Shown one piece after another: positions 1 through 64,000 of a stretch of 64,000 nucleotides of DNA (its first letter is position 1; every line of letters starts with the position of its first letter). The notes under the pieces are model-generated. The model made no database searches. It saw only the letters and a program-made list of their open reading frames with translations, and was not told the origin of the DNA. The translations under genes were made by a program, and so were the position numbers. Origin of the DNA: Phoronis australis (lineage: Eukaryota > Animalia > Phoronida); NCBI GenBank assembly GCA_002633005.1, contig NMRA01000108.1, positions 229,006 to 293,005 on the forward strand. Reading direction: 5' to 3'.

Positions 1-984
1 GTGAATTTCCAAATAAATTCCACACAAAAATATTTACTTTTTGGTCTGTACAAAATGATCCATTTTAGCACCAAAACCACTGAAGGTTTCATATGCAACT
101 GAGGTTTGTTGTTTTAAAAAGAATACAGCCCAGAGAGCTTTTTGCTGAAATTCAATTCCCTGTAAATAATAACTTTGCATAGCTATGTTATCAGAAAAGT
201 TCATTCTTCCATTGAGGCTCTCATCAAAATGGGTCAGTTTTAATCACTGTGCCAACTCAAAAAAGGGTGAGGTTTTATCTTGCTGACTATACAAAAGAGT
301 GTGTTTAATCCTAATTTCACAGCAACAAACACCCTCCGAAATAATTGAATACTCTGTACGACTGTAGGATGGCAGCCAGAGACAGAGGCACTGCATGCTG
401 AATGGCACCGACAAAAGCGCTGTCAGTCATAAAACTATTGCTAGACTGGTTAATGTTTGAGTGTTTAGGACCATTGACTGTATTTTTATGCTCCTAACTT
501 CTGTGAGTAGTGACAAGTGTGCCAGTGTACTATACATTACAATGACAATGTCAATGTCAATGTCATGAATAGCAGTATTTCAGCACATATCCTTATCTGA
601 CCCAATAATTCAACCTTCACAGTAATCACGGGAGCTTACATAACATGTTAACATACGAGAGGGTGTGCCCTGAAAAGATCGAGGCAATCTCCCGTGGCCA
701 CGACGCACTTAGCTACTCTTTTCCCGCTATTCGGTGCTATAGTGTGCCTAAAATGACTGTTGAGTGTTGTTGTGAACGGCCTAATCTCCTAATCAGCTTA
801 ACTCGAACCACAATTTATTTCGTAAAAAATCACATCACTTCAGAATACAGCATAGTACACAAGATAATAATTATCATTAAATTTTCGTATACATTACTGC
901 TGATGTATTCCATGACTCGTTAGCTCTGAAATGCGGGAGTTTGACGATAACAGAGAGATTTAAACAGCTATAAATCCATCGACA

Positions 985-1090
985 ATCTTCCCGTACTGGA
1001 AGTCGCCATGTTGGTGAACTAGTTTGACCTATTATTCAACTGACCAATAGAATGCCTTGTTTCTTGAAATCGGAACAGCCAATGATATTC
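985..1090 (-). promoter_or_regulatory. Putative Pol II promoter / 5' end of a gene running leftwards out of the window
   Basis: YY1-like AACATGGCG on the minus strand (~1004-1012) next to two CCAAT boxes (~1044, ~1079). No coding exon could be assigned. Confidence 0.3.
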
Positions 1091-1160
1091 CAAAAATACA
1101 GATGGAAAAGTGCGCTGTAGCAGACCCCAACCAACCTCGAGGGTCTGTGTAGGAGACTAG

Positions 1161-2088
1161 TAAGATACAAGGATAGAGTTCAGTAGCAGTCTCGCGGCTA
1201 GAAACATTTAGCCAAAATCACGTGTTCTCGTTTAAATACACTGCAATATCTCGCGTAATCTAGCGTGGTTTTTCAGCGAGGTCCTAACGTTTCTGAACTC
1301 CACCAAGTGTTGGAAAAGTAGAAACCAAGCCCTTCAGTCGTATGTCTAGGATTTAGAAAGATCTTGGTTAGGCTAAAAAGGCATAATTCATGTAGGCTCT
1401 AGTCTGCGTTTTTTTTTGAGAATTTGATACGGTGGTGCGGTATGCATATAGTTTTACTTTTTTAGAAGTCATAAAATATCCTTTAAAGGGATGCGCGATT
1501 GTCTCCAGCCTCAACGATCCAGTGACTCGGTGGTACTCTGATCGACTGGGGTGATTTTACTCATGGGCTTTGGGGAACTGGCCGCGACCCAATAACCGCA
1601 CACCTTTCAACTAAGAAACAGGTGATTCGTGTTAAGTTGCCTTGCGATGTTGTGACATACGTTTGTGTCGCTTTTGGATACAAAAATTGCAACAACCGTT
1701 GGGTTTGGGCGTTGTTTTTGTTTAAACAATGAGGCGCACTTTTCCAAAAGGTTTAGACGCATACCAGAACCACTTATTCTAATTGCCTTGATTTTGTATA
1801 TATTTTAGGTACGATTACATTTGCAGCCTGAGCTGGTTGTGCAGTATCCGCCCGGATAGCCTGCTCTATGGCAACGTACATTGCAAAAGACTGGACTGCA
1901 GTCTTTGCAGTGCACCTGAAATTGCGGGCATTATTCACTTGTAATGTTCAAATGCACTTCATTCCATACAGCTCTAGCCCTGGAAGCCAACTCCGATGTC
2001 GCGGCCGCTGAGTTTGCGCCGCGCATTCTTGAGAGTTCTTTGCATTCGTTTGTTTGTGTACTTGCTATGGAATTTACTGTCATCAAAA
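1161..2088 (-). repeat. Duplicated block, copy A (paralog of 25321-26135), carrying a defensin-like exon
   Basis: Colinear similarity with 25321-26135 from TAAGATACnAGGATAGAGTTCAGTAGCAGTCTCGCGGCTA to GTACTTGCTATGGAATTTACTG. Confidence 0.9.
1805..1915 (-). pseudogene. CSalpha-beta defensin-like terminal exon A (VHCKDCSPVFCNVRCHRAGYPGGYCTTSSGCKCNRT*), probably frameshifted relative to copy B
   Basis: Acceptor aatttcag|GTG at 1916/1915. Cys pattern C-x4-C-x3-C-x9-C-x5-C-x-C with GxC gamma core, then TAA at 1807-1805. An 11-nt deletion versus copy B removes the RIRR site and changes the entry phase. The upstream signal exon was not found. Confidence 0.7.
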
Positions 2089-2359
2089 CTTTATGCAGGA
2101 CCACCAAATCATTAGAAGGCCCTTTGTGAGTCCTTGATGATTATTCCAGAAGCAAAAGATAAATAACTCAATTCACAAGTATTATCATTTCGCATACCTG
2201 ACTAGTTTAAAAGCACTTTTTTATTTTTAAAAACAAAAAGTGTTACCATGCGAAACTAAGTGCGTGTGATAGTAACATAAAAAAGATGTTCCAACTTCAG
2301 CAGGTTTTGATGTCTCAAACATCATCACCAGGACAAACAATTAGGGCCATCTAACAATA

Positions 2360-2715
2360 TTGACCCAAATGTTATTTAGCACGGGTTTTAAGATGGCGAT
2401 TAGTTTGTTCAGTTCTAAGGATAAAACTCCTTTTGGTCTTAGTCCTGGGTAGCGTATAAATTTGTTTGTGCTGGTTGTGGTTCCAGCTACATTGGTGAAA
2501 CTACTCGCTAACTTAAAACCCGGGCTAAAGAACATTTAGGTACTGACAATAGTTCTCACATTAATGACCACTTGCAGAGATGCAGACACTGTAAAGGCGA
2601 GTCGACATTCAACAAATGATTTGGTATTCTGGATCAGAGTGAAACAACAAAGGAACTTAAAATTCGTGTGTTAATTTACATTAGGTAGCTCAAGCCTGAA
2701 AAAATAAGCAGCTCT
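2360..2715 (+). mobile_element. Penelope-like retroelement remnant (GIY-YIG endonuclease region)
   Basis: Manual translation: FSSKDKTP...YKFVCAGCGSSYIGETTR*LKTRAKEHLGTDNSSHINDHLQRCRHC. This matches the Penelope YKF.C..C...YIG.T.R.L..R..EH motif and is disrupted by stops. Confidence 0.85.
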
Positions 2716-2733
2716 CACCCAGCACGCTGTCAC

Positions 2734-2865
2734 TAGTGCTGTACTTGGGCGTAGGCGCAGACAACCACATTTTGGCAATTAATCATAGCGCCTACACGCC
2801 GTAAGTTACGTTATAATGGGGCGAAGGCGCAGCCAACCATCTTTTTACATCTTAACGTAGCCCCA
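2734..2865. repeat. Fragment of a small MITE also present at 42895-43044
   Basis: GCGTAGGCGCAGnCAACCAC...TAGCGCCTAC...CCGTAAGTTACGTT is the reverse complement of 42961-43025. Confidence 0.7.
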
Positions 2866-3440
2866 TTAAACACGACTGAGAACATGTAATAATCTATTTA
2901 TACCACATACTAAACGAGAAACATTGCAATGAATCGATCTACCTTTCTCGACTCGCCTCGGCTTTGTAACTACTTTCTATGTCAGAGGCCGGGGTCGGAG
3001 GTCGTGACCTTTTAAGAAAAGCCGAGCTATTTTTGTCAAATAATGCTTATTCTCAAAACCAATTGGAAATTAAAACAAAATAGAAATGAAGTGAATCTCT
3101 AAATTAAGATTAAGCGACTATTATAGCTTAAAACACGTTTTTTACACGCTAAGCTTCGACCGGGAAATTATCGTCTGCTAAGGTAGGTTACCACTGGTAA
3201 CTGAATAAAATTCTTAAGTCAAAGATCCTGACGACACGATACCCGCATTCAAACTGGAGATCGGTGATTTACAAGTAAGAGGACATGAGAGAAAAATTTC
3301 ACTGAATTAATATCTCATTTTTATGGAAATTATGTGTCTTATTTTTCGTAGCGTATAAGTACAGTACAATGCGGTTTGTTGAACGTGCGATTATTGCGCG
3401 TGCTCATTTAAATATTCTATTTTCACACTTGATGACGTCA

Positions 3441-3515
3441 GTCGCTGAGTGGTGTAGTGGTTAAAGTCGGCGACCAGCAATATTAGGGTCCCGGTTTCGA
3501 CCCCGTCCTCGGTTT
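3441..3515 (+). other. tRNA-derived Pol III cassette inside arm 1 (not a functional tRNA)
   Basis: A box TGGTGTAGTGG and B-box-like GGTTTCGACCCC with tRNA spacing; the acceptor stem does not pair. Confidence 0.6.
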
Positions 3516-4301
3516 CCCGCCAAATCGTTATCTCACTTTATGGGTTATTACACGGTTGTATCTGCCATTTGACGCTAATATTGTGGTATAAATATAGATT
3601 ATTACATGGCGAAGTCATTATCCCCCGTTATCTAGAGCCCGAGTGAATTTTGGAGAATTATCGCCCGAGGGGCGTCAGCCCCGAGGGTGATAATTCTGCA
3701 AAATCCACGAGGGCTCTAGATAAGGGGGATAACGACTGAGAACATGTAATAATCTATTTATACCACATACTAAACGAGAAACATTGCAATGAATCTATCT
3801 ACCTTTCTCGACTCGCCTCGGCATTGTAACTACTTTCTATGTCAGAGGACCGGGGTCGGAGGTCGTGACCTTTTAAGAAAAGCCGAGCTATTTTTGTCAA
3901 ATAATGCTTATACTCAAAACCAATTAGAAATTTAAACAAAATAGAAATGAAGTGAATCTCTAAATTTAGGTTAAGCAACTATTATAGCTTAAAACACGTT
4001 TTTTACACGCTAAGCTTCGACCGGGAAATTATCGTCTGCTAAAGTAGGTTACCACTGGTAACTGAATATAATTCTCAAGTCAAAGATCCTGACGACACGA
4101 TACCCGCATTCAAACTGGAGATCGGTGATTTACAAGTAAGAGGACATGAGAGAAAAATTTCACTGAATTAAGATATCATTTTTATGGAAATTATGTGTCT
4201 TATTTTTCGTAGCGTATAAGTACAGTACAATGCGGTTTGTTGAACGTGCGATTATTGCGCGTGCTCATTTAAGTATTCTATTTTCACTCTTGATGACGTC
4301 A

Positions 4302-4376
4302 GTCGCTGCGTGGTGTAGTGGTTAAGTCGGCGACCTCCAAACTCTAGGGTCCCGGGTTCGACTCCGTCCTCGGTTT
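4302..4376 (+). other. tRNA-derived Pol III cassette inside arm 2
   Basis: A box TGGTGTAGTGG and B box GGTTCGACTCC. Confidence 0.65.
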
Positions 4377-5700
4377 CCCGCCAAATCGTTATCTCACTAG
4401 TGAGATAACTTTATGGGTTATTACACGGTTTTATCTGCCATTTGACGCTAATATTGTGGTATAAATCATCGTATTCGTATTAAAAACATAATGCACACTG
4501 CAAGCGATGCAATATTTTTGCCTTTAGACGCAAATACATTTGAGCTTTTTATTGATCATACAGTAGGCCAATCGAATTTCGAGTCACCGTGACATCCCGT
4601 GCAGTCTGCACAAGTTGAATAGTCATGTAGTGCTCTATTTTTCCCAAACATATGTCTGGACGGAAGCAATCAGTGTGCCCAGTGTTTCCATCCTTTCATT
4701 TGACGGTGGTGCATCGTTTCAAAAGAGGGGGTGCCTTGTCATTTCCCCCACTATCGCGCAGTCAATACCTGATTTCTTGTTTCGACCTCTACACTGGTGT
4801 TCGGAGTACTGATTTCTTCCTGCTCATATGCAGGAAAAGTTGCCAAACCAGTATTTGGACCCAGTACATTCTAAACCAACCATAACACCACAAACTAACA
4901 TACTTTTTCGTCGCACCGTGCATGTCCCTGGCAGGCTTTTGCCGCTGCACTGCCATGAGTCCATGAAAAGACGTGTGGTCCCTGGAACTAAAAACAGCAA
5001 CAGAGGAAATGCTGCAGTGCGAAAACCGCCAAATGTAAAGCAAGAAACGCATAACAAGAGAACGCGCCAGAGCACAGAACAAGCAAGAAGAACGAAAATG
5101 GAGGATAGATAACCTAATACAAAAATGAGGCATTTGGACAATGGACGAGAAAACGGGGAGTTCGAGAAAAGGAGGGGGTGGGATTAAAAAGTGGAGTACG
5201 GAATTTAAATTGATTAAAATCGAGTGATGATATTACCTCGGAGTTAGGATCGAGGACACAAAATTAAAATTCACCAATGGATCAAAATAAAATTTCCACG
5301 CCCTTCGCTATCATTACATCTTAAAGTTCTGAGCTCAAGATGAAACACTGGGTGTTAGCAATTATAATTGCAAAATGTAATATCAACAAAAGATCTGAGA
5401 GGAATCTGTCAACAAACGAATAGTCAACATATCAGATAGCATCGAGTAACTCGAGATAGGCGAGTGGGAGAAACAAATCGATGGCATACCCCCTCCCCCC
5501 AAAAGAAAGCCCTCTAAGGAGTGACACTTAGCGAAATCGACTGAAAAGGGGAGTGTGATGACGAAGATAGCGACACCGTAGATGACAACGTCCATGTCAG
5601 CATAAAAATATAGAGGAGGCCACGATATCGCCGTCATCACTGTCAAAGATTAACATACTAGACTATACTCGCAGAAAACTCTTCAAAAACATAGTCGAAT

Positions 5701-5746
5701 ACAACACTGAAGACAACACTGAAGACAACACTGAAGACAACACTGA
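5701..5746. repeat. 12-bp minisatellite (ACAACACTGAAG) x ~4
   Basis: Directly visible tandem copies. Confidence 0.9.
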
Positions 5747-7235
5747 GGCACTCAAAATAAGTACGAAGCCGAAAATATTGACGAAGTAGGTGAAAGGAAA
5801 CCACCGCCAAAACCGACGACGCTAGCAACACAAACGCCGCTTATACTCATGGTAAGACGCCCATGGTAATGGTAAGTCGTGAAGACAAACCGATGACACA
5901 TTCCAAATAACCCTAGACGTGATACATGTACATCTACCTATTAAATATCGGGAGAATCATACATTTGCACAATCGAACATAAGTTGCGTCTTTCTATGGA
6001 GGTCAATCGACAAGAAAGTGGGTATTGATCAGTCAACAAACGAAATGCCGCCACATTTCAAATAATTCGAAATCGTTAAATCGATGTGACAAACGTTGCA
6101 CACGTTCATGATAGCCGTTGGTGAGATCTATTCATATATCAAGTTTCAAAAAGATCCGTTACGAGACAGTGGAGCTGCATCTCCGCAAAGTAAAAAACGC
6201 CCTCATGCACCCTATTTCAAGCAAAATGAGTCAACCTTGGGGTATGGATGAGAAACGTCGTGTGTAAAATTCATATTTAATCTTATAAGAAAGGTGACCT
6301 GTAATGGTCATATTTGTCAATTTTCTATTTCGTGTCATTTTTCATAATAAAACGTCTCAAAATCCGAAAGGAAGAAAATTTATCAGCGTTCACTTACAAC
6401 GAAGTGAACTATTGCTTACAGACCAATTTTTGTAATGTTTGTTCAAGCCATTCCGAAAGTCAAATGTAAAATAATAATTGGGGCTGTAGGCACCATCTTG
6501 AATATAAAGTTTACCTGAAACTCGACACTTTTGTATAGTCATCATAAACGCATAACACATCCATTGCATGCATATTGCGATCCCTGTTGGAGAAAACGTG
6601 TTCTGGACACGAAATAAGGTATTTCAATAAAAATGTCGTTCTATCCACCATATTGAAAGGAAAGGGTTTGAAATTTCAGTTATAAGTACAACATGCCATC
6701 TGATATATACTGTACGTGGCGATTTTGAACGCAGTATAATGAAAAATGTGGATTTTAGAAGTTCCTGTGCAATTTTGAAAACAAAATGGCCGCAATGTTC
6801 GCCACAATGAATCTGATTATGAAGGAAAACAATAGGCATCGAGGACTTTACACGTTTTGTAAATTTCATGTCGAACAGACGACGAAAAATGCGACCTGTA
6901 TACTCCAAACAAACAAATTCAATTCACGTCAGAGTAATATACTTCTCATTTAAAAGTTCGTTTCATCAAGCAATTAATATATATCTACACAAAACATGAA
7001 CAAAATCCAGCGCATCACCATGTTGAAATGTAGAAAACTGAAGTTGACAGACGTCAATGAAGTTATTTTGTTGGTTACAGAGTACCTAAAGGTTCTGCTG
7101 CGTATATTCCCGAAGATCACAGCATATCCTGACAACCATTTGTTTAACCTACACATGTACATTATTATAGCGTACCGTCATGAAGATTTTTTGTTTTTTC
7201 GATAATTTCGTTTCTATTTTGTTTTCTAGGTAACC

Positions 7236-7294
7236 ATGAAGAACGTTGCGTTTTTTTTCGCTCTATTGATAATCATGACTGCCATAACTGCAAC
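7236..7294 (+). CDS. Candidate signal-peptide exon (MKNVAFFFALLIIMTAITA) of a small secreted protein
   Basis: Strong acceptor tttgttttctag (7229), Kozak-like ACCATGA, K-hydrophobic core-AxA pattern and donor AC|GTGAGT (phase 2). Downstream exons are unresolved. Confidence 0.5.
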
Positions 7295-8476
7295 GTGAGT
7301 ATCTACTGCGTATTATATAAAACGCGTTGAATCTGTGGAGGGAAATACGGCCACGTAATAATGTTTTCCGTATTCCCCTCCCGCAGTACTTCAATAGCGA
7401 CCTCTGACGTGGAAAGTTCAAAGGGTAGGTCAATGTCGACTCGACGTTGATAGCCGGTTCGATCATCACACATTCGGAAAATAGTTTAAAGTAATGCAAC
7501 TGCAACAATGTGAGTAACACTAAACATGCAATTAGGTCTCAATCGTAACATCCGGAACAGGACTGTTATAGCTCTGTCTCACCTTCCAATTGCTAAATAT
7601 TATGTCGTCTGCAACTCAGTCGCCGATTCTTCGGTAACTACAATATGAAATAATGTTGTTATTTAGCTTATTTTCAGGAGATGTTACAAGTTCAATGCAC
7701 GGTTATCGTTGCTTTCATCTTTGTTATCTCTTTTCAAGTAATGTTTCTTTTACTAAAGAAAACTTGCAACCTAACGCGCAAGTACATACATAGAGGTTGT
7801 GATCCGCCACTTGAACAGTCTGAGCGAAGCATTTGAAAAATCTGGCGAAAAAAATGAAGGAACTGAGGAATTTGATGCGTATCATTTTCACGAAAGACGT
7901 TGATCTAGTCGGTTGGCGACTAGTCTTTCACATATGGCACATCACATTTACAAAATACCGCGAAAAACGGGTAATGAGGCTGGATCTCGAGAGATCATAT
8001 CGGTTCGTATCCGCGCCAAATAAACCGCAAAAAACGTTTCGTCATTGTTGTAATTTGAATGAGTTTTGTAGCAGTTAGTTCTTAAAAATGGTAATTTTAA
8101 TCCTTGTAGATGAGAAAATCTGTATTTGTCGACTCGTTTATGTATCAAAATAAAGACTTATCTCCCTTGTCATGCATACTCGGGGAATTCTCTGTCAATG
8201 GAATCCCCTAGTATAGAATCGCCACGAATGCGGACGATGTTGGAGTACCTGTAGTATTAATTGAAGCAACTTTAAAACGAAAAACATCATTGAAACGGTT
8301 TAGTTATCACTAAGTGAACATAAAACGTTCACTGTGCGATTAAAATAAAACTAGTAGAAGAAGCACAGTTGACAGGTCAACTAATTGCGCTTTGACGTTC
8401 CCACACTGAACTGAAATTTGTTTGCTTATTAGCCCTGTAGTTCACCAAACTTTAGTAGATCTTTGCCGTGCACTAA

Positions 8477-8684
8477 CAGTGGCGGATATAGGATACCATA
8501 AGGGGGGCCCCAACATGTTGCCTCGGAGAATTGGGCAAAGCGCGATTGTATGCACAGCCGCCCCGAAAGTTACGGGGGCCGGCGATGGGACCTGGTGTTC
8601 CCCCCCCCCCCAAAAAAAACGGCAACCCGATTCCGCCGCGCTCCGGGGCTTCCTGTTCCTTGTTGGTGAACTCCATATTTCTTC
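8477..8684. mobile_element. MITE (CAGTGGCGGAT family), truncated by the gap; related copy at 38599-38916
   Basis: Shares CAACATGTTGCCTCGGAGAATTGGGCAAAGCGCGATTGTATGC and the terminus with the 38599 copy. Confidence 0.8.
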
Positions 8685-9494
8685 NNNNNNNNNNNNNNNN
8701 NNNNNNNNNNNNNNNNNNNNNNNNNNNNNNNNNNNNNNNNNNNNNNNNNNNNNNNNNNNNNNNNNNNNNNNNNNNNNNNNNNNNNNNNNNNNNNNNNNNN
8801 NNNNNNNNNNNNNNNNNNNNNNNNNNNNNNNNNNNNNNNNNNNNNNNNNNNNNNNNNNNNNNNNNNNNNNNNNNNNNNNNNNNNNNNNNNNNNNNNNNNN
8901 NNNNNNNNNNNNNNNNNNNNNNNNNNNNNNNNNNNNNNNNNNNNNNNNNNNNNNNNNNNNNNNNNNNNNNNNNNNNNNNNNNNNNNNNNNNNNNNNNNNN
9001 NNNNNNNNNNNNNNNNNNNNNNNNNNNNNNNNNNNNNNNNNNNNNNNNNNNNNNNNNNNNNNNNNNNNNNNNNNNNNNNNNNNNNNNNNNNNNNNNNNNN
9101 NNNNNNNNNNNNNNNNNNNNNNNNNNNNNNNNNNNNNNNNNNNNNNNNNNNNNNNNNNNNNNNNNNNNNNNNNNNNNNNNNNNNNNNNNNNNNNNNNNNN
9201 NNNNNNNNNNNNNNNNNNNNNNNNNNNNNNNNNNNNNNNNNNNNNNNNNNNNNNNNNNNNNNNNNNNNNNNNNNNNNNNNNNNNNNNNNNNNNNNNNNNN
9301 NNNNNNNNNNNNNNNNNNNNNNNNNNNNNNNNNNNNNNNNNNNNNNNNNNNNNNNNNNNNNNNNNNNNNNNNNNNNNNNNNNNNNNNNNNNNNNNNNNNN
9401 NNNNNNNNNNNNNNNNNNNNNNNNNNNNNNNNNNNNNNNNNNNNNNNNNNNNNNNNNNNNNNNNNNNNNNNNNNNNNNNNNNNNNNNNNNNNNN
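8685..9494. other. Assembly gap (N run)
   Basis: Run of N bases. Confidence 1.

Positions 9495-9533
<39 letters not shown>
9495..9533. repeat. (CA)n microsatellite
   Basis: Directly visible; abuts the gap. Confidence 0.97.
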
Positions 9534-9538
<5 letters not shown>

Positions 9539-12485
9539 ACACATATTTCTTGTGAAAAAACACTCATAGCTTAAATATCAGACAGTCCCTCAAGATTTTT
9601 AAATCGAAAGCATTATGTCATGACTCTTTAACCACACGGGTACTGCCACTATTATCTGCTTCAGAGTCACTAACTGAAATGGACTATTGACATTTGTTGT
9701 CATTTACGATTTCTACATTTCATCATTGACATTTTTAAAGCTGGTGTAAACTACCACACCATCACTAAAGATCAAAAACTAAACAATAAATTGTCATCAG
9801 TTTTACAACCTTTTTTTCTTAAAGCAGATCCTCTTATAAACAAGAACAACCATCCATCAGTTTTACAGTTAACTACACACTGAATTTCAAAAATTGATTA
9901 CGCAGAAATTCTCTAGTTTGGGACAGTGTTTAATTATATTGATCAAAGTCGGAGCTTGTCCCAATTTTTAGAAATTCACACAATTGTCTGTCAGAAATTC
10001 AAGGGGAATGGCCACAATTTATTAAATGTTTGTCATGAGAGTCACTTTTTATGAACTTACAGGAGTATTCTTGAAACCTGTTATGCTACAACATAGCGTT
10101 AGGAATTTGAAAAGTACGAAAATATACAAATCACTCACGCCTCAAACTTCAGGATGAAAAAATTAAATTTCAGCCATGATTTTTGTGTTCTGAATTTAGG
10201 AGGCTGTCTCAATCTGGAGAATTTTTAATGTCATATATCACCGATCTCATTAATATCATCAACTATGTCACCTTTGCTAAAAATAAATGTTAAAAACAAT
10301 TATAAGCTATAAATGTGAGCCATCCGAAAAATGTTCAAACATACATCATTGCCCGCGTGATGACGAATGCACTAAGCAGTCAATAGCCTCTGTATAGCAC
10401 AGAGTTGAGGGTTTTTGGCAAACATCTACATGTATCCCATACATTATGGCTACAGTGAATTCATTCTTAGTCATATCCGATATATGCAGTGAATGACACA
10501 TAGTAACAGAAGTGATAGCCCATGTGTCATCCAGTTTCCTCATGGGAAGGCTAAGTTCAAATTTTTCTGAAGTCTTGCAAAGATCATCCAAACATGTAGT
10601 GATTTTAAACAACAGTTTCTGATCAAGTTGCTCAGTTGAATCTTTAGACATGTTTGACAGGAAAGGGTTGGATTGTTGATAATCCTCAGATACTGAATAC
10701 CCATGGTCAACTAACTCTTTGCTCCTGTTGGATTCTTAGAAACAGATGGCGAATCAGTCCATTAGTACATGTTTCTGTCTATCTTTAGACTGAGCAATGA
10801 GATTGCTGACATCCATTCGTGCTGATTTCTGCATCTCAGTGTGTGAGTTTTGAACAAAACGAAATGCCCATTAGAGACGGTGGTCACTGTCTAATCCACT
10901 AAATAATAGGAATGTTATTCAGTTGTTACATTGGCATCAAGTTTTTTCGACCATGCCCTTTTCCTGTTGTTCGTTTCCCATTTTTTCCCAACAACACGTG
11001 TATTCGCGTGGTCAAGTCTAGACATTTTCTGTCACTGACACTGGCACTGGTCTGGTGTGTTCCATCTGGCTAACAATAACAGTCTGACTCTGTGAGGTAT
11101 AACTAGTGAATCTGCACTGAAATTATTACAACATGTTGATAGCGTCATTCTCAAAACCAGGAAACATTATATCCGACTTGTTTCCAAAGTAGTAAGGTGT
11201 GATAAAACTGAACTCTGAAGTCGAAGTCCAAGCGGCCAGTCACACAGTGATGTGTCGAAAGTCACCAATTAACCTTCAATTCAGACCCCTTTTAACTCAC
11301 TCTTTATGCAAATACAACCGTAGAGGCGTACGTGACTGGCCCCGGTTAGATTCCCGGTTCGGAGATTAATCTGAGTCGGCATTTACAACAGTTTTTCAGT
11401 AACATTTACATTAAGAAACGCGATAGGCCTACTGCCTAACACGGAAATCGCGAGCCACCGTGTTTACAAAAGCGCCGTCTACCGAGCAAAAGGATAGAAG
11501 TGAACTACTTTCGCGCAGGCAAATGTACTCCATATGAGTAACATAATACACGCAGTGTTGGCTTACGTAGTAAATGGATGCGTATGGAATAAATACAAAA
11601 CGTACCTCGATTGGTCAATACGCGGAATAATGTCTCGTGAGATATTACTTCATCAACGCCACTATCGGTACATTCTGTGTAATTATATAATACGACGAGA
11701 CCGTGTGCAGGACCTTATTACATTCTTCCATTTTTAGTCGCCCCGATTCTACGAACGGTTACCAAGCGCACCTCTGTACGTGCTCATTTTCTAAAAACGA
11801 CGTTTTTGGTGAAATCATTCGACCGTTATTTTTGCTGTAACGTCACCTAAAACACTCCATGTATTTTCGTAGCCTGAGATTATCTCTCGTAGGCGTATCA
11901 CATTTGCAAAATAATTTGTTCAAGAGACGGCTATAGTCATGGCTTCAGCAATTGCACATCTCCAACTCGTACGAGATGTCCCTCTCAATCTTTAATAATT
12001 CTCTTTAGTAATTTTTTATAGCTAGGTGTTGTTTTTGTGTGTTATCACAAGGGTATCTCGGTGCATTCGACGGCATTCTGCATTATAGCAGGCCAGTGTA
12101 ACCTACACATTCTACATTTTGTTTGTATTATTGCTTCCTGTGATGCACAGATACGTAACAAGTCCGAAGGATAATTTGAGGCTAAGAAAATGATATCCAA
12201 CGAATTCCGGATGCAGTCACACCCGACCTTTGTATTTGGATAACCTCGAATAGTTTCAGAACAGGTGAACGTTGTATGTGCATATGTAAATCTCGGTCAT
12301 CCGGAAAATCTTGTGAATTTCAAATTGGTGAGCAATTAAGCTGTTTGACTTAAAATCCCACAAGCACAACCTGTACTGCCACGAGGAAATTTGAGGCTAG
12401 GAGTAAAATACCCGAGGTACGAGCTCGTCTCATCAATGAGATATAACCTAAGTGGTTAATTTAACTTATTTGTTTCATCGACTAC

Positions 12486-14430
12486 AAATAAATAAATAAA
12501 TATTAAACTTTTACAAATCAGACGAGACAAAGTAAATGCAGTGGTTATGGGTGTCCAATACCTCAGCAGCAACTTCAAGACCTCTGGGTTGTATATTTTT
12601 CTTGACCTTCGGCACCGAGGGAGGCTTAACTGACATGCTCATCAGAGCCAATTTCTTTGAAGTCAAAAGTGATCTCCCGTTACCACACACGATAGGCCCA
12701 GAACATTTTAGAAGACACCAAGCACAATTTTGGGAAGCCTGCCAACTTCAAATGTTGGGAAATTTGCTATTGTTAACTGGCCAGAATACGAGCTGTTAAA
12801 GTCTCTGCAAATAATTTTCAGGGCTCTATAATCCAGCCTTTCGAATCTTAATAGCTCTGTTCATAAAATGCCAAACTAACGGACAATAATTAAAATTTTG
12901 ACAAAACAACTGCCTACACTGCCATCCAAATGAATATAACCCGCAACCAACCCTCTTAGCACTGACAGTTGCCTGGATACATTCGTGCATAAAATCGAAA
13001 CATCTTATGTTATGATTATCTAGAGTTACAACCAGTAAATCGACACCTTTTTCAGACTTAATAATATTTTGCCCACCGACAGGTAAGAGTATATTCCATT
13101 TAAAGTTTTTGTTCCATCCAAGGAAAAAGATACACTGGAATGGATCAGGATTTGCTTCCATTTTATTCTTAGAGACCTTGATGGTGTCAGCAGAGATAGT
13201 CTGATTGACAACATCAACAGTGGGTTCATTGTGCCTAATAGTTACAACTGCATTTTCGTTTACAAAGTTACGTAAAGAGTTGCGAAGCAGAAAACTGAAA
13301 AGTATCAATCATAAAATCATTGAATAAAATAGGGCCGCCGCAGCACAAACCTCTGGATAGAGTACTCCCATTATTCACAGCAAGCAGAGGACTAACACAT
13401 CCGATGAGAGTTTCACGCTTTTGTTTTCTGTGGCTAAGGCAGTCAGCAATCAGGTCCGAGGAAAGTGTGCACATTCCATATCCGCACATGCGCAGATAAT
13501 GTAATCCTCCGAGGGCAAATTTAAGGCTAAAAAACTATTCGATTGTTCCGATTAGATTGTTGTGAATTAACATAGTTATCTCCCGTGCCACGGGCTACAT
13601 GTGATGCGATGCGAAGCCATTCTTTGGTGAATTCATAGACTACATGGGCAGCCAACTCTGTATTATTCTCAAGGTGGCACTCAGCAGCTTTGCTGATTTT
13701 GGGCTTGAAAAACCAGATCCAAAAATCTGTTCCACAGGATGTACAAAACCTGAAAATTTGAGTATAATGGGCCAAAGACTTTTCAAATCTTGCAGAATCT
13801 TACAGGAGATGATTCCAAAGTCAATTTTCCATCTTTTACGACAACCAAAAGTGCAGCCTGATACTTAAAAACAATCAAAATACGAAAAATTAGGATGCGA
13901 TTACTGAGGAGTGAGAGGCAGTGTATTCAAACTACCACAGTTCTCCAGATTCCAGAAGTCTGGTGAAATGTTGGTATAGACCAGCCAGATTTTTCACAGT
14001 CAAAAAAGTCTGAAGGGTACTTGAAATTCCTGCTGAATTTCAACTTCCTGCTTGCAAGCGGTAAAGGTTTGAGAAAAGCCACGGCTGAGCAAAAAGTGGG
14101 TCAAGGGGTCAATAGCTAAGAATCTTTCACTCAGAACGGATTCAGCTATCACGCAAAAGTCATTCGTAGCCTCCACATTGAGCACAGAACTTGAAATACC
14201 CAGCTAATCCACACCGCAGATAAATTCAACCGTGGGTCAAAAAACTATTGAGTACCAATCAATGTATTAGATATAATAAGGAAAATTTGCCATCGAAATC
14301 AGAATCCCGGTGTAAAACATATATCCGGGAAAAAAACACACCCTGCATCTTCAAAACAGCTAACGAGCCCGAAAAACACAAACCCTGACCTTTAAAACAG
14401 GAAGCCAGGAGATCAGACAGGAAACCCGGA
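12486..14430 (-). mobile_element. Degenerate, internally deleted CR1/L2-group LINE
   Basis: Minus ORF 12826-13308 has NKMEANP..FQCI, LL.VTLD and NFNYCPLVWHF (RT thumb and C-terminus). There is a (TTTA)n tail at ~12487-12501. The probable 5' UTR at ~14320-14430 is shared with 15327-15445. Confidence 0.75.
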
Positions 14431-15326
14431 CAATTTTTCAAATTTTCAGTGACGATGTCACTCGCCTCAAACTTTGATTTAAAGCATATTCAAGTACTTT
14501 CTATTCTGCATTTGTTTGTTAAAAATTATCAATGATAAAACGTAATTTATATGATATTGGCTTTGTTATTTGATTTTTATAGGTAAAACTCATGCAAGTT
14601 GTCTGTGGGCGAATTGCAACATACTCTCAAAACGTTGTTATTTAGTTCATTTCAGATTATTCAATAGTTTCTCTAAAAATGTTTAAAAAATGAAAAATAG
14701 AAATATTATTTAGACTTTCGAGTACCATTGTTGATTAATTCCTTTAAATAACTTTGCAATTATCGAGAGAAAATTATTTTCGGCGCAATCACTTTCCGGA
14801 TATTGAAATGAACTGCGAGATTCATTTACACAAAAGAAGTGCAACGTCACCAATTTCACCGTTCTTGCCCTCAAAAAGTGTACTTCAACTCCTAATCAAT
14901 CATTAAAACGGAATCGGAATTTCTGAACTCTTTTTGGATCACTCCATCAAAAGTTGCTCTGAAATTCGATTTGCTGGTACTAAAATACTGTAATAAAACT
15001 TGTAACGAAATGAAACCAGTTCCGATAATTCATTGTGACGTGTACGCAACCTCGCAAAAGAAGAACAGTTGATTGAAGAATTGGGGAAAAATTAATCTGG
15101 CCAATAGGTGACGCAATATTTCATGGCGCCGAAAGCACAAAAGATCGCAGCACAACTTTAGCGATCGAAACGCCAATAGGTCATAAGTTGTTTATAATCT
15201 CATATAGTAAAACAAAATATCAAAACAACTATTTAAAGTAGGAATATAAAGTGTTTCTCAAAATGTGAAATCGATACATGTCGTATGAACACAAAGCACT
15301 AAAGTACTTTGAGTGGTGTTTAGGCC

Positions 15327-15490
15327 CCCGGGTGTCCTGTCCGATCCCCTGGGTTCCTGTTTTAAAGGTCGCCGGAGTTTGTGTGTTTTGGGTATGGTTA
15401 ACTGTTTTGAAGGTGCGGTAGTCTGTTTTCGACTCCGGGATACCTGGTTTACACTGGGGTTCCAATTTCGACGGAACACTCCTTGGATAT
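15327..15490 (+). repeat. Inverted second copy of the 14320-14430 segment (probable LINE 5' end)
   Basis: The reverse complement matches CTTCAAAACAG..AAC...CACAAAC...GACCTTTAAAACAGGAA.CCAGG.GATC.GACAGGA.ACCCGG. Confidence 0.75.
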
Positions 15491-17689
15491 GTGATTTTGC
15501 GCATAAGCTGCAACGTCCTTATTCACTTGCGGCGTCTGGCGAGACGACCAGTTTCACTTCCAATATGTACATCTGCTCACTATGGTTTATGTGGGTGAAA
15601 CTCGAATTTTGCAATTGCACATCCTGGTCTATTGTCCAAACTACTTACGATAGAGCGAATTCTAATAAAAGAGGAAGTTGAATGGCTTTTGAATGCCAAA
15701 ATGTTTCTTTTCGTACTGCTTGACAGTAAAATAGATACCAGAATTTCCAGTCTGAATACACTAACTGGAACCTGAGCTTAGCATACGAAGAAAAGTGTCA
15801 TTTCCCCCTAGCGACCAGGGGTAGGATAGAGTATCTCGAATATGTGTTTGTACCTCTCCCACAATGTTAGCTCCCTATGGGCCTTCAGTGTTTGCCTTGT
15901 AAAATTGCACAGTGTAAGCACTTAATGAATGAATAAAGTTAAATTTAGCAATTAAAACATGTCTGACCTTTGAAGCATTTTTTCGATGCAGTGTCGTCGA
16001 CGCTTGGGCACAAATAAAAGGAAGACCAGTGCGGGAGCGAATTGCTTTGAGGAAAGAGGACGATATGAATTCACAGATCAGTGCTCGTGCAGGAGGCGGT
16101 CTGAACAATCCCGAGAAGTAGTCAACTGACAAGGTTTGTGGGAACATGCGTGTTTTTAATACACGATATAATTGTGATCATCGGCGGTTCTCGTGTGTGC
16201 ATCCATCAATCTAAAAAGAACACTTATGAGCCTATGCTTCTCAATAGGCCTAGTTATGACCAGTGGTGATAAGTGCATCAAGAGATGTAGAAGGGACATT
16301 CCTTTGATATTCAAAAAGGTTCGTTCACATGCCAACTTCCCTGTATTCTTGCAGAAGTTGCACATATTTTTGTATGATGCCTAAAAAGATATGCTGTCAG
16401 ACTTTAATTTATTTCACCAGTGCCAATACACACTTTTTTGATTTTCAGGAAAACACTGAAAGAACGACTCAGAAACTGAATCAAGATTATATTTCGACAA
16501 CAGGCAAATTTTGGCAAACGAAATATCATGAAAAATACAACACTTAGCTACGCAAATAGATACAGCAGTAGTTATCGTAAATTACGTAAACACATCTGTT
16601 CGCAATTTACTCTTGCAGAACGAACACTTTAAAACCAATTGGCACTTATTTCTGTAAACCAATGTAACACGATCTTAAAACCAAAAAATGTATTGCTGAA
16701 TAAAAAACTACTAACATGCAGCTTGACAGTTGCTGAAAGTTACTGCAGATTCTAGTTCAGCATCCAAATTGCGTCGATGTCTACAAAACAACTTTAATCA
16801 ACCAAAAAATACAAAACAACAATGGAACAATGAAATTAGGCTTTATTTAATAACTACAACACTCAATCAAAACCCAGTCGAACGTACAACCTGAAATCCA
16901 TTGTGCAAACACTCGCCACACCTCACCTAGAGAAGTGCATTTCGAAGCGAGAAGCCTCTCCAGTTGTGGCCTCTACATGGGCTGGAGGCCCTTCAGTTAC
17001 TGGCACCCGTGCCTCCGAACGTACCGCTAGAGCGTGTAATTCCGGGAACTAGCAGTGTTTCGGCCTGTGCTTGTGTTGTCTCAAGCCCAGAGCCCGTAAG
17101 CACCTCTGCAGCGATGTTGAGTAATGGGTGTTAATACATTCACCAAGTGAGGAGGACAGTTCGTCTTCCAGTGAACAGGCCGTTACTCACGTCACTGTGA
17201 TATGGGTCGCCGACTCCAGCCAGTTTCAGGCTACTACAAACTAAACGGACTATAGCCCGATACAACGTTCCGGTGTTTTGAGAACCAGTTTGATGCCTAT
17301 TATTCAGTGGAGAAAATTGGTTGTCAAAATTCGGGCACGTTATATCAGACCATTACCACTAAAGGATTCCTAAGTCCAATGTAACTGAGTTCTTTAACAA
17401 CCTAGCTTGTCGTAGAATACTCGTCGATGGAAAGTGATGACAAATTTTAGGAAACCAGCACGAAAACCACAGTAGAACAACGCAGAAACAAAATGGCGGG
17501 AACTTCTTAATCCCCCTAAACGTAGCTTCTATAGTATTGCAGGACTAATTATTGGGGACAAATAAAACAACAACAATAATATATATTTGAGGTTGTATTG
17601 GAAATTTCAGGGTCACAGCTCTACAAATGAATATTTCATAGAAGGAATAAGATGGGTTCCTTAATTACAAGAGAAAGCACACACATGTA

Positions 17690-17885
17690 CGATACCCAAT
17701 GTGTAATTGAGTATCGGATACTAAGTGGCGCAGGTTAGCATAGTACCAACTGGGTACATAATACCAAATCGGTATTGGCCGATTGCCTACCAAGTGGGTC
17801 GAACGAAACGGCAAATTCAATAACAAGTACCAAATGGGTACAACTGCCAAATGGGCAAATATCATATAATAAAGTACCACCAAAC
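17690..17885. repeat. Cluster of short degenerate (G)TACCAAnTGG motifs, likely subterminal repeats of a DNA element
   Basis: GTACCAACTGGGTAC, ATACCAAATCGGTA, CTACCAAGTGGG, GTACCAAATGGGTAC. Confidence 0.5.
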
Positions 17886-19639
17886 AGCCAACTGTGCTAT
17901 AACAACCTGCAAAGCAGGTTCCGGACAAGCTAAGTGAGCAGACCAGCCGGAGTGATAAAAAGATATATTGTAAGAAACGTGTTGTTGTGGCTCAGTATGT
18001 GCCACATGGGCAGGGTTGTTCACGGATGAACAATCCTGTCCACTGCCACTTTGCCTTTAAAAAGTTTATGTTTTGATTTTATTTGAATCAAATAAATAAC
18101 TAACACAAATTTAACATGTGTAATACATTTTTGAGGTCAGGGCAGCTAGGGTCTTTCTGGTTAACAACTGACACCTATTCGATTTTAGTTATGGCTCATG
18201 GTTCTTACTAAAGCGATAAAGGCCTGGCTGGACCAGTGGTTAGATTCGATGTTTCCATCTTATATTGGTTGGCTAAAAAAATTGACTTTGATTAATTTAC
18301 AAAAATATTTGATCGTGCTGTTTTGTCCTCCCTTAGTCACCGATGCGTGTAAAAGAAAAGAATACATTTCTGAATTTCTGTCGTTTTTCAAGTTTTTGAG
18401 CTGTTTTTCTGCAGGTGACGTAGAGAAAACGACAAACAGAAGTTGTGTATCGACTTTCATTTTTTCCACAAAAAAAGAAAAACCGATAGTTAATCAATTT
18501 ATGATTTTCATTTCTCCATTTTTCGAAGAAATTGAAAAAACATTAGAACATCGGAAATTGGCTCGATTTTCTAACGAAGAACCCATTCGGTTCTCTCATA
18601 ATTGGACCGGAAAAAAGTTTTAAGTTTACGGTGTTATGCTGATATAACACAGATTTTTGTTTAAAACCTGTACTATTATTGTCTGTAATTGTTTTGGTGT
18701 GTATTGTGTGAAGTGCTTTGAAGTAGGCAACTGAAAACAAAGTATTGTAAATTTAATCTGCTTCCAAGGTGATTCTCGTCTGTGAAAAAATAAAATATGC
18801 CGACTTGTAGAAGGCCGTAAACAGAGTTATAACCAAATTATTTTACAAAATTTTGACAGAAAATGAAAGCATACTACAAAAAGGAAGATTTATACATGCG
18901 TGCATTTGTGTGTCTTACACTGGATGTTGTATAGTTTGTCTATTTTCAATGCTTTAAATAATATTAGAATCCAGACCTCACCATGTATCATTTCGAAACG
19001 AATTAATCGACCGTTACTTGGATACAGTTTTTTAATATCTGCTGCTTAATTTTACTCGAGGTTACACCACAATTTCGGACATCGACGCAGCTTTACAAGT
19101 AGGTACATGGGTCTATGCATGCACATATTAAAAGGTTACACTGTGGCAGAACCGAAATATGAATATACACTGTATCAAGCTTGGGTAAAACATTCAGTTT
19201 GGCAACATGCTCTAATGAAAAAACAATATCTACTCACTCTTGAATTTATATTATTTATAATTTGAATATCCAACTGGGTAAAAAATAACAGGTAACGTAA
19301 GCATTACAAGCATGTAAGATGCTGAACAGAAAGATATGCTTAAAGCTCTTGAAACCACCATTTACTATGTCTAGACGTGTGTCTACATTGTCAGCATCGT
19401 TAAATCTCCCTTTAGAGCACTGCACAACCGTGAATTCAATATCCCCAAACAGAGAAAGCAGAAGAAAAGCGACTTTAAGAAAGTTTAATAGCTCACACAT
19501 GAGTGTGACGTATGAACGTACCCAGCACCCAAGTGTGTCATGTCCACCAACACCAACGTGTACAAAAGTGTGCTATATTCACGAACGCATTAAGATCGTT
19601 TGGAACATCTAGTACTACTGGAATCTTATCTACCCAATC

Positions 19640-19875
19640 GCATCTACAGTCAGCGCGAATTGATGGCGTGTATTCAATGTCGTTTTCTCCGGGTTACGTG
19701 ATTGCGGGTTTGCCCCTGGACAGTGTTCTTGGTCCATTACTTTACCTTCTATACATCAATGACCTTACCGACAATATCTCATATAAAACCTATCAAGACG
19801 CTGATGACACGTCTTGTCGCTCTTCCTTCATTCCCTAAGGCCAATCCACCACATACGAGATGATCTACGTCGGCT
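19640..19875 (+). mobile_element. Old RT fragment of the same LINE family as 21011-23774
   Basis: ARIDGVYS...AGLPLDSVLGPLLYLLYINDLTDNISYKTYQDADDT aligns to VRIEGVLS...AGVPQGSVLGPLLFLLYINDLPDTISSKTFLYADDT. Confidence 0.88.
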
Positions 19876-20039
19876 GTCCTTTATAATTTCTTAGTTTTCT
19901 TGGTAAGGAATGGAAAAACTGATGAGAATATTTCCGTCGTTGATTACAGCACCGCAAAATGAAGATGGAGACTGAGTATGACGCCTTGCATCAATGTCTA
20001 AAGTAACATAAATTATTTAGCCCGGTCAAATTTGGCGAA

Positions 20040-20331
20040 TTTATCCCACCAGTAGACTGCAAACCAACCGTGAAATACGGCTTCTGTCGTTGCATAGGGC
20101 TTCCACCGTGATATACGGATTGGCTCTAGATCAATTCATTACAATGTTTCTCGGTCAGTATGAGGTATAAAGAGATTATTACATGTTCTCAGTCGTTATC
20201 CCCCATTATCTAGAGCCCTCGTGGATTTTGGAGAATTATCGCCTTCGGTGCTGGCGCCCCTCGGGCGATTATTCTCCAAAATCCAATCGGGCTCTAGAAT
20301 ACGGGGGACAACGACTTCGCCATGTAGTGAT
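20040..20331 (-). repeat. Short-arm variant of the hairpin element (arm 20040-20171 + hairpin 20171-20331)
   Basis: Same palindrome (GATTATTACATG..TCTAGAGCCC..GAGAAT..ATTCTC..GGGCTCTAGA..CATGTAGT). The arm ends CAATGTTTCTCGGTCAGTATGAGGTATAAA and begins TTTATCCCAC. Confidence 0.8.
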
Positions 20332-20825
20332 ATGCCCTCGTTCAAATATTTTTGCATATCACGAATCTCGATAAATATTAACCACTGGTATAAACACGTA
20401 CGTTGTATAACCTATATTTACCCACTGAGTTCTAAAAACCCTTTTATATGTCACACATACCTCTGTATACCTAAGCGTTCAACACATTTTGTTGTTCAGT
20501 AGTTGTGCGTAAAGATGGCTCATGATTCGCTTTCAAATCCTAGATACACAGTTATGTCAAACTGTTCTTCAAATCACTCAAAGTGGCTGTAAACCCACAT
20601 TCCGTCGATGGAATTAAGTTTTGATTGAGCCCACAAGCTGACTTACGATCTTTGACCTTACTTAAAAAAGAAGCGTCAGGGCACGGCGCTAAAAATGACA
20701 TGATACAAGCCAACTTATAATACTCTAAGCTTGGTCGATTCTTTCCATACCCCTACACCACCTCTGAGTTCACTAACGAACACTTTTGATACCTATTTCT
20801 ATACATTGTACGTTTTTCCACAAAC

Positions 20826-23564
20826 ATGTATTTACGAAAACTACTTCATGTTTTTGTTGGAGGATCTGATGTCAATGCCTTCCCAAGCAGTCAGTGTTCA
20901 GTTCAGTGTCCAGCTGTTCACTGCTACAGCCTCGTTTTGAAGATGACCAAAATTCAAACTCTCAGCCGTCGATATTCGTGGGAACAAAAAAGCAGCAACG
21001 AAGAGACAAAAGAACCAGACATTATGAAGAAGATCTGGAATTACAACCTCATTAACATGGACAAACTGCGCTCTGACATAACCACATTCAACTGGACTGA
21101 TATACTTAACAAAAGTGACATAAATGACGCAGTCTCAATATTCACACAGCCACTCTACAACATATTAGATAATAATATCCCATCAACCATGAAAACAATA
21201 AAAAACAAGAACAAACCGTGGTTTAACAATAACATTAAGTCTGAAATAAATAAAAGAAATAAACTGTACAGATCGTTCAGAAGATCAAATAACCCATGCA
21301 CGTTCAAGTGCTACAAAGAACAGTGCAAGAGTGTGGAAGAACTAATTAAAAAGACAAAACAAGACTATAAGATGAAAGTTATCTCCAATATCAAAAATGT
21401 CTCCAAAAATTCTAAGGAATATTGGGATATAGTAAACAAAATTCGAGGACAGGTAAAGCAATCATCATACCCCACCATCCACTCAAAAGAATCCAACTCT
21501 CAGGCGTCATCCAAAGCCGATAAAAGTATCTTATTTCTAGACTACTTCACTGCCAAGAGTCACATTGCACCAACAATAAACTATCCAGAATTCCCAAACA
21601 GAACATTAGAACACCTCTCTTACATAGAAGCCCAACCATCTGAAGTCAGAAAACTACTAGAAAACATTGACGAAAACAAAAACGACGGTACCAATCTCAT
21701 AACCAATAAAATGATCAAGATAATAGCAAGAGAGCTTACACTTCCTCTGACAACATTATACAACAAAATACTACAATCTGGAAAATTTCCTTCGAACTGG
21801 AAGCTTGGCGTTATGATACCAATACACAAAAAGAACTCCAAAACAGACATTGCCAACTATCGCCCCATAACTCTACTTAACACCTTATCCAAAATTTTAG
21901 AAAAAATCATTTCTCAGCACATGTTTGACCACCTCTCTTCACAAAACCTCATATATCGTCGCCAATTTGGATTCATGCCTGGTAACAGCACTGTGTCGCA
22001 ACTTACAGAAATTGTACACGACATCCACCTCCAGTTTGAGCAAGGGTACAACGTGAGATCCGTATTTTTAGACATTGCGTCAGCTTTTGATGTCGTTCCC
22101 CATGACCTGCTTCTACATAAATTACAATCTTACGGTTTCTCAGGCACTCTCCTCTTACTTTTAAAATCATATCTGGAAAATCGAACTTACAAAGTCCGAA
22201 TTGAGGGTGTCTTATCACCTTCATCAACGCCAGGTTTCGTAAATGCTGGAGTACCACAGGGTAGCGTACTAGGCCCCTTACTCTTTTTACTGTACATCAA
22301 TGATCTTCCAGACACGATAAGCTCTAAAACATTCTTATATGCTGATGACACTGCAATATTCCACCCATTCTCAAAAGAGCATCCCCATGACTCCTTACAA
22401 TTGCAAACTGACCTTAACAAACTCTATGACTGGTCTCACAAATGGAAGATGAAATTTAAACCTGAAAAAAGTGTTGATCTTATATTTTCTAAGTCTAATA
22501 ATACTCATTTCCAAACAAATCCAACACTGGAATTATCACTCAATGGGGAAGTTATCCCCAATAAGTTCACGCACAAACATCTTGGCTTGCTACTCGACCA
22601 TAAGCTTACATTTACTCCTCATTGTCGCGAACTCGTTCAAAAAGTACAAAAATTAATTAATCCAATTAGAATTATCTCTCGTCATCTCAACTCCATGCAT
22701 CTTGAAACTCTGTTCAAGTCTTTTGTACTTCCACATCTAGATTACTGTGACATAATCTACCAATCGGCAAACGCTGGCATACTTCTCCAATTAGAAAGAC
22801 TACAATACCAAGCAGCTTTAGCCATAACTGGGGCATACAAAGGGTCCAACACAATCAAGGTTCTAAATAGTCTTCACTGGAGCAAACTAGCAACCCGTCG
22901 TAAACTCCACCTGTCCATGTATACATTCAAAGTCTTAACCAACATAAACAATTACTCTAACAAAATCCTCTTTGACTCCTACAAAAGACCAAGCACGAGA
23001 CCAGGACTCCGGCAAAGCAATATGTATACTATTCCAGCCTCCATCAGCCAAGCCTTCAGAAGATCAGCGATACTAACTTGTATTGACAACTGGAATTCCT
23101 TACCATTCAAAATAAAAGAAAGCACTTCAATCGTCACTCTCAAAAATAACTTTAAAATGCATACCACTACTCCAGACTTGCCAGTCCCATTGACATCATT
23201 CCAACTTCCCCGCAACCATGAAATAACCCTATACAGATCAAGATGTGGTCTATTCCTAAACAACGAGAAATTTAGACATAATTTTAATAATATTTCGGCT
23301 CTGTGTTCCTGTGGAGATACCCAGACATATCCTCATGTTTTCTTTGCTTGTGAGGTATGCAAGGAGGAGAGGGTACAGCTCTTCCAGGCACTCGAACAAT
23401 ACCCCAATGTTTATAAAAAATACTCTGAAATTCCGCAATTGTACAACAAAATTAATTTCTTTCTACATGGATGTCAAGAACTTAACTCAAACGAAAATAT
23501 GGTTTCATTTGAAATAGTATCAGAATTTCTTTATAACATTAAATCTCTTTGTGTGAGTGGATAG
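20826..23564 (+). CDS. LINE ORF2 reverse transcriptase (endonuclease missing; the first ~60 codons are flanking DNA)
   Basis: Motifs KPWF, NYRPITLL, QFGF, FLDIASAFD, GVPQGSVLGP, YADD and HLG; C-terminal CSCG-x6-H-x4-C zinc knuckle. Confidence 0.95.
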   Translation: MYLRKLLHVFVGGSDVNAFPSSQCSVQCPAVHCYSLVLKMTKIQTLSRRYSWEQKSSNEETKEPDIMKKIWNYNLINMDKLRSDITTFNWTDILNKSDINDAVSIFTQPLYNILDNNIPSTMKTIKNKNKPWFNNNIKSEINKRNKLYRSFRRSNNPCTFKCYKEQCKSVEELIKKTKQDYKMKVISNIKNVSKNSKEYWDIVNKIRGQVKQSSYPTIHSKESNSQASSKADKSILFLDYFTAKSHIAPTINYPEFPNRTLEHLSYIEAQPSEVRKLLENIDENKNDGTNLITNKMIKIIARELTLPLTTLYNKILQSGKFPSNWKLGVMIPIHKKNSKTDIANYRPITLLNTLSKILEKIISQHMFDHLSSQNLIYRRQFGFMPGNSTVSQLTEIVHDIHLQFEQGYNVRSVFLDIASAFDVVPHDLLLHKLQSYGFSGTLLLLLKSYLENRTYKVRIEGVLSPSSTPGFVNAGVPQGSVLGPLLFLLYINDLPDTISSKTFLYADDTAIFHPFSKEHPHDSLQLQTDLNKLYDWSHKWKMKFKPEKSVDLIFSKSNNTHFQTNPTLELSLNGEVIPNKFTHKHLGLLLDHKLTFTPHCRELVQKVQKLINPIRIISRHLNSMHLETLFKSFVLPHLDYCDIIYQSANAGILLQLERLQYQAALAITGAYKGSNTIKVLNSLHWSKLATRRKLHLSMYTFKVLTNINNYSNKILFDSYKRPSTRPGLRQSNMYTIPASISQAFRRSAILTCIDNWNSLPFKIKESTSIVTLKNNFKMHTTTPDLPVPLTSFQLPRNHEITLYRSRCGLFLNNEKFRHNFNNISALCSCGDTQTYPHVFFACEVCKEERVQLFQALEQYPNVYKKYSEIPQLYNKINFFLHGCQELNSNENMVSFEIVSEFLYNIKSLCVSG

Positions 23565-23774
23565 AATTTTATACATCTGTATGAAAATAAATTATTTTCA
23601 TTCGTTGTCATATATAATTGTATTCTTAACATCAGTTTTTTTATTTATGTATTTGTATATAATCATTGTATATAGACTTCTTTGTATTTTTTTACCCAGA
23701 TCTAATGCCTCTTGGCGCTTTCTGGGTTATGTATATTCACTGTATTCTGAAGATTTCGTAATAAACATTAAAAA
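21011..23774 (+). mobile_element. Young 5'-truncated non-LTR retrotransposon (CR1/L2-like group)
   Basis: Uninterrupted RT frame, AT-rich 3' UTR ending AATAAACATTAAAAAAA, and direct repeat AAGAGACAAA at 21001-21010 and 23775-23784 (TSD). Confidence 0.93.
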
Positions 23775-24618
23775 AAGAGACAAACGAAAGTCGCTTTGAC
23801 AGATCTTTATTTTGCCTTAGTCGTCATTACATTTATGTAGATGTGTAAATTTCAAATGTCATCCATGTCGTTGGCCTAGTACTTTGCTGAAAATCAAGTT
23901 TAAAACGCTAATTAAGTAATTGCAATCGTGATATACTCAAGCACAAAATGAAAGACACTTGTGTTGAGTACAGACTGAGGTAGACTGTAGACTTTTCATA
24001 ATATAAGTCAGAGTTATACATGTACATGTAGTTTCAGTGTCGACATGTCCCAGTGCGAAAAAATCATCATTCACAACTTTTGGAACTGATCGACTACAAA
24101 ACAATTTTCTCGACGTTGCGAAGCCGCCTGGCTCCTACTGGGACATGATGAATGCTGGCTCACGCACAAATTTCGTCGCCCTCTGTCGATTTTCACAGAT
24201 AATGGTCCAGGGCCTTGTAGCTTCCGTCTATGAACACCGGTAGGGGGCAATAAAGTTTTCGCGCGAGCCATTCAGTTATTGATCCCCAGTTGCAGAATCA
24301 AGGTGGTCCTAAAACGTCGGGAAAGTAATTTCGCAGAAGGTTCCAAACACTGTGATTTAAAGTTTTTCCGTATAGGTTATTCACCTGGACGCATCCACAG
24401 TAATCCCTGGCATCTGAAATGTCCCCGTGTTTGTGGGGTTAAAAGAGAATGCCACCCGATTTAATTAGTCTTTTTTACCGTCTTAATCGGTCTATATCCT
24501 CATCGCCTCGCATACGGTAGACCTTACCTTGCCGAGAGGTGTCGCGTTGACCCGGCTATGAGGAAGGTGAGAAACGACGCAGCGACGTCAGTGGTTCAGT
24601 TGCAGTGTGAATACCCCT

Positions 24619-24960
24619 ATGTTGCGGTGCATCGTTTCTGCTTGTGCGAACTATGAAGCTGCGAGGAAAGCGGGTATGTCGTTTTTTTGACTTCCTCGAG
24701 AGCCCGAATTGCTTAGGAAGTGGTTCGCGGTAGTGAAGAATGAAAAGTGCGATGTTAATAGCAAGTATGAGGCCATGAAACAGCTCCGTGTCTGTGGCCG
24801 GCATTTCGTCGACAATGATTTCTCTGACAAATGTCGGCGGCGAAAGAACTATCTATACGTTCCGTTGTCTGTGCATGTACACTGCGCCTCTCAAGTATTT
24901 CTTTATCAGTGTATTCCGGTTCGAACTGATGGCATGTCGAACATTACGATCCACATGTGA
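24619..24960 (+). pseudogene. THAP zinc-finger domain remnant of a DNA transposon
   Basis: MLRCIVSACANYEAARKAGMSFF*LPREPELLRKW...LRVCGRHFVDNDF has the C2CH ligands plus conserved P, W and F. One in-frame TGA at 24688-24690. Confidence 0.85.
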
Positions 24961-25320
24961 AGTCTTCGTCGGATGAACTCTCGTCTAAGTCGGGATTGCG
25001 AGTTGCCATGTTGACTTTTGCTATTTTGCGTTCTGTTTCAAAATGAATTATCCTGACCCTAACCTATGCTTATATAAACTGGAACAAAGTCCGTCTCATT
25101 GGATGCAATTTGTAATCCTTTGAAGTACATGGGTATTCGTGAATGCAAATGTTTTGAGAAGCCAGCAATGAATAAGTCACTGCGTTACCGGTACCGGTAA
25201 TTGACTGGGCATCGAGCCGTGTGAGCGCATTAGTCCCGAACTGTCTTTCGTTATAATGTTGCAGACGCCGTCCTGCTGTTCAATAAGCTGTCACTAGATT
25301 CTGCACCACACGATACGTCG

Positions 25321-26135
25321 TAAGATACTAGGATAGAGTTCAGTAGCAGTCTCGCGGCTATAAAACGTAGCCAAAATCACGTGTTCTCATCTAAAATACA
25401 TTGCAATGTCTCGGGTAATTTCGGGAAGTCGCGGTTTTCCAGCTAGGTCCTGACGTTATTGAACTCAACCCAGTATTGGAAAAGTAGACACCAAGCCCTC
25501 CAGTCGCATGTCTAATATTTGGAAGGATCTTGCTTAGGCTACAAAGGGACAATACCTGCAGGCTCTGGTCTGTGTTTCTGAGAATTGATACGGTGATACG
25601 GTATGCATGTAGTTTTACAGTTTTAGAAGTCACACAACATCCGTTAACGTGATGCGCGATTTTCTACAGTCTCAACGATCCAATTACTCAGTGGTTTTCT
25701 GACCGACCGAGTTAATTGTACTCATGGGGTGTGGGGAGCTGACCGCGACCCAAAACCACACCCTTGCAAATGCCATACAATGTTATTGCATACGTTTGTA
25801 AAGGTTAAGACCCATACCAGAAGCACTTATTCTATTTGCCTTGACTTTGTATATTTTTTACTTACAAATACAAACGCATCTTTTGTAGTTGCATCTTCCG
25901 TTACTATAGTTTCTGTCAATGCAATAGTCCCTGCACTCATGATCGATGCAATCTCTGCGTATTCTTTGCAGTGCACCTAAAATAGAGGGCATTATTCACA
26001 TGTAAAATACAGTTGTACTTCATTCCACACTGCTCTAGCCCTGGAACGCCAACTCCGATCTCACAGCCGCTGAGATTGCGCTTTGTTGCATTGTTTGTTC
26101 TGGTGTGTGTACTTGCTATGGAATTTACTGCCATT
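25321..26135 (-). repeat. Duplicated block, copy B (paralog of 1161-2088)
   Basis: Colinear similarity to copy A, ending at a TTAA at ~26134. Confidence 0.9.
25858..25976 (-). CDS. CSalpha-beta defensin-like terminal exon B ((G)ALQRIRR|DCIDHECRDYCIDRNYSNGRCNYKRCVCICK*)
   Basis: Acceptor ctattttag|GT (phase 1), furin-type RIRR site, C-x4-C-x3-C-x9-C-x4-C-x-C with GxC, and TAA at 25860-25858. The upstream exon was not identified. Confidence 0.75.
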
Positions 26136-26399
26136 AAAGAGGAAATTGCAAGATCCAAACCAATCTGAGCAACAATATGGTCTAAATTCTTGTTTATACT
26201 TATAACTGCTATATTCTTTACATTAACTGAATTATACGTCGCAATAGAAAATTATTTACATATTTAGTGCCGTGGTGTTGTAACGCCATTGTTGTTACGG
26301 AGAACGGAAACGGCGCCATTTTCTTTCGTTACACATCTGTGACGTGCGTAGAGGAACACAAAGGAAACAATTTGTGTTCAAGTGAGTGCAGCAGCGTAG

Positions 26400-28315
26400 A
26401 TGAGGTATACTTTCAAAGGTACAGGGAATAACAGGTAGGCTTTTCAGATGATTCCGACCTTTCGGACGTGGAGGAGGAGGTGACAGATCCCATAGGAACA
26501 ATTTGTGTTCATAGCTTATCTGTAGTGGAGCCGTTATCCCGCAATCTCTCTCACGGCCCTTTCTTCAGTGGTCGAAGACTCAGCCCCAGCCACGGGCAGA
26601 AGGTGCGCAGGAGTTACGACTGGATGTTAGTGACTGGTAATAATATTCTTAATATGTATCCCACAACTGCGAATTATTACTTGGTCTTTTTTAATTCAAA
26701 AGTAGGTGCTTTACCGGTCAGTCCCAGGCGCCCACATCCCCACTGCCACTGGTGAATCGTGTTTCAGCCGTGGATAAATACCAGTTTCAGTGACAAAAAA
26801 CTGGGATTTTTTTGCATTTTAGCAAATCACTCAAAAAGTATTTGGTCTCTGATTATTTGTAGACAGTGGGGCACAGTGGTTTGAGCTCGTGGCTTTCACT
26901 GGCAGACAATTGAGCATTGCACAAAATTGCCTCCTACTTCTCTGAGACTGAGGTCGGTGTTGCAAGTGAGTGAATAAATGTATGCAAAGGAATGAATGAG
27001 AACCACTTTGGAATAATCGACTGTGGAGTGTAAAGAAAAGGATGAAAGAATGGCAATTTTATATTTTAGACTTTCTCACCTCGGTGCTGGGGGGATAACT
27101 TTATAGGTTATAGAACAGGTCACTTCATTTTTGTACTCAAGGGCCAAGTCAACTCGGACCCATATCAATGTACACATGTGGTTCAAAACAGTTTTATTTT
27201 GTAAGGCGATGCTTGAAATGGAAACAACCATTTCATGTCGATGTACATTGACCCAAAGTTGCCATTATTTATAAATAAAATATGGTACTTGGCCTGGGTA
27301 CGAGTCGACTAGGGTAGTAACTGCCTGGTAAAGTTTCTATAGCGTATAGAGAATATACCATTAGATTGGTGATTGCCCATATAGCTTAAGGAGAAGTTTT
27401 AAGAAATGTTCGTTGTAATATTTAAAATATGGGCGACCCTTTGAGTGGCAACACTGCTTTTCAAGTTGGTTTGCCCCATTGGCATTGTCTAGTTTGATTT
27501 ATGGTATGTGGGTGCCGATCGGGTTCAGATTGTGAGAACAGGTCTCACGACTACTTACAAACAGTCTCCTCCATCAATGAATCAGGGCAACTACCTTGTG
27601 TCTTAGAATCAGAATAAGAAATCAAACAACTAATGTCCATTACTATATCCCTGGCCATGATTTACCACTGCCCTGGGTGTAGCACTACTCATAAGTATGA
27701 AAAGTAAATATCTTTACTATATATGATCAATTTGTATGAAAAATAAGTAGGTTGTGATGTTCCAAAGTTTGTTTTTGGAAACAAATTTGATTTTTGTTCT
27801 GTTGTAAACAGGTCGCTAAACAATCAATTTTCTTAAAACCTGAAGTCGTATGCAGCCTCCTCAATTCAAAATTTTGATGTTTACTGAAGCAAAGTATTAT
27901 TGTTGACACATCTTGCAGGTGCATCTGTGGCAACTGTCAGACAACCCCAGTCGTTGAAGAAAGAGTATGTTGTCAAGAGGTCGACTAGGTTGTTGCAAAA
28001 CTTGATGAAGAAATGAAGCGTGACAACTTATACAGAAAAAATGACATGAATTGTAAAGCTTGGTAGTTTTAAACCTGTATGCATTAATCGTGATGTTTTG
28101 GAGATGCCTGGCTGCCATACAAAGGTCACTATCCTGATGGCTATGACGGACCCTTGGATAAAAGGATGCGACACGTGGCTTACAGACAGTTCAAAAGATG
28201 GGTACACGGTCACTTAGGACGAACTGTCAGTGGTGTCCTTCCAACATGCGCAGTAGCCTGCATCTACCCTCCGCCAGGATATGAGGAGGACTTTAAATTC
28301 CATGGATTTTCTTAA
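26400..28315 (+). pseudogene. Spliced, decayed P2X7-C-terminal-like (nanor-like) gene typical of KolobokP DNA transposons
   Basis: Exon ending LRLDVSDW (TG|GTAATA at 26636/7) joins ttgcag|G at 27919: WCICGNCQ...ERVCCQEV...FKPVCINRDVL...RHVAYRQFKRWVHGHLGR..VLPTCAVACI.PPP...FHGF*. It contains stops and frameshifts. Confidence 0.85.
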
Positions 28316-29414
28316 CAGTTTCATCCATTTATTAATGTCAGCAGTTGTCTTATCCCTGGAATATCAACTCCTGCACATGACCTATGTATTCTATTATTAA
28401 AACTTGAGACTCGGGGACTAGCCTTATGTAATTCGGATGAGTTTCAAAAAGTTGTTGTGGTGACAAATTTCATTGAGAGAACAAACATCTTAACAAACGA
28501 ATGCAACCGCAGCGCAACCTCGGGGGCATGAAATTGAAGTTGGCATTCATGAATGGACTTCTATAGTTTCAGAGTAGTAAATAATTGACACAGTGAGTAG
28601 CATTTATTGATACTAATCAATCTGGTTACTTATAATGACATGGTCATAACAAATGTAGTTTAACTAGGACTACATTGTGAACCTCTAAACTCAACATCAG
28701 TTTAACTTGTGGTTTACCTAGGTAAATAGAGGCATTGGTCTCAGTAGAGTCCAGATTGTGTGCTTGAAGCGATCACATTGAACAGTATGGCTGCTACATA
28801 AAAATTAAGTTTTGAATCAGGGCCATTTTCTGAGGTTGAGACTGAATCTCCTGCCCTTTTCTTATACAGTAGAACTCTCTAAATTGGTAGTGCTTCAGTG
28901 GGAACTTTAGAAAGGTTAGCATTAATTCCGCAGTAACGCCTCAAAATAACTCTAACTTTGATGAAATATGTCAGTCTCACTGGATCCAAGTGAGCGAGTT
29001 CTACTGTAATTCAATGAGATATCAGCTAACACGACACAGCAACCATTGAATCTTACCCCAAAAGCTCCAGTATGCAATAGCTTTAGATGTCCATGACATG
29101 GTATGAAAACATAAAAAGTATGCACATGTGTAGGAAGTGGGACATCTGCAGGGAGTGCTTGTACCACTCACTCAAAAATTCCCAAGAAAATGTTCTAATT
29201 CTGTGCAAGTGATTATTCTGTCGTACAATTTGGATGATATTATCGCACGAAGACTGACGAACCAAACAGCTACCTTTTCATCCCCACTTAAGAAAATCTT
29301 CCTATACCGATACACTGTATGGGACAGCTACAGTTTAGTGCAAATCAAATGTACCTAAAAAAGCTATGCCACAATATTTATAGTCATTGTATTGAAGAAA
29401 CATTGAAATATTTC

Positions 29415-29567
29415 TAGGGGCAGATCCAGGACTTTGATGTGGGGGCCAGGGCAGAGTACTAACCAGGATTTTGCCCATCTGGATATTCGCATCCCCGAAG
29501 TGTCAAATGGAATCTGGGAGAATTTTAGGAGGTGGGCATGGCCCCCTCTCTAAATCCTCCGGCATTG
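29415..29567. mobile_element. Short MITE, same family as 47079-47225 (opposite orientation)
   Basis: GGCAGATCCAGG...GGGGCCAGGGCAGA.TA.TA.CCAGGATTTTGCC matches the reverse complement of 47160-47225. Confidence 0.75.
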
Positions 29568-29836
29568 GTTTCAGTGTACGAACTTAGTATATCACCGGGT
29601 TTATCCATACAAACGGGACAGCCAAATGCCACACACAAAAGCTTTTCACAATTTCCAGTGCTGGCACTGTAAACACTCTGACATTGCTATCTGTACCGCT
29701 ATCTAAAATTTAATCTAAAACATCGGTTGTGACTGTCAAATATGTGACGGAAAGAAATTCAAGTGCTGTACATTGACAAAGCAGCCAGTCTGACTTTATC
29801 TGGATAACGGATCCTATCTGTGCCACGGCATCCTCC

Positions 29837-30300
29837 TTGAACACATCTGTGAGGTATAAAACAATTTATTGTCTTAAGAGTTATATAGAAATAGTTGATA
29901 TCCCACGTGTTTTTATCCAGTCTCTGACTCGATTGCGATGTTCAAATCATTCGTTACTAATGGAAAGAGGTCGCCACACAAATATTCCCTATGAAAACAG
30001 GTTGTGTGCGTTATGTAGTTCGGGATGTGTAGAAGACGAATACCACGTTGTGTTAGTTTATAGCGCGTACCAAGATCTTCGGGTTAAGTACTTAAGTGAT
30101 CGTTTTTGTCATTCTCCCACGACTTCTAAATTTGAATCTCTCATGAGAACTCCGGATATCCTACTTATTAAATTCGTCCATCACGCTTTCAAACGTCACA
30201 ATGTATTGTCCAATTTGAAACGTGACACCTAACAATGTTCTGTCTTGTCAGTACATGATATACTTTGGCCTATGGCCATGTGTATATGTCTCAATAAATC
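29837..30300 (+). mobile_element. 3' fragment of a non-LTR retrotransposon (second family)
   Basis: LTRLRCSNHSLLMERGRH..IPYENRLCALC...VEDEYHVVL is a typical ORF2 C-terminal zinc-knuckle region; AATAAA at ~30293. Confidence 0.85.
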
Positions 30301-30609
30301 ACTTAACAAATTAAAGGAAATTTAAACATTTAGTCAATATACTCATTATTATATCCAAATGAAATTGTGTTGTTTCAAAGGCGGCAAGATATTCAGTTGA
30401 TTTGACAACGATGAGCTGTCGTTTTGCTCTATTCTGGGCATGTTGGACACCAAAACGTGACCAATAAGATCCAGGATAGTATATCGACTTGTGTAACAGC
30501 GTGTGTGTGTAAATTTATTAGTCTTTGAAGCGTACGTAGTAATATGTTCGTCGAGTAATGAAATTTTAGATTAATGTTTTAAGATGAAGTAACAATTATA
30601 GTGTCATAC

Positions 30610-30823
30610 CATAGGCGGATGAAGGACGACCGAAGGAACCCGAGGACACACCCCACGGGAGACTAAAAACGCCGCCAGCATAGGTTTCTCGGCGTTATGC
30701 ACCTATTTTCCTTTAAATTGCGTTTGCCCCCCCCCCTTCAGAGACCGCTTGGAATGCGCGCGGACCTTTGCCTTTCTGCATGGGTGGTTGGGCCCCTTTT
30801 ACGACATCCTAGATCCACCACAG
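30610..30823. mobile_element. GC-rich MITE with imperfect TIRs
   Basis: CATAGGCGGAT...CCTAGATCCACCACAG ends resemble the other CAGTGGCGGAT MITEs. Confidence 0.55.
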
Positions 30824-31554
30824 AAGACACGAAGTAAATACCCATTAGTGAGTCAAAAAATAGGCCTGAATCTTTGTAAGTCAGGTTTTGCGAATTCAAT
30901 GCACTTTTGAAATTCAGTGATCAAGGTGATACTGTGGACATTGGGCGACTACTCATTACTTCTAATTTTACTACTACAGCACTGGCTGTCACTTGTCTTA
31001 TAAATTGTCTTTGGTGTTTTATGGCTACGATGCTTGCTGATAGTTCTACTGTACACACACTTACTTGTCTTCGTTGGAAACAAAAAAGGAAATGAAACGG
31101 AGGGAGAGGGGTTATATAAATGACTAGTTAAGCCATTAGGGAAACTGAATAAATTCAACAATTTAAAAGATTTCTTCTCTATAAAGACAAAAAGGATTCC
31201 TCACACTTGCTTTGGATAATTTAGTCAGGCTCGGAGGGGGAAGGAATGCGACGTTGGAATAATACGAGCACTCCGTAAAAAATGTCAGAAACATAAAACA
31301 TGTTGCATGTTGGAAAGGGTGCGTGTTCCCGGGGGGTGGGTGTCCCGTGAAGGAAGGACTAGGGCACGTGGGACTGAACGGAGTTGTACCAAGAGAACAG
31401 ATCAGTTACAGCATCTGTGCAGTTAGTGAAGCATACAACTTGACTACCGCAGTGTTGAGACCTCCACTGATAACTTCCAAAATTTTCTTCGTTGCCGTTA
31501 GCGTACTGTACAGTAGGTCAATAAAAGAATTCCAGTACAATGGTCTTGTCTAGT

Positions 31555-31970
31555 GTATAAGTCAAATTATTTTTAACAGAATCATTGTTGACATTGTTTA
31601 GTACTTTGAAAGTAATGGTTGTATTGTGAAGATTGCGTCGAGTAGACAGTTTGGGTCACTTGAGATTATTCAACACTATTGGATCCCACGTAAGCTCCAG
31701 TTATGAATAAGGCAGCTTGATACTGTGATTTCTCCAAATGCTGAAGTGCACAATGTTGGCAGACTGATATATAATATCACAATAATTGATGTATGGAAGT
31801 ATAAAGGATTTGAATAGGACTTCTGAATGTGTAAAATTCAGATGACGAGAGAGGAGCTTAAGTGGATTAATTACTATCTGAATTTTTTGTACGAGTGGTG
31901 TGAAGGAAATTTTTAAATCTAGCAGAATACCAAGATGTCTGTGCGAGTGTTTTCTAGGAATGAAGGTCAT
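31555..31970 (-). mobile_element. Old fragment of the 21011-23774 LINE family
   Basis: HRHLGILLDLKISFTP..LVQKIQIVINPLKLLSRHLN...LFKSFILPYINYCDIIYQSAN matches the intact ORF. Confidence 0.88.
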
Positions 31971-32724
31971 AGCTCAGCACATTTTGTCATTGGATAAGGG
32001 GATCTGGCAACCACAAGTTTCGGCAATGGGAATTGCTCAACACCCAAGTTGCAGCCCCTTGGTTTTTACTGTTCTGCACTCCTACCATGCAACCCTCTGG
32101 GACAGGGTCAACACCAATTAGCACCCATCCGATTTTTACCTGTTTAGCACTCCTCCCATGTCCCCCCTTCCGCTGGAGCCTGGGAACAACTGCCCCATGA
32201 AACCCAAAAGCAATCACTAAAATTATGTAGTCCACGGAGGTATAAAATGTAATTAGGAACGGTAATTTGCCTCATTCAATACCCAAACATGAATCAAAAC
32301 CATGGCTTTTGAAGGGAACTTCCAAGAGAATGAAAGCAAAACTCTTACTGTCTATTACACTTCAATAATGACTAAAACACACATTTTCATTCTCAGTTGA
32401 TAGTAAGTGAGTGTAAATATACGTATTTCACCTATTTTTAATCGCACAGTAATTTCATTGCATTTCAAACGTCATTAACATATGAATTTATCGGTGTTAA
32501 CGTGGTTCGGACTCACGCCGCTAAATTAGTTCGGCTTATTCGCAGCTTGGGGAGCCAGTTTTTTTACCGATAACCATTAGACTGGGATCCCAGAGCTTTT
32601 TTGGGCATGAAAAGGTAACCAATTTCCTTTGGTACCGCAGTGGCCTATGGGTATCCTCGTGCTTGGATATGGCCGTCCGGCAGGTTCGCTCTGGTGGGTG
32701 TGGTCAGGTGAGCCAAGAGAATGG

Positions 32725-33660
32725 CACTCAAAAATTGAGCTAGATCAACTTTTCTAGCAACCACTTCAAACTGCCTTCGATGCCTACTACCTAATCCACT
32801 GCATCAAAATTGGTCACTGCCAGACACTTTCAGAGGTGGGGATTATCAGGCAGATGACTTTAAACAAGGTACAAAATTGAGCTAGATCAATCCAAGAGGT
32901 AACTACATGAAACCAGTTGCAAAATATTCACCACGTATCACGAATGAACACTGCCAGACAAATCTAGTGATGGGTTATAGCCACGCCAGACACGCCCAAA
33001 TGCCCGAGTTGAGTTACATCAACCCACCAGGTAACAGTTTGAAACCAATTGCACGATGTTCAGCATCACTGTACATGGCACAACAGTTAGATGACAGACA
33101 ATTTCAGTGGTGGGGTGTCCCTGCCAGACGATTATCAAAACGGGTTAAAACTTGAGCTAGATCAACCCAAGAGGCAACCGCTTGAAACCAGTTGCAAAAT
33201 AGTCACCGTAAGTCCAGGTATCACGAATAAGCACCGGCAGACAAATCTATTGGTGGGTTAGCCCTGCCAGACACGCCCAAATACCTGAGATTGAGCTAGA
33301 TCAACCCACTAGGTAACCGTTTGAAACCAACTGCACGATGCTCAGCATTACTGCACATGGTGTAACAGTAAGATGCTAGACAATTTCAGTGGTGCGGTGC
33401 CCCTGCCAGACGACTAAAGAAAGGACTCAAAATTGAGGTAAATCAACCCAAGAGGTAACTGCATGAAACCAGTTGGAAATTGTTTTACGTAAGCCCATGT
33501 ATCATGAATAAACATTGCGAGACAAGCCACACACGACCAAATATCTGAGTTGGGCCAGATTTATCCGCCAGGTAACCGTTTGAAACAGTTTGTATAATGT
33601 CGAGCAACATTCTGCATGCAACAAAAGGTACTTTACAGACACTTTCAGCCGCGGGGCAGT
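32725..33660. repeat. Degenerate ~140-bp tandem satellite with A/B dimer structure (~7 monomers)
   Basis: Anchor TTGAGCTAGATCAA(-like) at ~32735, 32877, 33009, 33152, 33291, 33433 and 33550. Confidence 0.88.
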
Positions 33661-33744
33661 AGCATGCAGAGATTCGGTCGATGCAGGGGCGAATTTTTAT
33701 TGGACGCCTCTCTCTCAACTCAAATGCATAATATTCTATTCAGG

Positions 33745-34325
33745 CCTGTAGCCAGCATTGAGCGGGGGGTGGTTCGAATTTCAAGAACGATGGACCTGTG
33801 ATATTTTGCAAACGTCGACACTGCAGCTCAATTACGGGGAAGGGAAATCTGTATACACAACGATGACTCTCAGCTCTATGTTCATCAGATGAGACGGAAT
33901 TTGCAATACCAGAAACGAGGATGCTGTGGCGGTTGCTCGCAAAGAACGGGACACAAATTCGGATGTAATGTGGTCCAGAAAGAGAATGTTCTCGCATTAT
34001 CTCCGGCCAAAGTTTCAAATCAGCCATGCTTAAATGGGTGATTACACATCATTGCATACTCAGACGGAAATACTAAGTTTAGTCGGCGAATGACTAAATT
34101 GGCAAAATTGTTTTTCTGCTTGTATTTTAGCGTGTTACTTAAGTTGCTTACATCTCTGGAAATGGGAACAGCCCACTATTTAGAAGGTTCACTACTCCAA
34201 GAATCACTGTTACGAAGGTTTACTACTTCGAAGATTCACTACTCCGAAGATTCACTACTCCGAAGATTCACTACTCCGAAGATTCACTACTACTCCAAAA
34301 ATATCCAAACTTTCAAACTCAGATG
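33745..34325 (+). repeat. Interspersed repeat, copy 1 (copy 2 at 39545-40340), ending in a 16-bp GAAGATTCACTACTCC array
   Basis: Shares AAGGGAAATCTGTATACACAA.GATGACTCTCAGCT, GTCCAGAAAGAGAA.GTTCTCG and GACGGAAATACT; the 16-mer array lies at 34183-34295. Confidence 0.88.
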
Positions 34326-37300
34326 TGATTTTCGACCTTTTACATGCAAAAATAAACGATCTTTTGGTTTTAGATGCACCTATACCGAAAGCAACGCCGG
34401 GCACTACAGCACTTTGTTTGGATTTCATGTAGACAGTGACCACCGTTCCCAGCTAACAAGCACAACTTAGGAAACGGTGGACAGATTTCACTGTGCATGA
34501 GAAATTGCCCGCATGTCTTAAAATGAGTACGCACTTGCATTTAAAATGATCTGAAGTAGAATACTGATGAATTATACATAGACCATGATACATTCATCAA
34601 ATCCCCATGTCAAGATCGCATTGCAGTGCGACGCACACAGCCGCGTCGAAAATACATTGTGGCGAATGGCAAGATGGCGGAGTAGAACCTCCTATTGTGC
34701 TATACTGTTCAGCTGAAGACATGCTTGGCACGCCAGACGCTTCACCTTCGTGAGGCCGGCTCAGGTAATTGTATCTTCGTTATAAGCACTGATAAATCCA
34801 CACCAGCAAAAATAGACGCCCAGCCGGTTGCACAAAAGCAAAGACAATTAACTCAAGGCTCCCTACTGGAAGTAGGCTCTTATTGGTCCGAATGGTCATC
34901 ATGTAGTTTTGAAGCGCCACATTTCGGTGGCTGAAAGACCTGCAGGAATATACATGGGTACCTAAAAAGTAATATATTGGTTACCAAACTACTTTCCTTG
35001 GTGTCTTTGATTGGAGTCCAAAATGGGGTCAAGCAGTGTACATGTATACACCTACGTGTACATTCAAAGGAACACGGAAGGAAACGTTTAAAGCTTCATT
35101 TCACCACTATTTAGCTATCAATACTCGTCTTCTTAACCGAAGCTTTATGGGGTTTTAAAACATGACCAAGTTCGTCTGATTTTGAATTGTGAACTCAATC
35201 CAAAGACAATGCATGCATGCATCGTTTTTGAATCCGCATTTTTAAGTTTGTCAAACCGCAACAAACTATGAAACGTTCTTGAGTAGTTGATGGTTTCCAT
35301 ATTTTAGTTGGTTGCGGAAATAGAATTCCATCGCGGTTAGAAATATTCCAAGACCGATTTCCTTAGAGTAAACGTCCTAATTCTACTTTCTTTTAGCCAG
35401 CTAAACCGTAGGACGAAATGCAGTTTAAAATATGAAGTGTTTCAAAATTTTTTCCACGTCACAAGCTCGACCAGACTCACGGTCCGCTGGAGCAAGAAAC
35501 TCTTTAAAGGCGAAACTTCGCTGGATGTCGTCAGGCATTACAGCGACTGCACGTGATTACTTCAACTTAATTTGGGGAACTGGGCTTTAAGCACTGACAG
35601 TTTTTGTTCTCACCTCCGTCTCCGCCATCTACCGGCAACGCCTGGAGGCAGCCCATAGCCAGCATCAATACAATGAATACCGCGACACACTTCATGACTT
35701 CTAGTATTCTGTAATACAACGTCAGATCATGTTACCGGGAAACAAGTACATACAAGGAGAAACAAGAAAATGCGATTGAAACAAAATGGCAATAAGCGTT
35801 TGCCAATGTTTTTCTCCTCGATAGATCAATTACCCATCCGCATTATCAATTACAAATTGAAAACCATGTGGATACACAGTCTTTTCCTCTAAAGTTAAAG
35901 AATCAAGTATCTGCACGGGTCTATTTGAGAATTGTCTAACTCCATCTTGTGAATTGGGGTTTTGAAAAATGTCTTGTAACTTAACAACCGTCAGTTAGCA
36001 GAAAATGCGTGTCTTTCGTACCATAAGCTTTCATATTGAGTTGCCATGTGACGACAAAACAAGTCAAAGTAATTTTTTCTTGTAAACTGCAAGCTAGGGC
36101 TTTGTTTCTTTACTTAAGAAATTCGACTTAAGTTAAAATTAAATGGAAAACATTTCTCAAATATTCTCGCAGTGAAGTTGATAGATCACATGTCCAGGCT
36201 AATAGCACTGAAACTTCAAGACCAAGCCTGACAAAGGGTTAGGTATATCATTGAGTTCAAACCTCAAACAATCAGGACTGTGAGTTGATAAAAGCAAAGA
36301 CGTCAAATACAGTACCATTGATAAATTTTGAAGAGTTTTCGTTGCTTGAACTGTTCATTGGACTGTAAATACTGGCGCTTCTAACATCCGCTTAGGGATA
36401 CCGAAGACGAAGAACTATGAGCTCATTAGTCTGCCTTTTAAAAGTGACAGCTCACCTCCAGGTGTGAAAATACGAGAAAAATTGAACGCACTTTCAGCTG
36501 TATCATTCAAGTGCTCTGGCCTTGAAGTGACTTTTCCACTGAGTCGTCGCAGTGTCACTTGTGTTCTAAATTAGAACACGTGTAATCAATCTTTGATCAC
36601 ACAGAGTACACAAATGAACATTATGGCGTTCTGAGACTAGAATGCCAAATGTTCACCTCCAGTAATGTTAGTGTTACTTACACGCTTGAATGTATTACAT
36701 CACTAAAACTTAGTAGGGAAATTTGAAGGGCACATTTTCTTTCGAAGACCACTTACGATGAACAACTCAGACGCATTTTTACGTACATTTATTTTCTTAC
36801 TTTTTTGCCAGTGTAGTGAAATGTACCTTACGGGAGGAAATTGCAATCTGTAAATTCAACAAGAAGAACAATAGTGTCACTCAATTTGTGAATAGTTGTA
36901 TAATTGTTGATTGTGACTCATAGGCCACGTAGAATCATAAAGTCTTAACTGCATATCTGAACACGGTGTGTTCTGACGGGACGCACCACTCCAAGAACAT
37001 TGGGCGTTCAACGACCGCCATTCAAATTCTTTAACGCGCATGCGCTTGCGAAATCGTTTTCTTGTTATCCGCCAGCGGGATCATTTTGCTAGTGTTTGCA
37101 AGCATCTTTTTGTGAATATTATAGGCCCATCCAATGTTCGCTGGGTTTTAATAATTGATGCATCTACAGTTTAGACTAAATTTTATCGGTAAGTATTGCA
37201 AACGGTGATCTTACTTCTTGATTTAGTGGCTTTTCAAAATTTCACTATCACATCATGATATTGCGTGATTACATTGGCCATTGCCATTGGCAATGCTACT

Positions 37301-37388
37301 GTAGGAAGTGTTTAGTCACTGTTAAGTAATTGAACCATTCCATGCTTTTGGGGCTCGAAAATGAAACGGAAAAAATGTGTTGAGATAC

Positions 37389-38215
37389 TCTGGCGTGTTA
37401 TGTGTTGTAAAATTCAATGCCCAAAAATTATGTTTGATGTTATATGTTTTCGATATCTTATATTTATATTTGATTTTCTTCTTTGTATATTTGATGTTAA
37501 CTTTTTGTATTCTATAGTAAAACATATTTACGTGCTATTAACTAACTATATGTCCGATATTTCCAAAGATATATTCGATGATTTCCTTTATATATTCAAT
37601 AACGGAATTCTTGGTAGTATGAAACGACGGTCGTGATTGGTTCTCCAATTGATTAATATGGCGGCTTCTGAACCAGAGTCCCTGCTTCATTTCTTTTTTC
37701 AACAATTTCATTCACACTTGTGAACACTCATTCAGTACAGGCAATTCAGACGTGGTGAATGATATTATGCCACAGGTAAATGCGTATTTATATGCCCTTG
37801 AGTCCATTGACACACGGTTTCGTGAGGAATTTGGGTCTGACACTGACCACCAGCCAACACACCACCAGCCCCAGGCACAGGGCGTGGGGGAGCCCGATCG
37901 CGAGTCAACAAATTCCACTACGGTTGAAGCCTTGCAAGTGGAGAGTTATCCGCTGCCAAGGTATGAAACACTGCACACCAATAGCAGCCGTCATTTCAAA
38001 TGAACCCAGCTCAGTTATCGAATATAAACGGAAAAAACATCGAATGAAAGCATGAAGTTATCGAACACAAATATTAAAGAAATTGAATAAATACAATGAC
38101 ATCAAACTTAAATTTTCAAAACATTGAATACAAAAGTAATCAACATTGAATACATGTAATCTTATCAAACATAAATGTTGAAAACATTGAATTTTGCAAC
38201 ACGTAACACGCCATA
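37389..38215. mobile_element. Non-autonomous TIR DNA element with long AT-rich inverted ends (IS3EU-like TATGG terminus, tentative)
   Basis: TGGCGTGTTATGTGTTGTAAAATTCAATG...TTATGTTTGAT on the left versus ATCAAACATAA...CATTGAATTTTGCAACACGTAACACGCCATA on the right. No clear TSD. Confidence 0.7.
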
Positions 38216-38598
38216 CTATCTGAGTGGTTGATGTTATAATCTGTTGTAAGTTAGGGATATTGATTAAAAAAGATTTTTTCAACTGTTGGCTCTATGTAGG
38301 TCACTATCAGTCACTCTGGTCTTAGATAAACTAAACAATGTTTCAGAGTGAGGTGATCATAAACATCGTGATGTCTATGGACGTGATGTCCTGGCTTGAA
38401 CAGCTGTGTCAGTCTTTTGGTCACGTGATGTATGTTCTGTCTGCGCTGTGTTCTGTTCAACTTCAGCAAACACACATATAAAATACTTTTTCGTATTTGA
38501 CTTTTTCTTATGACCACGTACTGTTTATTTTACTACAAATGCTCTCAGTCTAAGTCATACGTGTGATGATAGCTCCATTGCTGTAGTCGCACACTGCA

Positions 38599-38916
38599 CA
38601 GTGGCGGATCTAGGATATCATAAGGGGAGGGCAACATGTTGCCTCGGAGAATTGGGCAAAGCGCGATTGTATGCCCAGGCTGCCCGAAAGTTGTGGGGGC
38701 CGCCGATGTAAACATGTGTTCCCGCCCAAATTCTATCGGAGGACTGAAAAAAACGGAACGCAATCCCGCCACCCTCTGGTGCCTGGGTCCCCCTCCCCTC
38801 GTTCTCTGCCGTTCACGGGTTAGTGAAATCAATATTCCTCACGCTTCACACTCTTGCTGTTTAATTTTGCTTGCACCATCTGGGCCCCCTGCCCCCCTCC
38901 CCTAAATCCGCCTATG
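38599..38916. mobile_element. MITE CAGTGGCGGATCTAGG...CCTAAATCCGCCTATG
   Basis: Imperfect 16-bp TIRs; interior shared with 8477-8684. Confidence 0.8.
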
Positions 38917-39544
38917 CTGCATTTCTCTTACTGTTTACATGTTAACAGTCAGTTGAAACAGAGCTGAAGGTCTATCGTTTGAGTGTGCTAGCACTAACAA
39001 AATCCGGCCATTCGCTTTTAGAGGCACTGTCGATTTTAACTGAGTAAATTTCGCCTCGTTTTCTTTCTATAGGAGCTTGACCGAGCTGCTTTTGGCAGAA
39101 GGAACATCCAGCACGATTGGTAAAGATCAATAAGGATCCGCAAATTTACTGAACTTTTATTGAGGCTTCATGGCAATCGCCTTCAGAATCAATCAGTTGC
39201 ACTATCCAAGAAACTGACGTACAACATGGAAGCTAAATTCGTACCGTCGACATAAAACTCAAAATTACATTCCAGTTTATCGCAATAAAATTTTTCTTGT
39301 TCAGTACTTTTGTGTGAAAGAGCATTGTTTTTGTTTGTTTTATAGTAAGGATTCAGGTATATGAATTAGAAGCAGGAACAAAGAATCATTCTTGGCTGTA
39401 TATTTTAAATGACATGACGTGGCAGCTCATTGTCTCTAGTATTTGAGTGATTTTTGTTTTTTCATGGCATGTTAGTGTAGGTTGATAAGGATTTCCATTA
39501 ATTATTGCTTTGTGTGTACGAAGTGTTGCATATATTATAGCACG

Positions 39545-40655
39545 CCAGTAGCCAGCATTGCGTGAGCATGGTTCGCATTTCTAGAACGGCGGGCTTTGCA
39601 AACGTCGGCACTGTGGAGTTTTCGGTAAAGCCCTTGACGCAGCTTAATTAGGGGTAAACATGCGCGCTCCTAGCCTTTAATATGGGGGGGTCGAATTTCT
39701 GGCGATGTGGACCTTTTGCTGACAAAAAAGCGGCAGGACTAAAAAAATAAAACGGGTACCACCTTCAGAACTGTGACCCATGCGTATGAGCCTTTTTAGT
39801 GGACTTTTGGCTCGTTTTCTCGGTCTTTTTTTCTCTACTTGGCCAAATGGGGGGCTCGTTCGATCCCCCTCCGAGCCCCCCCCCCCCTCCCGTGTGCGCG
39901 CATGGTAAGGGAAATCTGTATACACAATGATGACTCTCAGCTATATGTTCATGATAATAAGACGGAATTCGTAATACCAGAAACATGATGCTGTGACGGT
40001 TGCTTGCAAAGAACGTTTCTCAAATTCGAATGCAATGTTGTCCAGAAAGAGAACGTTCTCGTGTTACCTCCTGCCAAACTTTCAAAAAAGCGTGCTTAAA
40101 TGAGTGATTAAAAGTCATTACATTCTCGGACGGAAATACTTTAGTAGTCGGAGAATGATTCGACAAAATTTTTATCTGGTTGTATTTTTACGTGTCACTT
40201 AAGTTGTAAGGCTTACATCGCAGGAAACGGGAACAGCTTACTATTCCGAGGGTTCACTACTCCGAACGTTCACTGTTCCGAAGATTCACTACTTCGAAGG
40301 TTCACTACTCCGAAAATATCTAAAATTTCGGACTCAGGAGTAATTTTATACGCAGCCCTGACCCGTGCCCCAGATGCTGTCCTGAGAATGAGTTGTTAGT
40401 TAGATTCATTGAGCTGCAAAACAATGTAATCAATGTTTTTAAAATTACTATTCAACTTCTGTACACTCTAAAAATGGTCACTATACTTAATTCATGTCAG
40501 TTCAGATTCATTAGTAGACAATCAGAGTAATGAATTGTCGGTGTTCTGGTTTCAGAATTGTGAACATTCTAAGTGGTTTCGAAGGTAACGAACCTTCGGA
40601 GGAGTGAATCTTCGGAGTAGTGGACAATCGGAGTTGTGAACCTTCGGAATAGTGA
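39545..40655 (+). repeat. Interspersed repeat, copy 2, with a nested MITE (39660-39904) and inverted 16-bp arrays (40240-40315, 40590-40655)
   Basis: Similar to 33745-34325. The nested insert is bounded by CATGCGCGC...GCGCGCATG. The right-hand array is the reverse complement (TTCGGAGTAGTG). Confidence 0.8.
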
Positions 40656-41418
40656 CATGTAACTTTGGAAATCTTTTCCGTCAACTTTGTGGCTGGTGTG
40701 AAGTCTGCGACGGAGGCTGTGCACAATTAACACCGATTGACAAGAGAAGACTTTCTTCATTGACCAAAGATTTTATTAAGTCTAGATTTACTTTCCCCCA
40801 TGCTCGTCGGGGTTTTTTCAGTGCAACGAAATTAACTGTCTGTTTTTTGAGCAACGACGGAGAAATGCCTATAGTGAACTTACCGTTGGTGTGTACTGAA
40901 TTAAATGAAGAGGCACGCACACATGAGTACACGCATGCGTTTCAATTCGCCAATCCACAATCAAAGTGGACTCTGGATGAACAACATATTTGACGATTAC
41001 TTTCAATTGGGAATTTGAAAATGCCTGCACATAACGGTACTATTCTATCAAGTATACACTGTACCAAAATAGAAGACAATAAATCTATTTTCTGCTGTTT
41101 TGTTTCTTGGTCGATTTTAAGGCATTTACACCGCACGACTTTTAGAGAGCTCTCTCGCTGCTATGTACCGGTAGCTTAGCTAGGTATAGACATTTACATG
41201 TAGTCTCCCTTGTAACTCTGTGATGTAGCCACCACGATTGCTCAATGCCGATGGACAGCACAAAGCCTCCTCTAATTGTCTGCACGATCTACGCTAACAC
41301 CACCCGGGCGAAGTTGTCCACTAGGTACGGCTCGATGATTACGTGAAGCGCTTCAGAATCAGAAGCAAATTCAAAATTATTACTGACTTAGTTATGACTT
41401 AGTTAGTCGGAATTCTAT

Positions 41419-41850
41419 ATGTCTAAAGTGGAAAAAAAGGATAGCATTGTGATTGGTGGTATTCCTATCTATGTACGTTATGTAGATGATATTTTTGTTT
41501 ATTGTGCCTTTGATGACTTGTTATCAGTACGTGATGAACTTGAGCGTCACTCAGTATTGAAGTTTACCCACGAGCTTCTTGTAAATGACAAGATTCCGTT
41601 TTTGGACGTTCTTGTGAACGATTCTCCATCTGAATTTTCTACATCCGTTTACCAAAAGCCTACTGATAAAGGTTTCTGTTTCAACGCCAAAAGTGAGTGC
41701 CCTGAGCGGTATAAGGTAGCCGGCCGTTGTGGTCAACTTCCTAAAGAGAGCGCATTCGGTGTCGTCCAACTGGCTATTGTTCAATCAAGAGGTAGATCGC
41801 AAACACTGGTGAATAATGGGTATACCAATGCTCTTGAGAATGAAACAAAT
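41419..41850 (+). mobile_element. Penelope-like reverse transcriptase remnant
   Basis: YVRYVDDIF, LKFTHE, IPFLDVLV and TSVYQKPT motifs; the frame then shifts. Confidence 0.88.
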
Positions 41851-42894
41851 ATGTTTCGAAATATCGTGTGTCTTTTAATTGTGTCGCAAGGTCAGTTACT
41901 GTATCTATATTCAGTTGAGAGTAGAGTTTTGTTCCGAAAGTACGAACGTAACGGAATAAAGACTGTGAACAATGAAAAGTGTCGTTTAACAAATTCTGTA
42001 TAACTTAGTGTTGTAGATAGCAGAACCAGTAGCTGAAACAATTTTGTTGTTGTTGCTGTCCATCTATATCCTATCTTTTTAACAGATAGGCTGGGGCTGG
42101 ACCTTTTCCGCGGGGGGGTTGATCAAACCCCCCGGGACTTTTTTGGAAATTTTCTGAAAGTCTTCATGAGGGCGTTACGCCACGCTCATTCGATACAATT
42201 CGTAATTTTCCGAACCACGTTATAAAAAGTCTTTTCGAAGCTAACCTTCAGAAACGACTTTCACTCCAAATCTGAACTGTTACTCACTAGCCTAAAACCA
42301 TGCAACCATATGAAGTGAACATAAAAATTTTACCTGCACAATTACCACTGTTGTGTACGTCGTAAATTGGAACAATCTCAAGACGATGCGGGTATTTAAA
42401 GGTTTTTAAAGCCCTCCACTTTTTGATTGGCTGATACTTGTAACATCAATCGTAGTCTATTGACAGATTGGTTTACCAATCATGAATCATATACCTTGAA
42501 CAATTGAACATTTTCTCGACGTCATGTTTTTCACCACACCGTAAAGTTCAAACTTGTCACACAAGCGAGAACGCAGCTATTGTCACACACATGCGCTTAA
42601 CTGCATTTTTATGTACATGCCTGCAGTAGCTGAGCTAAATAAGTTGGTCAGTACCTTATTAGTCCGTCAGACATATGGCATGTAGGCCCCTATTGAAGTG
42701 ACGAGAATTTGGCGTATAATTTTGTTTTATTGTTTATTATCGATGTCTAATACATTATACTTTCAGAAACTGCAGTTTTACATGATGTCACCCTTGAGCA
42801 ATTTTATTCAGGGGACTTAATAATCGAAGATGGCCGCCATAGAAATGGCGAAATCTACTTTAGCTAATATCGTCGCTACCAGATGAGACACAGA

Positions 42895-43044
42895 CAGTGC
42901 TGTAGTGGTAAAATTAGAGGTAAGTAGGCGCCCACAGCCCACAGTATCACCTTGAGCATTGAACGTAACTTACGGTGCGTAGGCGCTACGTTCTAATGCC
43001 AATAGGTGGTTGGCTGCGCCTACGTGCGGCTCACTACAGCACTG
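42895..43044. mobile_element. 150-bp MITE with 13-bp perfect TIR CAGTGCTGTAGTG (hAT-like end)
   Basis: CAGTGCTGTAGTG ... CACTACAGCACTG. Confidence 0.8.
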
Positions 43045-43162
43045 GACATGTATAATAATGTCCTTTCACGTGTTTCTGAAGGTGGATAGATAACTGACGG
43101 GAAAGGCAGCAAACCGTTTGACTAATGTAACATTGTTTGACCTTTGAACGAAGAATATAAAG

Positions 43163-43310
43163 TATGTTTCGAAATATCGTGTGTCTTTTAATGATGTCTC
43201 TTGGTCAGTTATCTTATCAATGCTCTGTTGAATTTTGAACTTTGTTCCGAGGATTTGAACGGAATGGAATAGAGATTGTCAATAACGACAAGTTTAGTGT
43301 TTTCAACAAA
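43163..43310 (+). repeat. Diverged direct repeat of 41850-42000
   Basis: Shares TATGTTTCGAAATATCGTGTGTCTTTTAAT, GGTCAGTTA, TTTGTTCCGA and GGAATA.AGA.TGT. Confidence 0.7.
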
Positions 43311-44358
43311 AATTGCTAGTGTAGGCACGAAAAATTCTTTTTCCGAACTAGGCGCAGGTGTTTTATACATTTTTGTCACAAAATAGTTTGGTGAGACGAT
43401 ATACTGTTGACAATATAGTCAGGTCCAACATACTCCACCATCTGGGCAGTCAAGACGACCACTTTGCTGTTTCTTGGCCACATTTCCGCTGGTGTCTCAA
43501 GCAGATTCAGTCCAGACAGGAAAGATTGAAATCAGTGAGCTTTAACACTGAACAGAGGCGCGAGTTGGCTTCAAATGGCTACAGTCGTAGCTACTCCAGC
43601 AACGCTGCGATCATAAATTTAAGTGGTATAAAACGTGCGATCAAACTTAAGGTTATCTCAAACCTTATTCACAAAAATTGGCCATTTTAAAAATATTTCA
43701 CGTGTCTAGCAAAATACCTTGTCTTGATTCTCGGGGAACTTGAAATACAAAATGTATACCGTGTGCGATAAAATAAAGATTGAGCAGAACCACCTTGGGG
43801 AGAGTACGGTACCGTGAATGCACATAATTTCATATTTTTCTTATTTGGTTTTTGTCGCATACTAGTTTACAACATACTATCTGTAACTTTGCGATGCATT
43901 TTAGTTAACAGTTTGCTTTTTCAAATTGTATTTACTGAAGACATTACATCTTCGTGGCCTTCTCGCACTCGATCTCCCAAAAATAGCTTGAATCTATCAT
44001 TCACTGAAGATAAGACGAGAGAATTACACTCTTCTGGGAACGACACGGTTTGTGACTTTGGTAGGTCTTTGATTTGATTTAGTAGCGTTGTTTTTTATGT
44101 TTTAGGTTTTCAAACTTGCGGAACCGACTCTCTAAATTATAATGGCAAAAAACAGGGAAAAGTCAAGCAAGCTCACGACTGGACTCTTTGGTCTTGCAAG
44201 TCAGAGCTTGTTCTATGTTCAGATCGAGTGGAGCTTGTGTAGACTGTGTCGAGGGGGTCGTTTGTCCAGGGGATCGTGAGTCGAGTCGGGTGTGTGGGTA
44301 AAGGGGGTTTTAGAACCATCCTACCGGCTGTCGCTCTCGTGTGAGCTTGTTTAGATGT

Positions 44359-45210
44359 TTTATACCACAATATCAGAATCGAAAGGCCAATACAACCATG
44401 TAATAACCCATTTAGTTATTAAACGGCGTTAGATAACATTTTGGAGGGAAACCGAGGCCGGTTTCGAACCCCCTCCGCAAGAGTCTCGAGTCGTCGCCTT
44501 TACCACTGCACCAATAAGCACCTGGAGTCATAGAACGGGAAAATGGAATACTTATAAGTGAGCCCGCGCAATAATCGCATGTTCAACAAAGGGCATTGCA
44601 CCGACACGCTGTGAAAAGTAAAACGCATAATTTCCATAAAAACCATATTTTAATTCAGTTAAAATTTATCTCACATTTCTCTCACTTGTAAATCATCGAT
44701 CTCCAATTTGAATGCGGGTATCGTGTCGGCGGGATCCTTTGACTTAGACATTATACTCTGTAAGCAGTGGTAACCTACTTTAGCAGACGATATTTCCACG
44801 GTCGAAGCTTAGTGTGATAAAATGTGTAGTAAGCTACACTAGTTGCTAAAACCTAATTTATAGATTCACTTTATTTCTATTTTGTTTAAATGTTCAATTG
44901 GTTTTAAGTAAAAACATTATTTTAACAAAAATAGCTCGGCTTTTCTTAAAAGGACCTCTGACATGGAAAGTAGTTACAAAGCCGAGACGAGTCGGGAAAG
45001 GTAGATCTATTCGTTGCAATGTTTCTCGTTCAGCATGTGGTATAAATAGATTATTATATGTTCTCAATCGTTATCCCCCTTATCTAGAACTCTCGTGGAT
45101 TTTGAAGAATTATCACCCTCGGGGCTAACGCCCCTCGGGCGATAATTCTCCAAAATCCACTCGGGCTCTAGATTACGGGGGATAACGACTGAGAACATGT
45201 AATAATCTAT
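44359..45210 (-). repeat. Third, more diverged full copy of the hairpin + TIR-arm element (arm 44359-45046, hairpin 45046-45210)
   Basis: Reverse complement of the 2897-3592 arm. The tRNA-like cassette at ~44450-44520 (-) has TGGTGCAGTGG and GGTTCGAAACC. Confidence 0.9.
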
Positions 45211-46564
45211 ATTTGTTGGTGACATTTTTTGATGCTGTAGATAATTAGTCTAATTAAAAGCAATGTTATGCAATTTTAGTGACTAGTGTATAATTAATTA
45301 AACATATTGGTTGTTTACCAAAATTTGTAACCTCCTAGGAGTTCATGGGAAGTGATTCACCACATGTCTGTTACCAGTTGTGGGATGTTTATAAAAACAA
45401 TTGTGCCTTGTTTTGCAAGTTGTGTAACTTAAAGTCTTTGAAAACCTGTCAACTTTGGGATGAGGTATTTCCAACAACAACAACAATCTGTTATTTGTCC
45501 ATCGGAATTACTCAACTCTTGATTGTCCTGCACCATAATTGGTAATGACTTGGGTTCATTGCTGGAGTCCAGCAGATTGATTCACAGAATTGTTTTGGAA
45601 CCAGCGACTTTGTTCAGAGAATTGTTTTGGAACTAGATGTAGCATTTTTGGAGGAAGTTTGTGGGTTTTCATGTTTTGAACTATCTCGCCCACCTTTCTT
45701 GTGTTCAGTATAAATATTCTGTTAGCTACTTTAGAATTCATATTGCTTGGAGAGAGGCTGCTGCTTGCTTCAAAAATATCACAGATACCCAGCGTTGGTA
45801 AGAGACAACTTTGTTTCTAACTATAAAACTTTGACTTTAGAAACAACTATTCTCAGTTCTTATTTGATTAACTCATAGAAAGTGTTGTAATAGAAATTGT
45901 TGTAACTACAAGTTTCTGCTAACTATTGTTTGCCAAATTGTGAGTTGATATAATATTATTAGATGTGCAATTTTCTGTATTTTAGTATGATGTATTTGGT
46001 ACTTCAATTTGTATTAGATATTGTATTATCTTTATTAATTGTTTCAGGTTTAACCGTATCGTATCATATCGTATCGTATCTTATCATAAATAAAGTTTAT
46101 GAGCCAATGTTACGGTATTATTATTATACGCGTGTAAACCGCTGGGTCAACAACAACAACAAGAGAGACATCTAATGTGCGTGTGACTGTGCGCTACATA
46201 ATTTATGAGACCACCCTAGCTGCGATGTGACAGACTCTGGAGTATGCTGTCCGTGTCGTAGACTACGTATACGCATAACATATTGCTTTATAGAACGCTC
46301 AGTGATCCGCTTGCGATATTGTTTTGGAAACAGAATTCTCGACCCTAGCGCCGAAAATGCTCCATCACAATCTATGCCGAGGCTTGGACGACTGAGGTCA
46401 AGAACTAGAACAAGTCCTCTCGTCATTGTTTACCCTTGTAACGTAACTGCAAGCGAGGTGTAGTGTGAAAAGAGCTAGCGTACCCTTTATCGGAAATAAG
46501 GTCATTCAATACTACAACCGTCTTTCAGTCATCGGTCTCTTGTTCAGCTCGTAAACCAAGGAAG

Positions 46565-46687
46565 ATGGATAGCTTGTATACTCTGGAGAATGGGGTTTTC
46601 TCAGCCTTCGTGTTTTATGCTGCCGTTATATTGTTGAAGATGGCATTCATGACGTTTTTGACATCATTTCACAGATTAACGAAGAAG
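46565..46687 (+). CDS. MGST1: Microsomal glutathione S-transferase 1-like (MAPEG family), coding exon 1
   Basis: MDSLYTLENGVFSAFVFYAAVILLKMAFMTFLTSFHRLTKK aligns to the MGST1 N-terminal helix; donor AAG|GCAAGT. Confidence 0.9.
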
Positions 46688-46801
46688 GCAAGTGGTGGTT
46701 AATTAGGTCAGTTTATACGGCGATGCACCGTATCGACTTTGCCCACAAGAGAACTGGATGAAAACTATTTATTGGCTTAAATGCACAGTAGGCCTGTCAT
46801 T

Positions 46802-46879
46802 CATGGCCGGCGCACCATAGGGGGCTGGGGGGAGTCGGGGACTATAGCCCTCTCTTATTTCAGTGCTTCGCCCCCTATG
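46802..46879. mobile_element. Tiny MITE in MGST1 intron 1 (second copy at 54041-54111)
   Basis: CATGG.CGGCGCACCAT.GGGGGCTGG...GGACTATAGC...CTTATTTCAGT shared with the 54041 copy. Confidence 0.75.
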
Positions 46880-47078
46880 CCGCACTCTGATGGCACCATG
46901 GGCATTTGATACATAGATGCCAGCGCAAGGTGGGCTCAACACATTCATTGCCTGTCTTAATACACGTACGTTAGTGACGTGGCTTTCGTTTGCTTGAAGA
47001 CTACACACTACTGTAGGTGTACGCTGTCAACAGGTAGAGAGACTGTCTCGTCAACGAGCCAGCTCACATGCTAAATAT

Positions 47079-47225
47079 CAGTGGCGGATTTAGATGGGGG
47101 CCATGCCCCCCCCCCCCTAAAATTCCCTTAGGCAGGTCGGGGGTGCGAATAGTCTGTCAGGCAAAATCCTGGCTAATATTCTGCCCTGGCCCCTCCCCCT
47201 AACTCAAAATTCTGGATCCGCCCTG
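47079..47225. mobile_element. MITE in MGST1 intron 1
   Basis: CAGTGGCGGATTTAGA...TCTGGATCCGCCCTG imperfect TIRs. Confidence 0.8.
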
Positions 47226-47812
47226 AACATGTCGTGGAAATCGAGTCCGCTCGAAAATATATAGTTGGGTAACGGTACATCATGTTTTTCAAGAAATTGA
47301 ATTAATGCAGAACAGCATAAATGGTCGCTTGGCATTGCTTTTGATACCGGTATTACAACAAAATGTCATGCTGTTTTCGTCGGCTTTTAAGTCTCAGCTA
47401 TATTTGGCTGAAGGCATGACCTGATGAGCAACACCAGCGAATGCTCGAGGCTTCAATTTAGCAATGCTTAGTTAATAGTAAATACTGAACTGGTATATCT
47501 CATTGAGAAATGATGAAATGCGGTGATGAGCACGACATGACATTTCACTACAGAAGCTAATGTATGGGTTTGAAAAATGTGGCATACTTTGAACCCTACT
47601 CGAAATCACCTGCATGGGCGGTTTATCTTAAGGTTGCACATTTTGCAGAGCCAGATGGCGGACTACCGTGACGCCGTTGTCTTCTATTCCAGCTCACGGT
47701 AATGTCACCTATATGACCACAAACTAGATCGGTTTTTGTTTTCGAAAATAAAAAACCCTATAAGGCCATAAAATCTTCTATCAATAACGCGATTGCGTCA
47801 CATGAATTGCAG

Positions 47813-47901
47813 GTCTTTGCTCAACCAGAGGATGCGAAGGGGATCGATCCAAAAGTCAGTAAAGTTTCGCTAAATGACCCTGATGTCGAGAGGGCACGAC
47901 G
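47813..47901 (+). CDS. MGST1: MGST1-like coding exon 2
   Basis: ttgcag|VFAQPEDAKGIDPKVSKVSLNDPDVERARR(CG)|gtaggc, matching the MGST1 VFANPED...VERVRR segment. Confidence 0.93.
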
Positions 47902-48240
47902 GTAGGCGTATTTCATAAGTAGTCCCACACCTATCCAAACGCAGACACGGTACCATAAATGATGACAGGCGCAGATACAGCGAGCCCAGAAGGTCCGACC
48001 CCCCGCTTGCTCAATGTTGTCTGTATTCACGCAGATGACCTAAGTGCGTAGTCAGCAGAGAGGTCAGGCTTATCAAGGCTTGTTATTTTGTGTTTAACGG
48101 TTTATGTGATACCTGAGAGAACAAATGTTTTCCTGTGCGTACTTAAATAAGAACTAAATTCATCTCACAGTTGTATAAAACACGATCGCCTATTTTGTAA
48201 ATCCGCATGTCAATGGTAAATTGAATCTTTTATGTTTCAG

Positions 48241-48481
48241 GGGACACCTAAATGATTTGGAAAACATCCCGCTATTCATTCTGCTGGGTCTACTCTACGT
48301 CGCAACTAATCCGACCCTAAGTGTAGCCATTTGGCACTTCCGGTTGTTCGTTGGCGCAAGGGTGGTGCACACAATTGCTCAGCAGTTTCTGCAAGTGCTG
48401 ATGTTGCGTAGTATGTCGTTCTTCGTTGGAATGGTCGTGTGCTGTTCGATGCTCTTCCAAATCATAACAGCTACATGCTAG
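48241..48481 (+). CDS. MGST1: MGST1-like coding exon 3
   Basis: tgtttcag|G GHLNDLENIPLF...WHFRLFVGARVVHTIA...* The spliced CDS is 123+89+241=453 nt (150 aa) and open throughout. Confidence 0.95.
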
Positions 48482-49691
48482 AGCATGTAACAGACTTCTT
48501 TTGTAAAATTGAAAGTTGGTTATAGATTGGTACTTTGGTGATAGTTTCATATCAGATAATTTTCTGCCCAGTCCCATGGGCTATTTTGAATAGTGAACAA
48601 AGCTTGTGTTTTGCCATATTGCTTTTGCTTTCTCTGAAGTGATGAGATTGTTGCCATTTGGTACCTTATGGCGGACGTTACGCCCAAGAGGACATGAACG
48701 AAACGTAGTTTCACTTCCTTGCCGGGGTGCCGAGCATAGTTTATCTAACATTTTCCTAGGCCTTTCCATTAACTCTCTTAAGGGCAAGACAAGAGATTGC
48801 AAACAGATCAGTTTGATTTTAAAGACACGCCAACTAGTGCCCATACGCTTAAATAAAAGTGAAATTATTCATGAAAAGTTTTATCTCACCAATTATTTAA
48901 TTACTCCGTTTAGAAATTTTAAATGAGAGTTTCTGCAATCAAGTTATTGAATTGGCTAAAATCGTTTTCAGTATGAAATCATCAAATCCCCCATCCAGAC
49001 AGTCTCACAAGCAGCCAAACAGGTTTTTGAAGAGAATTGCTATTTCAACGACGAAACTATAATTAATTCAGAATGTTTCATTTCAGTTGTCTGTTGCCTT
49101 TTTACAAACATATTGCTATTGTTTCTGAACTTGTATCAGTGTATCAGATAATTGGTTTTACTTTTCAAATTAATTGAAGAAGTCCCTTAGCCGATCATTG
49201 CTCGTAACTGAGAGGGTGCATTTTTGTAAGTACATCAAGAGTCTCGGTTATTAATTGGGGATAGATGTCATGAAAATCAAAAGCGTGCTGTTGGCAGATG
49301 TGTGTAGTGTCGATTTGTTCATTTGGTATGGGTTTCGTGACCAAGCGCCTGATTATTAGGCCTACAGCATACATAAAATCGAATTTCATTGACCTTTTCG
49401 CAAAGAAAGTAAATCTAGCCATGTATTTACAAACATTATACAAGCAACTTACTCAGTGAATATCGCTATTATGAAATTAATTGAGCTCGACCAAAATCCA
49501 ATTATCCTATTTCTGTTTTCGTATATGACAAGATACTACGATTGTCACAGCGCCACCTCTGGAGAAACATTGGGAAAAAAGTGTAGCGGTGAACTTCTTG
49601 CGGCGAGCACTCTTCGCATATAGAATGGAAATATCGTCATTACTTAAAGCTCAATCCCGAAATTCAAATTTCAGCATCGACGATAAATGAC

Positions 49692-49915
49692 TTAAGGTTA
49701 TGCTTGATCCTAGAAAAATGTCCAATTTTGATCAAATTCTGTACATCATATCACATAAATCACAGGTCGGATTCACAGGAGACTTTCAGATGCTGTTCTC
49801 AATGTACTGTTCTCCAAAACGCTGTTCGAAATTGTTTTTTAAATGCTGTACTTTTGTACGAGGGGCTATCAAAAATAGGACTCACGTGTATATGATTTTT
49901 ATTAAATTTACTAAA
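49692..49915 (+). repeat. Old interspersed repeat starting TTAAGGTTA (Kolobok-like end); related pieces at ~53733-53960 and ~62700-62860
   Basis: Shares ACTTTCAGAT, TTCTCCAAAA.G.TGTT and ACTTTTG.A.GAGGGGCTATCAAA motifs. Confidence 0.5.
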
Positions 49916-52900
49916 TAAAGGTTGTTCACGTGACCTTATTAACGGTAAATTGTTATAAAGTGGCGGCCTTTTTGGTACACGAGTAAGTTTACGCGCCTGC
50001 TCGCGAAGTATTCGCGAGATTTGCGTGGTCTTTCATGATTTTGCTTTCGTTTGGATGATGAACGTGCTCTACGGAGCGCAGCGATGATATTCACCCTGCT
50101 GACGATAGTTTGCACTATGTCCACGAAAATCTACATTTTTACAGACAATCATGTTTCGGGAACATGCAGCACGCCACTGCTAAAACGGAACTTTGCTCCG
50201 TGGACACAGAAATCGCTAGAACGCAACACGCAAAGACCAAGCATGATCTAGCGAGAAATCGCCATGCGTTAGAAGCGAAACAAGTGACGACACTAACTTT
50301 TCGCGCAAGTGTCTTGCCGCTGTATTAGACGCAGCTGTGGTTAAATGAACCTAATTAGTGAGAAAGACTCGCCAGTATATCGGTAAGAGACTGAGTGGAA
50401 CGCTCCGAAGCCATTGGTCATGAGTTTGTTTGTCGCTCACTTTCTTGAATCAAACGGTACATGTATGCGTCAACTACGTACAGTCCGTGAAATAAATTTC
50501 ACTGTGAGAAAAATGACAACAAACCCGAGCAATAGTCGTGAATACTCGTTATTCAATGAAAGGAATCACTGGATTCGTGCTACGACTGATTTTCAGTCTG
50601 ATTGTAACGATAACATTTTTAAAAAATGCGATTTTAGGCCGACAATGGCTACGAAATAACTGAATTGCTCAATCGTTTCACGTAAAGCCAAAGTACGTTC
50701 CAGGACTTTTGGAGAAAGTGATGCCCTATAGCAGATTACAATTTCGATTGGAAGTTTATACAAACATACCTTTACATTTTTTCATTACTCAAGTGAAGCC
50801 AATACAATACTCCAGAATAATTTAAAAATCTAAAACAATTTTGCCAGATGATGCTACGTCTTCAATAAAAATAACTGTATCACCTGCATATTGTGCAATT
50901 TTAATTTCGTGACGTAATTTCTGCACACAGTGCGAACAGTGGACTTGATACTGGCTCGCAATACACGGTTTACGCACCCAAAAAACGAGAATGACAGCCA
51001 GACATCGACCTGCAAACTCTGCCCTGCACTTCAGTAAGCCGAGTAGGACCCCTGAGTTCGTGAACCGTGTTTTTTTATGTGCAGGCCCAAGTTCGTGGGA
51101 CTGTCAACTGAGTTCACATGTGCGTGAGTCGTGTTATTCTGGTAGCCTGCAGTACTGGTTCCGAGACAATATTCGATATTGTTGAGTACACAATATCGTC
51201 ACCAGCAACTAACGTATCTTATCAGGAACCGTTTGACCAACAAAAGGTTTTAGTGACTGATAACGTGTCACGGTGTATTTTTGCCGAGATAGAACCTAAG
51301 GGCTCCTCGAAAACGGCAGAGAACGACTTCTGTTACGCAATGTAAGCACGGAGGCGCTGAAGGGTGTCATTGACCTTCATACCGATTGCGTGACATACGC
51401 AATATACACAAAGGCTTACGGGATTCATGATAGCGGTCATACCAAGTAGCACTGCCAGCAAACGTAGATAGATACGATTTAAGAATTAAGAATTAAAACC
51501 GATGTTTGATTTCCCGCTTCCCAGTTCCCGGAAAAGAAGAATCAGTCATGTAATTATACGCGCATCTCAGTACCGGTTTAATTTATAGAAATTGTCTCAG
51601 TAACTAACAGTTATGCTTATATTCGCAGAGAATTTTCACTGTTGCTCAAATTATTTTCAGAAATAGTTGTATAGAGCGCCAGACGAAATTTCTTACTTAA
51701 ATTCGCTTCTCATCAAATAGACCCCAATTCACTATACATGTATAGTGGTGACGCAGCCAAGTCAGTTTATATCGTAAGTTCGCGTAGATAGCAAGCCTCT
51801 GTCAAAACTATCCACCAGCTAACCGAGCAGATGTAACACTTTGATTAGATATCTAGAGAGACAAATATTTTCTTGGACGAGAACGCATCGGTTTTTTGTC
51901 ACCCGTAAAAGAACTCAATTATGAAAGCTATTCTTCGAGGGGTTTTATCACAAATGAAACGTTTACACATTGTGTAAAACGTGCTCTTTATTAATTACTG
52001 CTTGACCCTTAATATTTGTCTAAAGGCATCTTTATATGCCCACCTTGCGAATTATTTAGGTTGTCTTCAATAAATTTCAACTACGCGGCAAATCTTAATT
52101 GGCTGTTTTCACGAGGTTCTTCAACTTTTTGCTCCATTGGCAGCCTTATTGATAACCGATGTCTTTTCAGTCACAGTAATATGTGTGGCGCTTCGCATGA
52201 AAGTAAAAACTCGAAATTTCAAGTTCAGACTCGAACTTGTTGCCAGCAAAATGTAGCTTTAGTTAACGAAGGAAAGAGATGTTATCGTTCGTTTTTTTCA
52301 CGGCAGAAAACGCTTTTCCGGGATTGTTGTATTACGAAGGCTTCTTGAACGATTAGCTTTGACAAGAGCTATAAAACAACAGAATCCGTTGTGTTTTGTG
52401 GTAACATTATAATCCTCGCCGTTGAAACTAGTGTCATTAGCATTTAAATAGGACTCTATTACTAAACGCGTGGGATTGACCGCTCGGCGGCAAACCGTGC
52501 GGATTCCACGTTACTGCTACATGTAGTTTCTGAAAAATTACTTTTCTGGCCAAGAACGTCTCTCAAAGTCAGTACAACATATGCACTTAGTATTACTATT
52601 GTTATCGTGCATCCGTCAGGATATTTGTGTCCCGTTGTCTTACAAGTTACTGATCATTAGCCGGAGAAGCTAATCACCAAGCACGTAGCTCACTTCGCCC
52701 TCATGAGGTGCGTTTGGGCTAGTAAGGTAAAAGAAATTGGAAGTGTTGTAGAATATTCACCCAATGAGTTTCCCGAGACAAACGGCACACTGGTTGAAAT
52801 ATCTACTTGGCGTTTGTGCTATTTCATGTATTTGAGCTACCGGTATGTGCCTAGTTTAGCGACGTATGATGCAGCTAGATTGGCACATGGCTCGTCGTCT

Positions 52901-54040
52901 GCTCCAGGCTCAACGATTCTTTAGCGCTGTAGTGCAACAAGTATCAAGTCAATATTTACTGAATACCTCGGGCTGACACTGTGCCGTTCGAGTTTATTGT
53001 TACTCGGACAAAGGCTTCGTCGACAATATATGAGTGTCAACAGAGAAGTTCAACATAATGAGATAAAGCGCAACCAGTTTATATTTTAGGAAACCTCCGA
53101 TTGATCAGGTGAGTACACACAGATCTGTCTGTTCTACATTGGATTTTGTAAAATCTCAGGGTGAAATTTATTTAAAATGGCTATACACTTTTGACTCAGA
53201 CTACTATAACAGTTCGAAACGGTCTAAAAATTTCCTTAGTCAAATTAGATAGGATTTCTGGGCTTGGGAATTGTTGGCAATTCGTCGTCGCTTGAGACCA
53301 AACTCTACAAGTTGACTGGCTGTTACGACGGGTCGCCATGCGCCGAGCATGGTCCCAAGATATAAGGAATTTACTTTTTTTCTAAGTCGTCACCCGAGTT
53401 AGGAAGAAATTGCAGGTGGTCTGGTATGGTGTTGTACCAGACGTGCGTAGCCTGCTCAGGTGGGCCCACTGAACTGATCACCTGGAACCATTTTTAGGCT
53501 TTATTGATAGTTTTAAAAAACCGAGCCGAGGAGCTAGAGACCTGACTCAAGGGTCTCGCAATGTGCCCCAGTGGAAATCGAACCTACGACTTTGAATAAA
53601 GGAAGCAGCTAGACACCTGTCCCACTTGGCTACACTGATTCCTCCGTCACACGTGAGAAGAGCACGTTGAATTTTGTAGCAGTAAGTGATCCAACAAACT
53701 TCAGTTTCTTCAACGAAAGATCGTATAACCGCTTTAAGGTTACGCATAATCCCAGAAAAAAAATCTCCAGTTTGTTAACTTAGGACGTTCAGATACCTCA
53801 GAAGTAACCAATCATATTCAACTGAAACATTTAAATAGTACTCTGCTTTTCGCACCGTTCTTGAGAACGCTGCTATGAAATGTTTTTTCAAATCCTCCAC
53901 TTTTGCATGAGATCCTATTTGAAACAGGGCTCGGGATTTTCATGAAAACATTCAAAAGTTGCTAAAAACGAGAACGAAAGGAGATTACGAAAATATGACG
54001 GCGTTTTTGAAATTTCATTTATCGCGTTATTGACAATACT

Positions 54041-54111
54041 CATGGGCGGCGCACCATTGGGGGCTGGTAGGACTATAGCTCCCCACTTATTTCAGTACTG
54101 CGTCGCCCATG
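54041..54111. mobile_element. Tiny MITE (CATGGGCGGCGCA...TGCGTCGCCCATG)
   Basis: 13-bp imperfect TIR; paralog of 46802-46879. Confidence 0.78.
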
Positions 54112-57100
54112 CCGTTGACTGTTTTACTATGGGTATATTTTTCTTGTTTGCTTAGTTTTACTAAAAACATGATTGGTTTACAAAATCTATAGCAGACTGG
54201 AGTTAACAAAGAAACAAATTACACAGGATTTCTTCTGTCGGCAAATATATACTTTTACTTAGTTTAAATTTGTTTTGCTAAATACACAGACTCTACAATA
54301 AGGTTTCATAATGCCGAGAGGACAACTTTCGTACCCCGTCTGTTTGCGTGTCTTAATCAAAATACCGGAGTGGTAGAATGAGCAATACGCCCACCGAAAA
54401 TGAAGCTGATTTGAGGTAGCGAGATTAAAATGTGATGACAAACAGGATTTGTGGTTTATTTTTGACTTTTAGAGTCCCAATTATCCCGAGATGACCTGGT
54501 TTTCGTGGTGAATAATGTTACAGTTGACAATAACAACATTGCGCAATACTGAAGTCCCCAAACCTAGTGCTCCCGGGAAGTATTGTACAACTCATCTTAG
54601 TTCCGCTTAGTTTGTTTCGATTCCCACTATACCACGTGACTTTCAGCCGATGCTCTCGCGTCTATTTTACAAAACCCATTGATGGAAAATGTATTCGCTA
54701 TTTTACTTAAATGTGCATCAAACCATGTTTTGGTTTCACGCAGAACTTATTGACATCTCATTTCTTTCGTAATTCAACACTAGCTTGTATTACACTTACT
54801 GATATCCGGTCAGATTATCTCTACTGTCTCGTAACCGGCGCATGCGCTTCCTGTGTTTTCCGACGAAAAAGCATGATATTATCTTGCAATATCAAGGGGT
54901 TACTTCAGCTTTTGGCCACTTCTTCATCTTTTTTCTCTTCTTCATTTTCTGGTAAAGTGTCTATTTTTTGTGCGGTCTCACAAAAGGAAACCGAAAACAT
55001 GATTTATCTGAAACGCTTCCTCGTTGCGTCAAAAACTGCCATTCAACGTGGCCATTCCGTCACCACAAGAAATCGCTCACTCAAGTGTTTCACGTTTGCC
55101 GTTTGAGGTACTTTCAGTCATTGAGTAATATCTTTTTGACTTAATTCGTGTTTTTCATTTTCACAAAGGTTATAATAAATTTCAAGTAGGTAAGAGTAAG
55201 TTCGACCCGGTGGGACTATTTGCACACGGGAGTAAATATCTTTGGGGGAATATAACTCCGTGGAAATAAGTTCAGCCTTGGCGAAAACTGCCCTCATTAT
55301 TTCCATCTATTAAGATGAAATTAAGTGGCGTCTCAGTGCTTCATGATCACTGCATTCTAAAACAGGAGTTTTCATAATGTGTCAGACGCAAATGTTCAGA
55401 CCCTCCCGACATTATATAGCGATGCATACGAAATCTGAATCACTGTGGTGGCCTTAGGGTACGACAATCAAATGCATGTTAAAGACATGAATTTCAACAA
55501 TTTTGTAAAAGAGATACGGTTTATAATATTGTGACCAGAAGTGGAAAAATGAACAAATGTTACAAAAACCATGTATAACCAAACCGCAGTAGATTGTGAA
55601 TCAATCAGACTTGAGATTGTATTTTATATCTTTAAAATACATGCATCTACAAATGTTATTTTTTACCATTCATCGTTTGATATGTCAGGCATTGTGTATC
55701 GCCTTAATGATTTTCACAATAAAACCTCAGCCAGGGGCTGCAATATGACGACAAGGGATTTGAATGGCGTGCTTTGGAATTTACATTGGCAGCAAAACTG
55801 GGTTACATGCAAGACGCCTTTCTTGTTGAAATTTCATAATTTTTACAAAATAACTGTTCATATCGACTTTCTGCTCGTTTGAAATTGTCCTCAAGCTGTT
55901 TCTTGTTCGAATTAGAAAAAATTCTTTTGACTTGGGAAGAAGTCCCGACTTAATACCGTGCTCAGTTATTTGGCTTGAGCCGGCGGGTAGAATATTAAGA
56001 CCAACTTTATAACAGAGAGCGGCCTAAACCACTAAAGTAAATTTTCGAAAGACATCAACACCGCGCACTTACCGTTGTGCACGCGCAAATTACCCAGAGA
56101 CCCCAACAACTTCTTAGCAACCCTAAACAGTTTGTTGGTGGTATATTGTGTGAAGTTACCAATTAGTTTGTAAGATAACCTCAACAACGTGTGCCCTGGT
56201 TCTCTCATCTACAACGCAAGCCAACACCACCACAGAATATTACGTCAACAGGCAACATTGTGCACTACTGTTATCCTCCCCAAAGCAAAGTTCAGTACGC
56301 TTTTGTGTTGGTAGCAAAGTAGAGACGAAGAACTAAACTAGACCAACTAACTTACGATGATCTGGCTTCAAGCCTGTCAGTTGTGCAAAACGTTTTGACA
56401 GCGCCTGTTCCTACGTGAAAAATCCACGTTAGACCAACGCAAATAGCATAGTACAGGTCTTTGAAATTGATGCAGTGGTGGGGTTCTTTAGGTTGTCTAT
56501 ATTGTTAAAACGAAAAAGACACCTGATGCCAATTGAAATGGATTCGTGTCCTTATTTTGTACCTAGCGTCACCTGATGCCAGTTGAAGTTGGTCCGTATC
56601 GTTCTTTTTTCTTTTAAGAGTTAGGCGCTGAATTCATAATGAATCGGGCGCAGACCTGAAGCTATGACACTATTGTTTGACCTTGCCCAAGAATCTCTTG
56701 TTTAAATTAAAAATGTCTAATTTCCGGATTATGATGGTAATAGGACGGTGACATAGGCACTTTGTAATATCGACAATTCGTTACCCCGTGAAAATGTTTT
56801 AAAGAGTGATATGTAGTTACCCTGTACCCAGATTACAGCAGAGGTAAGTGAGCAAAATTAGCATTCAAAATTACCTCTTTTTATTATTATTCAAGCCAGA
56901 GTTTTCTCAAAGAAAGCAGGCGTTGCCTTAGACCACGTAACACTATAAAACAGATATCAACGTTTTCCTCAGATGAGAATTAGTTTCTCCAGGCTTGGAA
57001 ATCTAAAAATTCGTTATTGCTTGAGACGTTTTAAAATAACTAGCCGAGACAAGCCGACTTGTAGAGCCCTGCCGTAAACAACAGTGAACTACACATATCA

Positions 57101-58077
57101 CTCCTTTCTAGTCCAGAAATCACATTTAACTTGACAAAAGAACAATTTGAAAAGAATTCCGTGGCAGTAAGTATTCTAAACCAGTTCTTTGTGAGGGAAG
57201 GGTGATTTATCGTTGCATCTAATTTTTTTTTTTTTTTGAAAGGAGGATATCCTGTGTAAAACTTTGCTTTCCACGCGTGCCTTCATCAGAAACACAAATA
57301 CAAATTGAAGTCAATAAATTTGTATAAAAACGGGAAACGGGCAATGCGCATGCACACATGCGCCATTTCCGAATTCGCAACTTTAAACTTGGCTAACAAT
57401 AAACTCTAATGCGTGTCCTCAGTCGCTGATGGTTTCGATGTTCCTGTTGGTAAAGGAAACAAAATCCTGTCACGATAAGGAATTTTATGAGACCAATTTT
57501 ATGAGAGTAAAGGCCCAATTTGATTTTCATTTTTATCCGGCTAAACAGGACAAAATAGAATTTTACTAAAATGCAAGTTTTCAGCTCACCCGTTGTCACC
57601 GTTTCAACGAAGAATCGGAATAAAAACACGCATTATGGCTGAAGTGGGTCCCACTTGTTAACAGACTAGGAGCAGGGTTTTCATACCTCATCAGCTTTAT
57701 GATAGAAATGTCAATTTTTTTCAGTACAAAATCTTCCTTAGAGGTCTATATAGAGTATTGGTAATCCAGCATGACCCCGAGACAATCACTGGACGAACTA
57801 ATATCTAAACCGTCTCCAATTAAACAGTCTCGTCTTTGCTTAGAATCTGAACAAGTTTTCCAGTCGTAGACAAACTTGACTATTCCCGGCAAATATTCCT
57901 CCACGAGCTGTTTGGTGAATGACAGACATAAGCCAAGTGCATTTGTTGCTAAAAGCTTTCCAGTCCCTTTCACTTTTTGCTTGCAAGGCAATCTGATGAG
58001 CTGTCCTTACTGTTCCCTAAAGAGAGGTTAACTCCTGTGCACCCAAATCTTGAGATTTCGGTGCACTGGCATCATCA

Positions 58078-58824
58078 ATGGCAGCAAAAGAAACAATAAC
58101 ACTGTTATCAACGAATCATACTATTTTTATTCTAGCCTCCATGCATACGGACAAAATGGCAACAACCGTCACTAGCACCGGACACAAAGCGCTTATAAAA
58201 CAAGTGATCACTGAAGACGAGGAGCAACCTAGTGTAAACTCACCAATTAACCTTCAACAGTTAAATGTCGTCAATGAACCAACCGATTCGCTTCATGCCA
58301 AGAAGTTGAAAAGACACTCGAGTCTAGCTGCTTTCAGCGAAATGACGCGAAAGCCAAGCCTGTTAAGCTTTGGAAAACGTTTTTCACAGGCTTCGTTTTT
58401 CTCCCAAAATAGCCACCGCCTGAGTTGTGGAGGCAGTGACAGGATAGAGTCAATGTCGAAAGTAAAGATAAGAAATACGTACAGGATGGAACCGGAAGAC
58501 GCCGAAATCTTCAATTCGTCGAAAGCTGAGAAAGTTATTCAACAAATTTTGGAAAAGCAGTTGCGGGACGTTAAGTACGACTCATTCACGTGTAGCAGTC
58601 TGTCGACTCTACTTTCAGATATTATCAAGGGGAAAGTGAAACTGATCACAAGCAAGCGATATAAAGTCATATGTACTGTGATTATTGGACAAAATGTCGG
58701 CCAGTCGTGTCAAGCAGCCAGCCGATGTATGTGGAGTGTCGCCACTGACAGATTTGCGTCCGCTTCTTATTTAAACGCTTCGCTATTTGCCGTCGCAAAT
58801 GTGTATGCCGTTTATTTTGAGTAG
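58078..58824 (+). CDS. Tctex1 domain-containing dynein light chain (TCTEX1D1/DYNLT5-like), single coding exon; true start probably ATG 58141 or 58156
   Basis: NTYRMEP...F...KVIQQILEKQL..VKYD...RYKVICTVIIGQ..GQ....ASRCMW..ATD.FAS....N.SLFAVANVYAVYFE. A splice acceptor tatttttattctag ends at 58135. Confidence 0.93.
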   Translation: MAAKETITLLSTNHTIFILASMHTDKMATTVTSTGHKALIKQVITEDEEQPSVNSPINLQQLNVVNEPTDSLHAKKLKRHSSLAAFSEMTRKPSLLSFGKRFSQASFFSQNSHRLSCGGSDRIESMSKVKIRNTYRMEPEDAEIFNSSKAEKVIQQILEKQLRDVKYDSFTCSSLSTLLSDIIKGKVKLITSKRYKVICTVIIGQNVGQSCQAASRCMWSVATDRFASASYLNASLFAVANVYAVYFE

Positions 58825-59542
58825 AGTGAAATCAAGAAGCGACACCTTTGGGATTATAACTTTCTGTAGAAGAGTAGACTACTCGTCTTCTTCGTAGCCT
58901 TGTAGTCTTGAAGGTCTGTTGGGAGCCGTGACATGCCTCTGAGAGTTGAAACTTTCAAGCGTGATTATGCAATCCCAAAAATGAAAATTACGACCCATGT
59001 TTTTACAAAAGCTTCAAATAATGCCCCTACTTTAAAGGGTTAGACCCGGACTTTCCGAGATTTTTAAACGAAAACGATCATACAACTTGTAATGGGACAA
59101 AAATACATCTCACAAACTTTCCACTCTTATCGTCACCGCATAGACTCGGAAAGCGGTGACGTCACGCTTATAGCAACGCCCGCCATCTTGGATACAAACA
59201 GCTGCTTATATACGTACAGCCATCAACGCGCTCTTGCTAAATATCATTTTTTTCACGCTTTGTGGCCATAATAGCGAACAAATTATTGTCATCAGACACA
59301 GGCTCAGCTAAAAACATAACAGTGTCGTTTCATTGAACACGTGTCGCTCTTAGACAAACACAGGGTCTTTAGATAAGTCCAAAGGGAAAAAAGCCGGATT
59401 TTAGCGAACGCTGCTGCAGCCGCCACTAATACACATCGTCACTCTGAATATGACGTCAGTTGGCACGAGTCTTAGGTTTTTTATTATGAAGCGCCAAGGG
59501 GCTCTTAAACGAGTACCTTACTGTGCGTTGAAATGTGCTTAA

Positions 59543-62500
59543 TAGTCGGTGGGCCAAAATTTGTAGGGCCTCTAGAAAATGGTTTTTGTGAGTACTTTAG
59601 GGGGGCAATTTTATTTTGGTGTTTTTTAATTCATTTATTAGAGTGTTTTCAAAATCTAAAAATTACCTAATAATCACCAAAGAGCTTAGTAAACTTATAT
59701 TTGTAAAACAACAGTTTTGGTGAATTTTTTGTAAAACAAGTAATATGGTCCCATCAGTGCCATTCCATTGAACAATATTACACTCACATTACATGTTTTA
59801 CTATTGTAGATTAATTGTAAACAGTGAAATTTAAAAAATGTAAAGAGACACCTAGTGGCAAAAATGCAAACTAAGTCTGAATGTTACTAGGAAGTTATTC
59901 TGGCATTGTCTGGCAACAAAAATAACACAAAACACTTGAGACTGGGCAGAGTTTGTGCCTCAATGACTAAAACATAGACTAATGGTGTAAAATACAGCTT
60001 GTCTGCATAATACACCAGAAATACTTTATAGTACAAAAAATAATATAGTTGAATGATCTCTGTGAATGTGCACACAGACTGTATGAAAATAATAGATTAT
60101 TCTGACAGCGTTTATCAAGCAGTTTGAGACAAATACATGACAAGGATCAAAGTATGTACTTTCTATTACTTAATCATCAACAAATAAAATTAACTTTTTA
60201 ATCCAAAAAAAACGAAATAACGGGGTTGGAGGTCTATTTAGGGTTGACTTGTCAAAGAACTATCCAATGTTATGCAGTCAGTGTTGCTGATGTTACTACA
60301 GTTGTCACAGCTGCACATTTCTGTACAGTTTGATCCAGCATTGCAGCACAAACTCAGTTTCCCAGCACACATGTTCTTTTTGCACTTGCAGCGTTCATCG
60401 TTTAGTACTGTCAATGGAGATGCGGACATTGCCATACATTTTAAGTGCAAAGCTCCACCGCCAAGGAGCCAACTATGGTTGATTAGAGAGGGTGCAGCAC
60501 CACACACTGGTGATTCGCAGGCAATCAACAGTCAAACACTAAGTCCTTGTTTGGAGGCGGGCAGGATTTGAATAAACGTTTGATTCAAAATATGTTATAA
60601 TGGGCTGTGTTAATTAGAGTCAGCAAGTGAAATATTGAACACTAGCATCAATTCACTTTCGTGTCTCTTAGTCGGGCACAAACTACAACAGTGAGTAGCT
60701 TCAACAATATTTCTTAAGATTGCCTGTCCAAATAACTTCATGCACACCAGCTTTCTGAAGAACAGCTTCAAAATCTTGCTTTAGTTTTGAAAGGCAAATG
60801 ACATCCCCATGTGTTAGAAGCTTCGATTCAATGAACTCCAAACAAGACTGTATAAAAACATCTCTGAAAACTGTGGATTCGTCACTCTTCACAATCCTTG
60901 TCTTTCTATTTTTTATTGCATGATGATCTGTGGTACTTGGCTTCTAAGACACAAGGTCTTTATCTTTGAATTTCATTTGCATATTCAGGGCTCTGGACTG
61001 AGCTGTCGCTTGCGATACAAGTCCAACTGAAAAAAACCCGAACTGTTAACACTAATTTAACATACAACTATGAGTGAGTTGGCATGTAACTTTTTCAGAC
61101 GGACTTATCAGGAACTGATCCACCACCAGCCTAAGAAATTTACATGCCGTCTGATCTGTCGCCTAAAAATGTTGATCGTCTAATAATTAGATTAGTTGAT
61201 GCAACTGAAAATAAATCAGCTGATGTACCAGAGCAGTGATTGAAATTTAATTTTTTTAAATCAGATGCTCAAACCATAGTCAATCGATTTATACTTAAGG
61301 TAATCGACATTTCACGAAATGGAAAGTGGCTTCCATCGTCCTCAAATTACGACGACGATGGCCACTTAGGCACTCTAATTTAATTATCACTGCAGCTACC
61401 TAAGTAATTAATGTTTACAAAAAATTGAGAAGAGGTTCCCCCTATCCCAGGACTATATGACGGCAGGGAATGACGACCATTTGGGCATGTTGTTTGCAAC
61501 CATCTACTCCATTTAACCATCTCAAAAACTTTTGACTTAAAGTGCTCTAAAATCACACCCACAGTATAACGCCATATGATTATCCCTTAACGCAAGCAGT
61601 GACAATGTGGCAACTGAACAATGGAGTACGTGTTCGAAAAACAGGATTGCTGGAGTATTTGTTTAAACTGAGAACAAATGAAAACATTAACCAACTTCTC
61701 AGAGGCATCCCTCTACGCGGTACTTCTAAACTTATAGGAACATAATTTGCTGAAAAGCATCCGGCATATGGAGTACCTATGGTATGATCACCGTCTCTAC
61801 TGGGTCAGCCGTATTGTCTAATGCCTAGGCAGCCAAGGGGCTGAACAAGTTAAAAAAAAACAACTGGTGACAATACTGAAACACACATGGAAAACACCAA
61901 GATGTACCTTTCAAAAACACGTACCTGTTTTTCAAAGCTATACTTCTTTCTCTTTCTTGAAATATGGTCCATAATATACTTTTCCTGCTAATAAATGATG
62001 CACTCATGTTTCAGAATGTTCCAATCTTATTCTGGTTAATTGGGTATTTCAGATTTTGGAAGTATAATTGATTTTCTTGGGAAATCTTGGATAACATCTG
62101 TATCACTTTCAGCAACTTCAGCTTTAGTACTTCTGTTGGTGCCTTGAAACGTTGCTATGCCGTTCTATGTCCTTTCAATTTTTTGGTCTAACACTTGGTC
62201 TTCTAGTCTACAGCACTCAGCAGTATACTGTGTAGGACATGCAGCTGTTTTCACAACAAACGTTTGTGACACCTCTTCTTCTTTTTGATATACTGATCTA
62301 AAGAGTTCCACAGTCCATCAGCTTTCGTCAGGAAGCTTTCCTAAGCTTCTTTAGGCTCTGCCATCACAATTTTGTGCTGTTTGATAAACCTTGAATTACA
62401 CGAGCATCACACTCTATGGGAGCAGCCATATTGAAGTAACTAAGCACAACAATACAATCTGGCTCTCTGATTGGTCAATTCAGTAGAAAAGCACCTCCAA

Positions 62501-62667
62501 GTGGCAGGAATGTGCATAATATTTTGTGCAACAAAAACACCTTTTTTAAAAAAAATGTGCAAGTGTAGACGTGGGAACTTTTTGGAATTTGATTTATAGG
62601 TATATNCCCCCCCCCCCCCCCAAAGTACTCACAAGGATGAACGCGATGAGATCTGGCCCACCGACTA
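59543..62667 (-). mobile_element. Decayed Academ-like DNA transposon with TIRs and a 3-bp TSD
   Basis: Ends TAGTCGGTGGGCCA / TGGCCCACCGACTA, an inner inverted block TTGTGAGTACTTT(A)GGGGGG / CCCCCCAAAGTACTCACAA, and TAA on both sides. The minus remnant 60238-60528 encodes CKCKK..C....CC..G..CTEMCSCDNCSN (CXC tail). Confidence 0.82.
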
Positions 62668-64000
62668 TAATCTACGCGTACTTTTGGTTAACCCACACAT
62701 ACTTTTGCTTGATCAACGCGGAAACTGTAGACTAGATTCATAAGATTAGAAACTTTCAGATACTATGCTTTGTGTACTTCTCTCCAAAATGTTGTTAAAA
62801 GTTAATTTCAAAATTCTCCACTTTTGCAAAAGGGGCTATCAAAGTATGGCATTTTTATGATGTCCGTGGAAAAAAAATAGAATTGCATAACGCAAAAATA
62901 AATGATCTGTTAGAAAACTGTAACAACATTTTGACATCACACTTTGAAATCCGTATGAAATAAAATTTGGTGATTGTATTGTCACGTGTCCCAAGTATTT
63001 ATAGATGGGTACGAAATCAAAAGTAAATTTTACAGGTCTTCAGCTTCTTTGAAGAATGGATTATAGTCTACTGCGCTATAGAAATTTGGCAAAATACGCA
63101 CACTTTTATATCAAAAACACGAAAAAAACAATCCCACCAGTCCATCAACTTTCAAAACTGAACTCTAGCAAACACTATGTGACGATGTGTTATTAAGCTG
63201 AATTCGAGTTACGAGGAGGCCCGTAGGAAGGCAAAAATTATATTGGCGGGCACAAACCAATTCGCCTAAACCAAACTACTCCTGCCCCACCCCCTCCAAC
63301 CACTCCCTCTTCCCCCGTTCTCCAGATGTCGCGACATTTGAACCGACCCCCTCTTCCATGTCCGCCATAGGAGGGGACGTGCAATCCCAACGAAGAAACC
63401 GTCAGGATTTGAGTAACCGTGAACCAACAAGGTCTAGCAGAGTTTTAAAGAATGAGCCTAGGGTCAGCGCAGTGACGGATAGCTGGAGCTACCTCTACTA
63501 TAGCTGAGATCTAACAGTGTGAAAATACGAAATTCGATGAACTACAGCTAGTCGCTGGTCAGCTCAGCTATAATTCACTTGAAACAGGCAGTTTAGCTCG
63601 TACATTTTACCTATCCGTCTGCGCTGGCTCTAAGGTCAAGATTCGTTTTATTATGATCCAGTTTCGGGGAAAGTTCATTTTGTTATGGTCATTCGTTGAA
63701 GGATTTTTTTGAAAAGGTGAGGTCCGAGGTGTAGTGCCTTTGGGGCTGTTTCAAAACTCCTTGTTGAAACACGGCCGGTAGTCCAGTTTCTAGTGGCGGG
63801 GGAAAATGATGCAGAGTGTGTCCCAAAAATATACACACTTCAACACATGGAGTTCAAATTCAGTTAACAGGATCACTAAAAATCTGCGCGGGCCTACTGC
63901 ATGGTTGCACTTTATTTTTAACGTGGGTGCGTCAGTCATGACGTGCTATGTCTATGTAGTATGCTCGGGAATCGCAGGAAAACGATTCAGCTCTGAAGAA

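Follow-up and report, generated by a model that had tools for sequence, protein, structure and literature searches.

Two short exons on the minus strand of a 64,000-nt stretch of Phoronis australis DNA (the window) are best explained as fast-diverged last exons of the defensin type, of which one (copy B) would belong to a gene for a secreted host-defence peptide and the other (copy A) would be a duplicate with a broken reading frame; we give this reading a probability of roughly two in three. According to the proposed mechanism, a signal exon at 35708-35614 would be spliced to copy B over a phase-1 intron of 9.6 kb, and the resulting 66-aa prepropeptide would be cut after the motif RIRR, thereby releasing a 31-aa peptide with three canonical disulfide bonds and one spare cysteine. 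By analogy with other CS-alpha-beta members, this peptide may have an antimicrobial role via microbial membranes or cell wall precursors. Changing microbial targets would then select for new residues, by which 22 of the 24 non-cysteine positions could have been replaced, while synonymous and flanking sites moved by only around 0.17 to 0.3 per site.

A duplicated block with two cysteine-rich exons

Copies A and B share a duplication of approximately 0.9 kb. A blastn comparison of the window with itself aligns A 1160-1610 with B 25320-25769 (82% identity) and A 1747-2087 with B 25800-26138 (74% identity), each in the same orientation, which confirms the initial annotation in that the blocks align across the intron and the 3' flank. 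On the minus strand, the 3' flank of A (1161..1804) is 81-89% identical to that of B, indels aside, and the intron remnant of A (1916..2088), to which the last ~160 nt of the B intron are homologous, shows 87% identity to B 25977-26138; the homology stops there. The 3' flank of B (25321..25857, minus strand), homologous to A 1161-1804, is low copy from 25655 to 25857, and neither of the canonical poly(A) signals AATAAA and ATTAAA is found up to 857 nt past the B stop codon. Elsewhere the flanks are partly repetitive: the region around 25350-25500, a fragment of a high-copy repeat, and the sequence from 26108 onward reach summed contig depths of 28,721 and 11,602, compared to about 47. The objection that the flanks might be a high-copy transposable element is thus partly justified; however, the low-copy parts keep 80-89% identity (50 of 56 and 111 of 138 positions in the flanks, 88 of 105 at the intron end).

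The cysteine frame is present in two copies in the 64-kb window, and the summed DNA contig depth over the B exon and its near flank corresponds to about one contig (at 85% likeness, more distant copies being possible). A search of sequencing runs gave no RNA run on record, whereas four DNA runs from a single sample matched 80-83% of the words; the assembly may have been built from these runs, hence they are not independent. Since only two copies were seen, a sizeable family is not shown. Apart from the two copies, a Tctex1 protein matches sea hare at 43% and bird at 39%, and an MGST1 fragment is 48-57% identical to proteins that include primate ones.

Both blocks contain on the minus strand a six-cysteine CS-alpha-beta frame of the invertebrate defensin or scorpion short toxin type, which runs from Cys1 at 1900 to the stop codon at 1805 in A and from Cys1 at 25950 to the stop codon at 25858 in B. 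A loose CS-alpha-beta pattern matched only these two sites in the six frames of the window and nothing in 100 shuffles. The exon of A (1805..1915), whose acceptor ends at 1916, holds an open cysteine frame from 1903 to 1808 with 32 amino acids, six cysteines and a net charge of +3. The predicted mature peptide of B (25858..25953) comprises 31 amino acids plus the stop codon, with seven cysteines in the spacing C-x4-C-x3-C-x9-C-x4-C-x-C-x-C. Its seventh cysteine, which the initial annotation had missed, is encoded by TGT where A has CGT. The net charge of only +1 and the odd number of cysteines in B were counted against the preferred reading. Between Cys1 and the stop codon, the copies agree in 8 of 30 aligned residues, namely the six cysteines, one Tyr and one Gly, and the cysteine codons are five TGC followed by TGT in both copies, exactly as first noticed. 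The Asp before Cys1 is also common to A and B, with one synonymous change; eight of the nine shared residues retain the same codon.

Both exons are predicted to encode a defensin-like CS-alpha-beta fold. The CSH motif (CxxxC and CxC, as defined in the available part of PMC5116183) and the third bridge pair are present in both copies, as is a gamma-core GXC at the fourth cysteine (G-Y-C in A, G-R-C in B). AF2 models, with pLDDT values of 87.6 for B and 91.7 for A, contain a helix (4-13) and two strands forming a hairpin. The best Foldseek matches listed were all CS-alpha-beta proteins, with TM scores of 0.83-0.90 for the best three of B; none reached E <= 0.001 for either of these short peptides. 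Pfam scores lie below the curated cut-offs: for B, 21.2 versus 27 for Defensin (PF24552; E 2.9e-4), 19.9 versus 25.1 for Gamma-thionin (PF00304) and 18.1 versus 25.1 for Toxin_2 (PF00451), and for A, 15.3 versus 25.1. In the PDB, the sequence neighbours comprise defensins of plants and insects as well as short peptides of scorpions.

Proposed gene structure and RNA coverage of copy B

Copy B likely belongs to a whole gene for a secreted peptide. A predicted exon for a signal peptide and propeptide segment (35614..35708, minus strand; ATG at 35695, 82 coding nt), which lies outside the coordinates of the initial annotation, is preceded by an acceptor and followed by the phase-1 donor GAG|GTGAGA, and would encode a hydrophobic signal of around 19 amino acids and a short Gly/Asp-rich pro segment. 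It was the sole match when both strands were scanned for a signal with a phase-1 donor (h>=3.0); of 100 shuffled sequences, 4 passed the stricter cut-off of h>=3.4. The putative phase-1 intron (25977..35613, minus strand) is 9,637 nt long and repeat-rich, and further exons may be located inside. The donor agrees in phase with the acceptor of B, whose last coding exon would start with the end of the propeptide (25954..25976, minus strand) including a furin-type RIRR site (25965-25954). This site, at which the propeptide would be cleaved, then lies immediately upstream of the Asp-Cys that A and B have in common. Judged from the sequence, gene B is predicted to encode a 66-aa prepropeptide with an RIRR site.

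RNA covers the B exon in two of three runs with few reads each: the mean depth over 25806-25956 is 2.79 in run X6 and 3.87 in run X7, and run X5 contains no RNA on the exon. All first mates map to the plus strand and none to the minus strand. A GT..AG joint elsewhere, which served as a control for strandedness (0 versus 14, 6 and 53 reads), indicates that the libraries read the strand opposite to the RNA, so that the signal on the B exon represents minus-strand RNA. No spliced read from 35614 to 25976 was seen among the RNA reads examined, which extended only to 29400, and the splice to the signal exon is a prediction from sequence.

Two further gene models were considered. A plus-strand reading, with a hydrophobic stretch at ~26080-26135 and an acceptor-like stretch at ~1809, was rejected because no start codon or donor is present in both copies, B has no AG, and the RNA is on the minus strand. 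Less likely is a phase-0 model, in which A would be intact and B broken: the donor of the sole signal exon detected is of phase 1, and B then carries RIRR just before the shared Asp-Cys.

Copy A and possible alternative last exons

Copy A likely is a frame-broken leftover, i.e. a dead duplicate. Between the shared acceptor and Cys1, A has 15 nt and B has 26 nt; this difference of 11 nt puts the two exons into different frames. Moreover, A has no RIRR and, at the shared acceptor, is out of frame with the phase-1 donor. No signal-exon paralog for A was found by blastn or tblastn in the window or by a relaxed scan of 1917-25321, in which the best candidates were antisense of an RT element or had weak donors. 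One probably dead copy fits the birth and death that had been suggested for this locus.

It is also conceivable, but unlikely, that a single gene with one signal exon uses A and B as alternative last exons. This exon would be joined to B via the 9.6-kb intron and to A via a 33.7-kb intron using an AG at 1903, an in-phase site that bypasses the cleavage motif, and A and B would form a small cassette encoding variable mature peptides. The location of A downstream of B on the same strand, the missing signal-exon paralog in the window, the restriction of homology to the exon and its flanks and the fact that the AG at 1903 requires phase 1 all agree with such an arrangement, as does the estimate that a copy evolving neutrally since the duplication keeps six cysteines, the stop codon and an open frame only ~0.2 of the time. 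However, the AG at 1903 is an AAG, and 13 nt ahead of it lies a stronger CAG acceptor whose use leads to the frameshift, the product of A would be without RIRR, and an assembly gap of 810 N between A and B (8685..9494) could hide a signal exon of A's own. Equally improbable is a scheme in which a single signal exon is combined with duplicated last exons of the defensin type that are used in a mutually exclusive manner, namely A, B and possibly a third form; the mature antimicrobial peptide would then vary both by exon choice and through alleles that differ strongly, at dN/dS values of about 10-20. The supposed 3' flank of the third form is expressed in run X5, whereas the B exon is not. There is also a form that joins 25322 to 25580, which would represent a third paralog or a divergent allele if its cysteine frame differs. 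A literature search, in which sources were available in part, found no defensins with mutually exclusive last exons, which is not proof of absence.

Divergence of the mature region

The divergence between the exons has likely been driven by positive selection. From Cys1 to the stop codon, 41 of 90 nt are identical (46%), compared to 571 of 674 (85%) in the non-coding flanks, and the identity changes exactly at Cys1 and at the stop codon. The contrast gives Fisher p values of 2e-14 to 4e-15 over five gap placements, 20,000 neutral simulations with a divergence set to 15% never gave a value as low as the exon identity, and non-cysteine codons are 32% identical versus 85% in the flanks. The initial annotation was thus right that the mature region is more divergent than its non-coding surroundings. 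In a two-sequence codon model, omega is 8.7-9.4 for all 31 codons with d fixed at 0.17 from the flanks, 17-21 for the non-cysteine codons when anchored to the flanks, and 5.2-5.7 for the exon alone (dS 0.26-0.29, p 0.03-0.04); these values derive from one sequence pair and our own simple codon model, with pN saturated (0.76-0.78), and multi-base mutations or local hypermutation would inflate them. A two-class codon model gave p ~5e-4 and rejected dS >= 0.9 (2dL >= 6). The pairwise estimates, from ~5 for the exon alone to 9-21 when flank-anchored, accord with the proposed rapid diversification at dN/dS above 1; with only two sequences, the acceleration is not assignable to a branch.

The fixed cysteine codons, which had been taken as a special signal, are within chance at this divergence: given that six cysteines are kept, all six codons stay identical with P = 0.58 under neutral change at 15%. 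Identical codons are expected at this age and would therefore date the pair rather than reveal codon protection, in line with PMC3823881, according to which cysteine codon identity follows from amino-acid conservation and descent.

If the exons were instead old paralogs, the likeness of their flanks would stem from gene conversion or shared repeats and no acceleration would be needed. We regard this, too, as improbable. The high copy number of ~25350-25500 and of the sequence from 26108 onward would fit, and third positions match in 9 of 22 changed codons, which is near saturation; however, the low-copy flanks and the intron end retain the identities given above, the shared residues largely keep their codons, including five TGC, a codon used for 5 of 21 cysteines in two long ORFs of the window, the exon-only model yields a dS of ~0.3 and rejects >= 0.9, and the shift in identity coincides with Cys1 and the stop codon. 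Somewhat less probable still is that the mature region owes its changes not to stepwise selection but to local hypermutation or to replacement by a distant donor copy. Such an event would explain why two or three bases are altered in 20 of the 22 changed codons (printed alignment, gap codon excluded) and would fit the lean towards transversions (ts/tv 17/32 in the exon versus 53/50 in the flank, p 0.058), but the Cys, Tyr and Gly codons inside the region carry no synonymous change, unlike what a region-wide mutator would leave, and no donor was seen in the window.

Relation to known peptide families

The evolutionary pattern is already known; the sequences are new and represent a strongly diverged defensin-like member. 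A HMMER search for relatives of B among 1.84 billion representatives gave no match at E <= 0.001, a word-index search with the 44-codon frame holding B gave no candidates, and the best score for B in the ESM Atlas was 0.86, which is a lead only. The description as 'undescribed' therefore applies only to the sequences; publications on snake PLA2, conotoxins and mussel CRP-I already report the pattern.

Short-n-loop defensins (Nasonia nasonins and navidefensin3, scorpion Cll-defensin 1, heliomicin/ARD1) share with A and B the six-cysteine frame, CxxxC and CxC, the GxC gamma-core, the predicted helix and hairpin and tandem duplicates, and, according to the available parts of PMC2853521 and PMC5116183, a phase-1 intron after the signal region, as proposed for B. 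Nasonins are without a propeptide, whereas B would have one ending in RIRR and has a seventh cysteine; within the sample of PMC2853521, as far as its available part goes, defensins and nasonins gave no signal of positive selection. Mussel MgCRP-I (PMC4558851) resembles A and B in its hypervariable six-cysteine mature part and in the frameshift pseudogenes and positive selection that are likely here, and its last exon has the architecture proposed for B, in that it begins with the end of the pro region and the dibasic site and also holds the complete mature peptide together with the 3' UTR; its pre-pro part is conserved and its cysteine codons are preserved. However, A and B have no adjacent CC and differ from the array C(X3-6)C(X1-7)CC(X3-4)C(X3-5)C, and MgCRP-I comprises at least 67 loci with four exons, compared to two copies seen here. 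In conotoxins (PMC3823881), hypervariable loops likewise lie between fixed cysteines and are preceded by a conserved pro region, but fold and host are different. In crotaline snake PLA2 (PMC7285919), an unrelated enzyme family, UTRs (98% and 89%) and introns are more conserved than the coding sequence (67%); the contrast is stronger here (85% versus 46%), for one pair only.

The scorpion short K+ channel toxins BmBKTx1 and cobatoxin have the closest predicted shape (TM 0.82-0.90 for B), with ~30% identity, mostly at cysteines. Of the original 'defensin/toxin' assignment, the defensin-like part stands. That the peptide is an ion-channel toxin and not an antimicrobial is the least probable of all readings: the short n-loop and the scorpion short toxins among the best structural and language-model neighbours of B (score 0.84-0.86, leads only) speak for it, but KCXN, the toxin signature according to the available part of PMC5116183, is absent from both copies (G-Y-C-T-T in A, G-R-C-N-Y in B), antimicrobial defensins with a short loop (nasonins, scorpion Cll-defensin) share this shape and occur in the same match lists, and nothing links the host to venom.

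Taken together, copy B would add a lineage-specific defensin-like gene without detectable relatives and a candidate antimicrobial peptide; annotation by homology would miss it because of the 9.6-kb intron and the 30-codon exon. The contrast between coding and flanking sequence is among the sharper ones for such a pair and would provide a clean small case for host-microbe arms races. A signal exon common to A and B, if proven, would make the finding more significant.

Divergence of the duplicated exons

Self-comparison of the window revealed two direct duplicate segments, 1160-1610 versus 25320-25769 (82%) and 1747-2087 versus 25800-26138 (74%). Each copy carries on the minus strand a cysteine frame of the spacing C-x4-C-x3-C-x9-C-x4/5-C-x-C, which runs from Cys1 at 1900 to the stop at 1805 in copy A and from 25950 to 25858 in copy B; these are the only two matches to a loose cysteine pattern in the six frames of the window, and 100 shuffled windows contained none. 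As accurately described in the initial annotation, the blocks can be aligned as duplicates, the two frames agree at 8 of 30 residues from Cys1 to the stop (six cysteines, one tyrosine and one glycine), and the cysteine codons of both copies are the same (five TGC, one TGT). The homology ends around 170 nt upstream of the common acceptor, with nothing in common beyond.

The coding sequences are identical at 41/90 positions (46%), or 23/72 (32%) without the cysteine codons, compared to 571/674 (85%) for the non-coding sequence (Fisher p 2e-14 to 4e-15 across five gap placements), and in 20,000 neutral simulations at 15% divergence the identity always stayed above 47%. The proposal that the mature region has diverged beyond its flanks is therefore borne out. 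It had also been considered that the flanks could be a high-copy transposable element. Parts of them are indeed repeats, but without the distal repeat, the flanks are still identical at 50/56 and 111/138 positions and the intron end, which may contain a lower-copy repeat, at 88/105, and the contrast is thus independent of the repeat. Summed DNA-contig depth, which does not equal copy number, was 48 over the B exon and 66 at 25655-25805, near that of a single contig (46), whereas it reached 28,721 at 25353-25503, 996 at 25957-26107 and 11,602 at 26108-26258, marking these flank parts as repeats; nothing in the DNA run analyzed pointed to numerous copies of at least 85% likeness to B. A THAP domain fragment (24691-24957, plus strand, E 8e-6) adjoins the 3' flank of B within a high-copy repeat.

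Several other features were found in the window. An open 924-codon reverse transcriptase ORF of a non-LTR retrotransposon (20790-23564, plus strand; RVT_1, E 6e-35) is located between A and B, and a tandem pair of around 720 nt (2872-4466, 95% identical), of which further copies are present at 20127-20326 and 44354-45214, lies directly upstream of A. The plus strand also contains an MGST1-like MAPEG coding stretch (48179-48478, E 1e-16) and, in a single frame, a Tctex-1 domain protein (58054-58824, E 1e-25), half of which aligns with a sea hare protein at 43% identity; a weak match to a Tesmin/TSO1-like CXC domain on the minus strand (60241-60531, E 9e-4) is below the cut-off. The host is inferred to be an invertebrate animal.

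Probable selection and cysteine codons

Counts between A and B gave a saturated pN of 0.76-0.78 and a pS of 0.34-0.37. A purpose-built simple codon model, which uses two sequences of 31 codons and ignores multi-base changes, yielded an omega of 8.7-9.4 when the neutral distance was set to that of the flanks (0.17) and of 6.5-7.1 when it was set to 0.22; the 25 non-cysteine codons, with the neutral distance taken from the flanks, had an omega of 17-21. Without the flanks, dS was 0.26-0.29 and omega 5.2-5.7 (p 0.03-0.04 versus 1; p 0.03-0.05 for the non-cysteine codons alone). With the cysteines fixed and the rest free, p was about 5e-4, and a dS of at least 0.9 was rejected. Thus, the suggested dN/dS analysis gives an omega above 1 for this one pair, and the model results indicate that the exon is of about the same age as its flanks, with an excess at amino acid-changing sites. 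The exon leans to transversions (17/32 versus 53/50 in the flank, p 0.058).

The cysteine codons are identical in all six cases, as had been noted; however, no special mechanism is necessary, since retention of six cysteines at 15% divergence leaves all six codons identical with a probability of 0.58. The same view is taken for conotoxins in PMC3823881. The codons are useful as a clock: TGC accounts for only 5/21 cysteines in two long ORFs of the window, and five shared TGC codons would therefore be unexpected if the exon pair were old and saturated and its flanks had been converted.

Proposed gene structure and possible expression of B

The last base of the common acceptor is 1916 in A and 25977 in B, with 15 and 26 nt, respectively, between it and Cys1, so that B requires a phase-1 and A a phase-0 donor. 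Read in phase 1, B has an RIRR site directly before Asp-Cys1, the Asp of which is common to A. A minus-strand scan for hydrophobic N-termini with a good donor downstream identified one strong candidate signal exon (35708-35614) with an ATG at 35695, 82 coding nt, the phase-1 donor GAG/GTGAGA, a branch point and an acceptor 13 nt upstream of the ATG. It is the only such match on either strand; a comparable score was reached in 4 of 100 shuffles. Spliced to B across 9,637 nt, it would produce a 66-codon frame encoding a signal, a short acidic, glycine-rich propeptide, RIRR and a mature peptide of 31 amino acids. In mussel CRP-I genes, too, the last exon is described as encoding the entire mature peptide together with the pro tail and basic site (PMC4558851).

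B is present in four DNA runs, all of one sample. One of these four DNA runs and 18-19% of each of three RNA runs labelled as the same species were mapped to 24900-29400 at 85% likeness, a stretch that excludes the signal exon. Over the B exon (25806-25956), mean RNA depth was 0, 2.79 and 3.87 with first mates on the plus strand, and 0 on the minus strand in all three runs. A GT..AG joint at 26635-27918 (plus strand, 1,282 nt), within the putative intron of B, was covered by first mates on the minus strand only (14, 6 and 53 reads); hence, the libraries report the strand opposite the RNA, and the B reads represent minus-strand RNA. These few reads per run hint at expression of B and are no proof of a spliced mRNA. 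The joint itself may stem from a repeat copy elsewhere or an antisense transcript.

A form joining 25322 to 25580, in which 25323-25579 is replaced by three other letters, was found in one DNA contig (depth 37) and seven reads of X5, an RNA run with coverage of the 3' flank and zero reads over the B exon. The left break of this form lies within a few bases of the end of the A-B homology; possible explanations are a deletion allele and a third copy carrying another exon.

Fate of copy A

With a phase-1 donor, the main acceptor of A leads to a frameshift and an early stop, and the only in-phase acceptor, a weaker AAG at 1903, bypasses the cleavage site. On these grounds, A is most probably a dead copy and may have been one from the outset: a neutral copy retains six cysteines, the stop and the open frame with a probability of about 0.2 over half of the A-B divergence. 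No signal-exon paralog for A was found in the window, in which an 810-N gap (8685-9494) between A and B could hide one. That A and B are alternative last exons sharing one signal exon is improbable; the pair is read as two copies, one of them probably dead.

Predicted fold and relationship to known peptide families

B weakly matches the Pfam families Defensin, Gamma-thionin and Toxin_2, and A Gamma-thionin, all below the curated cut-offs. Among PDB entries, the nearest sequences are defensins of plants and insects and short scorpion peptides, and searches uncovered no sequence relative. Single-sequence AlphaFold2 models of both copies contain a helix (residues 4-13) and two strands (pLDDT 87.6 for B, 91.7 for A). 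CS-alpha-beta structures, the fold of invertebrate defensins and scorpion short toxins, head both Foldseek lists, with TM scores of 0.83-0.90 for the best three of B, and no entry of either list attains E 0.001. Both copies possess the CSH motif and the GXC gamma-core as defined in PMC5116183, which also names KCXN as the mark of toxin-like members; KCXN is absent from A and B, and a scorpion-type channel toxin was rejected on this motif. Judged by testable features, B is a CS-alpha-beta defensin-like gene. A has six cysteines and a net charge of +3, B seven and +1. The seventh cysteine of B (25864-25866, minus strand; TGT, CGT in A) is C-terminal and apparently unpaired, and could link two peptides covalently or stay as a free thiol.

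The pair is real, strongly diverged and without known relatives, and its pattern is already in print. Introns and UTRs that are more conserved than coding regions have been published for snake PLA2 (PMC7285919), conotoxins and mussel CRP-I, the latter with frameshift pseudogenes, and Nasonia is described as having short-loop defensins in tandem whose introns are of phase 1 (PMC2853521). B is neither a conotoxin nor a CRP-I peptide; the pair as such works like the fast-evolving secreted peptide families of snake PLA2, conotoxins and CRP-I.

Follow-up and report, generated by a model that had tools for sequence, protein, structure and literature searches.

The 64,000-nucleotide stretch of Phoronis australis DNA analyzed here (the window) harbors on its minus strand a gene with three coding exons (82, 111 and 11 nt) for a six-cysteine peptide with a predicted signal sequence, together with a diverged duplicate of its middle exon and flanking intron sequence (Table 1). 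The middle exon is hereafter referred to as exon B and the duplicate as copy A. We regard the gene structure and its six-Cys product as close to certain.

Table 1. Features of the gene and of its paralog in the window, with positions counted from the first letter
Feature	Position	Strand	Description
Exon 1 (first coding exon)	35614..35708	-	13 nt 5' UTR, ATG at 35695, 27 codons plus 1 nt; from hydrophobicity scan and RNA joins
Intron 1	25977..35613	-	9637 nt, phase 1, GT-AG
Exon B (middle coding exon)	25866..25976	-	111 nt, phase 1 at both ends
Intron 2 donor GTAAGT	25860..25865	-	only GT-AG placement among 12; 0 of 6 reads run past it
Intron 2	23887..25865	-	1979 nt, phase 1
Last exon	23790..23886	-	finishes the Ser codon, then Lys, Tyr, TAG (23878-23876)
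Copy A exon	1813..1915	-	paralogous, all six Cys, donor degraded to GTACCT
Duplicated block around copy A	1160..2087	-	about 930 nt; homologous to 25320-26138

The joining of exon B to exon 1 was seen in two RNA runs (X6 and X7), in which 8 of 10 and 7 of 13 exon B reads, respectively (15 reads in all), depart from the genomic sequence at 25978, the 30-letter consensus of the departing portions being that of 35616-35645 in exon 1. Among nine placements of this junction, a single one (35614 to 25976) obeys the GT-AG rule, in phase 1, with a donor of G/GTGAGA at exon 1 and an acceptor of CTATTTTAG at exon B, the TAG of which lies at 25979-25977. An earlier note, made from the letters of this DNA, had named this acceptor, predicted a phase-1 entry and placed a signal-peptide exon beyond 26135, all of which is borne out by these reads; exon 1, with its start at 35695, had first been flagged as a candidate by a scan for hydrophobic starts preceding a donor. 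The same note had named the use of another frame at this acceptor, or a lack of expression, as grounds for abandoning its reading, and the RNA is found to be both expressed and joined in phase 1. Upstream of exon 1 there may be another exon of 5' UTR, as suggested by an acceptor AG at 35710-35709. In the last exon, AATAAA (23811-23806) precedes a U-rich tract, and the 3' end of this exon would lie near 23790. RNA depth at exon B was limited to 25859-25978 in X6 and X7, and the first mate of every exon B read lay on the plus strand, which in the usual stranded libraries denotes RNA from the minus strand. Accordingly, a hydrophobic frame on the plus strand was ruled out, as was the phase-0 frame of exon B because the RNA joins in phase 1. 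Expression was low, at about 0.9 exon reads per million in both X6 and X7, with no reads on exon B in RNA run X5 and no contigs on exon B in run X8, the raw runs having been sampled at 18-19% each. DNA contigs from X1 (25372-25949, one difference from the assembly) and X2 (25440-25999, one difference, intronic) match the assembly, thus excluding a consensus error, with the proviso that the assembly may itself derive from these runs, which are hence non-independent.

Repeats were found both within the introns and around the gene. Intron 1 contains a tandem array with a period of 139/282 nt (32873-33525). In intron 2 lie a plus-strand fragment of a high-copy THAP-domain repeat (24600-25250; Pfam THAP E 8e-6), with related copies abundant in RNA and DNA runs, and, inside the block shared with copy A, 30 nt (25370-25400) that also occur in a high-copy, transcribed repeat, which drew some 75-115 RNA reads per run, for the most part in the opposite orientation. 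An open frame of 924 aa (20790-23564, plus strand), which encodes a reverse transcriptase domain (RVT_1 E 6e-35), marks a LINE-type element; this lies on the strand opposite the defensin-like gene and ends at a distance of some 230 nt from that gene's 3' end. Two more plus-strand open frames (41407-42003 and 29777-30232), which by eye we take to resemble a Penelope-type reverse transcriptase and a LINE tail, had no Pfam match at E 0.05. An approximately 860-nt repeat family with an internal palindrome of about 190 nt occurs at 2872-4470 (a tandem pair, 95% alike), 20127-20326 and 44354-45214 (an inverted copy), and related repeats with 16-bp tandem arrays occupy 33837-34291 and 39904-40655, the second with an inverted array at 40577-40655. 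The window also carries an intronless-looking plus-strand ORF (58078-58824) with a C-terminal Tctex-1 domain (Pfam E 1e-25), for which one of 317 candidates matched at E 1e-20, a slug protein with 47% identity, the product of the ORF itself being absent from the collection.

At the 3' end of exon B, the RNA data alter the reading of the coding sequence. The earlier note had translated 25974-25858 of the minus strand, faithfully to the letters, and had taken the result to end in a seventh cysteine and a TAA stop at 25860-25858. The codon of this supposed cysteine consists of the last exonic T and the GT of the donor T/GTAAGT, a full donor consensus, and the corresponding CGT of copy A likewise consists of C and the GT of the donor C/GTACCT. 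As the hexamer by itself is no rarity, occurring 17 times on the minus strand of the window, RNA was needed to decide on the use of this donor. All six reads reaching the 3' end of exon B leave the genomic sequence there and none continues into intron 2, with coverage stopping at 25859 and depth zero at 25780-25858 in X6 and X7. The consensus of the loose ends of four X7 reads matches 23850-23879 in the last exon; the other two reads, from X6, fell below the reporting threshold, so that the continuation is seen in the four X7 reads. By the GT-AG rule, we infer that the exact cut lies after 25866, with the acceptor before 23886. The two mismatches implied by this cut fall near the ends of the read alignments and are absent from the mismatch list of the tool; the aligner ran on to 25859 because the start of the last exon resembles that of intron 2 (5 of 7 positions). 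Indirectly, the identity classes of the reads agree with this cut in that 8 of 23 reads (3 of 10 in X6 and 5 of 13 in X7, vs. 2 and 4 reads at the 3' junction) have 95-99% identity where 6 would be expected, which fits two mismatches per junction read. Two junctions that would keep the cysteine, GT-AA after 25862 and TA-AG after 25861, have no mismatches to the loose ends and yet are non-canonical; we discarded them, given that 4-5 nt away the GT-AG rule is satisfied by a donor of full consensus and an acceptor rich in pyrimidines. In the spliced frame, Ser takes the place of the supposed Cys, followed by Lys, Tyr and the stop in the last exon, the TAA being intronic. It is almost certain that the seventh cysteine arose artefactually, from a reading that ran beyond the splice site. 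With a six-Cys spliced product, the CpG decay or dimerising free thiol proposed earlier for the extra residue becomes unnecessary, and both were rejected in view of the splice donor (CpG observed/expected in the window, 0.88). For the exon-only reading of Cys peptides in general, this serves as a caution that T/GT or C/GT at an exon end mimics Cys or Arg.

A seven-Cys peptide might still be made from an isoform retaining intron 2, which would end in Cys-Lys-stop and yield 31 aa able to dimerise (computed mass of the free-thiol form about 3756 Da, unglycosylated average), but we deem this highly improbable. In A and B alike, the donor is followed by a TAA in frame, two sense X7 reads (probably one fragment) lie within intron 2 at approximately 25570-25779, and the donor is covered by six reads, perhaps as few as three fragments, which allow a read-through of up to 39% if independent and more otherwise. 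On the other hand, none of these six reads passes the donor, which has the full consensus, depth is zero over 25780-25858, a scan of the minus strand yielded neither AATAAA nor ATTAAA before 24465, and intronic reads are expected anyway from pre-mRNA.

The spliced product is a precursor of 67 aa. Its signal peptide, encoded in exon 1, is likely cut after residue 19, as judged by the (-3,-1) heuristic rather than by SignalP, and is followed by a short, acidic Gly/Asp pro segment. Exon B contributes the end of the propeptide, the site R-I-R-R, the core C-X4-C-X3-C-X9-C-X4-C-X-C with its G-R-C gamma-core, and an N-Y-S sequon. R-I-R-R stands before the Cys core and is of the convertase type, in line with the R-x-R-R site described earlier; together with the signal-like exon joined in RNA, this predicted basic site conforms to the secreted precursors of invertebrate defensins. 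The predicted mature peptide after R-I-R-R comprises 32 aa, in place of the 31 proposed from the unspliced frame, with six Cys at positions 2, 7, 11, 21, 26 and 28, a net charge of +1, a pI of 7.8 and a computed mass of about 3903 Da with three disulfides (unglycosylated average). The acidic N-terminal and basic C-terminal halves that the earlier note had pointed out, unlike copy A, are evident from the net charges (-3 and +4 in B vs. +1 and +1 in A).

That exon B is a CS-alpha-beta exon, defensin-like as first proposed from the letters, is supported by Cys spacing, gamma-core and predicted fold. CS-alpha-beta peptides carry C-X3-C on the helix and C-X-C on a strand (PMC5308243, PMC5116183), and the six-Cys peptide of exon B has both elements. 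In a six-frame scan, the spacing was found at two loci in the window, exon B and copy A (1900-1817), and at none in 30 windows simulated with matching dinucleotide composition, which puts it beyond chance. The gamma-core G-X-C at the fourth Cys reads G-R-C in B and G-Y-C in A. Single-sequence modeling of 36 exon residues with AlphaFold2 (pLDDT 78, pTM 0.46; two of five models near 78) predicted a helix (11-20) followed by a two-strand sheet (26-29 and 32-35), a fold which, along with the spacing, would imply disulfide pairing of 1-4, 2-5 and 3-6. The profile search that the earlier note had recommended against defensin and toxin families did match exon B to Defensin-like (PF24552; E 9e-5, 22.8 bits vs. 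a cut-off of 27), Gamma-thionin (PF00304; E 3.5e-4, 21.2 vs. 25.1 bits) and Toxin_2 (PF00451; E 7e-4, 20.3 vs. 25.1 bits), and copy A to PF01097 (14.2 vs. 20.4 bits), but no Pfam score of either A or B rose above the curated cut-offs, those for defensins included. Invertebrate defensins as a group have no unifying sequence criterion, according to PMC5116183. The best sequence matches in the PDB were plant and insect defensins (E 0.002-0.04), with tomato TPP3 and engineered Anopheles defensins on top. With the E limit at 10, Foldseek returned 147 matches, of which the best had E 0.15 and none fell below 0.001; those listed were scorpion short toxins, defensins and mimics on that scaffold, all CS-alpha-beta peptides, with BmBKTx1, navitoxin, tamapin and scyllatoxin as the top structural matches. 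When Foldseek's own 147 chains were re-aligned with VIA-align (137 aligned), BmBKTx1 (PDB 1r1g) ranked first (Z 5.3, rmsd 1.0, 30 aligned). The nearest ESM Atlas clusters were Toxin_2 (0.85 for B, with 189 of 256 features, and 0.82 for A), scores that, being under 0.9, count as leads only. With separate exon peptides rather than the spliced precursor as queries, phmmer found no match at E 0.001 for the 38-aa exon B peptide among 1.84 billion representative proteins, and a word-index search of proteins of 22-72 aa gave no candidates for exon B (40 aa including four intronic residues) or exon 1 (41 aa including intronic read-through). Searches of the literature, made without the source organism, brought up no description of the peptide, an absence that cannot show it to be unpublished. 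Taken together, assignment to the CS-alpha-beta superfamily is well supported, and the fold leaves the choice between defensin and toxin unsettled.

Copy A affords a comparison within the family. By blastn, its block is 82% identical to B over 458 nt and 74% over 355 nt. The introns agree at 568 of 664 positions (85.5%), in contrast to 21 of 66 positions (31.8%) in the non-Cys core codons (Fisher p 4e-20 vs. introns); 2 of 22 non-Cys residues are identical, while all six Cys codons are, the latter being, by our own estimate, unremarkable by itself at the intron rate. These values, as well as pN of 0.78 and pS of 0.34 (about 15 synonymous sites), come from a Cys-anchored core alignment in which a single gap was set to maximise identity; at such divergence, counting methods give rough values. 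Between the acceptor and the first core Cys, copy A is 11 nt shorter than B, which puts it out of phase with a phase-1 upstream exon since its Cys frame needs phase 0; an X2 DNA contig has the junction letters of copy A exactly. A second X2 contig (record 3, 1264 nt), which lies on 25715-25762 and 25957-26024, is distinct from A as well as from B, and its match to B extends six bases further into the propeptide. From these match limits, rather than from a full sequence, we surmise that there is a third copy, C, beyond the window, which apparently keeps the propeptide segment absent from A, in which case the loss in copy A looks derived. Copy A is therefore in our judgment quite probably a pseudogene or an orphan exon, albeit it may be rescued by an AG downstream whose pyrimidine tract is poor, or served by an unseen phase-0 first exon. 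Local alignment scores for copies of exon 1 and the last exon near A were 31-48, vs. 33-54 for shuffled sequence, the last exon of A being expected just left of the window. An assembly gap of 810 N (8685-9494), beside an AC microsatellite, could hide the first exon of copy A.

Both the gene layout and the evolutionary pattern have precedents. Camponotus defensin-1 consists of three exons (64, 229 and 13 bp); its propeptide is interrupted by a phase-1 intron, and the second intron closely follows C-X-C, leaving a 3-residue tail (PMC3415428). Hymenopteran defensin-1 (Camponotus floridanus, Apis mellifera; PMC3415428) has a three-exon plan like that found here; it differs in that its second intron is in phase 2 rather than phase 1, while the phoronid gene has a much shorter propeptide (about 16 aa) and n-loop (4 aa) and a weakly cationic peptide. 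The likeness is one of layout, without sequence support for orthology. Scorpion alpha-KTx toxins (BmBKTx1, PF00451) and Centruroides defensin-1 (6bi5) are similar in size, short n-loop and predicted fold, and scorpion short toxins also have a phase-1 intron close to the signal peptide (PMC5308243); unlike them, the phoronid gene has an R-I-R-R propeptide and a second coding intron, lacks K-C-X-N and scores below the Pfam cut-offs. Conotoxins (PMC3823881) and mussel MgCRP-I (PMC4558851) likewise have duplicated genes whose loops between the cysteines are hypervariable and whose Cys codons are conserved, with frameshifts in some family members; they differ in Cys framework (C-C-CC-C-C in MgCRP-I), and here just two copies are comparable. 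Mytilins and related bivalve CS-alpha-beta peptides (PMC7168163) resemble it in the CS-alpha-beta core, the multi-exon gene and a C-terminal extension. Mytilins have eight Cys and a long anionic C-terminal extension without an N-terminal propeptide, vs. six Cys, a 3-residue tail and a propeptide ahead of the core here, and the mytilin/myticin definition does not apply.

As to function, we favor, at a probability of roughly 0.55, the reading that this six-Cys CS-alpha-beta peptide is a secreted, putative host-defence effector. Change in the inter-Cys loops has far outpaced that in the introns, a pattern pointing to an arms race against an external target. Besides this divergence between A and B, the presence of the gamma-core G-X-C, the absence of the K-C-X-N toxin signature (R-C-N-Y instead) and the defensin-1-like gene layout speak for host defence. 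Several points tell against it: 1) the net charge of +1 is low for an antimicrobial peptide; 2) scorpion short toxins come closest both in structure and by language model, and share the short n-loop; 3) venoms, too, can combine hypervariable loops with introns that stay conserved; 4) no Pfam score reaches its curated cut-off; 5) synthetic MgCRP-I peptides of this pattern lacked antimicrobial as well as toxic activity (PMC4558851); 6) expression is low. If the peptide does act in host defence, its precursor would enter the secretory pathway and shed its signal (cut near residue 19) and propeptide, a convertase would cleave after R-I-R-R, three disulfides would pin the helix onto the two-strand sheet, and the basic C-terminal hairpin may bind a microbial surface target, e.g. 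lipid II or a fungal lipid. Such binding is favored over bulk membrane lysis because the net charge is only +1.

It is possible, if unlikely, that the same peptide is an ion-channel ligand instead, a venom or mucus toxin that would dock the face of its beta-sheet on a channel as scorpion short K+-channel toxins do. The four-residue n-loop (C1-X4-C2 in A and B), the 32-aa size and the scorpion/Toxin_2 side of the best structural matches and ESM Atlas clusters argue for such a ligand, and the signal-pro-RR-mature layout, hypervariable loops and six of six identical Cys codons recall conotoxins (PMC3823881). However, the K-C4-X-N signature of alpha-KTx toxins, as defined in PMC5004176 and PMC5116183, is found neither in B (R-C-N-Y) nor in A (Y-C-T-T), notwithstanding that a partial signature can still block channels (PMC5004176). 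Moreover, the structural scores are weak (best Foldseek E 0.15; Z at most 5.3) and near those of defensins, length alone pulls short peptides toward short toxins, and the ESM Atlas scores stay under 0.9.

Another reading, to which we give still less credence, is that of an endogenous or inter-individual signal (a receptor ligand, or a gamete or settlement cue) or an enzyme inhibitor, in which case recognition, and not killing, would lie behind the rapid change of the loops. Evolution is usually slow in endogenous hormones, and the 2 of 22 non-Cys residues that A and B have in common are at odds with this. The convertase-type precursor, the near-neutral, bipolar charge and the low expression would nevertheless suit a signal or inhibitor, and a weak Pfam match to the pollen-coat SLR1-BP family (E 0.033) shows the scaffold serving recognition elsewhere. 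Furthermore, synthetic MgCRP-I peptides, which have the same hypervariable pattern, displayed neither antimicrobial nor toxic activity (PMC4558851).

In addition, we entertain the rather improbable idea that this non-arthropod invertebrate has built, in the style of conotoxins, a library of hypervariable peptides based on a CS-alpha-beta scaffold with short loops. The library would converge on scorpion K+-channel toxins, and may be enlarged through duplicated exons that share one signal exon, instead of through copies of the entire gene. Such growth is considered because duplication is seen for nothing but the middle exon (phase 1-1) and its flanks, no second signal exon or last exon having been found in the window.

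In the host-defence reading that we prefer, as in its alternatives, the locus holds an expressed gene for a CS-alpha-beta peptide without a relative in the protein collections searched, the coding structure of which is now mapped. The 85% intron vs. 32% loop identity marks its family as one under strong diversifying pressure, and thus as a lead for antimicrobial or channel-ligand screening.
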